Below, piece by piece: positions 1 through 48,356 of a stretch of 48,356 nucleotides of DNA. The position numbers and the translations under genes are program-made. Where the stretch lies: contig JAFGMK010000023.1 in NCBI GenBank assembly GCA_016927565.1, forward strand, positions 1-48,356, read 5' to 3'. This DNA is from Minisyncoccota bacterium. Its GTDB lineage: Bacteria; Patescibacteriota; Microgenomatia; PFEM01; JAFGMK01. The notes beneath the pieces are model-generated. The model was not told where the DNA came from and searched no databases. It saw only the letters and a program-made list of their open reading frames with translations. Numbering within the stretch: the first letter of the stretch is position 1; every line of letters begins with the position of its first letter.

Positions 1-295
1 ATGGCGGAGTCGGAGTGGGCGTGTGAGGCGGTGTCGGTGTCGGTGTCGGGGTACATGGCGGAGTCGGAGTGGGCGTGACGAAACAGGCAGCGCTTCTTAA
101 TTCTTGCCGTTCTTTAGTTAAAAAGATTGCCGCAATCAGCGAACTGACAGTTAAAAAGAGACCCAGAGAAGCGGCGATTATCTTGGGGTTGGTTTTACCT
201 GAAACTGATTTTGAAAGTGGCTTTTCTCTGGCAATGATTATATCAGGTGTTGCCGGCGAATAGTCTTGTTTCTCAACCTGATTAATTTTTTTCAT
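1..295 (-). CDS. Partial (runs off the window) membrane-anchored surface protein with Pro/Thr-rich repeats
   Basis: Not in the ORF track because it is open at the window edge. ATG at 295 gives MKKINQVEKQ...KIIAASLGLFLTVSSLIAAIFLTKERQELRSAACFVTPTPTPPCTPTPTPTPPHTPTPTPP: one TM helix, then PT repeats. The 23-nt motif at 1-23 recurs at 55-77 (54-nt period). Confidence 0.8.
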   Translation of the reverse strand, partial: MKKINQVEKQDYSPATPDIIIAREKPLSKSVSGKTNPKIIAASLGLFLTVSSLIAAIFLTKERQELRSAACFVTPTPTPPCTPTPTPTPPHTPTPTPP

Positions 296-305
296 GCTAA
301 CTTTC

Positions 306-1736
306 TTAAAATAATTCCAGACCCAGTCCAAAAGTAATCATAATTACTCCTAAGGTAAAAACAAGCAGGGTGGGAATTAATACTCCGGGTTGCTGGGGAG
401 TGGTGGCAATTGGGGCGGGAGTAAAGTCCGGAGTGGGAGTAATTAGCGGACTGGTGGTTGGCCAAGGGGTGGGGCTGACTGAGACCGTTGACGTGGGTGT
501 TGTTAAGGGCGGCGGCGAAAGAGTTGGCGTCGGTGTCGGAGTAGGGGTGGCTGATGGTTTGGTTGTGGGACTCGGGCTCTCAGCGGGTGAGGCTGAGGGA
601 GAAGCAGTAAAAGCAGGCAAGTCGCTTTCTTCAGCAGCTAAAACAGTGAAAAGGTGGGAGATGAGACGTTTCTCTCCTTGTTTGTTAGTGTAAGTTAGGG
701 TAATTCGGTGCTCTCCGGTCGGCAGATTCTCCGGCGGGGCCCAGTGCCAATCGCCGGACTCGTTAGGGATAATTGTTCCTTCGTATTGAGGAGACTCGAC
801 TTTGATCACGATTTTCTCTCCCGCCGGTCCTTTACCAAAAAATTCCGGCTTTTCGGCAGTGATTGCTTCTCCTTCCTGGGGGTTAATAATGATTAAAGGA
901 TAAGTGTTATTTTTGACAGGAACTTCATCGACGGAAAAGCCGGAGATGGGATCGATTTCCTGGCCAATTACCGAACTTTTGCCGGCAGCCTGACGAAAAT
1001 CCAGGGATTGGCCGAGGGTAATTGGAGGAACCGGACTGTCATTGCCGGTGGTAAGAACGGCGCTGGCGGTTTGGTCAGGACTTTGAACAAGTATTTCGAT
1101 AGCGCTGGTTTCCGGGTGATAGGCAATGTAATTTGAAAGGTCTGAATTTCTGGCCAAATGCAAAGGGATAGTCCAATTGCCCGAAGAACTGACCAGAGAC
1201 GATTGAAGTGAAGAATTGGCCAGATTTAAATAAACAATCGCTTCTTTAGCAGGAGAGCCGTCCGGATTTAGGATAAGACCATATGAAAGATCATTGGGTG
1301 AGGAGGGATTGCCTATTTCAGGGGGGGTTTCAACTTGGTAGGGTCGGCCGTCATCATTGAATGTTTTTGAGCCGGAACGGATTTCGAAATAGTAAAGAGT
1401 TGAAGGCTCAAGGTTAGTTAGAGTAACGTAATGGGTTAAATACTGGCCCTCCTGATTGTTTTCAAAATCTCTTTCGTCAATTGATTCCAGGTTTAAAAGT
1501 TCCGGTTCCCGGCCAAATTTAATTGTTCCGGGTGCTTCAATAGGGGTAAGCCAAGAAACGGTAAAAGAGCTACTGTTGATGTTGCTGATTTTAATTTGGC
1601 CGGGAGTGACTTTAGACCTGGCTTTTAAAAGGATATTTTGACTTCTTTCAACTAAATAAATGCTGGTTATCAAACCAATGAAAATGATTGTAAAACCGAT
1701 AAAAGTGGGAATTTTCTTAATCCTTCTGGTCTTCAT
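306..1736 (-). CDS. Surface protein: N-terminal TM, fibronectin type III-like domain, Ig-like domain(s), Pro/Thr/Ser linker, C-terminal TM anchor
   Basis: FN3/purple-acid-phosphatase-N-like motifs (ISNINSSSFTVSWLT, HYVTLTNLEPSTLYYFEI), Ig-like motif (GDWHWAPPENLPTGEHRITLTY), PTPTP tract, then QQPGV and a hydrophobic C-terminus. Confidence 0.8.
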   Translation of the reverse strand: MKTRRIKKIPTFIGFTIIFIGLITSIYLVERSQNILLKARSKVTPGQIKISNINSSSFTVSWLTPIEAPGTIKFGREPELLNLESIDERDFENNQEGQYLTHYVTLTNLEPSTLYYFEIRSGSKTFNDDGRPYQVETPPEIGNPSSPNDLSYGLILNPDGSPAKEAIVYLNLANSSLQSSLVSSSGNWTIPLHLARNSDLSNYIAYHPETSAIEILVQSPDQTASAVLTTGNDSPVPPITLGQSLDFRQAAGKSSVIGQEIDPISGFSVDEVPVKNNTYPLIIINPQEGEAITAEKPEFFGKGPAGEKIVIKVESPQYEGTIIPNESGDWHWAPPENLPTGEHRITLTYTNKQGEKRLISHLFTVLAAEESDLPAFTASPSASPAESPSPTTKPSATPTPTPTPTLSPPPLTTPTSTVSVSPTPWPTTSPLITPTPDFTPAPIATTPQQPGVLIPTLLVFTLGVIMITFGLGLELF

Positions 1737-1797
1737 CTCTTTTTAGTCATTGTGACGATTTTGATAAATAAAGTCAATAGAATCTGGGCTTATAAAT

Positions 1798-2118
1798 TCA
1801 GAGCTCTGTTTCTTTAGGTGCTTCCTCCGCGGATCCCGTTCCCTCTTCGGCAGGGGGAATTTCTTCAGTTTCTTCGATTTTAAACTGAGGGATTTGGCTG
1901 ATGTCTGACAGGGGAATTTCTCTTCTCTGCTCCAATTTTTGAATAACGGTTGATTCGAACTTGGGATTAAGCGGAAGGAGTTGTTTTTTCACATCCGCGC
2001 TGAGCTCGCCCTTGCTGTAAGATCGGTAAATGTCGAAGCCTGCCCAGGTTAGAACGGTGATCAGAGTAAGAATGGCAAAGGTCAGGGTTTCTTGATTGAT
2101 TCTTTTTTTGCTTTTCAT
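1798..2118 (-). CDS. Small single-TM hypothetical protein in the pilP position downstream of pilO
   Basis: Basic N-terminus, one TM (FAILTLITVLTWAGF), acidic tail; 2 nt downstream of pilO. Confidence 0.7.
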   Translation of the reverse strand: MKSKKRINQETLTFAILTLITVLTWAGFDIYRSYSKGELSADVKKQLLPLNPKFESTVIQKLEQRREIPLSDISQIPQFKIEETEEIPPAEEGTGSAEEAPKETEL

Positions 2119-2120
2119 TT

Positions 2121-2759
2121 TTATGTCTTATCTTTGGTTGGGAGATAAAAAACTTCAATTTCTGTCCTGAGGCTGACTTCAGACAAGGCCTTGTCCTTTT
2201 TAGCAACCAGAACCAATTCTTTTAAAATCGTAGCCCGCCTCTGGTTTTCCAGTTCTTTAAGAAATTCTTTTAGGTTTTCATAAGAGCCTGAAAGAGAAAG
2301 TTTGACCGGAAAACCGGACGAAATGCCTTCTTTTTTTGAAAGAGAAACTTCTTTGCCCTTAACGGTGACTTGGCCGACTTGGACGGAGACGAGTTCGAGA
2401 TTTTTTTCCAAGGCTAACACCTCTATTTGACCTAAAAAAAGGGAAACTTGTGAGGATTGAGGAAGAGCTTCATCAATCAGGTAAAGTTTGGGTTTAAGGA
2501 TGAGGTATTCCTTTTGGGCTTCAGCCAGATCCTGAATTTTGTCCTCCAGCTTTTCGGCGACGATTTTTTGATCTTTTATTTCTCTGTTGAGAGAGGCAAT
2601 TGTTATTAGGGTTGGTCTGATAGCGAAGAAAGCAAAAAAAGCAACCACCAGCAAAGAAAGAGTGAGGGTGGTGTAATTTTTTATCTCTCCTGTTTGATAG
2701 GCTTTAGAAATTTTGGAGAGATAACCAGAATATTTCTGGGTTACGTTTTCAATATTCAT
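2121..2759 (-). CDS. pilO: Type IV pilus alignment protein PilO-like
   Basis: TM helix, coiled coil, ALP motif and GSYENLKEFLKELE..RR, typical of PilO; overlaps the pilN stop. Confidence 0.8.
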   Translation of the reverse strand: MNIENVTQKYSGYLSKISKAYQTGEIKNYTTLTLSLLVVAFFAFFAIRPTLITIASLNREIKDQKIVAEKLEDKIQDLAEAQKEYLILKPKLYLIDEALPQSSQVSLFLGQIEVLALEKNLELVSVQVGQVTVKGKEVSLSKKEGISSGFPVKLSLSGSYENLKEFLKELENQRRATILKELVLVAKKDKALSEVSLRTEIEVFYLPTKDKT

Positions 2760-3304
2760 GCTTTAATGGGATTTAGGCTAACTGTCAGTTCAAAATCAAT
2801 AGTAAGACTGCTGCCCTTAGAGATTCTGGTGACCTCGATTTCGCCAAAAAAATCTGATTTTTTAAGATTGTTAATCAAGACGGCCAGGCTTGATTCAGAG
2901 AGGGAAAACCCGTCAATGCTTAATTTGTCTTTGTCAATTTCAAGACTATTAAGAGTGATGTTGAGCGGAATTGATGAAGTTAATTCTAAAATAATTTGAG
3001 AAAACGAATTTTTCCCTTTTTCTATCTCTTTAAGAACCTTGAGCCGGTTTTGCGTCAGTCTGAATTCCTCTTCAAACTTTTCTGAAGATTTAACCCGGGC
3101 TTGTTTAATTTCAATTTCCTCATAGAGGTCGGAGAGGTCGCGATCAAGTTTGAAGCGCGAGATAAAAGCGATGATTACAATTAGTTCTGTGGTGATAACA
3201 ATATAGCGTCCGATAGTTAAAACCCATCTGACCACTCGGGCGATCGGTTTTCTTTCCCAGCCTTCCTGGGGAAGAAGGTTAATTTCTCTTTTTTGGGCAG
3301 CCAC
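2756..3304 (-). CDS. pilN: Type IV pilus alignment protein PilN-like
   Basis: N-terminal INLLP motif (PilM-binding signature of PilN), TM, coiled coil, ferredoxin-like C-terminal domain (IPLNITLNSLEI..LSIDG). Confidence 0.85.
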   Translation of the reverse strand: MAAQKREINLLPQEGWERKPIARVVRWVLTIGRYIVITTELIVIIAFISRFKLDRDLSDLYEEIEIKQARVKSSEKFEEEFRLTQNRLKVLKEIEKGKNSFSQIILELTSSIPLNITLNSLEIDKDKLSIDGFSLSESSLAVLINNLKKSDFFGEIEVTRISKGSSLTIDFELTVSLNPIKA

Positions 3305-3475
3305 AGTTTTAAAATTTCGTCCAGAGAATGAACTCGGCTAAAAGCCTGCCGGCTTTTGACTTAATCCTCCGGTTGAAAATAAGAAAGGTAAAGATTCCCA
3401 CCGACTTCTAATTTTAAGAATACAATAAAAAAGATAGGATTTGCAATAGAAGGCGGTGGCAGCAGAGGGCTGTTT

Positions 3476-3760
3476 TTAATTTTTTGGGGTTGGCGGCTTT
3501 TTCTTTTTGGGGTTTTTGAGGTTGATTTTGTTGGTTAATTTGGCTAACTTTGATTTCAGCCGGGCGGCTTTATTTTTGTGGATCAGATGTTTTTTAGCCA
3601 TTCGGTCCAAGGCCTTTTGGGCTTGAACTAAAGAGTTGCTGTCAAGTTTGTTTTTGGCTGTTTTTAAAACAGCTTTTGCTTGTTGGCGTCTGTTAAGGTT
3701 TATTTTGGTTCGCCGCCGGCTTTGGCGGAGAGCTTTTAGGGCGGATTTGGTGATTGGCAT
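3476..3760 (-). CDS. rpsT: 30S ribosomal protein S20
   Basis: MPITKSALKALRQS...LDRMAKKHLIHKNKAARLKSKL, the bS20 signature. Confidence 0.97.
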   Translation of the reverse strand: MPITKSALKALRQSRRRTKINLNRRQQAKAVLKTAKNKLDSNSLVQAQKALDRMAKKHLIHKNKAARLKSKLAKLTNKINLKNPKKKKPPTPKN

Positions 3761-3805
3761 TTTTTCTTGCAGGCTAAGATCTAAAAAAGCTATAATTATT
3801 TGGCA

Positions 3806-3834
3806 ATTATAACTTATTGGGGTTAATTAAGCAA
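3806..3834 (-). promoter_or_regulatory. Sigma70-type promoter for rpsT
   Basis: Minus strand TTGCTT-17 nt-TATAAT. Confidence 0.6.
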
Positions 3835-3846
3835 ACTAAGTCTTTC

Positions 3847-3969
3847 GAGACTGTTGAATAACATCTTAGCTGCTCGTCATTCTGAGGCTAAAAGCCGAAG
3901 ATCCCCATTCGAAGGGGATGCTTCGCTACGCTCAGGATGACGATGCAAAAAACAACATTCAACACGCTC
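3847..3969 (+). mobile_element. MITE-like composite repeat, copy 1
   Basis: Ends GAGACTGTTGAATA / CATTCAACACGCTC (imperfect TIR); core GTCATTCTGAG..GAAG..GATGCTTCGCTACGCTCAGGATGAC; flanks GTCTTTC / GTCTTTT. Confidence 0.75.
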
Positions 3970-3993
3970 GTCTTTTTTAAGAAATAATGTCAA

Positions 3994-5685
3994 ATGAAAG
4001 ATTTTTTTAAAAATAATTCTCGAATTCTTCTCCGGCCGCAGAAAAGCATTTTTTCAGCGGCGACGATTATTATGCTGATGATGACCGTTTCCCGGGTTTT
4101 GGGTCTGATTCGCAACCGGATTCTGGCTCACTATTTTTCTGCTCAAACTTTATCAATTTATTTTGCTGCTTTTCGTTTACCGGAAATTGTTTTTGAGGTT
4201 TTGGTTTTGGGAACTTTGGCTTCAGCCTTTATTCCGGTTTTTACTTCTTACCTGAGCCGGGGCAGGCAAAAAGAAGCTTGGCGAGTAGCGGCCATGAGTT
4301 TTAATCTAATTGTTTTGGTCTTTATTGTCCTGGCCGGCTTGGTTTTAATTTTCACTCGACCTCTTTATCGGATGATTGTTCCCGGTTTTGCTCCGGCGGC
4401 GTTGGGAAAAACAGTTCTTTTGGCCCGGGTTTTAATTTTCGCTCAAGGCTTTTTTCTCCTGAGCTACTTTTCAACAGCAGTTCTCGAATCTTTGAAAAGA
4501 TTTCTGATTCCGGCAATCGCTCCGGTTTTTTATAATTTGGGGATTATTCTGGCAACTGTTTTTTTAGCCGAACACTTTCAAATTCTGGCTCCGGCAATCG
4601 GGGCGGTTTTTGGGGCGGTGATGCATTTTTTGATTCAGGCGCCGCTAACGGTTCATTTGGGTTTTAAACTCCAAAAAGGCCTAGATTTTTCCCATCCCGG
4701 AGTGAGAAAGATCAGCCGTTTGGCTTTTCCCCGGATAATCGAACTTTCTTTCTTGCAGGTTTTTAAAAGCATTGAGCTTTATTTGGCTTCAATGATTTCC
4801 GGGGCGGCTTACACCTACTTGACTTTTGCCAACAGCCTCCAGCTTTTTCCCGTCGGTCTTTTCGGGATCAGCTTGGCCAAGGCTTCCCTGCCGAGCCTTT
4901 CTTATCAGGCCAGCCGGCGAAATAAGTTTAGGGAGGTTTTTTTAAGCGCTTTTAATCAGATTCTTTTTTGGACCATTCCCTCTGCAATATTCTTGGCTGT
5001 TTTGAGAATTCCGATAGTGAGACTTTTTTTTGGTGCCTCCCGTTTTGACTGGCCGGCAACAGTTCAGACAAGTTTTGTTTTAAGCGCTTTTTGCTTGGGA
5101 ATTCCGGCCCAGGCGCTGATTTATCTTCTCAATCGGGCTTTCTATGCTTTCCATCAATCGGTAACTCCGATGTTGGTTTCGATTGGTGCTCTTGTTCTGG
5201 GAGCTTTTCTGGGAGCTGTTTTCGTTCTGATTTTTAATTGGCCGGTTTGGAGTTTGGCCTTGGCTTTTTCGCTGGCGCAGAATTTCCAATTTTCCCTTTT
5301 GGTCTTTTTGCTTTTCAAACACCGGAAGAATTTCGGCTTTTCTTTCTCGGATTTTTTCTCTCCTTTTGTTAAAATTTTTTCCTCAGCTTTTTTATCCGGA
5401 GGATTAATGTATTTCTGCCTTAAAATTCTGGATCGATCGGTTTCGGGTCAACGTTTTCTTTTCTTGCCGAAACTGGAGGTGGCTTTGGATACCCGTTACA
5501 CGATTAATTTAATTATGGTTACTTTGTTAACCGGCTTGCTGGGAGGGCTGGCCTATATTTTGCTGGCCTGGGTTTGGCGGATTAAAGAATTAATGATTCT
5601 TTTAAAATTTTTTGCCCGAATTGAAAAAATTAGCTTTTTTTCTCGCCGTTTCTGGAAAAAAAGAGAGTCGATTACGATGGACTAA
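3994..5685 (+). CDS. murJ: Lipid II flippase MurJ (MviN)
   Basis: SRVLGLIRNR, AFRLPE, SAFIPVF motifs; many TM helices. Confidence 0.93.
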   Translation: MKDFFKNNSRILLRPQKSIFSAATIIMLMMTVSRVLGLIRNRILAHYFSAQTLSIYFAAFRLPEIVFEVLVLGTLASAFIPVFTSYLSRGRQKEAWRVAAMSFNLIVLVFIVLAGLVLIFTRPLYRMIVPGFAPAALGKTVLLARVLIFAQGFFLLSYFSTAVLESLKRFLIPAIAPVFYNLGIILATVFLAEHFQILAPAIGAVFGAVMHFLIQAPLTVHLGFKLQKGLDFSHPGVRKISRLAFPRIIELSFLQVFKSIELYLASMISGAAYTYLTFANSLQLFPVGLFGISLAKASLPSLSYQASRRNKFREVFLSAFNQILFWTIPSAIFLAVLRIPIVRLFFGASRFDWPATVQTSFVLSAFCLGIPAQALIYLLNRAFYAFHQSVTPMLVSIGALVLGAFLGAVFVLIFNWPVWSLALAFSLAQNFQFSLLVFLLFKHRKNFGFSFSDFFSPFVKIFSSAFLSGGLMYFCLKILDRSVSGQRFLFLPKLEVALDTRYTINLIMVTLLTGLLGGLAYILLAWVWRIKELMILLKFFARIEKISFFSRRFWKKRESITMD

Positions 5686-5717
5686 TCCTCCTGAGTTTTG
5701 ATTCTTTTAGAAAAAAG

Positions 5718-7529
5718 ATGACAAAAAACATCAGAAATTTTTGCATTATTGCTCATATAAACCATGGTAAATCTACCCTGGCTGACCGTCTTTTGGAACT
5801 GACGGGAACGGTTGCGCCGGAAAAAATGCGCTCCCAGTTCTTGGCTTCTCACCCGATTGAGCGGGAGCGGGGAATTACTATTCGCCTGGCTCCGGTTAAG
5901 ATGAACTATGCTGTAAATTCCCGTACTTATATCCTGAATCTGATTGACACTCCGGGACACGTTGATTTTTCTTATGAGGTTTCCCGTTCTCTGGCAGCTT
6001 GCGAAGGAGCGATCCTGGTAGTGGATGCCGTTTCCGGAGTTCAGGCTCAAACAGTCGCCAATTTAAGTTTGGCAAGAAAACAGAATTTGGCGATTATTCC
6101 CGTAATCAATAAGATTGATATCGAGGCGGCTCAGCCTGAGGAGGTTGCCTCGGAATTGGCAGGCGCCTTTGGTTTTTCCGAGAAAGAGATTTTATTTGTT
6201 TCAGCCAAAACCGGAGAGAATACCGGAGCAATTCTGGAGGCGGTAATTAAAAAGATTCCGCCTCCCTCAGGATCAACGACTAATGCTTTTCAGGGTCTGG
6301 TTTTTAACTCTACTTATGACTCTCATAAAGGAGTAATTGCCTGGGTGAGAATTAAACAGGGTAAATTGTCATTGCTGGGGCAGAATAGAAAAGAGACCAG
6401 AGTAAAGTTCTTGGCTACCGGAGTCCAAGGAGTAGTGGGAGAGCTTGGTTTTTTTACGCCTCAAATGAGCCGGGGTGATTCTTTGGATTGCGGTGATGTT
6501 GGCTATCTTTGCGCCGGAATTAAGGATTTGGCTTTGTGCCGGGTAGGCGATACGGTCGTTTCGGCCGATCAATCCGGGGTTGGAGTGTTAACCGGCTATC
6601 AGCCGGCCAGGCCGACTGTTTTTACCAGTTTTTATCCGACTGAGAACCAGGATTTTTATCTTTTAAAAGAGTCGCTTGAAAAGTTGAAACTTTCCGATAG
6701 CGCCTTAACCTTCTCGCCCGAATCATCACAAGGTTTGGGCAAGGGCTTCCGGATTGGTTTTTTGGGTTTGCTTCATGCCGAAGTGGTAGCGGATCGTCTG
6801 CGGCGCGACTTTGAGATTGACCTGGTAATGACGGCGCCGATGGTTTCTTACCAGGTCAGAAAAAGAAACGATGAGATTGTAAGAGTCAATCGTCCGGCTG
6901 ATTTCCCGGCGGCAAATCAAATCAGCGAGGTTTTAGAGCCGATTGTCAGCTTGAAGATTTTTTCGCCGTTTCAGTATGTGACCGGCCTGATTTCTTTGGT
7001 TAAGGAAAAAAGAGGGTCTTTGATTAAACAGGATTATTTTGGCCGGCAGGCAAGCTTAGTTTTTCAATTGCCTTTGGCAGAAATGATTGCCGATCTTTAT
7101 GATCGGGTTAAAAGCCTGTCCTCCGGTTTTGCTTCTTTTGATTGGGAGCTGGTTGGTTATGAGCCGGTTCGGGCAGTTAAATTGGAGGTTTTCCTTAATC
7201 AGCAGCCGGTGGACGCTTTTTCTCAAATTGTGCCTCAAAATCAGGCCCAAAACAAAGGCCGGAGGATTGTGGAAAAATTGAGAAAACTTATTCCCCGCCA
7301 GCAGTATGAAGTCATTATCCGAGCTCAAGTGGGGACGCGGGTAATAGCTCGGGAGACTTTAAAGCCTTTCCGTAAAGATGTAACGGCTAAGCTATACGGC
7401 GGTGATCAAACCCGGAAGGATAAGCTTTTGGGTAAACAGAAGAAGGGTAAAAAAAAGCTGAAGATGGTGGGTCGGGTTTCAATTCCTCAGGAAGTTTTCT
7501 GGCAGGCCCTGGGTGGGAGGGAAAACTAG
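5718..7529 (+). CDS. lepA: Elongation factor 4 (LepA)
   Basis: IRNFCIIAH(I/N)HGKSTLADR, ERERGITI, DTPGHVDFSYEVSRSL, RKDVTAKLYGGD. Confidence 0.97.
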   Translation: MTKNIRNFCIIAHINHGKSTLADRLLELTGTVAPEKMRSQFLASHPIERERGITIRLAPVKMNYAVNSRTYILNLIDTPGHVDFSYEVSRSLAACEGAILVVDAVSGVQAQTVANLSLARKQNLAIIPVINKIDIEAAQPEEVASELAGAFGFSEKEILFVSAKTGENTGAILEAVIKKIPPPSGSTTNAFQGLVFNSTYDSHKGVIAWVRIKQGKLSLLGQNRKETRVKFLATGVQGVVGELGFFTPQMSRGDSLDCGDVGYLCAGIKDLALCRVGDTVVSADQSGVGVLTGYQPARPTVFTSFYPTENQDFYLLKESLEKLKLSDSALTFSPESSQGLGKGFRIGFLGLLHAEVVADRLRRDFEIDLVMTAPMVSYQVRKRNDEIVRVNRPADFPAANQISEVLEPIVSLKIFSPFQYVTGLISLVKEKRGSLIKQDYFGRQASLVFQLPLAEMIADLYDRVKSLSSGFASFDWELVGYEPVRAVKLEVFLNQQPVDAFSQIVPQNQAQNKGRRIVEKLRKLIPRQQYEVIIRAQVGTRVIARETLKPFRKDVTAKLYGGDQTRKDKLLGKQKKGKKKLKMVGRVSIPQEVFWQALGGREN

Positions 7530-7803
7530 GGTTTCAGAGTTCAGTTTGAGGAGCGGGGTTTGCCTGCTTCCTGCTTTTGTCTATTTCAAAAATATAAGCA
7601 TGCTGTCAAGCTTCTCGGGGTTGGGAATGGGTTGTTCGCTGGCTCGGGAAAAGTTTTTGCCATTGGGATTGGTAAAAATACCCTTTTGCGTTAATTTTTT
7701 CTTTTTGTAAGAAAGGCGGGTCTGCTTCTTAGTTTTTTTATCGGAACCGACTTAAAACTTTCTTTCCTTTTTTAGCTGATTAGCGCCAGGAGGCCAATAA
7801 TTT

Positions 7804-8073
7804 TTAACTTGTCAAAAACTTCATAAAAAAGACATAAAGACTGAAGATCCCTAAAAAAACTCCAGCGGCCCGGATAATCAGCGCTCCCGCATCAGTCGAG
7901 GTCATGGCTAAAAGAGCCCGGCCGAGAGTTTTTAGAAGCTGGTTGGTTTTTGATTCAATCTTAGCCAAATAAATTTTGGAATAAAACTCCTGGATGACAT
8001 CAGGTTTAAAGATAAGCAGGAGAGAAACAGGCAGAAGGATAATAAAACTAAAAAAATAAATAGCCCTGAACAT
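7804..8073 (-). CDS. Small two-TM hypothetical membrane protein
   Basis: 89 aa with two hydrophobic segments; TGnTAAGAT -10 element 9 nt before the ATG. Confidence 0.6.
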   Translation of the reverse strand: MFRAIYFFSFIILLPVSLLLIFKPDVIQEFYSKIYLAKIESKTNQLLKTLGRALLAMTSTDAGALIIRAAGVFLGIFSLYVFFMKFLTS

Positions 8074-8132
8074 TGTCTTGTTATCTTAACAGATTTTTTG
8101 GGATTAAAGCAAGATCGATTTCTCCGAGACTC

Positions 8133-8281
8133 AAGATTATTGAATAACGTCTTGGTCCATTGTCATTCTGACCCCGCCCCGTCATTCAGAAGCCGAAGGC
8201 CGGAAGAATCCCTTCGGGTTCAAGCCGGGGATCCTTCGCTTGTCTCAGGTGGCGGCGGGAAAATTTTTATTCACCAGACTC
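8133..8281 (+). mobile_element. MITE-like composite repeat, copy 2 (degenerate, internal GTCATTC duplicated)
   Basis: AAGATTATTGAATAA...TGTCATTCTGA..GTCATTCAGAAGCCGAAGGCCGGAAGAATCCC..GGGATCCTTCGCTTGTCTCAGG...TATTCACCAGACTC. Confidence 0.6.
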
Positions 8282-8291
8282 ATTCCCCCGC

Positions 8292-8328
8292 TTGACATTT
8301 TTTAGCAGTCGTGATAGATTACTGCTAG
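8292..8328 (+). promoter_or_regulatory. hrcA operon promoter with overlapping CIRCE-like operator
   Basis: TTGACA (8292), 17 nt, TAGATT with extended TG; TTAGCAGTC-N9-TACTGCTAG at 8302-8328 versus the CIRCE consensus TTAGCACTC-N9-GAGTGCTAA; SD AAGGAGG at 8334. Confidence 0.85.
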
Positions 8329-8345
8329 CTTAAAAGGAGGTAAAA

Positions 8346-9074
8346 ATGGCCGAATTAACTGATCGACAGAGAATAATTTTGAAATCTATTGTCGAGGAAT
8401 ATGTGGCTACGGCTGAGCCTGTAGGCAGCGAATCTCTGGAGAAAAAGTATTCTTTTGGCATTTCGCCGGCGACAGTCCGTCATGAGATGGTTGAGTTAAC
8501 CAGGGAAGGTTATCTTAAACAGCCTCACACTTCGGCCGGTCGAGTGCCGACGCCGGCCGGTTTGAAGCTTTACATTGACCAGCTGATGGAAGAAAGGAAG
8601 ATGTCGGTTACCGAGGAGGTGACCGCCAAGGAAAAAATTTGGGACTGGCGGCATGATTTTTCCCGGTTGGTTCGGGAGGCGACTAAGTCGCTGGCGTCTC
8701 AAACCGGCTATTTAGCGGTTTCGGCAACGGGGGAGGGTGATGTTTATCACGCCGGCCATTCTTATATCCTAGATCTGCCTGAATTTTTTGATATTGATGT
8801 GACTAAAACTGTTTTGGGGATGCTGGATCAAATTGAGATTTTGCGTTCTTTATTTGCCAAGTCCTATTCCGACGATCCGATTAAAGTCCTTTTGGGAGAA
8901 GATCTGGGTTATGAATATCTAGAGCCTTGCGGGTTGGTTTTTACAAAATTTGAGACTCCTCGTCATAAAGGCTCCCTCGGAATTCTTGGTCCCAATCGGT
9001 TTGACTTTGCCCGAGTAATTCCGATTGTCAGATATCACGGTGAATTGATTAGCGAAATTTTAAAAGATTGGTAA
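8346..9074 (+). CDS. hrcA: Heat-inducible transcription repressor HrcA (short form)
   Basis: LTDRQRIILKSIVEEY..EPVGS, SPATVRHEM, QPHTSAGRVPT, GILGP. Confidence 0.95.
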   Translation: MAELTDRQRIILKSIVEEYVATAEPVGSESLEKKYSFGISPATVRHEMVELTREGYLKQPHTSAGRVPTPAGLKLYIDQLMEERKMSVTEEVTAKEKIWDWRHDFSRLVREATKSLASQTGYLAVSATGEGDVYHAGHSYILDLPEFFDIDVTKTVLGMLDQIEILRSLFAKSYSDDPIKVLLGEDLGYEYLEPCGLVFTKFETPRHKGSLGILGPNRFDFARVIPIVRYHGELISEILKDW

Positions 9075-9088
9075 GACTTGGAGGGCAA

Positions 9089-9535
9089 ATGGCTTCCAGG
9101 ATTAAAGATTTTAAAAAAAACAGACAAAAATTGGCCGATTTGGAAGAAAAGCTAAAGCGGGCTTTGGCAGATTATGACAATCTGGAGAAAAGAATCCTCG
9201 GTCAGAGAGAAGCTTTGAGCAATTTGGCTAAGATTGAAATTTTAGATAAGTTCATTGCCGTTCTGGATGATCTGGAAAGGGCCGAAAAACATTTGAGAAA
9301 TAAGGGGCTATCGATGGCAGTTAGTCAGTTTCGGGCGGTGCTTACCAGCGAAGGAGTAAGAGAAGTGAAAGCTAAAGGAGAGATTTTTGATCCGGAAACA
9401 ATGGATTGCGTTGGGATGGTTGAGGGAGAAAAAAACCTTGTAATTAACCCGGTTCAAAAGGGATACCTTTTGAATGGCCGGGTAATCCGGCCGGCCAAGG
9501 TTGAGGTTGGACAGGGAAAAAAAATGATCAGCTGA
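9089..9535 (+). CDS. grpE: Nucleotide exchange factor GrpE (short N-terminus)
   Basis: RALADYDNLEKR, FDP, QKGYLLNGRVIRPAKVEV; ATG at 9089 follows GGAGG. Confidence 0.95.
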   Translation: MASRIKDFKKNRQKLADLEEKLKRALADYDNLEKRILGQREALSNLAKIEILDKFIAVLDDLERAEKHLRNKGLSMAVSQFRAVLTSEGVREVKAKGEIFDPETMDCVGMVEGEKNLVINPVQKGYLLNGRVIRPAKVEVGQGKKMIS

Positions 9536-9577
9536 GCGGTTTTATCTAATAGCTAATAAATAACAAAAGGAGCATCT

Positions 9578-11512
9578 ATGTCTAAAATAATCGGCATTGA
9601 TTTAGGAACAACTAATTCTTGCGTAGCGGTGATGGAGGGCGGCAAGCCTAAAGTAATCCCCACTGCTGAAGGAGAAAATCTGATTCCTTCTGTAGTTGAA
9701 CCGGTTAAGAAACTGGTTGGCCGGGTAGCCAAACGGCAGCAGATTCTAAATCCGGATAATACAGTTTATTCAATCAAACGGTTAATGGGGCGCAAGATTG
9801 ATGACCCGATGGTAAAAAAAGCCCAGGAAATGGTGTCTTACGAGATTGTAAAAGGTAAAGAGGAGATGGCTGTGGCTTTAATTGGAGGGAAAGAGTACAC
9901 TCCTCAGGAAATTTCTGCCAGGATTCTTCAAAAGGCTAAAAGCGATGCTGAGGCTTATTTGGGTGAAAAGGTTGAGCAGGCAGTGATAACCGTTCCGGCT
10001 TATTTTGATGATGCTCAGCGCCAGGCAACCAAGCAGGCGGGTGAGATTGCCGGACTTAAGGTCGAGCGGATAATTAACGAACCAACCGCCGCTTCTTTGG
10101 CGTATGGATTAGACAAAAAGAAAAACGAAACCGTGGCTGTCTATGATCTTGGCGGGGGAACTTTTGATGTTTCCGTTCTTGAGATTGGAGATGGCGTTTT
10201 CGAGGTTAAAGCAACCAACGGCGATACTTTTTTGGGTGGCGATGACTTTGACCAGGAAATAATCAATTTTATTGCTCAGGAATTTAAAAAGGAACAGGGG
10301 ATCGATTTAAAGAAAGACAAGCAGGCGCTCCAGCGGATCAGAGATGCGGCTGAGAAGGCCAAAATTGAACTTTCTTCAGCGACGGAGACGGAGATTAACC
10401 AGCCTTTTATTACCCAGGGCAAGGATGGCAATCCCCTTCATCTGACGATGAAGCTGACCCGAGCCAAGCTTGAGGAGTTGGTTGACGAGCTGATCCAACA
10501 GACTATGAAGCCGGTTAAGGAGTGTTTGAAAGATGCTAAAATCGGGCCTTCAGATATTGATGAGGTAGTTTTGGTCGGCGGTCAAACCAGAATGCCGAAA
10601 ATACAGGCATTGGTTAAAGAATACTTCGGGAAAGAACCCAATAAATCAGTCAACCCTGATGAGGTGGTGGCTATCGGAGCTGCCGTCCAGGGCGGGGTTT
10701 TAGCCGGAGAAGTGTCTGATATCCTCCTGTTGGATGTGACTCCCCTCACTTTGGGAGTAGAAACCCTGGGCGGGGTCAGAACTCCTTTAATTGAGCGCAA
10801 TTCTACTGTTCCCACTTCCAAGTCTCAGATTTTCTCGACTGCCTCCGATAGTCAGTCCCAGGTTGAGATTAACGTTTTGCAGGGTGAGCGACCGATGGCG
10901 GTGGACAATAAATCTCTGGGCCGATTTATTTTGGATGGGATTCCGCCCGCACCTCGGGGAATTCCTCAGATCGAGGTTGCCTTTGACATTGATTCCAATG
11001 GAATTCTTAATGTCTCGGCTAAGGATAAGGCAACAAACAAAGAGCAGAAGATCACCATCAAAAACGCGACCCATCTGACCGAAGAGGAAGTTGAACAGAT
11101 GAAAAAAGAGGCGGAAAAGCACGCTGAAGAAGACAAAACCAAAAAAGAAATGGCCGATGCCCGGAATCAGGCGGATGCGCTGATGATTAGTGCTGAGAAA
11201 ACTTTAAAAGAAGGCGGAGATAAAGTTAAAAAAGAGGACAAAGAGAAAATCGAGGCAGAAATTAAAAAAGTTAAGGAAATTCTCAGCAAGGACGAGGTTA
11301 AAAAAGAAGAAATCGAGAAAGCGGCTAATAATCTTTCAGAAGAACTGCAAAAAGTCGGCGCGGCAATGTATGCGGCTCAACAATCTGATCAGCCGGCCGG
11401 TGATCAGCCTCAGAATACCGCTGCCGATAAAAACTCTGGCGAAACGGCAACGGAAAAAGAGAAGGCCGGCGAGGATAAAAGCAAAGCCGAGGAGGGTGAA
11501 GTAGTCGAGTAA
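9578..11512 (+). CDS. dnaK: Chaperone DnaK (Hsp70)
   Basis: [36 protein letters not shown]. Confidence 0.99.
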
Positions 11513-11522
11513 AAAAAGAACG

Positions 11523-11951
11523 ATGGCAAAAGGAATGGTTATGACTAAAACCAAAACCCGGGTTCAATTGCTGGTTTTAGCCGATTATGCTTCGATTTCT
11601 AAAAACGGCAAATTAAGCATTAATGGCATTTTCGATCAAATTTTTAGCCGGAAGTTTCCCTCAAAGTTTCTTCGGATGTTCCTGGTGGCAGTTGTTGAGG
11701 GAGAGCCGGATGAGACCCGTGATATTGATTTGAGAATTATCAGTCCGGAGAAAAAAGATATTCTTTCGCCAAAGAAGCAAAAGGTGAGGTTCGGTGATAA
11801 TGGCAGAACAAACATTATTGCTGATATCGCCAACCTGCCCTTACCGGTGGCGGGTATTTATCAAATTAAGATTCTGGAAGGAATAAGAGAATTAGCCTCG
11901 ACCTCGCTTCGAGTAATTAAGGTTGAGAATAATTCCGGCATCAGGCATTAG
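11523..11951 (+). CDS. Hypothetical beta-sandwich protein (DUF6941-like) between dnaK and dnaJ
   Basis: LADYASISKNGKLSINGIFD N-terminal motif and P.AGIYQIKI C-terminal motif; family recognised by eye only. Confidence 0.65.
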   Translation: MAKGMVMTKTKTRVQLLVLADYASISKNGKLSINGIFDQIFSRKFPSKFLRMFLVAVVEGEPDETRDIDLRIISPEKKDILSPKKQKVRFGDNGRTNIIADIANLPLPVAGIYQIKILEGIRELASTSLRVIKVENNSGIRH

Positions 11952-11967
11952 TTTTTTTCAGGAGCGC

Positions 11968-12016
11968 AAACACCCCGGGGGCGGCTGCCTGTTTTACCCT
12001 TGGGGTGAAGGTGTTT
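11968..12016. repeat. REP-like CACCYYnRRGGTG palindrome cluster (family B)
   Basis: AAACACCCCGGGGGCG..TTTTACCCTTGGGGTGAA-GGTGTTT; related to 45362-45429 and 46587-46660. Confidence 0.6.
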
Positions 12017-12022
12017 TAAAGT

Positions 12023-12913
12023 ATGACAACTAGCCGTGATTATTATGATATTTTAGAGGTCCAAAAAGAGGCTTCTGAAGCCGAGATTAAAAAAGCCTAT
12101 CGCCGGCTGGCTTTAAAATGGCATCCGGATAAAAATAAATCGGCTGAAGCGGAAGCTAGATTTAAGGAAATCAATGAGGCTTACGAAGTCCTATCAGACG
12201 CTAAAAAAAGGGAGGCTTACGATCAATTCGGCCATGCGGCTTTTGACCCGCGCCAAGGTGGTTTTGGTGCCGCTGCCAGCGGAGCTAATCCCTTTGCCCG
12301 AACTTACCGGAGTGGTCCTTTTACCTATACTTACACTTCCGGTGGTGGTCAGGGGGCAGATTTTGAAGATATGTTCGGAGGATTTTCTGACCCGTTTGAA
12401 ATTTTCCGGTCATTTTTCGGCGGCGCCTCACCTTTCGGTTCCCAGCAGCGGCTTCCTCGCTATCCTTTAAGGCTGACTTTTTTAGAAGCGGCTAATGGTT
12501 GCGAAAAAGAAATTGATTTTCAGGGTAAAAAAAGAAAAATCAAAGTTCCGGCCGGAGTTGACGATGGTACCAGAATCCGCTTTGAAAATTTTTATATTTC
12601 GATTGATATTGCTCCCGACAAAATTTTTAAACGAGATGGAGTTGATGTTTTCGTGGAGCGGGAGATTTCTCTGGTGCCGGCTATTTTGGGGGGGACAATT
12701 CAGGTGCCGACTATCGATGATCCGGTGAAGTTAAAAATCCGGCCGGGAACCCAGTCGGGAACCTTGGTTCGTTTGCGTAATCGGGGCATTCCCTCCCTTC
12801 ACGGTCGGGGCCGGGGCGACCAATATCTCCGATTGACGGTTAAAATTCCCGAAAGGCTTTCCCGCCGGCAAAGAAAACTGATTGAGGAATTTGAAAAAGC
12901 CTCTAAAGCCTAA
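12023..12913 (+). CDS. dnaJ: DnaJ co-chaperone lacking the zinc finger (class B / CbpA-like)
   Basis: J-domain with HPD, G/F-rich region and C-terminal domain; no CxxCxGxG repeats. Confidence 0.92.
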
Positions 12914-13016
12914 AAAAATAAATGAAACCGTTCTTGAGTATCAAAAAGCCGTTCCCGATTAATCAGCTTGAGCGAATCTTAGTGTGTGATGAAATAAAAC
13001 CCGAAGCAAGACGAAA

Positions 13017-13784
13017 ATGAAAAAAAGAACCTTTTTGTTTATAGGATTGATCTTGTTAGCTCTGGCAGGGGGCGGGTTTTATCTTTTAAAAAGCCGCTTT
13101 TTAGGTGGCGGAGATTTTCCAGAACCGGAGCTGGCTGTTTCCCTAACCGGAGAAACGGCTGGGGAAGAAATTAGTCAGAACAAATGTGACGGATCGGCCG
13201 GTTTTGTATGGTGTGATTCAGCCCAAAAATGCTATAAGCAGGGAGAAGAGTTTTGTGAAGATAAAAGCCTTACCAGCGGCTGGCCGATTTTTCAAAACCA
13301 AAAATATGGTTATGTTTTTAAACATCCGGCCGATTGTTTTTTGGGGCCGCGGCCTGATTATTGTCTCCAGAAGCCGCCCGAAGAAAGACTGCTTGACTGT
13401 CTTTGTTTCTTGAATAATCAGGATCCGAATCGGATTTTTCTACAAACTCTGACCGGGCCAAAGAATAATTTAACCAACGCCAATTTTTCGATTATTCATT
13501 TGGATATCAAGGAATATAATCCTCCGGCCGGAACCGAATTGGCAGTTTGGTTAAAGAAAAATCTCCCCCAGCTTGAAAATATTCCCGACCAGCCCAATCT
13601 GATGGTTGCCGGCCTGCCGGCGGTTCGAGTTTATACTCCGGCAGCGGGAACAGCTTTATCCCAGGAAGATATCTTTCTGATCAAAGGCGATAAACTTTTC
13701 CAGTTTTATCTTTTAAATGTTGATGCCATTCAGAATAAAGAACTTTATTACCAGCTTTTGGCAACTTTCAAATTTTCCTCTTAA
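13017..13784 (+). CDS. Membrane-anchored extracellular protein with a Cys-rich motif and a PsbP-like C-terminal domain
   Basis: N-terminal TM; CDGSAGFVWCDSAQKCYKQGEEFC; W..FQNQKYGYVFKHP (PsbP-like start); ILATFKF-type end. Confidence 0.7.
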   Translation: MKKRTFLFIGLILLALAGGGFYLLKSRFLGGGDFPEPELAVSLTGETAGEEISQNKCDGSAGFVWCDSAQKCYKQGEEFCEDKSLTSGWPIFQNQKYGYVFKHPADCFLGPRPDYCLQKPPEERLLDCLCFLNNQDPNRIFLQTLTGPKNNLTNANFSIIHLDIKEYNPPAGTELAVWLKKNLPQLENIPDQPNLMVAGLPAVRVYTPAAGTALSQEDIFLIKGDKLFQFYLLNVDAIQNKELYYQLLATFKFSS

Positions 13785-14868
13785 ATTTTATTATTCCTTT
13801 TAGCCCCGCTATCATTTTCCCCAATAAAGTAAAAATAACTACTGCCGAAACCGGCGCCCAGGGGCCAAATTTGACTTCTTTTAAAAAATATTGGCGTACC
13901 CCCCACCCCAGGAGAAAATGGCAAAAATAAATGGCGAGGGCCGACTGTCCTAAGGCGGCAACTTTTTTGGCTAGTTTAATTTCTTGGAGTTTTTCCTCTC
14001 GGATAGCCAGCCAGGTCAGGCAGGCAGTGATTAAAAGAGTGTTAAAAACAACCAAAAACAGGTGAGGTTGCCAGAAACCGCTAATTACATACCGGGCTTT
14101 AAAGATAAAAAAAGGCCTAAAATCAAAAGCTGATAAGAGAGAAATCAAACCAATCAGGGAAAACCAAAAAAGTTTTCTCAGATTTTGGGCAAAATTTTTT
14201 TTGAACTGATAAAAGAAGATTTCGGCTGTTAAAAAACCGCTAAAGAAATAAAATGAGTGTGGCAGCCAAGGGAAGATATAGGTATTGATGCCGGGTAATT
14301 GAACGTTCTTTGTTCGCCAGATGAGATCCAATAGAAGAATTGAGCAACTTAAAAAAGCCACTAAACCAATTCGGAGTCCCGGCTGAAGATAAAAAAACAG
14401 CGAGCTCAAAATGAGAGATTGGCCAATTAAAGCTAAGATCCCGGGGGTAAGCCAAGCCTCCGGCCGGGTAAGCTGAAATTCAAAGAAAAAAAGCAAATAG
14501 GCCAGAAAAATCAGCCAAGCCCCCCGCCGCCATTTTTTTAACAACCAACCTTTTTTTCCCTTTTCCCGAAACTGGTAGAAAGAAATTACTAAGGAAAAGC
14601 CAGCCAAGAATAAAAAAAGACCGGAAGAAAGTGAAGTAACTCCTAAGATTTTATCGGCTAAGTTAGTAAAAAATTTTTGCCAGTCATTTTGACTTTTAAA
14701 ATTATAAAAAAGTTTTAAGGCGTGATCCCAAAACATCAAAAAAATTGCTCCGAATCGCAGCAGGTCAATAAAAAGAAATCTCTTCTTTTTTGAAACAGAC
14801 CGTCTTTGAGGCGGGCAGATACCGTTCTTAGGGGTAGAAGAAACCTGAATTGTTGCCTTCTCGATCAT
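13768..14868 (-). CDS. Multi-TM acyltransferase-like protein (DUF1624 / HGSNAT-N / acyltransferase-3-like)
   Basis: RFLFIDLLRFGAIFLMFWDH, LFLFLAGFS, GILALIG, LGQSALAIYFCH. Confidence 0.8.
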   Translation of the reverse strand: MIEKATIQVSSTPKNGICPPQRRSVSKKKRFLFIDLLRFGAIFLMFWDHALKLFYNFKSQNDWQKFFTNLADKILGVTSLSSGLFLFLAGFSLVISFYQFREKGKKGWLLKKWRRGAWLIFLAYLLFFFEFQLTRPEAWLTPGILALIGQSLILSSLFFYLQPGLRIGLVAFLSCSILLLDLIWRTKNVQLPGINTYIFPWLPHSFYFFSGFLTAEIFFYQFKKNFAQNLRKLFWFSLIGLISLLSAFDFRPFFIFKARYVISGFWQPHLFLVVFNTLLITACLTWLAIREEKLQEIKLAKKVAALGQSALAIYFCHFLLGWGVRQYFLKEVKFGPWAPVSAVVIFTLLGKMIAGLKGIIKFKRKI

Positions 14869-14922
14869 CGCTTTATTTTACAACATTGAACCTGCATAAT
14901 TTAAACCGAGCCGATATATGAT

Positions 14923-15124
14923 ATGCAGAAGGAATTTCTAAAACTATCAGCAAAAAAGATTTTTTTCTCTGATTCTGGCTGGTTTAGTTCTTTTCTTAGG
15001 ATATTTTCTTAATTTCAACCTCAATTTAACTCCGAAGTTTATTAGGAACAATTTTCTGTTTGAATTAATTATGATATTTGGGGTTTTATTTTTTTCTTGC
15101 CGTTATGAAAGGGATAAAGATTAA
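14923..15124 (+). pseudogene. Small two-TM protein interrupted by a frameshift in a T7 tract
   Basis: Removing one T at 14960-14966 joins MQKEFLKLSAKKIF to SLILAGLVLFLGYFLNF...FELIMIFGVLFFSCRYERDKD*, giving 66 aa. Confidence 0.45.
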
Positions 15125-15148
15125 GCTAAAAACAATAAATAAATTGAT

Positions 15149-15363
15149 AAAAGAAGCGGCCTTCTTTTTTTAAACCATCTTAACCAACCCCGGACAGCCT
15201 GCTCTTTGTGAGAGAAGTTCTGGACAATAAAGTGGGCTGATGATCCCCGATGTTAAGAAGAACTGCTAGGGCCCTGTCCCGAACCAGAGGACTGGAACCA
15301 TGCCGGACGCCATCTCTCTAAAAGAATCCTTTCTTCTGCTGATACTTGGACAGGTGGCAGCAC
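15149..15363 (-). pseudogene. Decayed IS630-like transposase N-terminal (HTH) remnant
   Basis: Three shifted frames read (M)LPPVQVSAEERILLERWR / PLVRDRALAVLLNI / GSSAHFIVQNFSHKEQAVRGWLRWFKKRR, the pattern of IS630 N-terminal HTH regions. Confidence 0.55.
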
Positions 15364-15430
15364 GCCAATATTATGCGAAAAAATTCACCAAATTTGTTTT
15401 TCGGGTACTATATTTTACCCGAAAAGGCGA

Positions 15431-15505
15431 TTGACGATTCCTTTCCGAGGTGATAGAATCGGTCCAAGGTTAGGAAGAGATAAGACAAGGTGGGCCACCC
15501 ACCTT
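15431..15505 (+). promoter_or_regulatory. nusA promoter and GTGGG/CCCAC leader hairpin (rimP-leader-like)
   Basis: TTGACG-17-TAGAAT with extended TG; hairpin AAGGTGGG-CCA-CCCACCTT at 15487-15505. Confidence 0.7.
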
Positions 15506-15529
15506 ATTTAGTATATAGGTTAGAAGAAT

Positions 15530-16711
15530 ATGGTTATTTTAAAAGCGCGAACCGAATTTGCTCTGGCTCTAAATCAGGTTTGTCATGAACGAGGGATTGA
15601 ACCTGAGGTCGTGCTTGAGAGCATTAAAGAAGCAGTTTTAGCCGCTTTTAGAAAAGACTTCGGTCTTAGCGAAGAGCAGGAATATGCGGTTGAAATCAAC
15701 CCGGAAACAGGCGAAACTAAGATTTTTTCTCAGCCTGAGACCAAAAAAGGCAAAAAAAAAGAAGTTACTCCTCCCGGTTTTGGCCGGATAGCGGCCCAGG
15801 TTGCCAAGCAGGTGATTTTACAAAAAATCAGAGAAGCGGAAAAAGACGTTATTTTAACCGAATACGGCAAGCGGGTTGGAACTCTGGTTAACGGAATGGT
15901 TTTAAGGTTTGACGGAGCGAATGTTATCTTGGATATTGGCAAAACTGAGGGTCTAATGCCGCCCGAAGAGCAGGTTAGAACCGAACATTATCGTTTTAAC
16001 CAACGACTGACTTTGCTTGTAAAAGACATCAGGGAGACGGTTAAAGGTCGGCGAGTAATTGTTTCCCGAAGTGATGCCGGCTTGATTGAGGGTCTTTTTA
16101 GAAGAGAAGTCCCTGAGGTGGCTTCGGGGGCGGTTGAAATTAAAGCGATTGCTCGCGAGGCGGGAGCCAGAAGCAAGGTGGCCGTTGTTTCGACTCAGCC
16201 GGGAGTAGATCCGGTCGGTTCTTGTGTCGGCCAAAAAGGGGTTCGGGTTCAAGCGGTGATTGGCGAGTTGGAGGGAGAAAAAATTGACATTGTTCCTTAT
16301 AGTGAAGACTTGGGAAAGTTGATTGTTTCGGCGCTGGCTCCGGCGGAAAACATCAAGCTGACTTTGGATAGCAAGAAGAAGCAGGCAGTGGTTGAAGTGC
16401 CGGATGATCAACTCTCTCTGGCGATCGGCAAGGAAGGCCAAAATGTCCGGTTGGCTGCTAAATTAACCGGTTTAAAAATTGATATTAAAGGAGCCAAATC
16501 AACTGCGGCTGGACAGAAGAAAACTGACGAGCCGGCCAAACCATCTGAATTGGGAAAGTTCGACTTTTCTTCAAGAGTAGTTAAGGCATTAGAAAAGGCT
16601 GGAATTAAGACCGAAGCTGATTTAAGGGAAAAGAACCGGAAAGATTTGACAGCCGTTAAAGGCATCGGCCCGAGGGCTTTGGAAGCAATTGAAAAATCTT
16701 TGAATAATTAG
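15530..16711 (+). CDS. nusA: Transcription factor NusA with a C-terminal HhH / alpha-CTD-like domain
   Basis: FGRIAAQVAKQVILQ, AREAGARSKVAV, DPVGSCVGQKG, LSLAIGKEGQNVRLAAKLTG. Confidence 0.97.
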   Translation: MVILKARTEFALALNQVCHERGIEPEVVLESIKEAVLAAFRKDFGLSEEQEYAVEINPETGETKIFSQPETKKGKKKEVTPPGFGRIAAQVAKQVILQKIREAEKDVILTEYGKRVGTLVNGMVLRFDGANVILDIGKTEGLMPPEEQVRTEHYRFNQRLTLLVKDIRETVKGRRVIVSRSDAGLIEGLFRREVPEVASGAVEIKAIAREAGARSKVAVVSTQPGVDPVGSCVGQKGVRVQAVIGELEGEKIDIVPYSEDLGKLIVSALAPAENIKLTLDSKKKQAVVEVPDDQLSLAIGKEGQNVRLAAKLTGLKIDIKGAKSTAAGQKKTDEPAKPSELGKFDFSSRVVKALEKAGIKTEADLREKNRKDLTAVKGIGPRALEAIEKSLNN

Positions 16712-16743
16712 TTCTAGCCCTTTCCAGGTTATGGATTTCTTAA

Positions 16744-18243
16744 ATGGTCAAATTGAAGAAGCAAAAATTAGATTCTTCCGCTCAGTCCGGGCAATCCCGT
16801 CCTCCGGTAGTGAGTATTTTGGGACACATTGATCATGGTAAGACCTCGTTACTTGATTTTATCAGGAAAGCGAAAATTGCCACCAGTGAGGTCGGAGGAA
16901 TCACCCAGCATATTGGGGCTTATCAGATAAGTTTCAAAAACAAAAAAATTACCTTTATCGATACGCCGGGCCACGCTGCTTTTGCTGAGATGCGGGCTCG
17001 GGGAGCCAAAGCAACTGATCTGGCAGTTTTAGTGATTGCCGGGGATGAAGGAGTTAAGCCTCAAACTCGGGAATCGCTCAAGTTTATCCGCCAAGCAAAA
17101 ATCCCCTTTTTAGTGGCTGTAAATAAAATTGATCTCCCGTCAAGTAATGTCGAGATGGTTATTAAACAGCTGGCTAAAGAAAATGTTTTGGTGGAAAAAA
17201 GAGGCGGAGAAGTGGTTTTGGTTCCGGTTTCGGCCAAAACCGGCGAGGGGGTTGAAGACTTGCTGGAAATGATCGTCTTAATTGCTGAAATGGAGGATTG
17301 GCGAGTTGAAGCAGAGGCGGCCTTAACCGGAGTGGTGGTGGAGTCAAAACTCGACTCTTCCAGAGGGCCGGTAGCGACGATTTTGGTTAAGTCAGGCCAG
17401 CTTTCCCGATCAGACACGATCTGGGCCGAGGGGGTTAAGGGAAAGGTAAAGGCGATGCGCGATGAAATGGGCCGGGAGGTCAAGCGGGCTGTTCCCAGTC
17501 AACCGGTGGAGGTTTTGGGTTTTGAATCGCCCCCGCCTGTGGGGGCCTTAGTGAATTCTTTAATAATGCCGAAAATTGGATCCGGGCCGCTGCCGGTTAA
17601 AAACCAAACTGTTTCTGACCAGGAATCGGAACGGCCGGTTTCTGATGAATCCCGGGGAAAAAATCTAAAGGTGGTTTTGAAGGCTGATACTCAGGGAACC
17701 TTAGAGGCAATTGAAGCTAATTTGCCTTCTAAGATAGAGGTAATTTATCGGGGAGTAGGTGATATTTGTGAGTCTGATGTTCTATTGGCTCAAACCACGG
17801 CTAGTTTTGTGATTGGTTTCGGTGTTCGTCTTCCGGCCGGAGTGAAAAAACTGGCTCAAATTGAAAAGGTGAGAATTCAAACTTTTAACTTGATTTATAA
17901 GCTCTTGGAGGAAGTAGAAAGTCAACAGCTAAAAACAGTAAAGCCGTTGATTAATGAAGAGGTGCTTGGCGAGGCGGAAGTATTAAAACAGTTTCAAGTC
18001 AATCAGAAAAAAATAGTCGGGGGACGGGTTTTGTCCGGCCGAATTGCTCGGGGTGATAGAGTTCATCTTAAACGAGGAAATAAGGTCATCGCCGATTCTT
18101 TTCTGAAGTCGCTGAAGCAAGGTAAGGTCGAAGTGGAGAAAGCGAAACCGGAAGAAGAGTTCGGGGCCTTATTGTTGCCCGAAATTGATTTTAGGAAAGA
18201 AGATGTGTTAGTATCTTTCCGCGAACTGCCCTCAAAAGGATGA
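16744..18243 (+). CDS. infB: Translation initiation factor IF-2 (N-terminally truncated form)
   Basis: [34 protein letters not shown]; only 499 aa. Confidence 0.95.
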
Positions 18244-19247
18244 GCCGCTTACCAGAAATTGACTTACTGAATAAAAGTCTGGCTGATTTTCAGAAAGGGG
18301 CTATCTTTATTCCTCAGAATCCTTCTTTTGATCAGGCGGCGGCGGCCTTGGGTCTTTTTTTGTCTCTTTCTCAATCAGGTAAGAGTTTTTCAGTAATCTG
18401 TTCGACGCCGATGACGGTCGGCTTCTCGCAATTAGTAGGAGTGGATAAGATTACTGAAAAAATCAACAGTCAAAATCTGGTTGTTAGTCTGGACTATCAG
18501 GAAGATGCTGTTAGTAAGGTTAGTTACAACCTTAACGGGAAAAAGTTTAATTTGATAATTCAGCCCAAACCCGGTTTCTCTCCTTTGTCAACCAGAAATG
18601 TCAAATTCTCTTATTCGGGTAAAACAGATTTTCTGGTGACTATCGGAGCTGCATCGCTCACCGATTTGGGCTCTGTTTATCAGACGGAAGCAGGAATCTT
18701 CAAAGAAGCAAAAATTTTAAACATTGATATTAGCCATGAAAATTCCCGATTCGGCAAAATTAATGTTGTTTTTTCTTCGGCCAGCTCTTATTCTGAGGTA
18801 ATTGCGGCTTTGCTGGAGATTGCTGATTATCCGGCTGATCAGGATATCGCAAGTAATCTTTTTTTAGGAATTAAAAAAGCGACCGATAATTTTACCAATC
18901 CCGGGACGAGCGCTGAAGCTTTTTCGGGGGCCGCTTTCTGCTTGCGTCATGGTGCCAGACGCCAGTCCGATCCGGTTCGGGCGGCTCCGGTAAAAGAAGC
19001 GGCAACTTTGAAAGTAATGTCTAAAAAAGATTCAGCAGGAAAACCGCCTCCGGTTAATGCATCCGCGGAGGCGGATGTGTCGGAAAATGATTTACCGGCA
19101 GGGAATTTTTCGCCCGGTCTGGTTGGAGACGCAGCTGCTTTTGAAGAGCCGGCAACCCAGACAAATTCCGGCGAGCCGGTTCCTGTTCAATCGCCGGCAG
19201 ATGATTGGTACGGGCCGAAAATATTCCGGGCGCCCAAGCGGGCCTGA
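18240..19247 (+). CDS. Degenerate DHH-family phosphoesterase-like protein with a disordered C-terminal tail
   Basis: Motif positions match DHH/NrnA (PQNPSFDQAAAALGL, ILNIDISH, ASSYSE, GIKKATDNF), but the metal-binding residues are altered. Confidence 0.7.
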   Translation: MSRLPEIDLLNKSLADFQKGAIFIPQNPSFDQAAAALGLFLSLSQSGKSFSVICSTPMTVGFSQLVGVDKITEKINSQNLVVSLDYQEDAVSKVSYNLNGKKFNLIIQPKPGFSPLSTRNVKFSYSGKTDFLVTIGAASLTDLGSVYQTEAGIFKEAKILNIDISHENSRFGKINVVFSSASSYSEVIAALLEIADYPADQDIASNLFLGIKKATDNFTNPGTSAEAFSGAAFCLRHGARRQSDPVRAAPVKEAATLKVMSKKDSAGKPPPVNASAEADVSENDLPAGNFSPGLVGDAAAFEEPATQTNSGEPVPVQSPADDWYGPKIFRAPKRA

Positions 19248-19339
19248 ACTTAGGTTCTTGTTTTCCCAAAAGCTAATTGCTATAATAATTTCCTGAGAGA
19301 TTTTTTTATTACTAACCAGCCAAAATTAATTTCTGACTA

Positions 19340-19621
19340 ATGGCTTTAAAGACCGACGAAAAGAAAAAAATTATTAAAAAATTTGCTACTGTTGCCGGTG
19401 ATACCGGTTCTCCTGAAGTCCAGATTGCCTTGCTGACGGCAAAGATTCAGAAGCTGTCATCTCACTTAAAGGAGCATAGGAAAGATACTCATTCTCGCCG
19501 CGGTCTCCTCTCGATGATTTCCAAAAGGAGACGTTTGCTAAATTATCTTTTAAAGGAAGACAAGAAAAAAGGAGCTGAGCGGTACAAGGGCGTGATTACC
19601 CATCTCGGACTTTCTAAGTAA
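19340..19621 (+). CDS. rpsO: 30S ribosomal protein S15
   Basis: [26 protein letters not shown]. Confidence 0.98.
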
Positions 19622-19648
19622 TTGACTTCCAAAACAAAGGAGAAGGAA

Positions 19649-21913
19649 ATGATTCAAAAGAAGACAAAGAGGGTTGTTGCTGATATTGAGGTTGGTGACA
19701 AGACTCTGGTTTTAGAAACCGGTTATTTGGCTGAGCAGGCAGATGGGGCAGTTCTTGCCAGGCTGGGCGATACTCTGGTTCTGGCGACAGTAGTGACAGA
19801 ACCAACCCGGGAAGAACTTGATTATTTCCCTTTGGGGGTTGAATTTATCGAAAGATTATATGCCGGAGGACGAATCAAGGGGTCGCGTTGGGTAAAAAGA
19901 GAGGGGCGGCCTTCTGACGAGGCGATTCTTACTGCCCGGTTAATTGATCGATCAATTAGGCCGCTTTTTGACAAGAGTTATCAATTTCGGATTCAAGTAA
20001 TAATAACCGTTCTTTCAGTTGATGCCGAAAATAGTCCGGATATTCCCGCTGCTTGTGCTACCAGCGCTGCTTTAGCTATCTCCGGAGTTCCCTGGAAGGG
20101 TCCGGTGGGAACGGTTAGATTGGGATTTGTAGCCAAAGACGGCGAAAGCAGTTTTATTATAAACCCGACTTATCAGGATCTTGAATATTCGGAAATGGAA
20201 ATGATTTTTTCAGGAACCGACCGGGCAGTGGTAATGATTGAGGGGAAGGCCAGAGAAATACCGGAAAAAACCTTTCTGGCTTCCCTGGACGAGTCTTTGA
20301 TTCAAATTAAAAAAATCATTAAAGGAATTAACGAATTTGCTGATAAGGCGGGGGTAAAAAAACAGATTTTCAGAAAGCTTGAAGTTGATCCGGCCTTAGT
20401 CGGAGAGATTAAGAAAGCAGCCGGTAAGGAAATTGAAGAAGCGGTTTTGGCGCCGGTCGGAGAGGGGGAAGCGATTAGGGATTCTGTTTCCCAATTAGTG
20501 GAAGCAATGATTGAGAAGTTCCCTGAAGCAGGCAGTTATCAGGTGAGAGAAGCGGTTGACCAGTTGATTAAAAAAGCTGTCCGAAGACAGATTCTTTTAA
20601 AGAAAAAGAGGATTGACGGCCGGGGTTTAAAAGAAATCCGTCCGATTGCGGTTGGAGTGAGCATCTTACCTCGAACTCATGGTTCGGCGATGTTTAAGAG
20701 AGGCAAAACTCAAGCCCTGACAATTGCGACTTTGGGCGCTCCTTCTCTGGGACAGTTGATCGAAAGCATGGAAGGAGAAGAAACTAAAAGGTATATGCAT
20801 CATTATTATATGCCTCCTTTTTCGACAGGCGAAACCGGACGATTGGGATGGCCTTCCCGGCGGGAAATTGGTCACGGGGCTTTGGCTGAAAGCGCTTTGG
20901 AACCGGTTATTCCCAGCGAGGAAAAATTCCCTTACACCGTTCGGGTAGTTTCAGAGATTATGTCTTCCAACGGTTCAACCTCGATGGCCTCAGTTTGTGG
21001 GTCAACCCTAGCTTTAATGGATGCCGGTGTGCCGATTAAGTCACCAGTGGCTGGGATAGCTATGGGCTTGATCAGTGACGGTAAGCAGCATCTGGTTCTT
21101 TCTGACATTCTCGGTCAGGAAGATTTTCAGGGAGATATGGATTTCAAGGTTGCCGGAAGCAAAGAGGGTATTACAGCGATTCAAATGGATGTTAAAAATA
21201 GTCAAATTCCCCTTAAAGTTTTAAAAGAAGCTTTCGAACAAGCCCGGGAAGGGCGGCTTTATATTCTGGATAAAATGTTGGCAGTCTTGCCGGCTTCGCG
21301 GACTCAAGTTTCTAAATTTGCGCCTAAAATTGAAGTAATTCATGTGCCGACCGAGAAAATCGGGGAAGTCATTGGCCCGGGCGGAAGAACAATCAAACGA
21401 ATTATCAGCGAAAGCGGGGCAACAGTAGACATCGAAGATGACGGCTCGGTTAATATTTCTTCTCCGGATAGAGTGGCAGTTGAGAAGGCGGCAGCAATGA
21501 TTCAAGGAATTACCCGGGAAGTTAAAGTAGACGATGAATTTGAGGGAACGGTTAAAAGAATTCAACCTTTCGGCGCCTTTGTCGAGATTGCTCCCGGGAA
21601 GGAAGGGTTGGTTCATGTATCTCAAATGTCAACCGATTTCGTCAATGACCCCGGCGAGGTGGTAGAGATCGATCAAAAGGTTAAGGTGAGAGTGGTTAAG
21701 ATTGATGAAATGAAACGGATCAATCTTTCAATGCTCGAAAAAGGCCAGAAGCCGCCGGAACGTTCAAGCCGGATGCCGGGGAGAGATCCGAATTCGGGAG
21801 GATACGATTCGGGAAGAAGATCTTCCGGGCGCTTTTCTGATCGGCCTCACCCTTACAAAAGGCGGTCGGATAATCGAAGATCGGGTTTCGGATCCCGCGA
21901 TTACCGTCGTTAG
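19649..21913 (+). CDS. pnp: Polyribonucleotide nucleotidyltransferase (PNPase)
   Basis: ARLIDRSIRPLF, RREIGHG, SNGSTSMASVCG, GDMDFKVAG, KH and S1 domains; ATG at 19649 preferred over TTG at 19622 because it follows AGGAG. Confidence 0.97.
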   Translation: MIQKKTKRVVADIEVGDKTLVLETGYLAEQADGAVLARLGDTLVLATVVTEPTREELDYFPLGVEFIERLYAGGRIKGSRWVKREGRPSDEAILTARLIDRSIRPLFDKSYQFRIQVIITVLSVDAENSPDIPAACATSAALAISGVPWKGPVGTVRLGFVAKDGESSFIINPTYQDLEYSEMEMIFSGTDRAVVMIEGKAREIPEKTFLASLDESLIQIKKIIKGINEFADKAGVKKQIFRKLEVDPALVGEIKKAAGKEIEEAVLAPVGEGEAIRDSVSQLVEAMIEKFPEAGSYQVREAVDQLIKKAVRRQILLKKKRIDGRGLKEIRPIAVGVSILPRTHGSAMFKRGKTQALTIATLGAPSLGQLIESMEGEETKRYMHHYYMPPFSTGETGRLGWPSRREIGHGALAESALEPVIPSEEKFPYTVRVVSEIMSSNGSTSMASVCGSTLALMDAGVPIKSPVAGIAMGLISDGKQHLVLSDILGQEDFQGDMDFKVAGSKEGITAIQMDVKNSQIPLKVLKEAFEQAREGRLYILDKMLAVLPASRTQVSKFAPKIEVIHVPTEKIGEVIGPGGRTIKRIISESGATVDIEDDGSVNISSPDRVAVEKAAAMIQGITREVKVDDEFEGTVKRIQPFGAFVEIAPGKEGLVHVSQMSTDFVNDPGEVVEIDQKVKVRVVKIDEMKRINLSMLEKGQKPPERSSRMPGRDPNSGGYDSGRRSSGRFSDRPHPYKRRSDNRRSGFGSRDYRR

Positions 21914-22060
21914 TAAATTTTTCCAAGTGAATTAGGTTAAGAAGCAGCTATTCAGCTTCTTTGACATTTCGAGATCATTATCTTTGTCAGAGAGCGTGAG
22001 TAACTATGATAAATGAATTCCTTGCCGGAGACCTCCTTTTTATGATAGGCTTTAGGTGCT

Positions 22061-23152
22061 ATGAAAAGTGATGCCGGCGGAACAGAACTCCTTGAGGGAA
22101 TTGCCAGACTCGAAAAAAGAGTCAGTTTGGCTGCGGTTCCTCCTGACCTCGAAGAAAAAATGCTGTTAACCATCAAAAGATTGGAGCGGATGATTAAATT
22201 CGGACGATATTCTTCCGAATACGAGCAGGCTGTTTTTTATATCGAATGGGTTACCGAGTTGCCCTGGAATAAGAGAAGCGAAGACATTCTTGACATGGAA
22301 AAAGCCAAAGAAGTGCTTTATAAAAATCACTATGGCTTGGAAGCGGTTAAGGATAGAATTCTGGAGTATCTGGCAGTTATGTCATTAAGGAGAGAAAGGG
22401 GTGAAGGTAACGGAGCGAAAGAGGAAGGGATTCTAAAGTTTATGCGAGCGCCGATTCTTTGTTTGGTTGGTTTAGTCGGCACCGGAAAAACAACTCTGGC
22501 TTATTCAATTGCTGAGGCAATGGGAAGGGAATTTGCCCGCATTCCTTTTGGCGGAATGGGAAGCGCTCTTGATTTGAGAGGTCAATCACGGGCTCATCCT
22601 GATGCTGAACCGGGTTTGGTGTTGAAGGCCGTTAAACGCTGCGGGACTAAAAATCCGGTTATTTTACTGGACGAAATTGATCGGGTATCAGATAATGCCC
22701 GGAGTGAGATTATGGGGGTTTTGGTTGAGCTCTTAGATCCGGAGCAAAACGCCGCTTTTCGGGATCATTTTGTTGATTTTCCTTTTGACCTTTCCCAAGC
22801 ATTATTCATCGCCACTTGCAATAATACTACTAACATTTCCACGGCGGTTTTAGATCGTTTGGAGCCGCTGCAAATGCCTTCTTATAATGATCAGGAGAAA
22901 ATAATTATTGGCCAGAAATATGTTCTGCCCCGATTGTTAAAAGAATCAGGTCTGACCGGAGAAAATTTAAAAATCGATAAGGACGTTTGGCCAAAAATAG
23001 TCAGGCCTTTGGGTTATGATGCCGGAATTAGAACTCTGGGCCGGACAATCAATACACTTTGTCGGAAAGTGGCAAAAATGATTGTTGAGGGTCAGGGTAA
23101 AAACTTTCATATTACTACTGAGAACATCAAAGAATATATTCCCATCTGGTAG
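22061..23152 (+). CDS. Lon-type AAA+ ATPase lacking the protease and N-terminal domains
   Basis: LPW, HYGLEAVKDRILEYLAV, Walker A GLVGTGKT, Walker B ILLDEID, LLDPEQN..FRDHF; the ORF ends where the protease domain would begin. Confidence 0.88.
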   Translation: MKSDAGGTELLEGIARLEKRVSLAAVPPDLEEKMLLTIKRLERMIKFGRYSSEYEQAVFYIEWVTELPWNKRSEDILDMEKAKEVLYKNHYGLEAVKDRILEYLAVMSLRRERGEGNGAKEEGILKFMRAPILCLVGLVGTGKTTLAYSIAEAMGREFARIPFGGMGSALDLRGQSRAHPDAEPGLVLKAVKRCGTKNPVILLDEIDRVSDNARSEIMGVLVELLDPEQNAAFRDHFVDFPFDLSQALFIATCNNTTNISTAVLDRLEPLQMPSYNDQEKIIIGQKYVLPRLLKESGLTGENLKIDKDVWPKIVRPLGYDAGIRTLGRTINTLCRKVAKMIVEGQGKNFHITTENIKEYIPIW

Positions 23153-23172
23153 CCGGGCCGGTTTCAGTCAAA

Positions 23173-23814
23173 ATGTCCGAAAAAGAAAAAAAATTAATTG
23201 AAATTGCTCGGCGGGTAAGCCAATGCACTAATTGTCCGCTTCATAAAACAGCGACTAATCCGGTTCCGGGCGCCGGGAATCCGGAAGCAAAAATTGTTTT
23301 CATCGGGGAAGCCCCCGGTTTTCATGAAGATCAACAGGGTTTGCCTTTTGTTGGAGCTGCCGGGAAACTTCTGGAACGCCTGCTGGCGCTGATCGATTTA
23401 AAACGGGAGGAGGTTTTTATTTGTAATATGCTTCGACACCGGCCGCCGGGGAATCGGGATCCCCTGCCTGAGGAAATGAAAGCTTGTCAGCCTTTCCTGG
23501 ATGAGCAGATCAAAGTTATCGACCCTAAAATTTTAGTCACCCTTGGCCGGTTTTCAATGAATAAATTTTTGCCGGGAGCATATATCTCTCAAGTCCACGG
23601 GGTGGCGAGATATGTTAATTTTGCCGGCAAGAAGCGGATTGTTATTCCCATGTATCACCCGGCAGCGGCTTTGAGGAACGGTCGGGTGATGACGGCTTTT
23701 AGGAATGATTTTCAGAGGATTCCCCGATTTCTCTTTGAATCGCTGAATCAGGAAGAAACAGAGGAAGTTGTTTCGGAAGAAAAAACTCAAGATGAACAGA
23801 TGGGACTGTTTTAG
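23173..23814 (+). CDS. Uracil-DNA glycosylase family 4 (4Fe-4S)
   Basis: CTNCPL, GEAPG, PFVGAAG, RPPGNRDP, YHPAA; C-terminal QMGLF. Confidence 0.93.
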   Translation: MSEKEKKLIEIARRVSQCTNCPLHKTATNPVPGAGNPEAKIVFIGEAPGFHEDQQGLPFVGAAGKLLERLLALIDLKREEVFICNMLRHRPPGNRDPLPEEMKACQPFLDEQIKVIDPKILVTLGRFSMNKFLPGAYISQVHGVARYVNFAGKKRIVIPMYHPAAALRNGRVMTAFRNDFQRIPRFLFESLNQEETEEVVSEEKTQDEQMGLF

Positions 23815-23973
23815 ACTCCTCCCCGATCTGTCATTCTCGTGTGATTAACAGTAAGTGCAAAATAGGGTAAGGGATAGTATCTGTTTGGGTATTTACTCGG
23901 TTTCTTAAAATAATTCAGAGTTATTCGATCCCGGGTCGGGGGGGCTGCGGATTATCAAGGAAAGTAAGTAATT

Positions 23974-24094
23974 GGGACTGTTGAATAATATCTTGGCTAT
24001 TCGTCATTCTGAGGCTAAAAGCCGAAGAATCCCATTCGAAAAGGGTCTTTAGCAGTTCAGGATGACGATGCGGAAAACAATATCCAACACTCTT
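23974..24094 (+). mobile_element. MITE-like composite repeat, copy 3
   Basis: GGGACTGTTGAATA...GTCATTCTGAGGCTAAAAGCCGAAGAATCCC...CAGGATGAC...TATCCAACACTCTT; flanks GTAAGTAATT / GTGAGTAACT (8/10 identical). Confidence 0.78.
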
Positions 24095-24158
24095 GTGAGT
24101 AACTACAGGTTAGTGCCTGTTTGGCTTCGGGGGGTAGTTTTGTTGTATAATGGTTAAA

Positions 24159-26297
24159 ATGCCCAAAAAGAAAAAAAAGATCTCCTCTGTGGCCAGGTCC
24201 CGCCGGGGTCGCCGTCGGAAGCCATTCAAGCTAAAACTCAAAAAAGAAACAATTTACACTTTTTCTTCGGTCATTTTTTTTGTCTTGGCGGGAATTGTGA
24301 TCCTTTCTTTTTCCCGTCAGGGAATTATTTTAGCTAAAATTTTTGATTTTCTTAGTTTCCTTCTGGGGTGGGGAATTATTTTTGTCCCTTTTTTTCTTTT
24401 AAGTGCCGGGTTGATGCTTTCCCGGCTGAAGTGGCAACTAACCCGGCCTAATGTTTTTGTCGGCGGTTTCGTTCTTCTGATAGCAGCAGTTTCTTTAACC
24501 AGATCGGGCAGTCTGGGACAACTAATGTGGTCAAGGTTGGCCTTCTTAATGACTTCGAGAGGCGCTTTTCTGATTTTTTTTGGCTTATTTTTCGTCGGTT
24601 TTGTTGTCACTTTTAACACTTCTTTGGAAGAGGTGATTCTTTTTGTGGCCCACTTTTTTTTAGGGATTAAAAAAATATGGCTTTTTTTTACTAAAATTAA
24701 AAAGCCCCGTTTTGTGCTTTCCAAACCGAAGTTATCAGCTTCGGAAACAGGAACAGAGAAAAGAGAGATCGAAGTAAAAGGGAGGCCGAAAGAATCAGAA
24801 GAAACGGAGAATCAACCGGCCCTAACATCGGATTTAGCGGCCAGTTTTTCCGGTCAGGGAAAGATTTGGCAGCTTCCTTCGCTATCGATTCTTGAGGATA
24901 AAGTAAGTGGTCAGGCCGATCGGGGCGATATTAAAAAGAATGCCGATATAATAGAAAAAACCTTGGAATCTTTTGGGATTTCGGCTAGTGTTGTTGAGGT
25001 AAATTTAGGGCCGGCAGTGACCCAGTATGCTCTGGAGATTGCTTTGGGGACAAAACTGTCAAAAATTACCTCATTGGCTACTGATCTTGCTTTGGCTTTG
25101 GCTGCGCCGACGGGTCAGATTAGAATTGAAGCGCCGATTCCGGGGCGGTCTTTAGTTGGCGTCGAAGTTCCCAATCAAGTGCCTGAATTTGTTTCTCTGA
25201 AAAAGATGCTGATTTCAGACAAAATGAAGAACGCCAAGTCTAAACTGACTGTTGCTTTGGGTTTGGATGTTTCCGGCAGTCCCCTGGCGGTGAATATTGC
25301 CAAAATGCCTCATGTTTTAATTGCCGGTGCGACCGGGAGCGGCAAGTCGGTTTGTATCAATTCCTTTATTGCCTCGATTCTTTTTCGGGCTTCTCCGGAT
25401 GAGGTGAAGCTTATTTTAGTTGATCCGAAAAGGGTGGAATTAACCCAATACAATGACATCCCGCATCTTTTGACGCCGGTAATTGTCGAGCCGGATAAAG
25501 TACTTTCTGCTTTGAAATGGGCAATCTCGGAAATGGAAAAGCGCTACAAGCTTTTTGCCGAGGTGGGGGTGAGAAACATTGATGCTTATAATGAACTTTC
25601 GGGCTTAACGATTCTCCCTTATATTATCATTTTTATTGATGAATTAGCCGATATTATGCTTTTTGCTCCGGCTGATGTTGAAGATACCATTTGTCGGATT
25701 GCTCAGATGGCCCGAGCGACGGGAATTCATCTGGTTATTTCTACTCAAAGGCCGTCGGTAGATGTCATTACCGGCCTGATCAAGGCCAATATCCCCTGTC
25801 GGATTGCTTTCAATGTTTCTTCTCAAATTGATTCCCGAGTGATCATTGACACTCCGGGAGCAGAGAAACTTTTAGGTCGGGGGGATATGCTTTATATTCC
25901 GCCGGATCAAGCCAAGCCGACTCGAGTTCAGGGAACCTTTGTTTCCGATCCGGAGATTCAGCGGCTGATTTCGGCCCTTAAAAATTCGGGGATAGCGCCG
26001 GTTTACACTGAAGAGGTGATAGTTGATCATCAACCGAAAGACCGTCCCGGAATTGCCGGCGAAGATGAAGAAAGAGACGAGCTCTTTAAAGAAGCAGTAG
26101 AAATAGTTTGCCGTTTTGAGAGAGCTTCGGCTTCTTTGCTTCAAAGACGTCTAAAAGTCGGGTACGCCCGGGCCGCCCGGATTTTAGATCAACTGGAAAA
26201 AATGCAAATTGTCGGTCCGGCTGAAGGGGCAAAACCGCGAGAGATCCTGATCGGGAGTGCCGAGGAATATTTTTCTTCACAAACATCCCGGCCATAA
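24159..26297 (+). CDS. ftsK: DNA translocase FtsK/SpoIIIE
   Basis: 4TM N-terminus, GATGSGKS, IDELAD, TQRPSVDV, LLGRGDML, gamma domain ASLLQRRLKVGYARAAR. Start placed at 24159 because ATG 24150 overlaps a TATAAT box. Confidence 0.96.
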   Translation: MPKKKKKISSVARSRRGRRRKPFKLKLKKETIYTFSSVIFFVLAGIVILSFSRQGIILAKIFDFLSFLLGWGIIFVPFFLLSAGLMLSRLKWQLTRPNVFVGGFVLLIAAVSLTRSGSLGQLMWSRLAFLMTSRGAFLIFFGLFFVGFVVTFNTSLEEVILFVAHFFLGIKKIWLFFTKIKKPRFVLSKPKLSASETGTEKREIEVKGRPKESEETENQPALTSDLAASFSGQGKIWQLPSLSILEDKVSGQADRGDIKKNADIIEKTLESFGISASVVEVNLGPAVTQYALEIALGTKLSKITSLATDLALALAAPTGQIRIEAPIPGRSLVGVEVPNQVPEFVSLKKMLISDKMKNAKSKLTVALGLDVSGSPLAVNIAKMPHVLIAGATGSGKSVCINSFIASILFRASPDEVKLILVDPKRVELTQYNDIPHLLTPVIVEPDKVLSALKWAISEMEKRYKLFAEVGVRNIDAYNELSGLTILPYIIIFIDELADIMLFAPADVEDTICRIAQMARATGIHLVISTQRPSVDVITGLIKANIPCRIAFNVSSQIDSRVIIDTPGAEKLLGRGDMLYIPPDQAKPTRVQGTFVSDPEIQRLISALKNSGIAPVYTEEVIVDHQPKDRPGIAGEDEERDELFKEAVEIVCRFERASASLLQRRLKVGYARAARILDQLEKMQIVGPAEGAKPREILIGSAEEYFSSQTSRP

Positions 26298-26930
26298 ATG
26301 AAAACCGTCGGCAAAATCCTGAAAGAAACCAGAAAAAAGAAAGAAATTAGTCTTGTCCGGGCGGCTTCTTCAACCCGAATCAGGCTTGGTTTCTTAAGAT
26401 CGATTGAAAATAATGATTTTGCCAGATTGCCTTCAGCCGCAAGCGCATATGGGTTTGTTAAGAATTATGCCGAATATCTTGGGGTTTCGACTGAGCGGGT
26501 TTTGGCTGTCTTCAGGCGTGATTTTTTAACGGATAAAAAAGGGAGAGTGGTTCCCCGGGGTTTGGTGAAGCCGTTGGACACTCCTGGTTTTTTCCGCTCG
26601 TCGCGGCTAGGTTTTTTTCTGGCAACCTTTTGCTTCATTGCAGCGATCCTTGCTTATCTTGGCTGGCAGTATTTTAGCCTTAGCCGTGGGCCGCAGCTGG
26701 CCCTTGTCAGTCCTGATGATCAGGTTCGGGTTTTTGGTGATTCCATAGAGGTGGCGGGCAACTCAGAGCCCGATGCAACCGTAAGAATCAACGGCGAGTC
26801 GATTGTTCTTTCCGGTCGGGGAGACTTTACGGCGATTGTTTTTTTGAAAGAAGGGAAAAATGTGATTCTCGTGGAGGCGACTAATAAATGGGGAAAGAAA
26901 ACACGTCAGGTCAGAGAGGTTTACCGATAA
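26298..26930 (+). CDS. RodZ-like protein: HTH, TM and C-terminal Ig-like domain
   Basis: VGKILKETR..TRIR..IENNDFARLP..GFVKNYAEYLG (HTH_25-like), TM, then VAGNSEPDATVRING...LKEGKNVILVEATNKWG. Confidence 0.8.
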   Translation: MKTVGKILKETRKKKEISLVRAASSTRIRLGFLRSIENNDFARLPSAASAYGFVKNYAEYLGVSTERVLAVFRRDFLTDKKGRVVPRGLVKPLDTPGFFRSSRLGFFLATFCFIAAILAYLGWQYFSLSRGPQLALVSPDDQVRVFGDSIEVAGNSEPDATVRINGESIVLSGRGDFTAIVFLKEGKNVILVEATNKWGKKTRQVREVYR

Positions 26931-26965
26931 TCTCCGGAGAGTTTGTTTGATGTATAAAATTATGG

Positions 26966-27017
26966 TTGACAGTGTTTCCGGGATATAGCAAAATGGAATT
27001 GTTGCAAATTGAGGAGG
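26966..27017 (+). promoter_or_regulatory. Promoter and SD for the 27022 operon
   Basis: TTGACA-17-CAAAAT; GAGGAGG at 27011. Confidence 0.55.
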
Positions 27018-27021
27018 TTTT

Positions 27022-27300
27022 ATGGTTGACGTTGTTCAGATTATTTTGGTTATGGTGGTGACAACAGTAACAATTCTGTTGGTTATTTTAGGGATTCAGG
27101 TTTTTAATATCCTGAAAGAATTTAGAGGAACAATCAATAAGGTGAATAAAATGCTTGATGACTTCGGAACTGTTTCCGAATCAATTGCCAAGCCGATTGC
27201 TTCGGCTGCCGATATTTTGACCGGGGCAACCGGGATCACTGGTTTGTTGGGCTGGCTATTTAACCGAAAGAAAAAAGACGGAGGGATTGAAGATGAATGA
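27022..27300 (+). CDS. Small membrane protein (DUF948/YtxG-like)
   Basis: N-terminal TM and amphipathic coiled segment; directly upstream of a YtxH-like gene. Confidence 0.7.
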   Translation: MVDVVQIILVMVVTTVTILLVILGIQVFNILKEFRGTINKVNKMLDDFGTVSESIAKPIASAADILTGATGITGLLGWLFNRKKKDGGIEDE

Positions 27301-27670
27301 GCGGGAGCGAGGGAACAGTTTCTTTTCCGGGTTTATTGCCGGGGGTTTAATCGGAGCTGTTTTAGTTTTTTTATTCGGCACTAAAGAAGGCCGGAAAATA
27401 AAAAAAAGGCTTGAGAAAAAAGGCCAGGAATTGGCTAAAGATTTACCCGGGATTGTCAGCGATTTGGAAAAAAGAGGAGCAGAGTTTGCTCAAAAGGCGG
27501 AAGAGGTTAAACAAACATTGGAAAAAAAAGCCGAGGAGCTTTCTCCCAAAATCAAGAGAAAGCTGGATCAATCTTTGGCTTCAATTGAAGAAACTCAAGA
27601 AAAGGGTCGCCAAACAGCGGCCAGGATCCGTCGCCGTTTCTTTGTCAAAAAGGGCCGGCAGTTAGGCTGA
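27293..27670 (+). CDS. YtxH-domain protein
   Basis: FFSGFIAGGLIGAVLVFLFGTKEGRKIKK signature followed by a coiled coil. Confidence 0.8.
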   Translation: MNERERGNSFFSGFIAGGLIGAVLVFLFGTKEGRKIKKRLEKKGQELAKDLPGIVSDLEKRGAEFAQKAEEVKQTLEKKAEELSPKIKRKLDQSLASIEETQEKGRQTAARIRRRFFVKKGRQLG

Positions 27671-27866
27671 GGCTTTTTAATTTTCTTCAAAATAGCTTCC
27701 TGGTTACGGGTTTTCCGGTTTGTCCGATATTCTTTGACAAAGGCATTTCTTTTCAATTTGATTTCCCCCCGTCTGAGTTAGAAGATTCAGAATAAAGAAG
27801 AATCCGGAGGTTTCCTATCAATTTGTCATTGCCAGGTCTGGCTTAGCTCAGTATAATAGAATCAAG

Positions 27867-29723
27867 ATGAAGGCTAATCAACTCCGGGAAAAATACTTTG
27901 CTTTTTTTGAAAAGAAAGGCCATCGAAGGGTTCCGGCAGCTCTTCTGGTGCCGGAAAATGATCCGACCACTCTTTTTGTCAGTTCCGGGATGCAGCCGAT
28001 GATGCCTTATCTTTTAGGTGAAAAACATCCTTTGGGAAGCAGGATTGTCAATAGTCAGCCCTGTATCAGGACTCAGGATATCAAAGAGGTGGGTGACGGC
28101 CGTCATACCACCTTTTTTGAGATGCTGGGTAACTGGTCTCTGGGAGACTATTTCAAAAAAGAGCAATTGGCCTGGTTTTTTGAATTTTTAACCGGCGAGA
28201 TCGGCCTTGACCCCGCCAGATTATATGTGACTGTTTTTGCCGGTAATGATCAAGTGCAAAAAGATCAGGAGGCGATAGAAATTTGGCAGGAACTTTTTAA
28301 AACAAAAAAAGCGCCCAGAGAAGGTAAAGAAGGTTTTGATCCCGAAGTTAAAGTCTACCTTTATGGCTCGAAGAAAAACTGGTGGTCAAGGTCAGGAGCG
28401 CCGGATCAAATGCCGACAGGCGAGCCCGGCGGGCCGGACTCAGAAATGTTTTTTGATTTCGGGGCTGACCTCGGGATTCATGAGCGCTCAATTTTTGCCC
28501 AAAACGAATGCCATTTAAATTGCGACTGCGGCCGTTTTTTAGAGATTGGCAATTCCGTTTTTATGGAGTATCAAAAGAATCAGTCGGGTGGCTTTGACAA
28601 GTTGCCGGCTCGGAATATCGATTTTGGCGGCGGTTTTGAAAGGATTTTAGCTTCAAGTTGGGATCAGCCGGATATTTTCCGCACAGAATTGTTTTATCCG
28701 ATAATTGGCGCAATTCAAAAAGCAACAGGCGTGGGATACCGGCAAAATCCGGTTTTTATGCAGGTGATTGCCGACCACCTCAAGGCAGCTGTCTTTTTGG
28801 TTGATCAGGGTGTCGAGCCAAGCAATAAACAACAGGGCTATGTTTTAAGGCGTTTGTTGCGCCGGGCGGTGGTAAAAATGCAGCAGCTTAAAAAAGAAAA
28901 AATTTCGGAGACTGATTTTGAGCCGCTTTGTGAGGCGGTTCTGAGGATTTATCAGGGAATTTACTTTGATGATATTGCCAAGCGGAAAAAAAAGATTGCT
29001 CCGGTTATTAGTCAGGAAGTTGACCGGTTTAATCAAAACCTCATTCGAGGTTTAAGAATAGTTGCCGAAACGGTTCCGGAAGAAATCAACGGGCAGTTTG
29101 CCTTTAAACTTTTTTCCACTTACGGTTTTCCTTTTGAGGTTACCCGGGAGTTGGCTCTGGTTAAGGGAATAGATCTGGCTAGAGAGGCTTTTGAAAAAGA
29201 ATTCAAAGGTCATCAGGCCAAATCCCGAACGGCTGCCAGAGGGATGTTTAAAGGCGGTTTAGCTGATTCTTCTGAGAGGATTGTTAAGCTTCATACCGCC
29301 ACTCACCTGCTTCATCAGGCGCTCCGGAAAGTTTTGGGCAACCATGTCCGGCAGGTCGGCAGCAATATTACTGCCGAACGTCTCCGCTTTGATTTTACTC
29401 ATCCGGAAAAATTAACTCCAAAGCAAGTTAAAGAAATTCAAGATATTGTCAACCAGACAATTGATCGTGGCCTGGAAGTTAAAAAAGAAATAATGAGTTT
29501 GGCAGAAGCCGAGAAGTGCGGCGCCCTGGCTTTTTTTAAAGAGAGATATGCCCGGGAAGTAACTGTTTATTCAATCGGTGGTTTTTCCCGGGAAGTTTGC
29601 GCCGGACCTCATGTTCAAAACACCCGGAAGGTTGGACATGTTGAAATAACAAAAGAAGAGAGTGTGGGAACAGGACGACGTCGGCTTTATATGATCCTTA
29701 AGGAGCTGCCCAATGGATCCTAG
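27867..29723 (+). CDS. alaS: Alanine--tRNA ligase (short form without the C-Ala domain)
   Basis: DPTTLF, HTTFFEMLGNWS, VIADH, editing motifs HTATHLLH and EVCAGPH; 618 aa. Confidence 0.96.
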   Translation: MKANQLREKYFAFFEKKGHRRVPAALLVPENDPTTLFVSSGMQPMMPYLLGEKHPLGSRIVNSQPCIRTQDIKEVGDGRHTTFFEMLGNWSLGDYFKKEQLAWFFEFLTGEIGLDPARLYVTVFAGNDQVQKDQEAIEIWQELFKTKKAPREGKEGFDPEVKVYLYGSKKNWWSRSGAPDQMPTGEPGGPDSEMFFDFGADLGIHERSIFAQNECHLNCDCGRFLEIGNSVFMEYQKNQSGGFDKLPARNIDFGGGFERILASSWDQPDIFRTELFYPIIGAIQKATGVGYRQNPVFMQVIADHLKAAVFLVDQGVEPSNKQQGYVLRRLLRRAVVKMQQLKKEKISETDFEPLCEAVLRIYQGIYFDDIAKRKKKIAPVISQEVDRFNQNLIRGLRIVAETVPEEINGQFAFKLFSTYGFPFEVTRELALVKGIDLAREAFEKEFKGHQAKSRTAARGMFKGGLADSSERIVKLHTATHLLHQALRKVLGNHVRQVGSNITAERLRFDFTHPEKLTPKQVKEIQDIVNQTIDRGLEVKKEIMSLAEAEKCGALAFFKERYAREVTVYSIGGFSREVCAGPHVQNTRKVGHVEITKEESVGTGRRRLYMILKELPNGS

Positions 29724-32007
29724 ACAAATTTTTGAAAGAATTCGCCAAACGGAAACCCCGCTGGAATATACCTTTGCTTTTGAAATTGCTCCAGATGTGG
29801 TGAAGGGGGCGATTTGGGCCATTGACGATCAAAAAGCAAAAACTTTTTCTGTCAGTCCGCCAATTTCCTGGCAAAATGGCAAACTTCTGGAAGCGGCTGA
29901 TCGCTGTTTTTCGCTTGCGGTAGAAAAGGCAGCTCTTTCTCAGGAAGATGAACCGAAAAAAGTAATGTTCGGCTTGCCCTATTCTTGGGTTGAGGGTGAT
30001 AAAATTGTCAGCCAGAAATTAAGTTTATTGAAAAATCTTTGCCAAAGTTTAGATCTCAAGCCGGTTGGTTTTGTAGTAGTGGCCGAAGCAATTGTTTCTT
30101 ATTTGGAAACAATTGAAGGTTTGCCGCCGAATGCGATCTTGGTTCAGATTGGAATAAGCGAAGCTGAGATTACGCTTCTCCGGTTAGGGAAGATCATCGG
30201 TCGGGCGGTTGTCGGCCGGAGTGAAAATTTAGGCGAAGATGTCGCCGAGGGGCTTTCGCGGATTAAAAGTCAGGAGGTCTTACCGGCCAGAATGATTCTC
30301 TATAATGGCCAGGGAGAAATCGAAGAAAAAAAAGAAGAAATTCTTACTTATCCCTGGCTGGCCAAGGAAAGTTCTTTTAACTTTTTGCATCTACCTAAGG
30401 TAGAAGTGGTTTCAGCAGAGTTTGATATTAAGGCCGTGGCTTTGGCAGGAGGGGCGGAAATCGCTAAAGCCAAAGGGATTAAGGCCGAGATTTTTACTCA
30501 AGAGGAAAAAGAAAATTCCCCATCCGGAGAAAAGGCTTCTTTTCCGGAAACTTCTGAAGAAGGCCAGCGGCCTTTAGATAAAGACAGGGAAGAGGATTCG
30601 ACTCCAGACGAAGCCAGGTTGCTTTTAAAGTCCGATTCGCTGAAAAAGTCAGATGAGCTTGATTTTGGTTTTGTAAAAGAAAAAGATATCACTCTTGACC
30701 AGGTAAATGAAGAAAAAAAAGTTGTTTCCGACCCGGCCCGATTGGCAAAGAAATCGGCTCAAAAACCAAAATTAGCTTTTTTAAAGCGTCTGAAACGGCC
30801 GAAAATAAAATTGAGCCGGGTAAATTTTAAAAATTTTTTTTCCGGGATAAGGCGTCAGCGGTTGCCCTTTTTAGGAGCTTTTCTCCTGGTATTTTTCTTG
30901 CTGCTGGGCGGAGCTTTGTTTTGGTTTTGGTGGTTTTTCCCCAAAGCGGAAATAACCCTTTTTGTTAAGCCTCAAACTCTGGAAAAGGAATTTGAAATCA
31001 TTCTTGACGCTGATGCGGAGCAGGTGGATATCGAAACAATGACTTTGCCGGCCAAACTAATGGAAAGAGACCTTAAAAGTGAAGAAGAACAAGATACCAC
31101 CGGAACTAAGTTGGTGGGAGAGAAGGCCGGCGGCGAAGTGATGATTTATAACCGTACTTTAGAAGAAAAGACGCTTAAGCCGGGCACTGTTTTAATCGGG
31201 CCAAGCGGCTTGGAGTTTTCACTGAGTGAAACAGTAATTGTCGCTTCTGAAAGCAGTGGCCCTGATTATGTTAGGATTCCCGGTAAAGCATCAGTCAGGG
31301 TAAGCGCGACGGCGATTGGAGCTGAAAGCAACCTGGCTTCAGGAACGGAATTCGAAATTGATAAGTATTCGCGGACCGATCTGGTTGCCCGAAATGACTC
31401 TGCCTTCAGCGGGGGAAGCAGCCGAGAAATTAAGATTGTAAGCGAGAAAGATCAGGAAAAACTGGCGGCTTTGCTTTTAAACCGATTGAGAGAGCGGGCG
31501 ATCGGGCAGTTGGAAGAGGAGATTTCAGCGGAAGATAGTCTGATCGGGGAATCTTTGACCGAGGAAATTTTGGCTAAAAGCTTTGACCGTCAGGCAGGAG
31601 AAGAGGCAAACCAATTAAGGTTGGTGCTTGAAATCCGCTTTAAAGCGCTGGCTTATCAGAAAGACCAGCTTACGAGTTTGGTAAGAGAGAAAATTAAAAA
31701 GGCAGTTTCTTCCGGGTTTGAATTCAAAGAGGAGGAAAGCGAAGTTGATTTTAAACTGGAAAAGATTCTAGATAAAGGAAGAGTGGTTTTTGCCGCTTCC
31801 TTTAAGGCGATTCTCTGGCCGAAGATAGATGTGTTGCAAATCCGGGAAAATTTAAGGGGAAAAGAACCAGAAACGGGAGAGTTTTATCTTAACAGTTTGC
31901 CTAATCTGGCCGGTTTTGAGGTTTTGATTACTCCTAATTTACCCTCAGGAATAAAGACTTTTCCCAGGGTGGCGGATAATATTCAGATTGAGTTAAAATC
32001 GCGATAA
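29713..32007 (+). CDS. Membrane protein with an FtsA/PilM-like N-terminal domain and a baseplate-J-like extracellular domain
   Basis: Degenerate actin-fold phosphate-motif-like strands (FEIAPDVVKGAIW; LVQIGISEAEITLL), acidic linker, TM, then PKAEITL / ATG..GEKAGGEVMIYN / GTVL / A.AIGAESN / FSGGSSR, as seen in baseplate J/gp47-annotated CPR proteins. Confidence 0.65.
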   Translation: MDPRQIFERIRQTETPLEYTFAFEIAPDVVKGAIWAIDDQKAKTFSVSPPISWQNGKLLEAADRCFSLAVEKAALSQEDEPKKVMFGLPYSWVEGDKIVSQKLSLLKNLCQSLDLKPVGFVVVAEAIVSYLETIEGLPPNAILVQIGISEAEITLLRLGKIIGRAVVGRSENLGEDVAEGLSRIKSQEVLPARMILYNGQGEIEEKKEEILTYPWLAKESSFNFLHLPKVEVVSAEFDIKAVALAGGAEIAKAKGIKAEIFTQEEKENSPSGEKASFPETSEEGQRPLDKDREEDSTPDEARLLLKSDSLKKSDELDFGFVKEKDITLDQVNEEKKVVSDPARLAKKSAQKPKLAFLKRLKRPKIKLSRVNFKNFFSGIRRQRLPFLGAFLLVFFLLLGGALFWFWWFFPKAEITLFVKPQTLEKEFEIILDADAEQVDIETMTLPAKLMERDLKSEEEQDTTGTKLVGEKAGGEVMIYNRTLEEKTLKPGTVLIGPSGLEFSLSETVIVASESSGPDYVRIPGKASVRVSATAIGAESNLASGTEFEIDKYSRTDLVARNDSAFSGGSSREIKIVSEKDQEKLAALLLNRLRERAIGQLEEEISAEDSLIGESLTEEILAKSFDRQAGEEANQLRLVLEIRFKALAYQKDQLTSLVREKIKKAVSSGFEFKEEESEVDFKLEKILDKGRVVFAASFKAILWPKIDVLQIRENLRGKEPETGEFYLNSLPNLAGFEVLITPNLPSGIKTFPRVADNIQIELKSR

Positions 32008-32759
32008 TGGCTCTTTATTGTTACCTCAAAAGTCCTTCCAGTCCGCCGCGGCGAATTAATTCCGATTTAAAACGGGGCTGGGGTCGGCCGGGAATCGACT
32101 CAGCCAAAAAAGGACGTTTTTTTTCCGGTTTTTTAATCGGCTTGGGGGTAATTATTTTACTGGTGGTTTTAGGTTCATTTGGCTTTTATCAAGTGCAAAG
32201 CAGCCGGAATTTTGCCAAGAAAGATTACTTCTTGTCGCCTTTGCCTAAAGCTTCGGTTCTGGGAGAATCTCAAAAAGCTTTGCCGGCCGGGTATCAGCAA
32301 CCTGCCTATTGGTTCTCCAGTCCGCCGCCGCTGCCCTTCAAAAACAGCAAAATCACCCACTATAATCTTTCAATTCCTGTTTTGGGGATTAATCGAGCGG
32401 TGGTCGAAATTGGCGGGGAAGATTTGGGTAAAAGCATGGTGCACTATCCGGGAACAGCTTTTCCGGGCGAGAAAGGCAACGCGGTGGTTTTTTGCCATTC
32501 GGTTTTGCCCCAGTTTTTTAACCCCAAAAATTATAAAACGATTTGCTCAACTTTGCCGACAATGAAGACCGGAGATGAGATTTTAATTTATTTTGACGGA
32601 ATCGAATATGCCTATCAGGTTTTTGAAATGATTGAGGTTCAACCGACTAATATTTCAGTCTTGGAGCCGGATTTGTCGGGCGAGTATCTTTCAATGATTA
32701 CCTGCGTTCCGCCGGGAACTTATTTAAGAAGACTTATCGTTAAGGCAAGATTGATATAA
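32007..32759 (+). CDS. Sortase
   Basis: TM anchor, LSIPVLGI, HYPGTAFPGEKGN..CHS, catalytic MITCVPPG..RR. Confidence 0.9.
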   Translation: MALYCYLKSPSSPPRRINSDLKRGWGRPGIDSAKKGRFFSGFLIGLGVIILLVVLGSFGFYQVQSSRNFAKKDYFLSPLPKASVLGESQKALPAGYQQPAYWFSSPPPLPFKNSKITHYNLSIPVLGINRAVVEIGGEDLGKSMVHYPGTAFPGEKGNAVVFCHSVLPQFFNPKNYKTICSTLPTMKTGDEILIYFDGIEYAYQVFEMIEVQPTNISVLEPDLSGEYLSMITCVPPGTYLRRLIVKARLI

Positions 32760-32817
32760 TCGGATTCAGAATGTTTTAAAAAAGGGAGTTGGAAATTCTT
32801 TAATTCCTGTTTTTTTT

Positions 32818-33195
32818 ATGATTTTCCTTGGGGTTGATTACGGTCGGGTGAAAATTGGTTTGGCTTTGGGCAATGAGTTGGCGGTTTGGCCGGTGGCTGT
32901 GTGGAAAAATAAAGAAGGCTTCTTTCGGCGGATCAAAGTCTTTTGCCTTGAAAACCAGGTTGAAAAAATCATAGTCGGTTTACCGGAGGGCGAGCTGGAA
33001 AGAGAAATCAGAAATTTCGGCCAGCAACTGGGGCAATTGACCGGCTTGGCGGTGATTTATGAAGCTGAAACCTTGACCACTCAGGAGGCAATTGCTAAAA
33101 TGATCCAGGTCGGTAAAAAAAAGAAATTCAGACAGAAAAAAGAAGATGCCTTTGCGGCGGCGATGATTCTGGAAAATTATTTAAATAGATTATGA
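32818..33195 (+). CDS. yqgF: YqgF/RuvX family RNase H-fold nuclease
   Basis: LGVDYGRVKIGLA, IIVGLP, ETLTT, EDAFAAAMILENYL. Confidence 0.9.
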   Translation: MIFLGVDYGRVKIGLALGNELAVWPVAVWKNKEGFFRRIKVFCLENQVEKIIVGLPEGELEREIRNFGQQLGQLTGLAVIYEAETLTTQEAIAKMIQVGKKKKFRQKKEDAFAAAMILENYLNRL

Positions 33196-33222
33196 ATTAC
33201 AAAAGTTAACTTTTGTAATTCA
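33193..33222. repeat. Perfect 30-bp palindrome
   Basis: TGAATTACAAAAGTT|AACTTTTGTAATTCA. Confidence 0.85.
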
Positions 33223-33230
33223 AACAAAAT

Positions 33231-33431
33231 ATGTTTAAAAAGATTATTGCTCCGGTTCAGGCTTGGCTTTTGTCTCAGGGTAAATGTGTTGGGTGCGGCC
33301 GCTCCCTAAAAAAAGGAAAAAGAGAGAGCCGCCAGGACAAAACTGAAAAGGTGACTTGTTCCTGCGGCCGGATATTTATTCATAATCAAGGGACCGGCCG
33401 GTACCGAAGAGCTCTTTTTGAGGAAGTATAA
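33231..33431 (+). CDS. Small zinc-ribbon protein
   Basis: CVGC...CSCG pairs in 66 aa; tight spacing to mltG. Confidence 0.75.
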   Translation: MFKKIIAPVQAWLLSQGKCVGCGRSLKKGKRESRQDKTEKVTCSCGRIFIHNQGTGRYRRALFEEV

Positions 33432-33436
33432 AAACG

Positions 33437-34459
33437 ATGGCTCGAAAACCTCGGCGGGTGCTGATTATCGGTTTGGTATTTTTGGCTGTCGGAGTCGCCT
33501 TTGGCGGCTTTTTTTGGTGGCAACAAGCGAAAGCTCCTTTAACTGACTCCGGACAGGTCAAAAACTTCGTGATAAAAAAGGGAGAAAGCTTAGATTCGGT
33601 CGCCCGGCGGCTCAAAAGAGAGGGTTTTTTAAGAAATGCTCTTGCCTTTAAAATCTGGGTTCAAGCAAAAAACTCAGCCGATAAAATCCAAGCCGGGAGT
33701 TTTAAGTTAAGTCCGGACTTTGATTTTGAAAAATTATTTTCCAGCCTAACTCATGGGAAACACGATGTTTGGGTGACTTTTCCCGAGGGTTGGCGGAGAG
33801 AAGAATTTGCTCTGGAACTAATCAGGCAGGGCTTTGAAATTGACCTGGCGGATTGGATAAGGGAAACTGCCGGTCTCGAAGGCTATTTATTTCCCGATAC
33901 CTACCTTTTCCCCCAAAATTATTCTCAAGGAGAAATTCTCGGCAAACTCAGGGATACATTTTCAGAAAAGATAACCAGTGGTTTAAAAACCGACCTGGCT
34001 CAAAGCAGATTTTCTTTGACGGAGACAGTTATTCTCGGCTCATTGATTGAACGCGAGGTTAATATTGACCAGGATCGGCCAATTGTCGCCGGAATTCTGA
34101 TTAAAAGATGGCAAAATGACTGGCCGCTTGAGATCGACGCTACTGTTCAGTACGCAAAAGTTGAAAACTTTTTAGCCATAATCGAGTTTGAGGATTTGCT
34201 TGAAGTGTATCGCAGTATAGAATGGTGGCCCGGAAACATTGATCAAAAAGATTTAAAAATAGATTCTCCATACAATACCCGTCTTTACAAAAATCTGCCT
34301 CCCGGGCCGATCTGCAATCCCGGATTGGCCTCAATTAAGGCGGTTTTAGACTATCGGGAGACGCCTTATTGGTTTTATCTTTCCGATTCTCAGGGCCGGA
34401 CTCATTATGCTGAGGATTTGGCCGAGCACAATGCTAATGTTGCCAAATACTTAAGGTAG
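33437..34459 (+). CDS. mltG: Endolytic transglycosylase MltG
   Basis: TM, VTFPEGWR, LEGYLFPDTY, SLIERE, SPYNT..LPPGPICNPG. Confidence 0.94.
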   Translation: MARKPRRVLIIGLVFLAVGVAFGGFFWWQQAKAPLTDSGQVKNFVIKKGESLDSVARRLKREGFLRNALAFKIWVQAKNSADKIQAGSFKLSPDFDFEKLFSSLTHGKHDVWVTFPEGWRREEFALELIRQGFEIDLADWIRETAGLEGYLFPDTYLFPQNYSQGEILGKLRDTFSEKITSGLKTDLAQSRFSLTETVILGSLIEREVNIDQDRPIVAGILIKRWQNDWPLEIDATVQYAKVENFLAIIEFEDLLEVYRSIEWWPGNIDQKDLKIDSPYNTRLYKNLPPGPICNPGLASIKAVLDYRETPYWFYLSDSQGRTHYAEDLAEHNANVAKYLR

Positions 34460-34544
34460 TTTGAGAGAAACACCAAATTCAGGACCCTGGATCTGAAGAT
34501 TCCCGGTCTGATTGCTTGCCCGCAATCTTGATCTTAAAAACCCG

Positions 34545-34670
34545 GAGAGTGTTGGATATTGTTTTTCGCATCGTCATCCTGGGCGTAGCGAAGAAGGATC
34601 CCCTTCGAATAGGATTCTTCGGCTTTTAGTCTTAGAATGACGAGCAGCTAAGATCTTATTCCACAATCTC
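34545..34670 (-). mobile_element. MITE-like composite repeat, copy 4 (inverted)
   Basis: Reverse complement of the copy 1/3 sequence; ends GAGAGTGTTGGATA / TATTCCACAATCTC; flanks AAAAACCCG / GAAAACCCG (8/9 identical). Confidence 0.78.
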
Positions 34671-34684
34671 GAAAACCCGGAAAT

Positions 34685-34713
34685 TTGACAAAGGTCAGTT
34701 CTTGTGTTATCTT
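34685..34713 (+). promoter_or_regulatory. rpoB promoter
   Basis: TTGACA-17-TATCTT with extended TG. Confidence 0.65.
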
Positions 34714-34832
34714 TACCATCAGCTTTTTTTAAAAAGCGTACAATGGAGTACGTGTAACTTTATTGTTGCCAATTTTGGGCAATTTTTTATACCCAATTTT
34801 TGGTTTTTGCCAGGATTTTTCAAAGAAAACCG

Positions 34833-37800
34833 ATGAGCCTCTCTGATATTCCCGATATCGTTAAAAGCAGGCCGGCCCCAAAAAACGGAAGGATTTCCTG
34901 GGGGAAATCCTATCAAAATCTTCCTCAGCTTGATCTGGTTGCGATTCAGAAAAATTCTTACCGCAATTTTGTAGAAGAGGGCCTCGGCCAGTTATTAAAA
35001 GAAATTTCTCCGGTTGAAGATTTTACCGGCAAAAACTGGAAACTTTATTTCCATCAATGTTTGTTAGGCGAGCCGAAGTATTCCCCGATTGAGGCAATGA
35101 GAAAAGGAGTAACCTACGAATTGCCGCTTCGGGTCAAAGCTACTCTTTGCAATTTAAGAACAGGAAGAGAGAATGAAAAAGAGGTTTTTCTGGGCAATCT
35201 TCCGGGGATGACCGAAAGGGGCACTTTTGTCATTAACGGAATTGAGAGGGCAGTGGTAAATCAATTGGTTCGTTCCCCCGGGGTTTTTTTCTTTGGTGAA
35301 ATTGACAAGATCAGCGGCAGAACTCTTTATTACGGAGAGGTAAGGCCGATCAGAGGCTCGTGGTTGGAGTTTTTTGTGGCCAGAAATGATGTGATTTCCG
35401 TTAGGGTAGATCGTCGGCGGAAGTTTCCGATGACGATTTTGCTCAGGGCTTTCGGTCTTTCCGATGATGAGGAAATTTTGAATATTTTCCCCCTCGGGCA
35501 AGAAAAGGAAAGAAAATATATTATTGCGACTTTGGAAAATGACCCGACAAAAAATAAAGAAGAAGCCCTTTTGGAGATTTATCAAAAACTGCGCCCCGGC
35601 GAGCCGGCGATTCTGGAAAATGCGATCGGATTAGTCAATAGTTTGTTTTCCGATGTCAGGCGCTACAATCTTGGGAAGGTCGGCCGATATAAAATTAATA
35701 AAAGATTGGGCTTGACAATTCCCAATGTCGAGAAAAACTGGATTCTGACCCAAAAGGATCTGGTTTCTACTTTGAAATATCTGATTAAGCTTCAAGCGGG
35801 TGAAGGAGAGGTTGACGATATTGACCATTTGTCTAATCGCCGGGTAAGATGCGTTGGCGAATTGGTGGCTGATGTTGCCTTTCGGCCCGGTCTTTTAAGG
35901 CTTGAGCGTTCGATTAAAGAGAGAATGAGTCTGGTCAGTACTGAGGAAACGACAACTCCAACCCAGCTGGTTAACGCCCGGCCGCTTTCGGCCTCGCTAA
36001 ACAATTTTTTCCGAACCAGCCAGCTTTCAACTATTTTAGACCAGACAAATCCTTTGGCGGAAATCGACAATCTGCGTCGTTTGACAGTAATGGGTCCGGG
36101 TGGAATTACTAAGGAAAGAGCCTCCTTTTCGATCCGGGATATTAATGCCAGCCAATATGGTCGGGTTTGTCCGATTCGTTCACCGGAGGGGCCGAATATC
36201 GGTTTGGTGACTTACCTGGCTCTTTATGCCCGGGTTAACGAGTATGGTTTCCTGGAAACCCCCTATTTTCGAGTGATCAAGCAAAAACAGGGGGCAGGAA
36301 TTAAAATGAAGGTTAGCCGGGAGGTGGTTTATCTTCAGGCTGACGATGAGCAAAATCATTATATTACTCTGGCGAGCATTGATCTTGAAGAAAAAGATTT
36401 TGTTAAAGATGACTGGCTGCCGGCTCGTTTTAACGGTCAATTTTTGGAAGTCCCGGCGGAAAAAGTTGAGTTTATTGATGTTGCTCCGGTTCAGGTAGTG
36501 GGCACTTCGGCTTCTCTGATTCCTTTTCTGGCTCATGATGAAGCCAATCGGGCTTTAATGGGAACTCACATGCAATGCCAGGCGGTGCCTTTAATTAGGC
36601 CTTCATCTCCGGTTGTGGGAACAGGGATGGAGGGGATGGCGGCCTCAGCGATGCGAAGAGTACTGAGAGCCAGGCATGCCGGTAAGGTTGTTTGGGTCGA
36701 TGCGGGTAAAGTGGTAGTTGAAGTGGATAAGAAAGAAACGGCAACTCTGATGAAAGAGGGCATTGAGGAGCGGGAAGATATAATTGTCGATAAAGGCCTG
36801 GAGACATATTTTCTGAAAAAATTTTCCCGTTCGGCTCAGAGTACTTGTTACTCGCAAAAACCGCTTGTGGTTGTCGGTGATAGAGTTAAGACGGGAGATC
36901 TGCTAATTGATGGCCCGGCTTGTGAAAAAGGCGAATTGGCTTTAGGTCAAAATTTATTAATCGCCTATTGTTCTCTTGACGGTTTGGGATATGAAGACGC
37001 GATGATCGTTTCTGACCGCTTGGTCAGAGAAGATCTTCTGACTTCAATTTATATCGAAGAATACGATACGGCAGTAATGGAAACTAAGCTTGGTCCGGAA
37101 GAATTAACTCGTGACATTCCCAATGTGAGCGAACAAGACTTGGCTAATCTTGATAAAGAAGGGATTATTGTTGTGGGAAGCGAAGTCGGGCCAAACGATA
37201 TTTTGGTGGGTAAAATTGCTCCCAAAGGGGAAACCGAGCTGACTGCTGAGGAAAAACTGTTGCGGGCGATTTTCGGCGAAAAAGCCCGAGAGGTAAGAGA
37301 TGTTTCCCTGAGAATTCCTCATGGTGAGCGAGGGACAGTGGTCGAAGTTCAAGTATTGGATCGGAGTCAGGGAGATGAACTTGAGCCCGGGGCAATTAAG
37401 CAGGTAATCGTCAAGGTTGCCCAGTTAAGGAAAGTAACTGTTGGTGACAAACTTGCCGGTCGGCACGGAAATAAAGGAGTTATCTCCAGGATTGTTCCGG
37501 CGGCTGATATGCCCTATCTTAAAAACGGTCAACCGGTGGATATTATTATTTCTCCTCTTTCGGTTTTGGCAAGAATGAATTTGGGGCAGTTGCTGGAAAC
37601 TCATTTAGGTTGGGCGGCTGACCGGTTAGGTTATAAAGCGGCGGCCCCGGTTTTTGAAAAAATTCCGGAAGAAGCTATCCGGGCGGAGCTGGAAAAGGCC
37701 GGTTTGCCGCCTGACGGCAAGATAACTCTTTATGACGGCCGGACCGGCGAGCCTCTTTCTCAAAAAACAGTGGTGGGGATTAACTATATCCTTAAACTGA

Positions 37801-38165
37801 TTCACATGGTTGAGGATAAAATTCATGCCCGCTCGACTGGTCCTTACTCTTTAGTAACCCAACAACCCCTGGGGGGAAAAGCTCAAATGGGCGGCCAGCG
37901 ATTGGGAGAAATGGAAGTTTGGGCTCTGGAGGCCCATCGGGCGGCTCACACTCTTCAAGAAATGCTTACTTTCAAATCTGATGACGTCGTGGGCCGGGCT
38001 AAGACTTTTGAAGCGATTGTGAAAGGAACACCAGTTCCGGAGCCAACTGTGCCCGAATCGTTTAAAGTTTTGGTAAAAGAACTCAATAGCTTGGGATTGG
38101 AAATTATTCCGACCGGAATGGTTAAAAAAGAAATTAAAAAAGAAGGCGAAATAGAGGATTTATAA
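34833..38165 (+). CDS. rpoB: RNA polymerase beta subunit
   Basis: GTFVINGIER, DDIDHLSNRRVR, GDKLAGRHGNKG, HARSTGPYSLVTQQPLGG, GQRLGEMEVWALEA; ATG at 34833 preferred over TTG at 34800. Confidence 0.98.
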   Translation: MSLSDIPDIVKSRPAPKNGRISWGKSYQNLPQLDLVAIQKNSYRNFVEEGLGQLLKEISPVEDFTGKNWKLYFHQCLLGEPKYSPIEAMRKGVTYELPLRVKATLCNLRTGRENEKEVFLGNLPGMTERGTFVINGIERAVVNQLVRSPGVFFFGEIDKISGRTLYYGEVRPIRGSWLEFFVARNDVISVRVDRRRKFPMTILLRAFGLSDDEEILNIFPLGQEKERKYIIATLENDPTKNKEEALLEIYQKLRPGEPAILENAIGLVNSLFSDVRRYNLGKVGRYKINKRLGLTIPNVEKNWILTQKDLVSTLKYLIKLQAGEGEVDDIDHLSNRRVRCVGELVADVAFRPGLLRLERSIKERMSLVSTEETTTPTQLVNARPLSASLNNFFRTSQLSTILDQTNPLAEIDNLRRLTVMGPGGITKERASFSIRDINASQYGRVCPIRSPEGPNIGLVTYLALYARVNEYGFLETPYFRVIKQKQGAGIKMKVSREVVYLQADDEQNHYITLASIDLEEKDFVKDDWLPARFNGQFLEVPAEKVEFIDVAPVQVVGTSASLIPFLAHDEANRALMGTHMQCQAVPLIRPSSPVVGTGMEGMAASAMRRVLRARHAGKVVWVDAGKVVVEVDKKETATLMKEGIEEREDIIVDKGLETYFLKKFSRSAQSTCYSQKPLVVVGDRVKTGDLLIDGPACEKGELALGQNLLIAYCSLDGLGYEDAMIVSDRLVREDLLTSIYIEEYDTAVMETKLGPEELTRDIPNVSEQDLANLDKEGIIVVGSEVGPNDILVGKIAPKGETELTAEEKLLRAIFGEKAREVRDVSLRIPHGERGTVVEVQVLDRSQGDELEPGAIKQVIVKVAQLRKVTVGDKLAGRHGNKGVISRIVPAADMPYLKNGQPVDIIISPLSVLARMNLGQLLETHLGWAADRLGYKAAAPVFEKIPEEAIRAELEKAGLPPDGKITLYDGRTGEPLSQKTVVGINYILKLIHMVEDKIHARSTGPYSLVTQQPLGGKAQMGGQRLGEMEVWALEAHRAAHTLQEMLTFKSDDVVGRAKTFEAIVKGTPVPEPTVPESFKVLVKELNSLGLEIIPTGMVKKEIKKEGEIEDL

Positions 38166-38169
38166 AAAA

Positions 38170-41100
38170 ATGAGAGAACTTAAAGATCTGGTTGATTTTT
38201 CCGGCTTAAAAATTAAGTTGGCCTCCCCGGCGGTAATTAAAAGCTGGTCTTGGGGGGAAGTGACCAAGCCGGAAACAATTAATTACCGGACTCTCAAGCC
38301 TGAGAAGAGCGGCCTTTTTTCGGAAAGTATTTTTGGGCCAACCAAGGACTGGGAGTGTTATTGCGGGAAATATAAAAGAATCCGTTATCGGGGGATTGTC
38401 TGCGATAAGTGCGGGGTCGAAGTGACCCAGTCTAAAGTTCGTCGGGAAAGAATGGGCCACATTGCTCTAGCCTATCCGGTAGCCCATATTTGGTTTTTTA
38501 AAAAAGCGCCTTCGAAATTGTCGTTGCTTTTAAATCTTCCTCCTAAGGATTTGGAGATGGTGATTTACTTTGCTCAGTATTTAATTACTGAGGTTGATGA
38601 AAAAATGAGGAAGTCGGTTTTAAAGAGTTTGGTTGAGAGATTTAAAAAAAGGAAACAGGAACTTAAGGTAAGCTTTGAGAGAAAGCGTCGGGAATTAAAA
38701 AAAGAAGAAAAAAAAGAGAAAAAGGCAATTGATGAAAAAATCAAAAATAAAGAAAGAAGAATGCTGGCCTTAAAAGAGGCAGATTTGAAATATAAACAAA
38801 AATTGCAGAATGCCCGGGATGAGTTAATTTTAGAACAGGATAAAGTTGAAGAAATCCAAAAGGCGGTTTCTGATAAAGTAAGAGCTTTGCGAAAATTAGC
38901 CCTGCTTTCAGAAGACGAATATTTGAATCTGGCCGAGTATCAGGCCACCGGCTTTTTTAAATCCGGTATGGGAGCGGAAGTGCTTCTGGAAGTAATAAAA
39001 ACTTTGGATCTCGAAGAACTGATGATGAGTTTGAGAAAAGAGATTCAGGAGACCAAGGGAGCGCGCTATGTTAAGGCAACTAAACGTTTGAGAGTGGTTG
39101 AAGGGATCAGAAGGGCGGAAATTGATCCGGCTTGGATGATTTTGAGGATTTTGCCGGTTTTGCCACCGGATTTAAGGCCAATGGTTCAGCTGTCCGGAGG
39201 GCGCTTTGCAACCTCGGATTTAAATGATCTTTACCGCCGGGTGATTAATCGCAATAATCGTTTGAAGCATTTGATTGAAATCGGAGCTCCGGAAATTATT
39301 CTTCGGAATGAAAAAAGAATGCTCCAGGAAGCGGTTGATAGTTTAATTGATGCCAGCAAGGGTCTTAAAAGAAGGCGTCTCAGGCGTCAGCGTCAACCTC
39401 TCCGATCTTTATCGGACATGTTGAAAGGCAAACAAGGCAGGTTCCGTCAGAACCTTTTGGGGAAGAGGGTTGATTATTCCGGCCGATCGGTGATTGTGGT
39501 TGGTCCGGAGTTAAAGCTTAACCAATGCGGATTGCCTAAAGAAATGGCTCTGGAAATGTTTAAGCCCTTTGTTTTGAGAGAGCTGATTTTATCCGGAGTG
39601 GCCCCCAATGTTAAAAGTGCCAAAATTATCTTAGAAAAAAGACCTCCTGAAGTCTTTGATGTTTTAGATAAGGTGACGCGTGATCATCCGGTGCTTTTGA
39701 ACCGCGCGCCGACCTTGCATAAATTAGGAATTCAAGCCTTCTTTCCCCTTTTAATTGAAGGAAGCGCGATCCAGATCCATCCTTGTATTTGTTCCGGGTT
39801 TAACGCTGATTTTGACGGTGATCAGATGGCAGTTCATATCCCTTTGGGAGAAAAAGCCAAAGAAGAATCCATCAAGCTGATGAGTCCGGAAAACAATCTT
39901 CTGAAACCGGCTGACGGTTCACCAATTACAATTCCTAACAAGGAAATGGTTTTAGGGTGCTATTTTGTGACTTCCTTAAATCAGGAACTGCCGCTTTATC
40001 CTTCAATTTTCTTTGGCTCTGAAGAGGCTATTTTGGCTTTTAAGAGCGGGAGAATCGATCTCAGGCAAAGAATTAAGATTAAAGTGGCGGGCAAGATACT
40101 GGAAACTTCAGTCGGGCGGGTTATTTTCAATCAAATCTTGCCGAAAGAATTAGACTTCCTAAATGAAGAACTGAGAAAAAAGGGAATGCGGGATTTGGTA
40201 ATCAAGGCGTTCCGGCTTTGTCCGCGCGAAGCGGTGGTGAAGTTAATTGATGATCTAAAAGATATCGGTTTCTGGGGGGCAACTGTTTCCGGATTGTCGG
40301 TTGGGGTTTGGGATTGTCTGACTACCGATGAGAAAGAGTCAATTATCAATCAAGCCAACGAAAAGGTGGCGGAGATAGAAAGTAATTTTAATCGGGGCTT
40401 GGTGACTGACCAGGAACGCAAAAGGCTGATCCAGGATGTTTGGATGGAGACAACCGAGTCCTTGGCCGAGCTGACTTGGCAGCGTTTTGGCTCGGAAAAC
40501 AGTGTAAAGATAATTATTAATTCCGGTGGAACCAGGGCTTCGCGGGATCAGATTAAACAATTGTCGGCAATGAGGGGTCTGGTGCTTGATCCTTTGGGTA
40601 ATATCGTCGAGTTGCCGACAAAATCAAATTTCAGGGAGGGGCTTTCTGTTTTTGAATATGTCACTTCAGCTCGGGGGTCGAGAAAAGGTTTGACAGATAC
40701 GGCAATAAAAACTTCCGACGCCGGTTATTTAACCAGGCGCTTGGTTGATGTTGCCCATGAAGTAATTATCAGGGAGAAGGATTGTAAAACTGAAAGAGGG
40801 ATCAGAATTGGCAAAGATGGCCGGGGAACTCCCTTGGGGGCCAGAATTTTCGGTCGGGTTTTGGCTGAAGATGTTTTAGACGAGAAAAAGGAAAAACTTT
40901 TTGCTAAAGGTGAAGTGATTGACGAGGAGAAAATTGGAATTTTGAAAGAAAAAGGAATTTCGGAAGTAGTCGTCCGTTCCCCTTTAACCTGCCAGGCCCG
41001 TTATGGTTTGTGCGCGACTTGTTATGGTTGGGACCTTTCAGTCAGAAAGATGGTTGATTTGGGAAGTCCGGTGGGAGTAATTGCGGCTCAGTCTATCGGC

Positions 41101-41871
41101 GAACCCGGAACCCAGCTGACCTTAAGGACAAAACATTTTGGCGGGATTGTTGTTTCCGATGTAACCCAGGGCTTGCCTCGGGTAGAGGAAATCTTTGAGA
41201 TCAGGACTCCCAAAGTGCTTTCGCCGCTTTCTGAGATTGCAGGTAAGGTAGAAGTGATTGAAACAGAAGAAGGAATTAAGGTAAGGGTTAAGACAGTTGG
41301 CGTAAAACCGGTTGAGGAGAGAGAATATTTTATTCCGCCTTTGTCCACTCTGAGAGTTGAAGACGGCCAACTGATCGACATTGGAACCCAGCTTGCCTCA
41401 GGCTCACTGGATGTCAGGGGGATTCTTGAAGTGAAAGGTCTGCAAGAGGCCCAAAAATATCTGATCAAAGAGGTCCAGGCAGTTTATGAATCGCAGGGGA
41501 TTCCGATTGATGACCGCCACTTTGAGGTAATAGTCAGAAAAATGAGCGATAAGGTTCAAATTGAGACTGCCGGAAATACCGATTTTCTTCCGGGTGAATT
41601 GGTTAGCCAATTAAGCTTTGAAGAAGAAAATGAGCGGATTTTAGCTCAAGGCGGCGAGCCGGCCAGCGCCAGAGTAATTGTTTTGGGAATTACCCGGTCG
41701 GCGCTTTATACCGATTCCTGGCTTTCGGCGGCCTCTTTTGAAGAAACAACTAATGTCTTAACTGATGCCGCCTCTTTGGGACGGGAAGATAAATTGGTGG
41801 GTTTGAAGGAGAATGTAATTATCGGCCGTTTGATTCCGGTGACGGCCAAGAGAGCCAGAATTAAGAATTGA
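38170..41871 (+). CDS. rpoC: RNA polymerase beta-prime subunit
   Basis: Zn ribbon CYCGKY..CDKCG, NADFDGD, GYLTRRLVDV, AASFEET, LKENVIIG. Confidence 0.99.
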   Translation: MRELKDLVDFSGLKIKLASPAVIKSWSWGEVTKPETINYRTLKPEKSGLFSESIFGPTKDWECYCGKYKRIRYRGIVCDKCGVEVTQSKVRRERMGHIALAYPVAHIWFFKKAPSKLSLLLNLPPKDLEMVIYFAQYLITEVDEKMRKSVLKSLVERFKKRKQELKVSFERKRRELKKEEKKEKKAIDEKIKNKERRMLALKEADLKYKQKLQNARDELILEQDKVEEIQKAVSDKVRALRKLALLSEDEYLNLAEYQATGFFKSGMGAEVLLEVIKTLDLEELMMSLRKEIQETKGARYVKATKRLRVVEGIRRAEIDPAWMILRILPVLPPDLRPMVQLSGGRFATSDLNDLYRRVINRNNRLKHLIEIGAPEIILRNEKRMLQEAVDSLIDASKGLKRRRLRRQRQPLRSLSDMLKGKQGRFRQNLLGKRVDYSGRSVIVVGPELKLNQCGLPKEMALEMFKPFVLRELILSGVAPNVKSAKIILEKRPPEVFDVLDKVTRDHPVLLNRAPTLHKLGIQAFFPLLIEGSAIQIHPCICSGFNADFDGDQMAVHIPLGEKAKEESIKLMSPENNLLKPADGSPITIPNKEMVLGCYFVTSLNQELPLYPSIFFGSEEAILAFKSGRIDLRQRIKIKVAGKILETSVGRVIFNQILPKELDFLNEELRKKGMRDLVIKAFRLCPREAVVKLIDDLKDIGFWGATVSGLSVGVWDCLTTDEKESIINQANEKVAEIESNFNRGLVTDQERKRLIQDVWMETTESLAELTWQRFGSENSVKIIINSGGTRASRDQIKQLSAMRGLVLDPLGNIVELPTKSNFREGLSVFEYVTSARGSRKGLTDTAIKTSDAGYLTRRLVDVAHEVIIREKDCKTERGIRIGKDGRGTPLGARIFGRVLAEDVLDEKKEKLFAKGEVIDEEKIGILKEKGISEVVVRSPLTCQARYGLCATCYGWDLSVRKMVDLGSPVGVIAAQSIGEPGTQLTLRTKHFGGIVVSDVTQGLPRVEEIFEIRTPKVLSPLSEIAGKVEVIETEEGIKVRVKTVGVKPVEEREYFIPPLSTLRVEDGQLIDIGTQLASGSLDVRGILEVKGLQEAQKYLIKEVQAVYESQGIPIDDRHFEVIVRKMSDKVQIETAGNTDFLPGELVSQLSFEEENERILAQGGEPASARVIVLGITRSALYTDSWLSAASFEETTNVLTDAASLGREDKLVGLKENVIIGRLIPVTAKRARIKN

Positions 41872-41958
41872 GTTAGACTATTAAGGCCGATTTTGCTAAA
41901 ATAACAATTTACCTGCGCCAAATTTTGGTTTTTATATTTAATTTTTAATCTTGTTAAC

Positions 41959-42420
41959 GTGGCAACGATTTCTCAACTGATCCGAAAAGGACGAAAAAAA
42001 ATTAAAAAGAAGATTAAAGCTACAGCTTTGCGACGCTCTTTTAATAGCAAAGATCGGCGGATGGTTAAAACCGTTAATCCTTTCAAAAGAGGCGTAGTTT
42101 TACTGGTTAAAACAATGCCGCCCAAAAAACCAAATTCGGCTTTAAGAAAAGTGGCCCGGGTTAGACTTTCTAACAAACAAGAAATCACCGCTTATATTCC
42201 GGGCGAAGGTCATGATTTGGCTGAACATTCAATTGTGCTGGTTCGTTTTGGCCGGGTTAAAGATCTTCCGGGGGTAAAGTATCATATTATCAGGGGTAAG
42301 TATGATACCGGCGGCGTCGAGGGAAAGAAAAAGGCTCGGTCCCGATACGGAACCAAAAAGGCCGGAGCGGCGTCTCCGGCGGCAGAAGCTGTTCCGCCGG
42401 AACCGGCCATGCCGGCATAA
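41959..42420 (+). CDS. rpsL: 30S ribosomal protein S12
   Basis: [25 protein letters not shown]; Ala/Pro-rich C-terminal extension. Confidence 0.98.
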
Positions 42421-42474
42421 TTCTTGATTTTGACTGATTTACCTGCTTATTGGCAGGGAGAAAAGTGAGGTAAT

Positions 42475-42954
42475 GTGCCCAGGAGCGGAAAGGTAAAAAA
42501 AAGACCGATTGCGTCTGATCCGATTTACAATCACCGGTTGGTAACCCGATTGATCAATCGGGTTATGCGGGGGGGGAAAAAGTCAATCGCCCAAAAGCAG
42601 GTTTATCAGGCTTTTGAAGAGGTTGAGAAGAAAACCGGCCGGCCGTCCTTGGAAATTTTTTTGCAGGCAATCGAAAATATTAAACCCAGCGTAGAAGTCC
42701 GTCCCCGGAGAATCGGAGGAGCGGCTTATCAAGTTCCCTTACCGGTTAGAGGAGACCGGCGGGAATCTTTGGCAATCCGCTGGTTGATTCAGGCAGCCCG
42801 ATCCAAATCTAATAAGGAGCATCATCATTTTTGGCTTAAATTGGCTTCTGAGATTATTGAAGCGGCTAAAGGCGAGGGAATAGCAATTCAAAAGAAAAAA
42901 GACATTCATCGTTTAGCGGAAGCTAATCGGGCTTTTGCCCACTTTCGTTGGTAA
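42475..42954 (+). CDS. rpsG: 30S ribosomal protein S7
   Basis: GKKSIA, VRPRRIGGAAYQVP, AEANRAFAHFRW. Confidence 0.98.
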   Translation: MPRSGKVKKRPIASDPIYNHRLVTRLINRVMRGGKKSIAQKQVYQAFEEVEKKTGRPSLEIFLQAIENIKPSVEVRPRRIGGAAYQVPLPVRGDRRESLAIRWLIQAARSKSNKEHHHFWLKLASEIIEAAKGEGIAIQKKKDIHRLAEANRAFAHFRW

Positions 42955-43013
42955 ATCAGCTTAAACCTTTCTCCTCTTGCATACAAGTTCAATTTTATGA
43001 TAAAAAATAATTA

Positions 43014-43772
43014 ATGAACAACCAAACAGATAATCCAGGTGATCCGAATAGTCAGACCCAGCTTCCCGGTTCCGGCCCTGCTTCTCAATCGGAACAGGTC
43101 GGATCATTGAGTTCCGGACCGAGTTTTCCTGCCGAAACGCCGGTTGCCCCCGGAATGGGCGTTTCGTCTGGACCAAGCCTTTCCTCTGATCGAATAGGTG
43201 TTAGCCAGAATCCGGCCGGGCCAACGATCAATCCGCCGCCGCCGCCAATTAATCATTATCCGTCTGGCGCCGGACCGGTAGCTGCTGCTCCTCCCCAATA
43301 TTCGCCGCCGCCGACAGTGGTTTCTCCCCCGCCGGCACCGGTGACATACCAGGCACCGGCGATGCCGACTATCATTTCACCCATGCCGCCGCCGACCCAA
43401 ACTGTAATTCAGGCCGGTCCGGCCGAAACGGCCAGTGAAATTCAACAGCGGATCGTTCAGGACGAACAGGTAAAAGAGGTTAAACGGGTTCGCCGGGGTT
43501 ATAAATTGGAGAATGCGGTTAATGTTCTTTTTGGGATGATCGAGGGAGCTCTGGCCTTAAGACTGATTTTTAAACTTTTGGGAGCTAAAGACAATAATCC
43601 TTTCATTGCTTTGCTTTATCAGTTTACCGGTATTTTCGCGACTCCGTTTGATGGTATTTTCGGCGGCAATCCCAGCTTCGGCCGGTTTGTCCTTGACATC
43701 GGTTCGGTTATCGGCATGGTTGTTTATGCTTTGATCGGTTTTGGCCTGCTGAGATTGGTGAAGGTTCTTTAG
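43014..43772 (+). CDS. Proline-rich N-terminus plus YggT-like membrane domain
   Basis: About 150 aa of P/S/A-rich low-complexity sequence, then LALRLIFKLLGA..NPFIALLYQFT..FATPFDGIF, a YggT-like C-terminus. Confidence 0.75.
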   Translation: MNNQTDNPGDPNSQTQLPGSGPASQSEQVGSLSSGPSFPAETPVAPGMGVSSGPSLSSDRIGVSQNPAGPTINPPPPPINHYPSGAGPVAAAPPQYSPPPTVVSPPPAPVTYQAPAMPTIISPMPPPTQTVIQAGPAETASEIQQRIVQDEQVKEVKRVRRGYKLENAVNVLFGMIEGALALRLIFKLLGAKDNNPFIALLYQFTGIFATPFDGIFGGNPSFGRFVLDIGSVIGMVVYALIGFGLLRLVKVL

Positions 43773-44166
43773 CTTCTGAGGAACTTTGTTCCAGGGATAG
43801 TTTTTTAGCTAGCATCCGGCCTTTTGCTTTAGTTAATTTGTTTCTTTTCCAAACCAGATCGGTTCCCTTTGGTGCTGGTAAAATTTGAATGTGGGCATGT
43901 TCAACCATCTTTCCCCAAACAATTGAAGCTACCCAGGAATTTTTAAAAAATTTTTGATAATGGCGGGCGATTTTGGCCGCTACTTTGAAAAACTCACCCG
44001 TCTGAGGAACATCCCAAACCCAACGGTAGTGTTTTTTAGTGATCACTTGGGTGTGGCCGGGGGTAAAATAGTTTATATCCAAAAAAGCCAAGTAGTTTTT
44101 ATCTTCGTAGATTTTAAAACAGGGCCGGCGGCCTTTGGCGATTTGGCAGAAAATGCATTTTTTCAT
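43708..44166 (-). CDS. HIT-family nucleotide-binding protein (HxHxQ variant)
   Basis: CIFCQI, AFLDI..TPGHTQVI, HAHIQILP. Confidence 0.9.
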   Translation of the reverse strand: MKKCIFCQIAKGRRPCFKIYEDKNYLAFLDINYFTPGHTQVITKKHYRWVWDVPQTGEFFKVAAKIARHYQKFFKNSWVASIVWGKMVEHAHIQILPAPKGTDLVWKRNKLTKAKGRMLAKKLSLEQSSSEAKEPSPISAGQNRSKHKQPCR

Positions 44167-44196
44167 CAGTTTAAGTTTACCATATTAATCTCTTCC

Positions 44197-44242
44197 GGTC
44201 CCGGACCATGGGTCCCGCCGATGGCGGGATCGGTCCGGGATC
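44197..44242. repeat. Extended GC-rich hairpin with a CCCGCC-nnn-GGCGGG core (family C)
   Basis: GGTCCCGGACC-ATG-GGTCCCGCC-GAT-GGCGGGATC-GGTCCGGGATC; the core recurs at 47426-47448. Confidence 0.7.
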
Positions 44243-44277
44243 GTGATCCTTCTAATCTTGCGGTATAATCAGGCTTA

Positions 44278-45348
44278 ATGAAAATTATCAAACTCACTCT
44301 AGCTAACTTGGAGAAAATTGCCAATTCGGCTCAAAAAGCGCTTCAGGCTGGTAATCTAATTGTTATTCCTTCTGACACGGCTTACGGTTTGGCCGCCCGG
44401 GCTGATTCTTCAAAAGCGGTCAGGAAAGTTTTGGATTTTAAAGGCCGCCTGCCGGATAAGGGAATTTCTGTTTTCTTGTCCGGTTTGGCAGCCGTTAAAA
44501 AATATGCTTTTATTTCCTCCGGCCAGCTTGAGGTTCTTCGGACTCTTTTGCCCGGGGCATTCACCCTCATTTTAGATTCGCGTCGGCTTTTGTCTTCCCT
44601 ACTGGAGCCGGCCGATAAGACTTTGGGAGTAAGAGTAATTAAACATGAGTTTGTTAGTCAGCTTCTCAAAAAAACCGGTTTTCCCTTTACCGCCACTTCC
44701 GCCAATCTGTCCGGGCGGGGACCGCATTATTCAATTCCGGCTTTTTTAAAGACTCTTTCAGACAGAAAAAAGAAGCAGTTAAGTCTGGTTATTGATGCGG
44801 GTCGGTTGCCGCGGCGGCCGGTTTCGACGGTCATCCGATTAACGAGTGAAAAGATAAAAGTTATTCGCCCCGGTCTTTTAAATCCCCGGCTGGTTTTAAA
44901 TCAAAGAACTAAAAACCCGATGGCTACAATCAAACTGGCGCAAAAAATTTACCAAGATTTTTTAGAAAAGAAATTAGCCTCTCGGGCGGTTGGCGTTATT
45001 CTGAGGGGCGGCTTGGGCAGCGGCAAAACTGTTTTCGCTCAAGGGATCGGTCGTTTATTTAATCGCCAGCTTTTTTCCCCGACTTTTGTTTTAATGGATG
45101 AGCACCCGATTAATCGAGGGAATTTAAGAAATATTTATCATTTGGATCTTTATCGGCTGGAAAATCCGGAAGAAATAAATGATTTGGATTTGACTCATTT
45201 TTTCCAGAAGGGTAATTTGCTGCTTTTTGAGTGGGGAGAAAAACTGGCCTCTTTTGGTGAATTTAAAAAAACCGGGGCGGCTTTTTACTGGCTTCAGATC
45301 GAAGCAAAGGGGGAAAATATCCGGGATTTTAAACTTTATCAGCTTTAA
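44278..45348 (+). CDS. tsaC-tsaE: TsaC (YrdC-type threonylcarbamoyl-AMP synthase) fused to TsaE ATPase
   Basis: N-half PSDTAYGLAA, KGR, TATSANLSG, STVI; C-half GGLGSGKT, SPTF, YHLDLYRL, EWGE; one continuous frame. Confidence 0.9.
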   Translation: MKIIKLTLANLEKIANSAQKALQAGNLIVIPSDTAYGLAARADSSKAVRKVLDFKGRLPDKGISVFLSGLAAVKKYAFISSGQLEVLRTLLPGAFTLILDSRRLLSSLLEPADKTLGVRVIKHEFVSQLLKKTGFPFTATSANLSGRGPHYSIPAFLKTLSDRKKKQLSLVIDAGRLPRRPVSTVIRLTSEKIKVIRPGLLNPRLVLNQRTKNPMATIKLAQKIYQDFLEKKLASRAVGVILRGGLGSGKTVFAQGIGRLFNRQLFSPTFVLMDEHPINRGNLRNIYHLDLYRLENPEEINDLDLTHFFQKGNLLLFEWGEKLASFGEFKKTGAAFYWLQIEAKGENIRDFKLYQL

Positions 45349-45361
45349 AAAAACACAAAGC

Positions 45362-45429
45362 AAACACCCCAGGGGTGTCTTTGATATTTCACCCCTGGGG
45401 TGAAACTTATATTACACCTTGAAGGTGAA
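45362..45429. repeat. Three-unit array of CACCYYnRRGGTG palindromes (family B)
   Basis: ACACCCCAGGGGTGT / TTCACCCCTGGGGTGAA / CACCTTGAAGGTG at 25-nt period. Confidence 0.75.
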
Positions 45430-45454
45430 TTAACAATCCAGGGCAAGCGAAAAC

Positions 45455-46528
45455 ATGAAAATTCTATCAATCGAAACCAGTTGTGATGAAACCGCTGCTG
45501 CCGTTACCGAAGGCCGGCGGGTTCTTTCTAATGTGGTCTTTTCTCAAATCAATATCCATAAAAAATATGGCGGCGTTTACCCGGCTTTGGCTAAGCGGGC
45601 CCATGAGGAAAAATTGCCGATAGTGGTTAAAAAAGCGGTTAAAAATGCCGGAATTGATCTTGGTGAAATTGGGGCGATTGCGGTAACCTTTGGTCCCGGA
45701 TTGGTGGTTGCTTTGGAAGTAGGCCTCAGAAAGGCTAAAAAACTGGCTTCGGAACTTAAAAAACCACTCATTCCGGTTAATCATCTTGAAGCCCATTTTT
45801 ATAGTTGCTGGGCTCAAAACCGGAATGGCCGGCCTTTGAGAGAGTTTGCTTTTCCGTTTCTGGGTTTGGTGGTGTCGGGCGGTCATACCAGCCTGATTCT
45901 GGTCAAGAATCATCTTGATTATCAGGTTTTGGGCCAAACTTTGGACGATGCCTGCGGTGAAGCTCTGGATAAAGCGGCTAAAGTGCTGGGCTTAGGTTAT
46001 CCCGGCGGACCGATTATGGAAGAACTGAGCCTGAAAGGCGACCCTGATTTTCTCGATTTACCGGTTCCCATGAAAACCCATCCGGGGCTTAATCTTTCTT
46101 ATTCAGGCTTGAAGACCTCATTTAAAAATCGGGTGGCGAGGTTGTCCCAAAAGACAGTTCGGAAAAATCTGCCTGGCTTAGCTGCTTCTTTCCAGCAAGT
46201 TGCTTTTGAAGCCATTTTGGTGAAACTGAAAAGAGCCTTATTGACTACCGGAACAAAAAACCTTGTTGCCGGTGGCGGTGTTTTGGCCAATAAGAAACTC
46301 CGTTTATTAATTAAGCAATTAGCCCTGAAATTAGGTGTAAAAGTTTTTTTCCCGCCGTTTCCCAAGCTGGTGGGTGATAACGCCGCTATGGTCGGCGTTG
46401 CCGGCTATTATAAATACCAAGAAGGAATTTATCTGAAGAAGAATTTTGATCCGTTGGACCGGATCGCCCGCCCGGATTTGAATCTGTGGACCAAAAACCC
46501 ACCGGGAGTGGCAAAAAGAGCGCGATAA
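45455..46528 (+). CDS. tsaD: tRNA N6-adenosine threonylcarbamoyltransferase TsaD
   Basis: IETSCDET, NHLEAH, VSGGHT, DDACGE, GYPGGP, SYSGLKT, DNAAMV. Confidence 0.97.
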   Translation: MKILSIETSCDETAAAVTEGRRVLSNVVFSQINIHKKYGGVYPALAKRAHEEKLPIVVKKAVKNAGIDLGEIGAIAVTFGPGLVVALEVGLRKAKKLASELKKPLIPVNHLEAHFYSCWAQNRNGRPLREFAFPFLGLVVSGGHTSLILVKNHLDYQVLGQTLDDACGEALDKAAKVLGLGYPGGPIMEELSLKGDPDFLDLPVPMKTHPGLNLSYSGLKTSFKNRVARLSQKTVRKNLPGLAASFQQVAFEAILVKLKRALLTTGTKNLVAGGGVLANKKLRLLIKQLALKLGVKVFFPPFPKLVGDNAAMVGVAGYYKYQEGIYLKKNFDPLDRIARPDLNLWTKNPPGVAKRAR

Positions 46529-46541
46529 CTATCCCGGATGG
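46490..46541 (+). repeat. Repeat overlapping the tsaD 3' end, with a second copy at 48320-48354 (family D)
   Basis: ACCAAAAACCCACCGGGAGTGGCAAAAAGAGCG; can fold via CCGGGA...TCCCGG. Confidence 0.65.
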
Positions 46542-46586
46542 TCGCTTATAACTGTCCTATAGTGGTATAATATTTTCTAAGGAATC

Positions 46587-46660
46587 TTTCGCCCCAGGGG
46601 TGTTTTAATCAATCTCATAACACCTTTAGGGTGTCTGCATATTTCACCTTGAAGGTGGAA
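46587..46660. repeat. Three-unit array of CACCYYnRRGGTG palindromes (family B)
   Basis: CGCCCCAGGGGTG / CACCTTTAGGGTG / CACCTTGAAGGTG. Confidence 0.7.
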
Positions 46661-46673
46661 AACCCGAAACTTT

Positions 46674-47363
46674 ATGATGAAAAAGTTTCTAACCAGTCTT
46701 AAACACCGCCCTGCCTGCTTCTGGGCCTTATTTTTTTTGAGTTTCGGTCTGATAACCGCCGCCTTTTTTGCCAGCCCGTTTTTTTATCTTGAAACCCGTT
46801 ATTATCTTAATAACCTGTCCCAATCAAAACCCGAGGAAATCTCCGGCTTTGGCAGAATTTTAAAAAAGATCGAAGAAGAATCCGGTTTTGCCGCCATTAT
46901 CAGAAAAAGCGATTTGAGCTTGCTTGAACCGATTGAGCCGGATTTTGGTTTGGTGATTCCTAAAATTCAGGTTAATGCCCGGGTAGTGGCCAATGTTCCC
47001 GAGGATGATAAAAACGCTTATCAAGCGGCCTTAAAAAAAGGCGTTGCCCATGCTGCGGGCAGTGTTTTGCCGGGAGAAGAAGGTACGATTTATCTCTTCG
47101 GCCACTCAACCGATTATATCTTTAATGTCAGCCGGTTCAACGCCCTTTTTTATCTCTTGAACAAACTGGAAGCCGGTGACCGGCTGAGTCTTTTTTATCA
47201 GGCAAAACGGTTTGAGTATGAAGTCGCCGAAAAAAAAGTTCTTAATCCCAATCAGCTTGACGAAGTTAATTTGACCTTTGATCAGAATCAGTTGATCCTT
47301 CAGACCTGCTGGCCGCCGGGCACAACTTGGAAACGACTGTTGGTTTTTGCTAAACCTGTTTAA
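46674..47363 (+). CDS. Sortase
   Basis: TM, LVIPKIQVNA, GVAHAAGSVLPGEEG..FGHS, catalytic LQTCWPPG..KR. Confidence 0.92.
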   Translation: MMKKFLTSLKHRPACFWALFFLSFGLITAAFFASPFFYLETRYYLNNLSQSKPEEISGFGRILKKIEEESGFAAIIRKSDLSLLEPIEPDFGLVIPKIQVNARVVANVPEDDKNAYQAALKKGVAHAAGSVLPGEEGTIYLFGHSTDYIFNVSRFNALFYLLNKLEAGDRLSLFYQAKRFEYEVAEKKVLNPNQLDEVNLTFDQNQLILQTCWPPGTTWKRLLVFAKPV

Positions 47364-47425
47364 AAATTCCATCCGGCAAAAGGGTCTCTTTTTGGTTGGC
47401 GCAAGACAATAATCTTGTTCAATAA

Positions 47426-47448
47426 CGATCCCGCCGACGGCGGGATCG
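47426..47448. repeat. CGATCCCGCC-GAC-GGCGGGATCG hairpin (family C)
   Basis: Perfect 10-bp stem; matches 44211-44231. Confidence 0.7.
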
Positions 47449-47500
47449 GGGAAGCTCCGGATTGTCAAAGAGAGTGAATAGTTACATAATCCTATAGTCA

Positions 47501-47529
47501 TTGACGCTTTTGTGAAAATATGGTAAAGT
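47501..47529 (+). promoter_or_regulatory. Promoter for the MPETG protein
   Basis: TTGACG-17-TAAAGT with extended TG; overlaps the ORF-track start at 47520, which supports 47583 as the real start. Confidence 0.6.
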
Positions 47530-47582
47530 ATCACCACTATCAAACCTTGCCCAATAGGCAGGTTTTTTTATTTTATAGATTT

Positions 47583-48239
47583 ATGAAAACAAAAAAAACA
47601 TCTTTCCGATTTTGGCTTTGTCTTCTTTCCTTAGCGGCCTTTTTATTAACCGCTCCTTTAGCCAAAGCCTACTACTATGATGACGAAGAAGACCGGAGTG
47701 AGGTTTATGTGGTTAAAAAGGTTTCCCGCCCGCGGCAAAATAACGAGGGCGGTTATGATTTTGTTTATGAGCTGGGTGAAGGCGAAGCCGAGCGTTACCA
47801 AAAAAATCAAGTGGTGGCTTTTGAAATCCGGGTCAAAAATACCGGGGAAGAAACCCTTTCCAAAGTTGTCGTCACTGACAAATATCCCAATGAGGTTGAC
47901 TTCCCCCGTGATGACGATGACAATTGGGACGACGGCAAAAAAGAATACCGCTATGAGATCTTTGATTTAGGGGTTGATGAAGAAGCGGTGAGAACTATCG
48001 AGGGCCGGGTGACCTCTGACAGCCGGGTTTGCGTCCAAAACCAGGTTTGGGCTGATCCGGACCGCGGTGAAACTGATTACGACGATGCCCGGTTTTGTCT
48101 TGGTAAAGAAACCGAAGGCGAGGTCTTAGGGGTTAAGGCCATGCCCGAAACCGGAGTGTCAGCCTTGATTTGGTTAGCGCCAATGGTTTTTTTGGGAACT
48201 GGGGTGGTTCTTAGTCAAAAGAGACAATCACTTCTTTAG
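47583..48239 (+). CDS. Secreted DUF11-like domain protein with a sortase sorting signal (MPETG)
   Basis: Signal peptide ending AKA|Y; VAFEIRVKNTGEETLSKVVVTDKYP (DUF11-like); MPETG followed by TM and QKR. Confidence 0.85.
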   Translation: MKTKKTSFRFWLCLLSLAAFLLTAPLAKAYYYDDEEDRSEVYVVKKVSRPRQNNEGGYDFVYELGEGEAERYQKNQVVAFEIRVKNTGEETLSKVVVTDKYPNEVDFPRDDDDNWDDGKKEYRYEIFDLGVDEEAVRTIEGRVTSDSRVCVQNQVWADPDRGETDYDDARFCLGKETEGEVLGVKAMPETGVSALIWLAPMVFLGTGVVLSQKRQSLL

Positions 48240-48319
48240 AGGTAATCCCTCCTGCAAGATGGCCGGATGGCCTCCTTGGAGTGTGGGGTGGCCAGGTGAA
48301 AATGCGCTTTTTTATATTT

Positions 48320-48354
48320 ACCAAAAATACTCACCGGGAGCGGCAAAAAGAGCG
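48320..48354 (+). repeat. Second copy of the tsaD 3'-end repeat (family D), truncated by the window edge
   Basis: ACCAAAAATACTCACCGGGAGCGGCAAAAAGAGCG. Confidence 0.65.
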
Positions 48355-48356
48355 AA

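Follow-up and report, generated by a model that had tools for sequence, protein, structure and literature searches.

The window, by which we mean the whole 48,356-nucleotide stretch of DNA analysed here, contains four copies of one repeat (c1 to c4), all of which proved to be real when the coordinates proposed by the first-pass annotation were examined. The bounds proposed for three copies stand; for c2, the proposed start (8133) falls within a disturbed left end of 7 nt, and the left end is probably at 8126 (GAGACTC...). The gene neighbours named there are also borne out by Pfam, which gives rpsT (reverse strand) and murJ (forward strand) at c1, hrcA-grpE-dnaK at c2, a UDG-family gene and ftsK at c3, and yceG and rpoB-rpoC at c4:

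3476–3760, reverse strand: rpsT, neighbour of c1
3840–3846 and 3970–3976: flank repeat of c1, GTCTTTC/GTCTTTT, 6 of 7 positions matching
3847–3969, forward strand: c1, 123 bp, short subfamily, between rpsT and murJ
3847–3875, forward strand: left arm of c1, consisting of the terminal inverted repeat (TIR) GAGACTGTTGAATAA and subterminal bases
3876–3906, forward strand: hairpin unit U of c1, with (C)GTCAT head, loop TAAAA and ATCCCC tail
3914–3941, reverse strand: hairpin unit U' of c1, an opposite-strand version of the unit type of U; U and U' form the doublet
3942–3969, forward strand: right arm of c1, including the right TIR
3994 or, more likely, 4003 (start), forward strand: murJ, neighbour of c1
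8126–8281, forward strand: c2, long subfamily, upstream of hrcA-grpE-dnaK
23974–24094, forward strand: c3, short subfamily, between the UDG-family gene (23173–23814) and ftsK (24150–26297), with flank repeat GTAAGTAA/GTGAGTAA, 7 of 8 positions matching at a 2-nt offset
34545–34670, reverse strand: c4, short subfamily, inverted, between yceG/mltG and rpoB
34537–34544 and 34672–34679: flank repeat of c4, AAAACCCG, exact (8 of 8), an additional G being present at 34671

The ends of the copies carry TIRs of the form GAGA(C/G)TGTTGAATA, and the flanking repeats that had been claimed for three copies are present as well: GTCTTTC/GTCTTTT, GTAAGTAATT/GTGAGTAACT (8 of 10 positions) and AAAACCCG on both sides. 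With c2 taken to start at 8126, a flank repeat can be read by eye there too, ATTTCTCC/ATTCCCCC, with agreement at 6 of 8 positions. Aligned together, c1 to c4 have a mean column identity of 70%; pairwise BLAST gives 86.5% for c1 and c4 and 82.5% for c1 and c3, and c2 is 87–90% identical to three copies from other contigs. Inside the shell of c1, the stem of unit U reads ATTCTGAGGC/GCCGAAG and includes a tandem G.A mismatch, and units of this type are found repeatedly across the genome. In the longer c2, the shell encloses a truncated first unit (GTCATTCTGACCCCGCC) as well as a full doublet. We consider it probable that c1 to c4 represent one small, non-autonomous transposon without genes (a MITE) that has a REP-type hairpin pair inside it.

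The four copies belong to a larger family. In the 1.19-Mb genome (G000), nhmmer returned 60 matches that reduce to 42 non-overlapping loci in 33 clusters; members are 121–232 bp long, have no ORF of their own and are nearly all intergenic, with TIRs GAGACTGTTGAATAA and TTATTCAACAGTCTC. Counting a TIR as present at four or fewer mismatches in 15, at least one shell end is kept at 28 of the 33 loci (14 with both TIRs, 14 with one and five with none), and the exact 15-mer end occurs eight times in the genome, compared with zero occurrences of a reversed control. Tabulated over 18 copies, the target duplications exceed chance, although their length is not strictly fixed. At a length of 8, seven or more positions match in 8 of the 18 copies versus 1.3% of mismatched flank pairs, and at a length of 9 the corresponding values are 7 of 18 and 0.65%; when flank pairings were shuffled among the copies, none of 5000 permutations attained the observed mean (p about 2e-4). 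Exact duplications include TAATAATC, GATAATCCT, TTTTGATTT, AACACCAAA and AAAACCCG, and in ten of the 18 copies the flanks agree at just four to six of eight positions. The apparent duplication length is 6–10 bp, with the element boundary uncertain by 1–2 nt. Among contigs of the source sample, we found no form that skips the element.

The same TIRs bound a complete insertion sequence (IS). A scan of metagenome contigs with an 18-mer from the element end found 49 loci, eight of which are full elements, 1320–1450 bp long and bounded on either side by the same TIR; one intact ORF of 373–393 aa is present in six of them, and in the other two (L093 and L096) the ORF is shortened to 218 and 201 aa. 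Another 11 loci are left ends that stop at a contig end. The start of c1 (3847–3866/7) is identical to the left end of this IS at 20–21 of 21 bases (L049, L057, L083, L088, L093). An intact transposase between matching TIRs, which the first-pass annotation had suggested looking for, exists in metagenome contigs and not in this assembly. That annotation saw no cognate transposase in the window, and the whole assembly lacks one too: tblastn of two parent transposases against this genome gave a best E of 3, and PF01609 is absent from G000, from the sister-genus genome (G001) and from G144. The last of these, a genome of the same class, carries the parent IS at three contig breaks; our assembly also breaks at several unassembled ISs, and none of those ends bears this TIR.

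All four parent transposases examined exceed the Pfam cut-offs for DUF772 (E of 1e-13 to 3e-17), DDE_Tnp_1 (5e-12 to 3e-18) and DDE_Tnp_1_6 (about 1e-8 to 4e-10). Against the curated NCBIfam models, three of three proteins score below the cut-off both for IS1182 (NF033551; 156–196 bits, cut-off 270) and for IS5 (NF033581; 119–128 bits, cut-off 140). By score the parent transposase appears nearest to IS1182 and then to IS5, under both cut-offs, and any assignment to a family is therefore provisional. The ends had been described as IS256/IS1182-like; IS1182 does give the best score, below its cut-off, and the IS256 half of that description fails, in that neither G000 nor G001 has a hit to Transposase_mut (PF00872) and the domains of the parent are others. 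A search for relatives of the transposase returned 277 at E<=1e-20, and where names are given these are 'IS5 family transposase', Gottesmanbacteria and Patescibacteria. According to the published account of IS903B, an IS5-family element, its ends are GGCTTTGTTGAATAAATC and it makes a 9-bp duplication (PMC10569121); compared with the ends as given there, the MITE TIR shares TGTTGAATAA at positions 6–15. Judged by its ends, the element thus has IS903 as a further close match.

The interior of the element is of another kind. It is an inverted pair of hairpin units headed by CGTC (CGTCAT in c1, c3 and c4; TGTCAT and CGTCAT in c2), each with a stem that begins ATTC/GAAT, a loop of TAAAA or GAAG and a CCC tail. 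The stem has 10 positions, and most units conserve the tandem G.A mismatch (TGAG/CGAA). Head, stem start, loop and tail all match CGTC-tagged REPs, in agreement with the REP-like interior proposed earlier, and we conclude that the interior is not derived from the IS and that its hairpins are of the CGTC-tagged REP kind (dRS3/NTS). The proposal that this interior is self-folding holds more narrowly: folded as single-stranded DNA, c1 is thermodynamically clear, with a long hairpin predicted across the doublet (z of -5.78), and c2, c3 and c4 are not (z of -0.85, -1.67 and -1.25, against -5.8 for c1). In 8 of 17 copies the canonical strand folds more stably than the other, and this absence of strand bias is more in keeping with a DNA palindrome than with an RNA gene. 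No Rfam family reached its gathering score.

The only close genome, G001, belongs to a different genus. The element is absent from all four of its orthologous syntenic sites, and its spacers are correspondingly shorter (112 versus 233 nt at the c1 site, 46 versus 213 nt at the c2 site). These spacers cannot be aligned base for base, and the comparison yielded no exact empty site in which the duplicated flank stands once. G001 has copies elsewhere with an interior type of its own, and all five are a shell with a doublet; this interior type exists only inside shells. On other contigs, short two-ended elements carry a doublet in eight of nine cases (L047, L050, L053, L054, L064, L071, L076, L090), and the ninth (L081) has the same shell around a different, non-REP interior. 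Across lineages, stem, loop and spacer of the interior units vary around a TIR that hardly changes. Because the TIR is nearly constant and the interiors are strongly divergent, a single ancient capture is not an obvious explanation.

This pattern could be accounted for if the doublet was not captured just once as cargo, and REP-type units instead repeatedly colonised the inside of the MITE or replaced one another there, treating it as a preferred landing pad and inserting or duplicating beside CGTC-headed units already present. Such a history would suit the non-REP interior of L081 and several irregular copies in this genome: the long subfamily has one extra truncated unit, the copy at C5:109672 joins a short-type left half to a long-type right half, and half-units occur in tandem (30 nt three times at C20:10370-10460, 23 nt four times at C29:40383-40475 and 19 nt four times at C23:17886-17960). 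However, the confinement of the G001 interior type to shells (five of five) and the retention of a shell end at most loci in G000 speak against it; in both genomes, the association of doublet and shell is as co-inheritance predicts. In addition, compensatory drift of a palindrome could also yield differing interiors. We regard repeated colonisation as a possibility, on balance somewhat doubtful.

The placement of the copies raises the question of host function. They lie upstream of genes, with none of 19 in convergent spacers and nine of 19 in divergent ones; the latter is an enrichment over the 21% expected by length (p=0.011 under a rough ORF model) and could reflect function. As the first-pass annotation stated, two copies end 10–14 nt before a -35 box, and these boxes are strong: the hrcA promoter-like site (8292–8320) begins 10 nt past c2 with its -35 at 8292, and c4 is bounded by a terminator-like hairpin of yceG/mltG (34510–34527) and, 14 nt past its other end, by the rpoB promoter-like site (34685–34713, with the -35 at 34685). 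At c1, whose right end is 24–33 nt 5' of the murJ start, the right arm holds a -35-like TCAACA (3959–3964) with AATAAT 18 nt downstream, ending at 3988. The copies might therefore be read as cis-regulatory modules selected by the host (insulators, 5'-UTR structures or hybrid promoters) before core operons, with mobility secondary. Several observations make this reading very unlikely. The sister genus has the same promoter boxes at hrcA and rpoB, with the element missing from all four sites, and the first-pass annotation's idea of insulated or tuned promoters finds no support. Copies face either way with respect to the gene downstream of them, folding shows no preferred strand, and the copies are decaying, with three of the four in the window folding no better than many shuffles. 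The promoter-like match at c1 is weak (9 of 12 positions, with about 0.9 such matches expected by chance), and Rfam offers no family. The promoter-side placement is most simply explained if insertions are tolerated or preferred there, and probably does not reflect a host function.

We also considered the small nucleases and transposases to which REP-like repeats are linked. In G025, which belongs to another family of the class, units of the interior type lie on both sides of a 95-aa GIY-YIG ORF, for which NCBIfam gave no useful match and a PDB search returned nothing. This genome has one small GIY-YIG ORF with no adjoining unit of this type, only a stretch of loose similarity ahead of a tRNA; it also has three full RAYT-like ORFs (225–244 aa) and one fragment, all above the Pfam Y1_Tnp cut-off, with no unit motif nearby. 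Units were seen beside a small GIY-YIG ORF in G025 and beside neither gene type here. With these genes in the genome, a REP-like interior and an element that is as a whole a long imperfect palindrome, one could imagine that everything including the arms is an extended REP/REPIN hairpin moved by a RAYT-like transposase or an Ssn-like GIY-YIG nuclease; REP dimers of the CGTC type nested inside longer palindromes are indeed described for two species in the survey by Di Nocera, De Gregorio and Rocco 2013 (PMC3733652). Against this stand the arms, whose sequence is that of DDE insertion-sequence ends, and the lack of units beside any RAYT-like gene or the single small GIY-YIG gene found here. Flank duplications of 7–10 bp are also present, which HUH/RAYT-type elements are not known to make, and we consider this explanation extremely improbable.

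The tests that we ran therefore support the central proposal of the first-pass annotation, a MITE shell carrying a REP-like doublet as a non-autonomous hybrid. We propose that the 15–21 bp TIRs are the ends of an IS of the IS5/IS1182 superfamily living in CPR/Patescibacteria-type bacteria. Its DDE transposase, acting in trans, would bind these ends and excise the element, which would then insert at a staggered cut of about 7–10 bp, usually 8–9, in A/T-rich intergenic DNA; repair of the cut would leave the flanking duplications. In this lineage the hairpin doublet would travel as cargo inside the MITE, and the MITE would therefore be the main vehicle dispersing the hairpins to new loci. Because the copies are 70–90% alike and the assembly has no matching transposase, they are probably old and immobile now, or reliant on an unassembled IS.

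The element resembles MITEs of the IS5/IS1182 type in being short, non-coding, multi-copy and intergenic, and in having the TIRs of an autonomous IS and flank duplications. Unlike these, it has a REP doublet inside rather than IS sequence, its parent is absent from the assembly and falls below the curated family cut-offs, and its duplication length varies (7–10 bp). REPINs are reportedly mobilised by RAYT transposases (work attributed to Nunvar, 2010, and to Bertels and Rainey, 2011). As in the REPIN/RAYT system, what replicates in the present family is an inverted REP doublet, and the genome has RAYT-like genes. The family differs in its head (CGTC rather than GTAG), in having three RAYT-like ORFs away from any unit where that system has a single RAYT gene flanked by its REP units, and in its DDE-type ends with duplications. 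The Correia elements of Neisseria are MITEs that form hairpins and lie near promoters, and in Neisseria the MITE and the dRS3 repeats are separate families; here, in contrast, MITE and REP units form one composite. Units without a shell do occur in arrays in this genome (C23:15089-15430, and C23:17615-18049 continuing into C17:1-91), and both on C23/C17 and at the C29 end such arrays have the look of mosaics built from dRS3-type units, comparable to the intergenic mosaic regions of Neisseria that the survey mentions (PMC3733652).

As that survey describes them, CGTC-tagged REPs, including the dRS3 of Neisseria, share with our units a (C/T)GTC head, an A-T/T-A stem start, a loop of 4–5 nt and a short C-rich tail, and they too are found chiefly as inverted dimers, and in clusters as well (PMC3733652). 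The stems differ (10 positions with a tandem G.A mismatch here, 8–9 perfect pairs there), as does the location, which is upstream of genes here and mainly downstream of genes and between convergent ones for the REPs described (PMC3733652); furthermore, the enclosing palindrome here consists of IS ends with target duplications. A second comparison is with the NTS/SRM hairpin repeats, whose partners are Ssn GIY-YIG single-strand nucleases (Chenal et al. 2025, PMC11893778). Our units resemble NTS (CGTCATTCCCGCGMAVGCGGGAATCYRG, as given in that study) in having boxes CGTCATTC ... GAATC(C) around the hairpin, and resemble these repeats more generally in being clustered and in flanking the 95-aa GIY-YIG ORF of G025. 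They differ in that the GIY-YIG gene of this genome is unflanked and the degenerate SRM search motif of that study (PMC11893778) is unmatched; this motif has four matches in the genome and none in this family, compared with 0–6 in shuffled sequences.

These comparisons bear on how such hairpins multiply. The 2013 survey states that CGTC-tagged REPs seem to have no transposase dedicated to them (PMC3733652), and the Ssn study ties NTS repeats to the nuclease and not to a mobility mechanism (PMC11893778). A bolder idea, which we offer tentatively and think unlikely, is that CGTC REPs, having no dedicated transposase, spread in these ultra-small bacteria mainly inside the DDE-derived MITE through a functional pairing in which the doublet joins the ends or is nicked by an Ssn-type nuclease, so that two mobilisation or repair systems act on one element. 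Such a pairing would explain why doublets, each different in sequence, are found in eight of nine short elements from unrelated contigs.

With or without such a pairing, hitch-hiking in a MITE would offer a concrete and testable route for the multiplication of CGTC/dRS3/NTS hairpins, given that 28 of 33 hairpin loci lie within identifiable IS ends and target duplications. Our literature search found no MITE described for CPR/Patescibacteria, and the present data document an IS/MITE pair in these bacteria. There is also a consequence for annotation, in that elements placed directly before murJ, hrcA-dnaK, ftsK and rpoBC could pass for regulatory RNA structures.

Four copies of the composite element, a MITE shell with terminal inverted repeats (TIRs) around a doublet of inverted CGTC-headed hairpin units, lie where the first-pass annotation had placed them, beside the genes it had named, with which the Pfam assignments agree. 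The flank repeats it reported were also found; its boundaries stand except at the left end of the second copy, which is probably 8126 and not 8133, giving a flank repeat of 6/8 by eye.

Copies of the element in the window
3847-3969: c1, beside rpsT/murJ
8126-8281: c2, beside hrcA-grpE-dnaK
23974-24094: c3, beside UDG/ftsK
34545-34670, inverted: c4, beside yceG/rpoB-rpoC

Parts of the element
Part 1: left arm, ~29 nt, 5′ start GAGACTGTTGAATAA
Part 2: hairpin unit, head (C/T)GTCAT
Part 3: hairpin unit of the type of part 2, inverted
Part 4: right arm, ~28 nt, 3′ end TTATTCAACAGTCTC

The copies can be aligned over their full length, with a mean column identity of 70% in a multiple alignment. By BLAST, c1, c3 and c4 form a short subfamily (121-126 bp; pairwise identity 81-87%), and c2 (149-156 bp) belongs to a long subfamily, with 87-90% identity to family members on C20 and C27, two contigs of the source genome, G000. 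Next to c1, the longest murJ ORF begins at 3994; alignment with the sister-genus genome G001 suggests that the actual start is the ATG at 4003 (MKDFFKNNSRIL), 33 nt downstream of the element.

Contig C17 of G001 is syntenic with the window, and a profile search found no element in the four orthologous spacers, which are shorter by about the length of the element (112 versus 233 nt at the c1 site, 46 versus 213 nt at the c2 site). This comparison argues that the window copies are insertions and not ancestral sequence. In the comparison of orthologous loci proposed in the first-pass annotation, the element is thus absent at all four sites; the spacers are too diverged for one flank copy to be read. 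Contigs from one sequencing run, possibly of the source sample, that map to 23500-35200 carry c3 and c4 unchanged, with no joint that skips either copy.

The G000 assembly comprises 1.19 Mb in 31 contigs, of which the window is C26, and is 96% complete. Searched by nhmmer with a profile from five copies, it yielded 60 matches, which reduce to 42 non-overlapping loci and 33 clusters. Both TIR ends (at most 4 mismatches of 15) occur in 14 of these clusters and a single recognisable end in another 14, several of these being whole copies whose other end carries an indel; the remaining five are arrays or fragments of hairpin units alone. Target duplications were assessed in 18 copies, 15 from a scan for TIR pairs and three indel-ended copies (on C30, C21 and C8) recovered via nhmmer; seven TIR-pair candidates with 3-4 mismatches per end and no nhmmer match were left out as chance (C5:44712, C12:14258, C14:24409, C15:10280, C20:72716, C23:2878 and C27:50181). 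We compared flanks at lengths of 7, 8 and 9, with boundaries free to shift by 2 nt; the null consisted of every mismatched pairing of a left with a right flank. At length 8, at least 7 positions agree in 8/18 copies versus 1.3% of null pairs; at length 9, at least 8 agree in 7/18 versus 0.65%, and the observed mean flank match was reached in none of 5000 permutations. The other ten copies match at only 4-6 of 8 flank positions, as is expected of old insertions. The target sites are A/T-rich.

To which insertion sequence do these ends belong? The exact 15-mer end is present in 2 of the 23 genomes of the order (G000 and G001) and in 4 of a 401-genome sample of the class, these two and two others. 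In one of the latter, G085, the match is due to chance, lying inside the coding region of a Clp-type ATPase. In the other, G144, three contig breaks are found at a distance of exactly 40 nt from the end, and these contig-break ends are identical to both ends plus flanks of L057, a full element from metagenome contigs. A scan of public genome contigs gave seven loci: two shells (L044 and L047), a solo TIR that is also present in L019 (L041), an IS end at a contig start identical to that of G144 (L045), and three unrelated chance matches (L042, L043 and L046). With an 18-base end, public metagenome contigs gave 49 loci, ~17 of them unrelated chance matches (8 distinct sequences). Eight are complete elements, 1320-1450 bp long and bounded on either side by this TIR, and 11 further loci are left ends cut by the contig end. 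A single intact ORF of 373-393 aa is present in six of the eight and is truncated in L093 and L096.

The ORF contains the Pfam domains DUF772, DDE_Tnp_1 and DDE_Tnp_1_6, and among NCBIfam models it scores highest against IS1182 (156-196 bits, where the cut-off is 270) and IS5 (119-128 bits, where it is 140). Together, domains and scores place the predicted transposase in the IS5/IS1182 superfamily, below every curated family threshold. At E<=1e-20, 277 relatives were found, many of them on ~1.4 kb contigs; the few that carry a name in their source are labelled 'IS5 family transposase', Gottesmanbacteria or Patescibacteria. The left end of this IS matches c1 at 20-21 of 21 bases, and flank repeats of full elements measure 7 bp (L049 and L093) or 10 bp (L057). 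In PMC10569121, IS903B of the IS5 family is given with the ends GGCTTTGTTGAATAAATC and a duplication of 9 bp; ten bases, TGTTGAATAA, are common to these ends and the MITE TIR at equal distance from the tip. From the ends shared with an intact IS, and these further links, we conclude that the shell is a MITE of this IS. Of the family names first suggested, 'IS1182-like' holds and 'IS256-like' does not (PF00872 was not found, and the parent is IS5/IS1182-like). An origin of the right arm's GTCAT box in the right end of the IS was considered and dropped, since the box is present in only 2/5 IS variants. Solo exact ends of 15-20 nt with no partner occur in G000 (C9:22090-22104) and G001 (L019:2788-2815 and L024); one is directly upstream of a gene start, and that of L019 adjoins a putative non-transposase ORF. 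These are probably what is left of old insertions.

The parent transposase was not found in G000 by tblastn with two transposases (best E=3), and Pfam models for IS256 (PF00872), DDE_Tnp_1 (PF01609) and rve (PF00665) have no match in G000 or G001. The intact transposase with the same TIR that the first-pass annotation advised seeking is absent from G000 by tblastn and Pfam, and an intact parent is present in metagenome contigs. An IS6/IS26 identity, raised from the look of the end, was dropped: PF13610 is absent from G000, the one genome searched for it, and the parent is IS5/IS1182-like.

The assembly is also broken by other multi-copy elements, none with the TIR of the MITE. For an unassembled IS30-like element, the start (MKKYKHLSIKERELI...) and the end (...RPRKRLGYYTPSEVFEKETGWGI) of the gene fall at eight contig ends, and the inverted ends are CCAGARTTCAAG...TGCCCC; two of its three left junctions abut sequence like the right end of the MITE. 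Two related elements, their bodies unassembled, end in ...CGCGTCCTAGACA (...TAGACA) and ...CGCGACCTATACA (...TATACA). A second dispersed repeat of ~65 nt, with palindromes of the type GATCCCGG...CCGGGATC, came up in the contig-end BLAST and is unrelated to the MITE.

Other repeats of G000
C29, C7, C14 right; C3, C14, C15 left; C21, C22 right: junctions of the IS30-like element
C1, C2, C19 left, C13 right; C18 both ends, C20 left, C19 right: junctions of the two related elements
C5:78049-78115, C5:86216-86281, C5:60527-60574, C27:43528-43574, C1:106-171: copies, among others, of the ~65-nt repeat

Examination of the interior gives the unit consensus (C/T)GTCAT-TC-TGAGGC-loop-GCCGAA-GA-ATCCC. 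The head is CGTC, the stem opens with A-T/T-A and includes a tandem G.A mismatch, the loop measures 4-5 nt and the tail is rich in C. In the doublet, the other unit has this form on the opposite strand. The unit agrees with the description of CGTC-tagged REPs, including Neisseria dRS3, in PMC3733652, but has a longer, mismatched stem than the REPs described there. It also has the same boxes, CGTCATTC...GAATC, as the NTS repeat of Ssn nucleases in PMC11893778; the degenerate SRM motif from that source has 4 matches in G000, none in the MITE family (shuffles, 0-6). A search for GIY-YIG or RAYT genes beside the core doublet showed that G025, from another family of the class, has a 95-aa GIY-YIG ORF with the same unit type on both sides. 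In G000, such a unit lies neither beside the single small GIY-YIG gene (C1:3126-3452, with a tRNA after it) nor near the three RAYT-like genes. NCBIfam searches with the GIY-YIG ORFs, and a PDB sequence search with that of G025, returned nothing informative.

RAYT-like (Y1_Tnp) sequences of G000
C10:5782-6459, C5:82769-83446, C5:138846-139580: full-length ORFs, 225-244 aa
C9:7650-7814: fragment

Shell and doublet occur together beyond G000. All five copies of G001's own interior variant lie inside the same shell, with flank repeats of 7-9 bp, and on other public contigs 8/9 short two-ended elements with this TIR contain a CGTC-headed doublet whose stem and spacer differ each time; L081 has another interior. 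The doublet may have been captured once, or the shell may have been colonised repeatedly. One copy in G000 (C5:109672) looks recombinant. In addition, nesting reaches a third level in L053 and L047, whose right hairpin unit has a small GC-rich palindrome, GCCTGCC..GGCAGGC, in its loop.

Half-units are tandemly multiplied both inside shells of G000 (30 nt x3 within the copy at C20:10370-10460) and outside them, in arrays (19 nt x4, 23 nt x4) that look like the mosaic repeat regions of Neisseria. These arrays suggest a local copying mechanism next to existing units.

Arrays of CGTC-headed units without MITE ends in G000
C23:15089-15430
C23:17615-18049, running into C17:1-91
C29:40318-40475

Folding, promoter conservation and spacer distribution support no host function. 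The two strands fold about equally (the canonical strand is more stable in 8/17 copies), and in single-stranded DNA folding against shuffles c1 alone stands out. Nowhere in the window does an Rfam family reach its gathering score; the best of the weak permissive matches for c1, Hammerhead_II (19.6 bits, where 37 is the gathering score; E 0.084), was rejected because the long subfamily alters the would-be core (CUGA to CAGA). The proposal that the copies insulate or tune promoters gains no support from comparison with G001, in which the -35/-10 boxes of hrcA and rpoB, just downstream of c2 and c4, are kept in the absence of the element; a -35-like hexamer that faces murJ at the right end of c1 is weak and no better than expected by chance. 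The hrcA promoter overlaps an inverted repeat (8298-8326), TTAGCAGTC-N9-ACTGCTAGC, also kept in G001, which resembles the CIRCE operator of HrcA. Under a rough ORF model, divergent spacers hold more copies than expected (9/19 versus 21% by length, p=0.011) and convergent spacers hold 0/19 copies versus 14% by length, the reverse of the distribution given for REPs in PMC3733652. This pattern is consistent with A/T-rich promoter regions being sites where copies insert or are tolerated.

MITEs, CGTC REPs and Ssn-linked hairpins are already known, and REP dimers inside longer palindromes were described in two species in 2013 (PMC3733652). A literature search, supplements aside, returned no MITE description for CPR/Patescibacteria and, under those words, none of GIY-YIG with REPs. 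New here is the demonstration that the palindrome around the doublet is made of DDE insertion-sequence ends, with the IS itself identifiable and target duplications present; in G000, most hairpin loci are accounted for by this composite.
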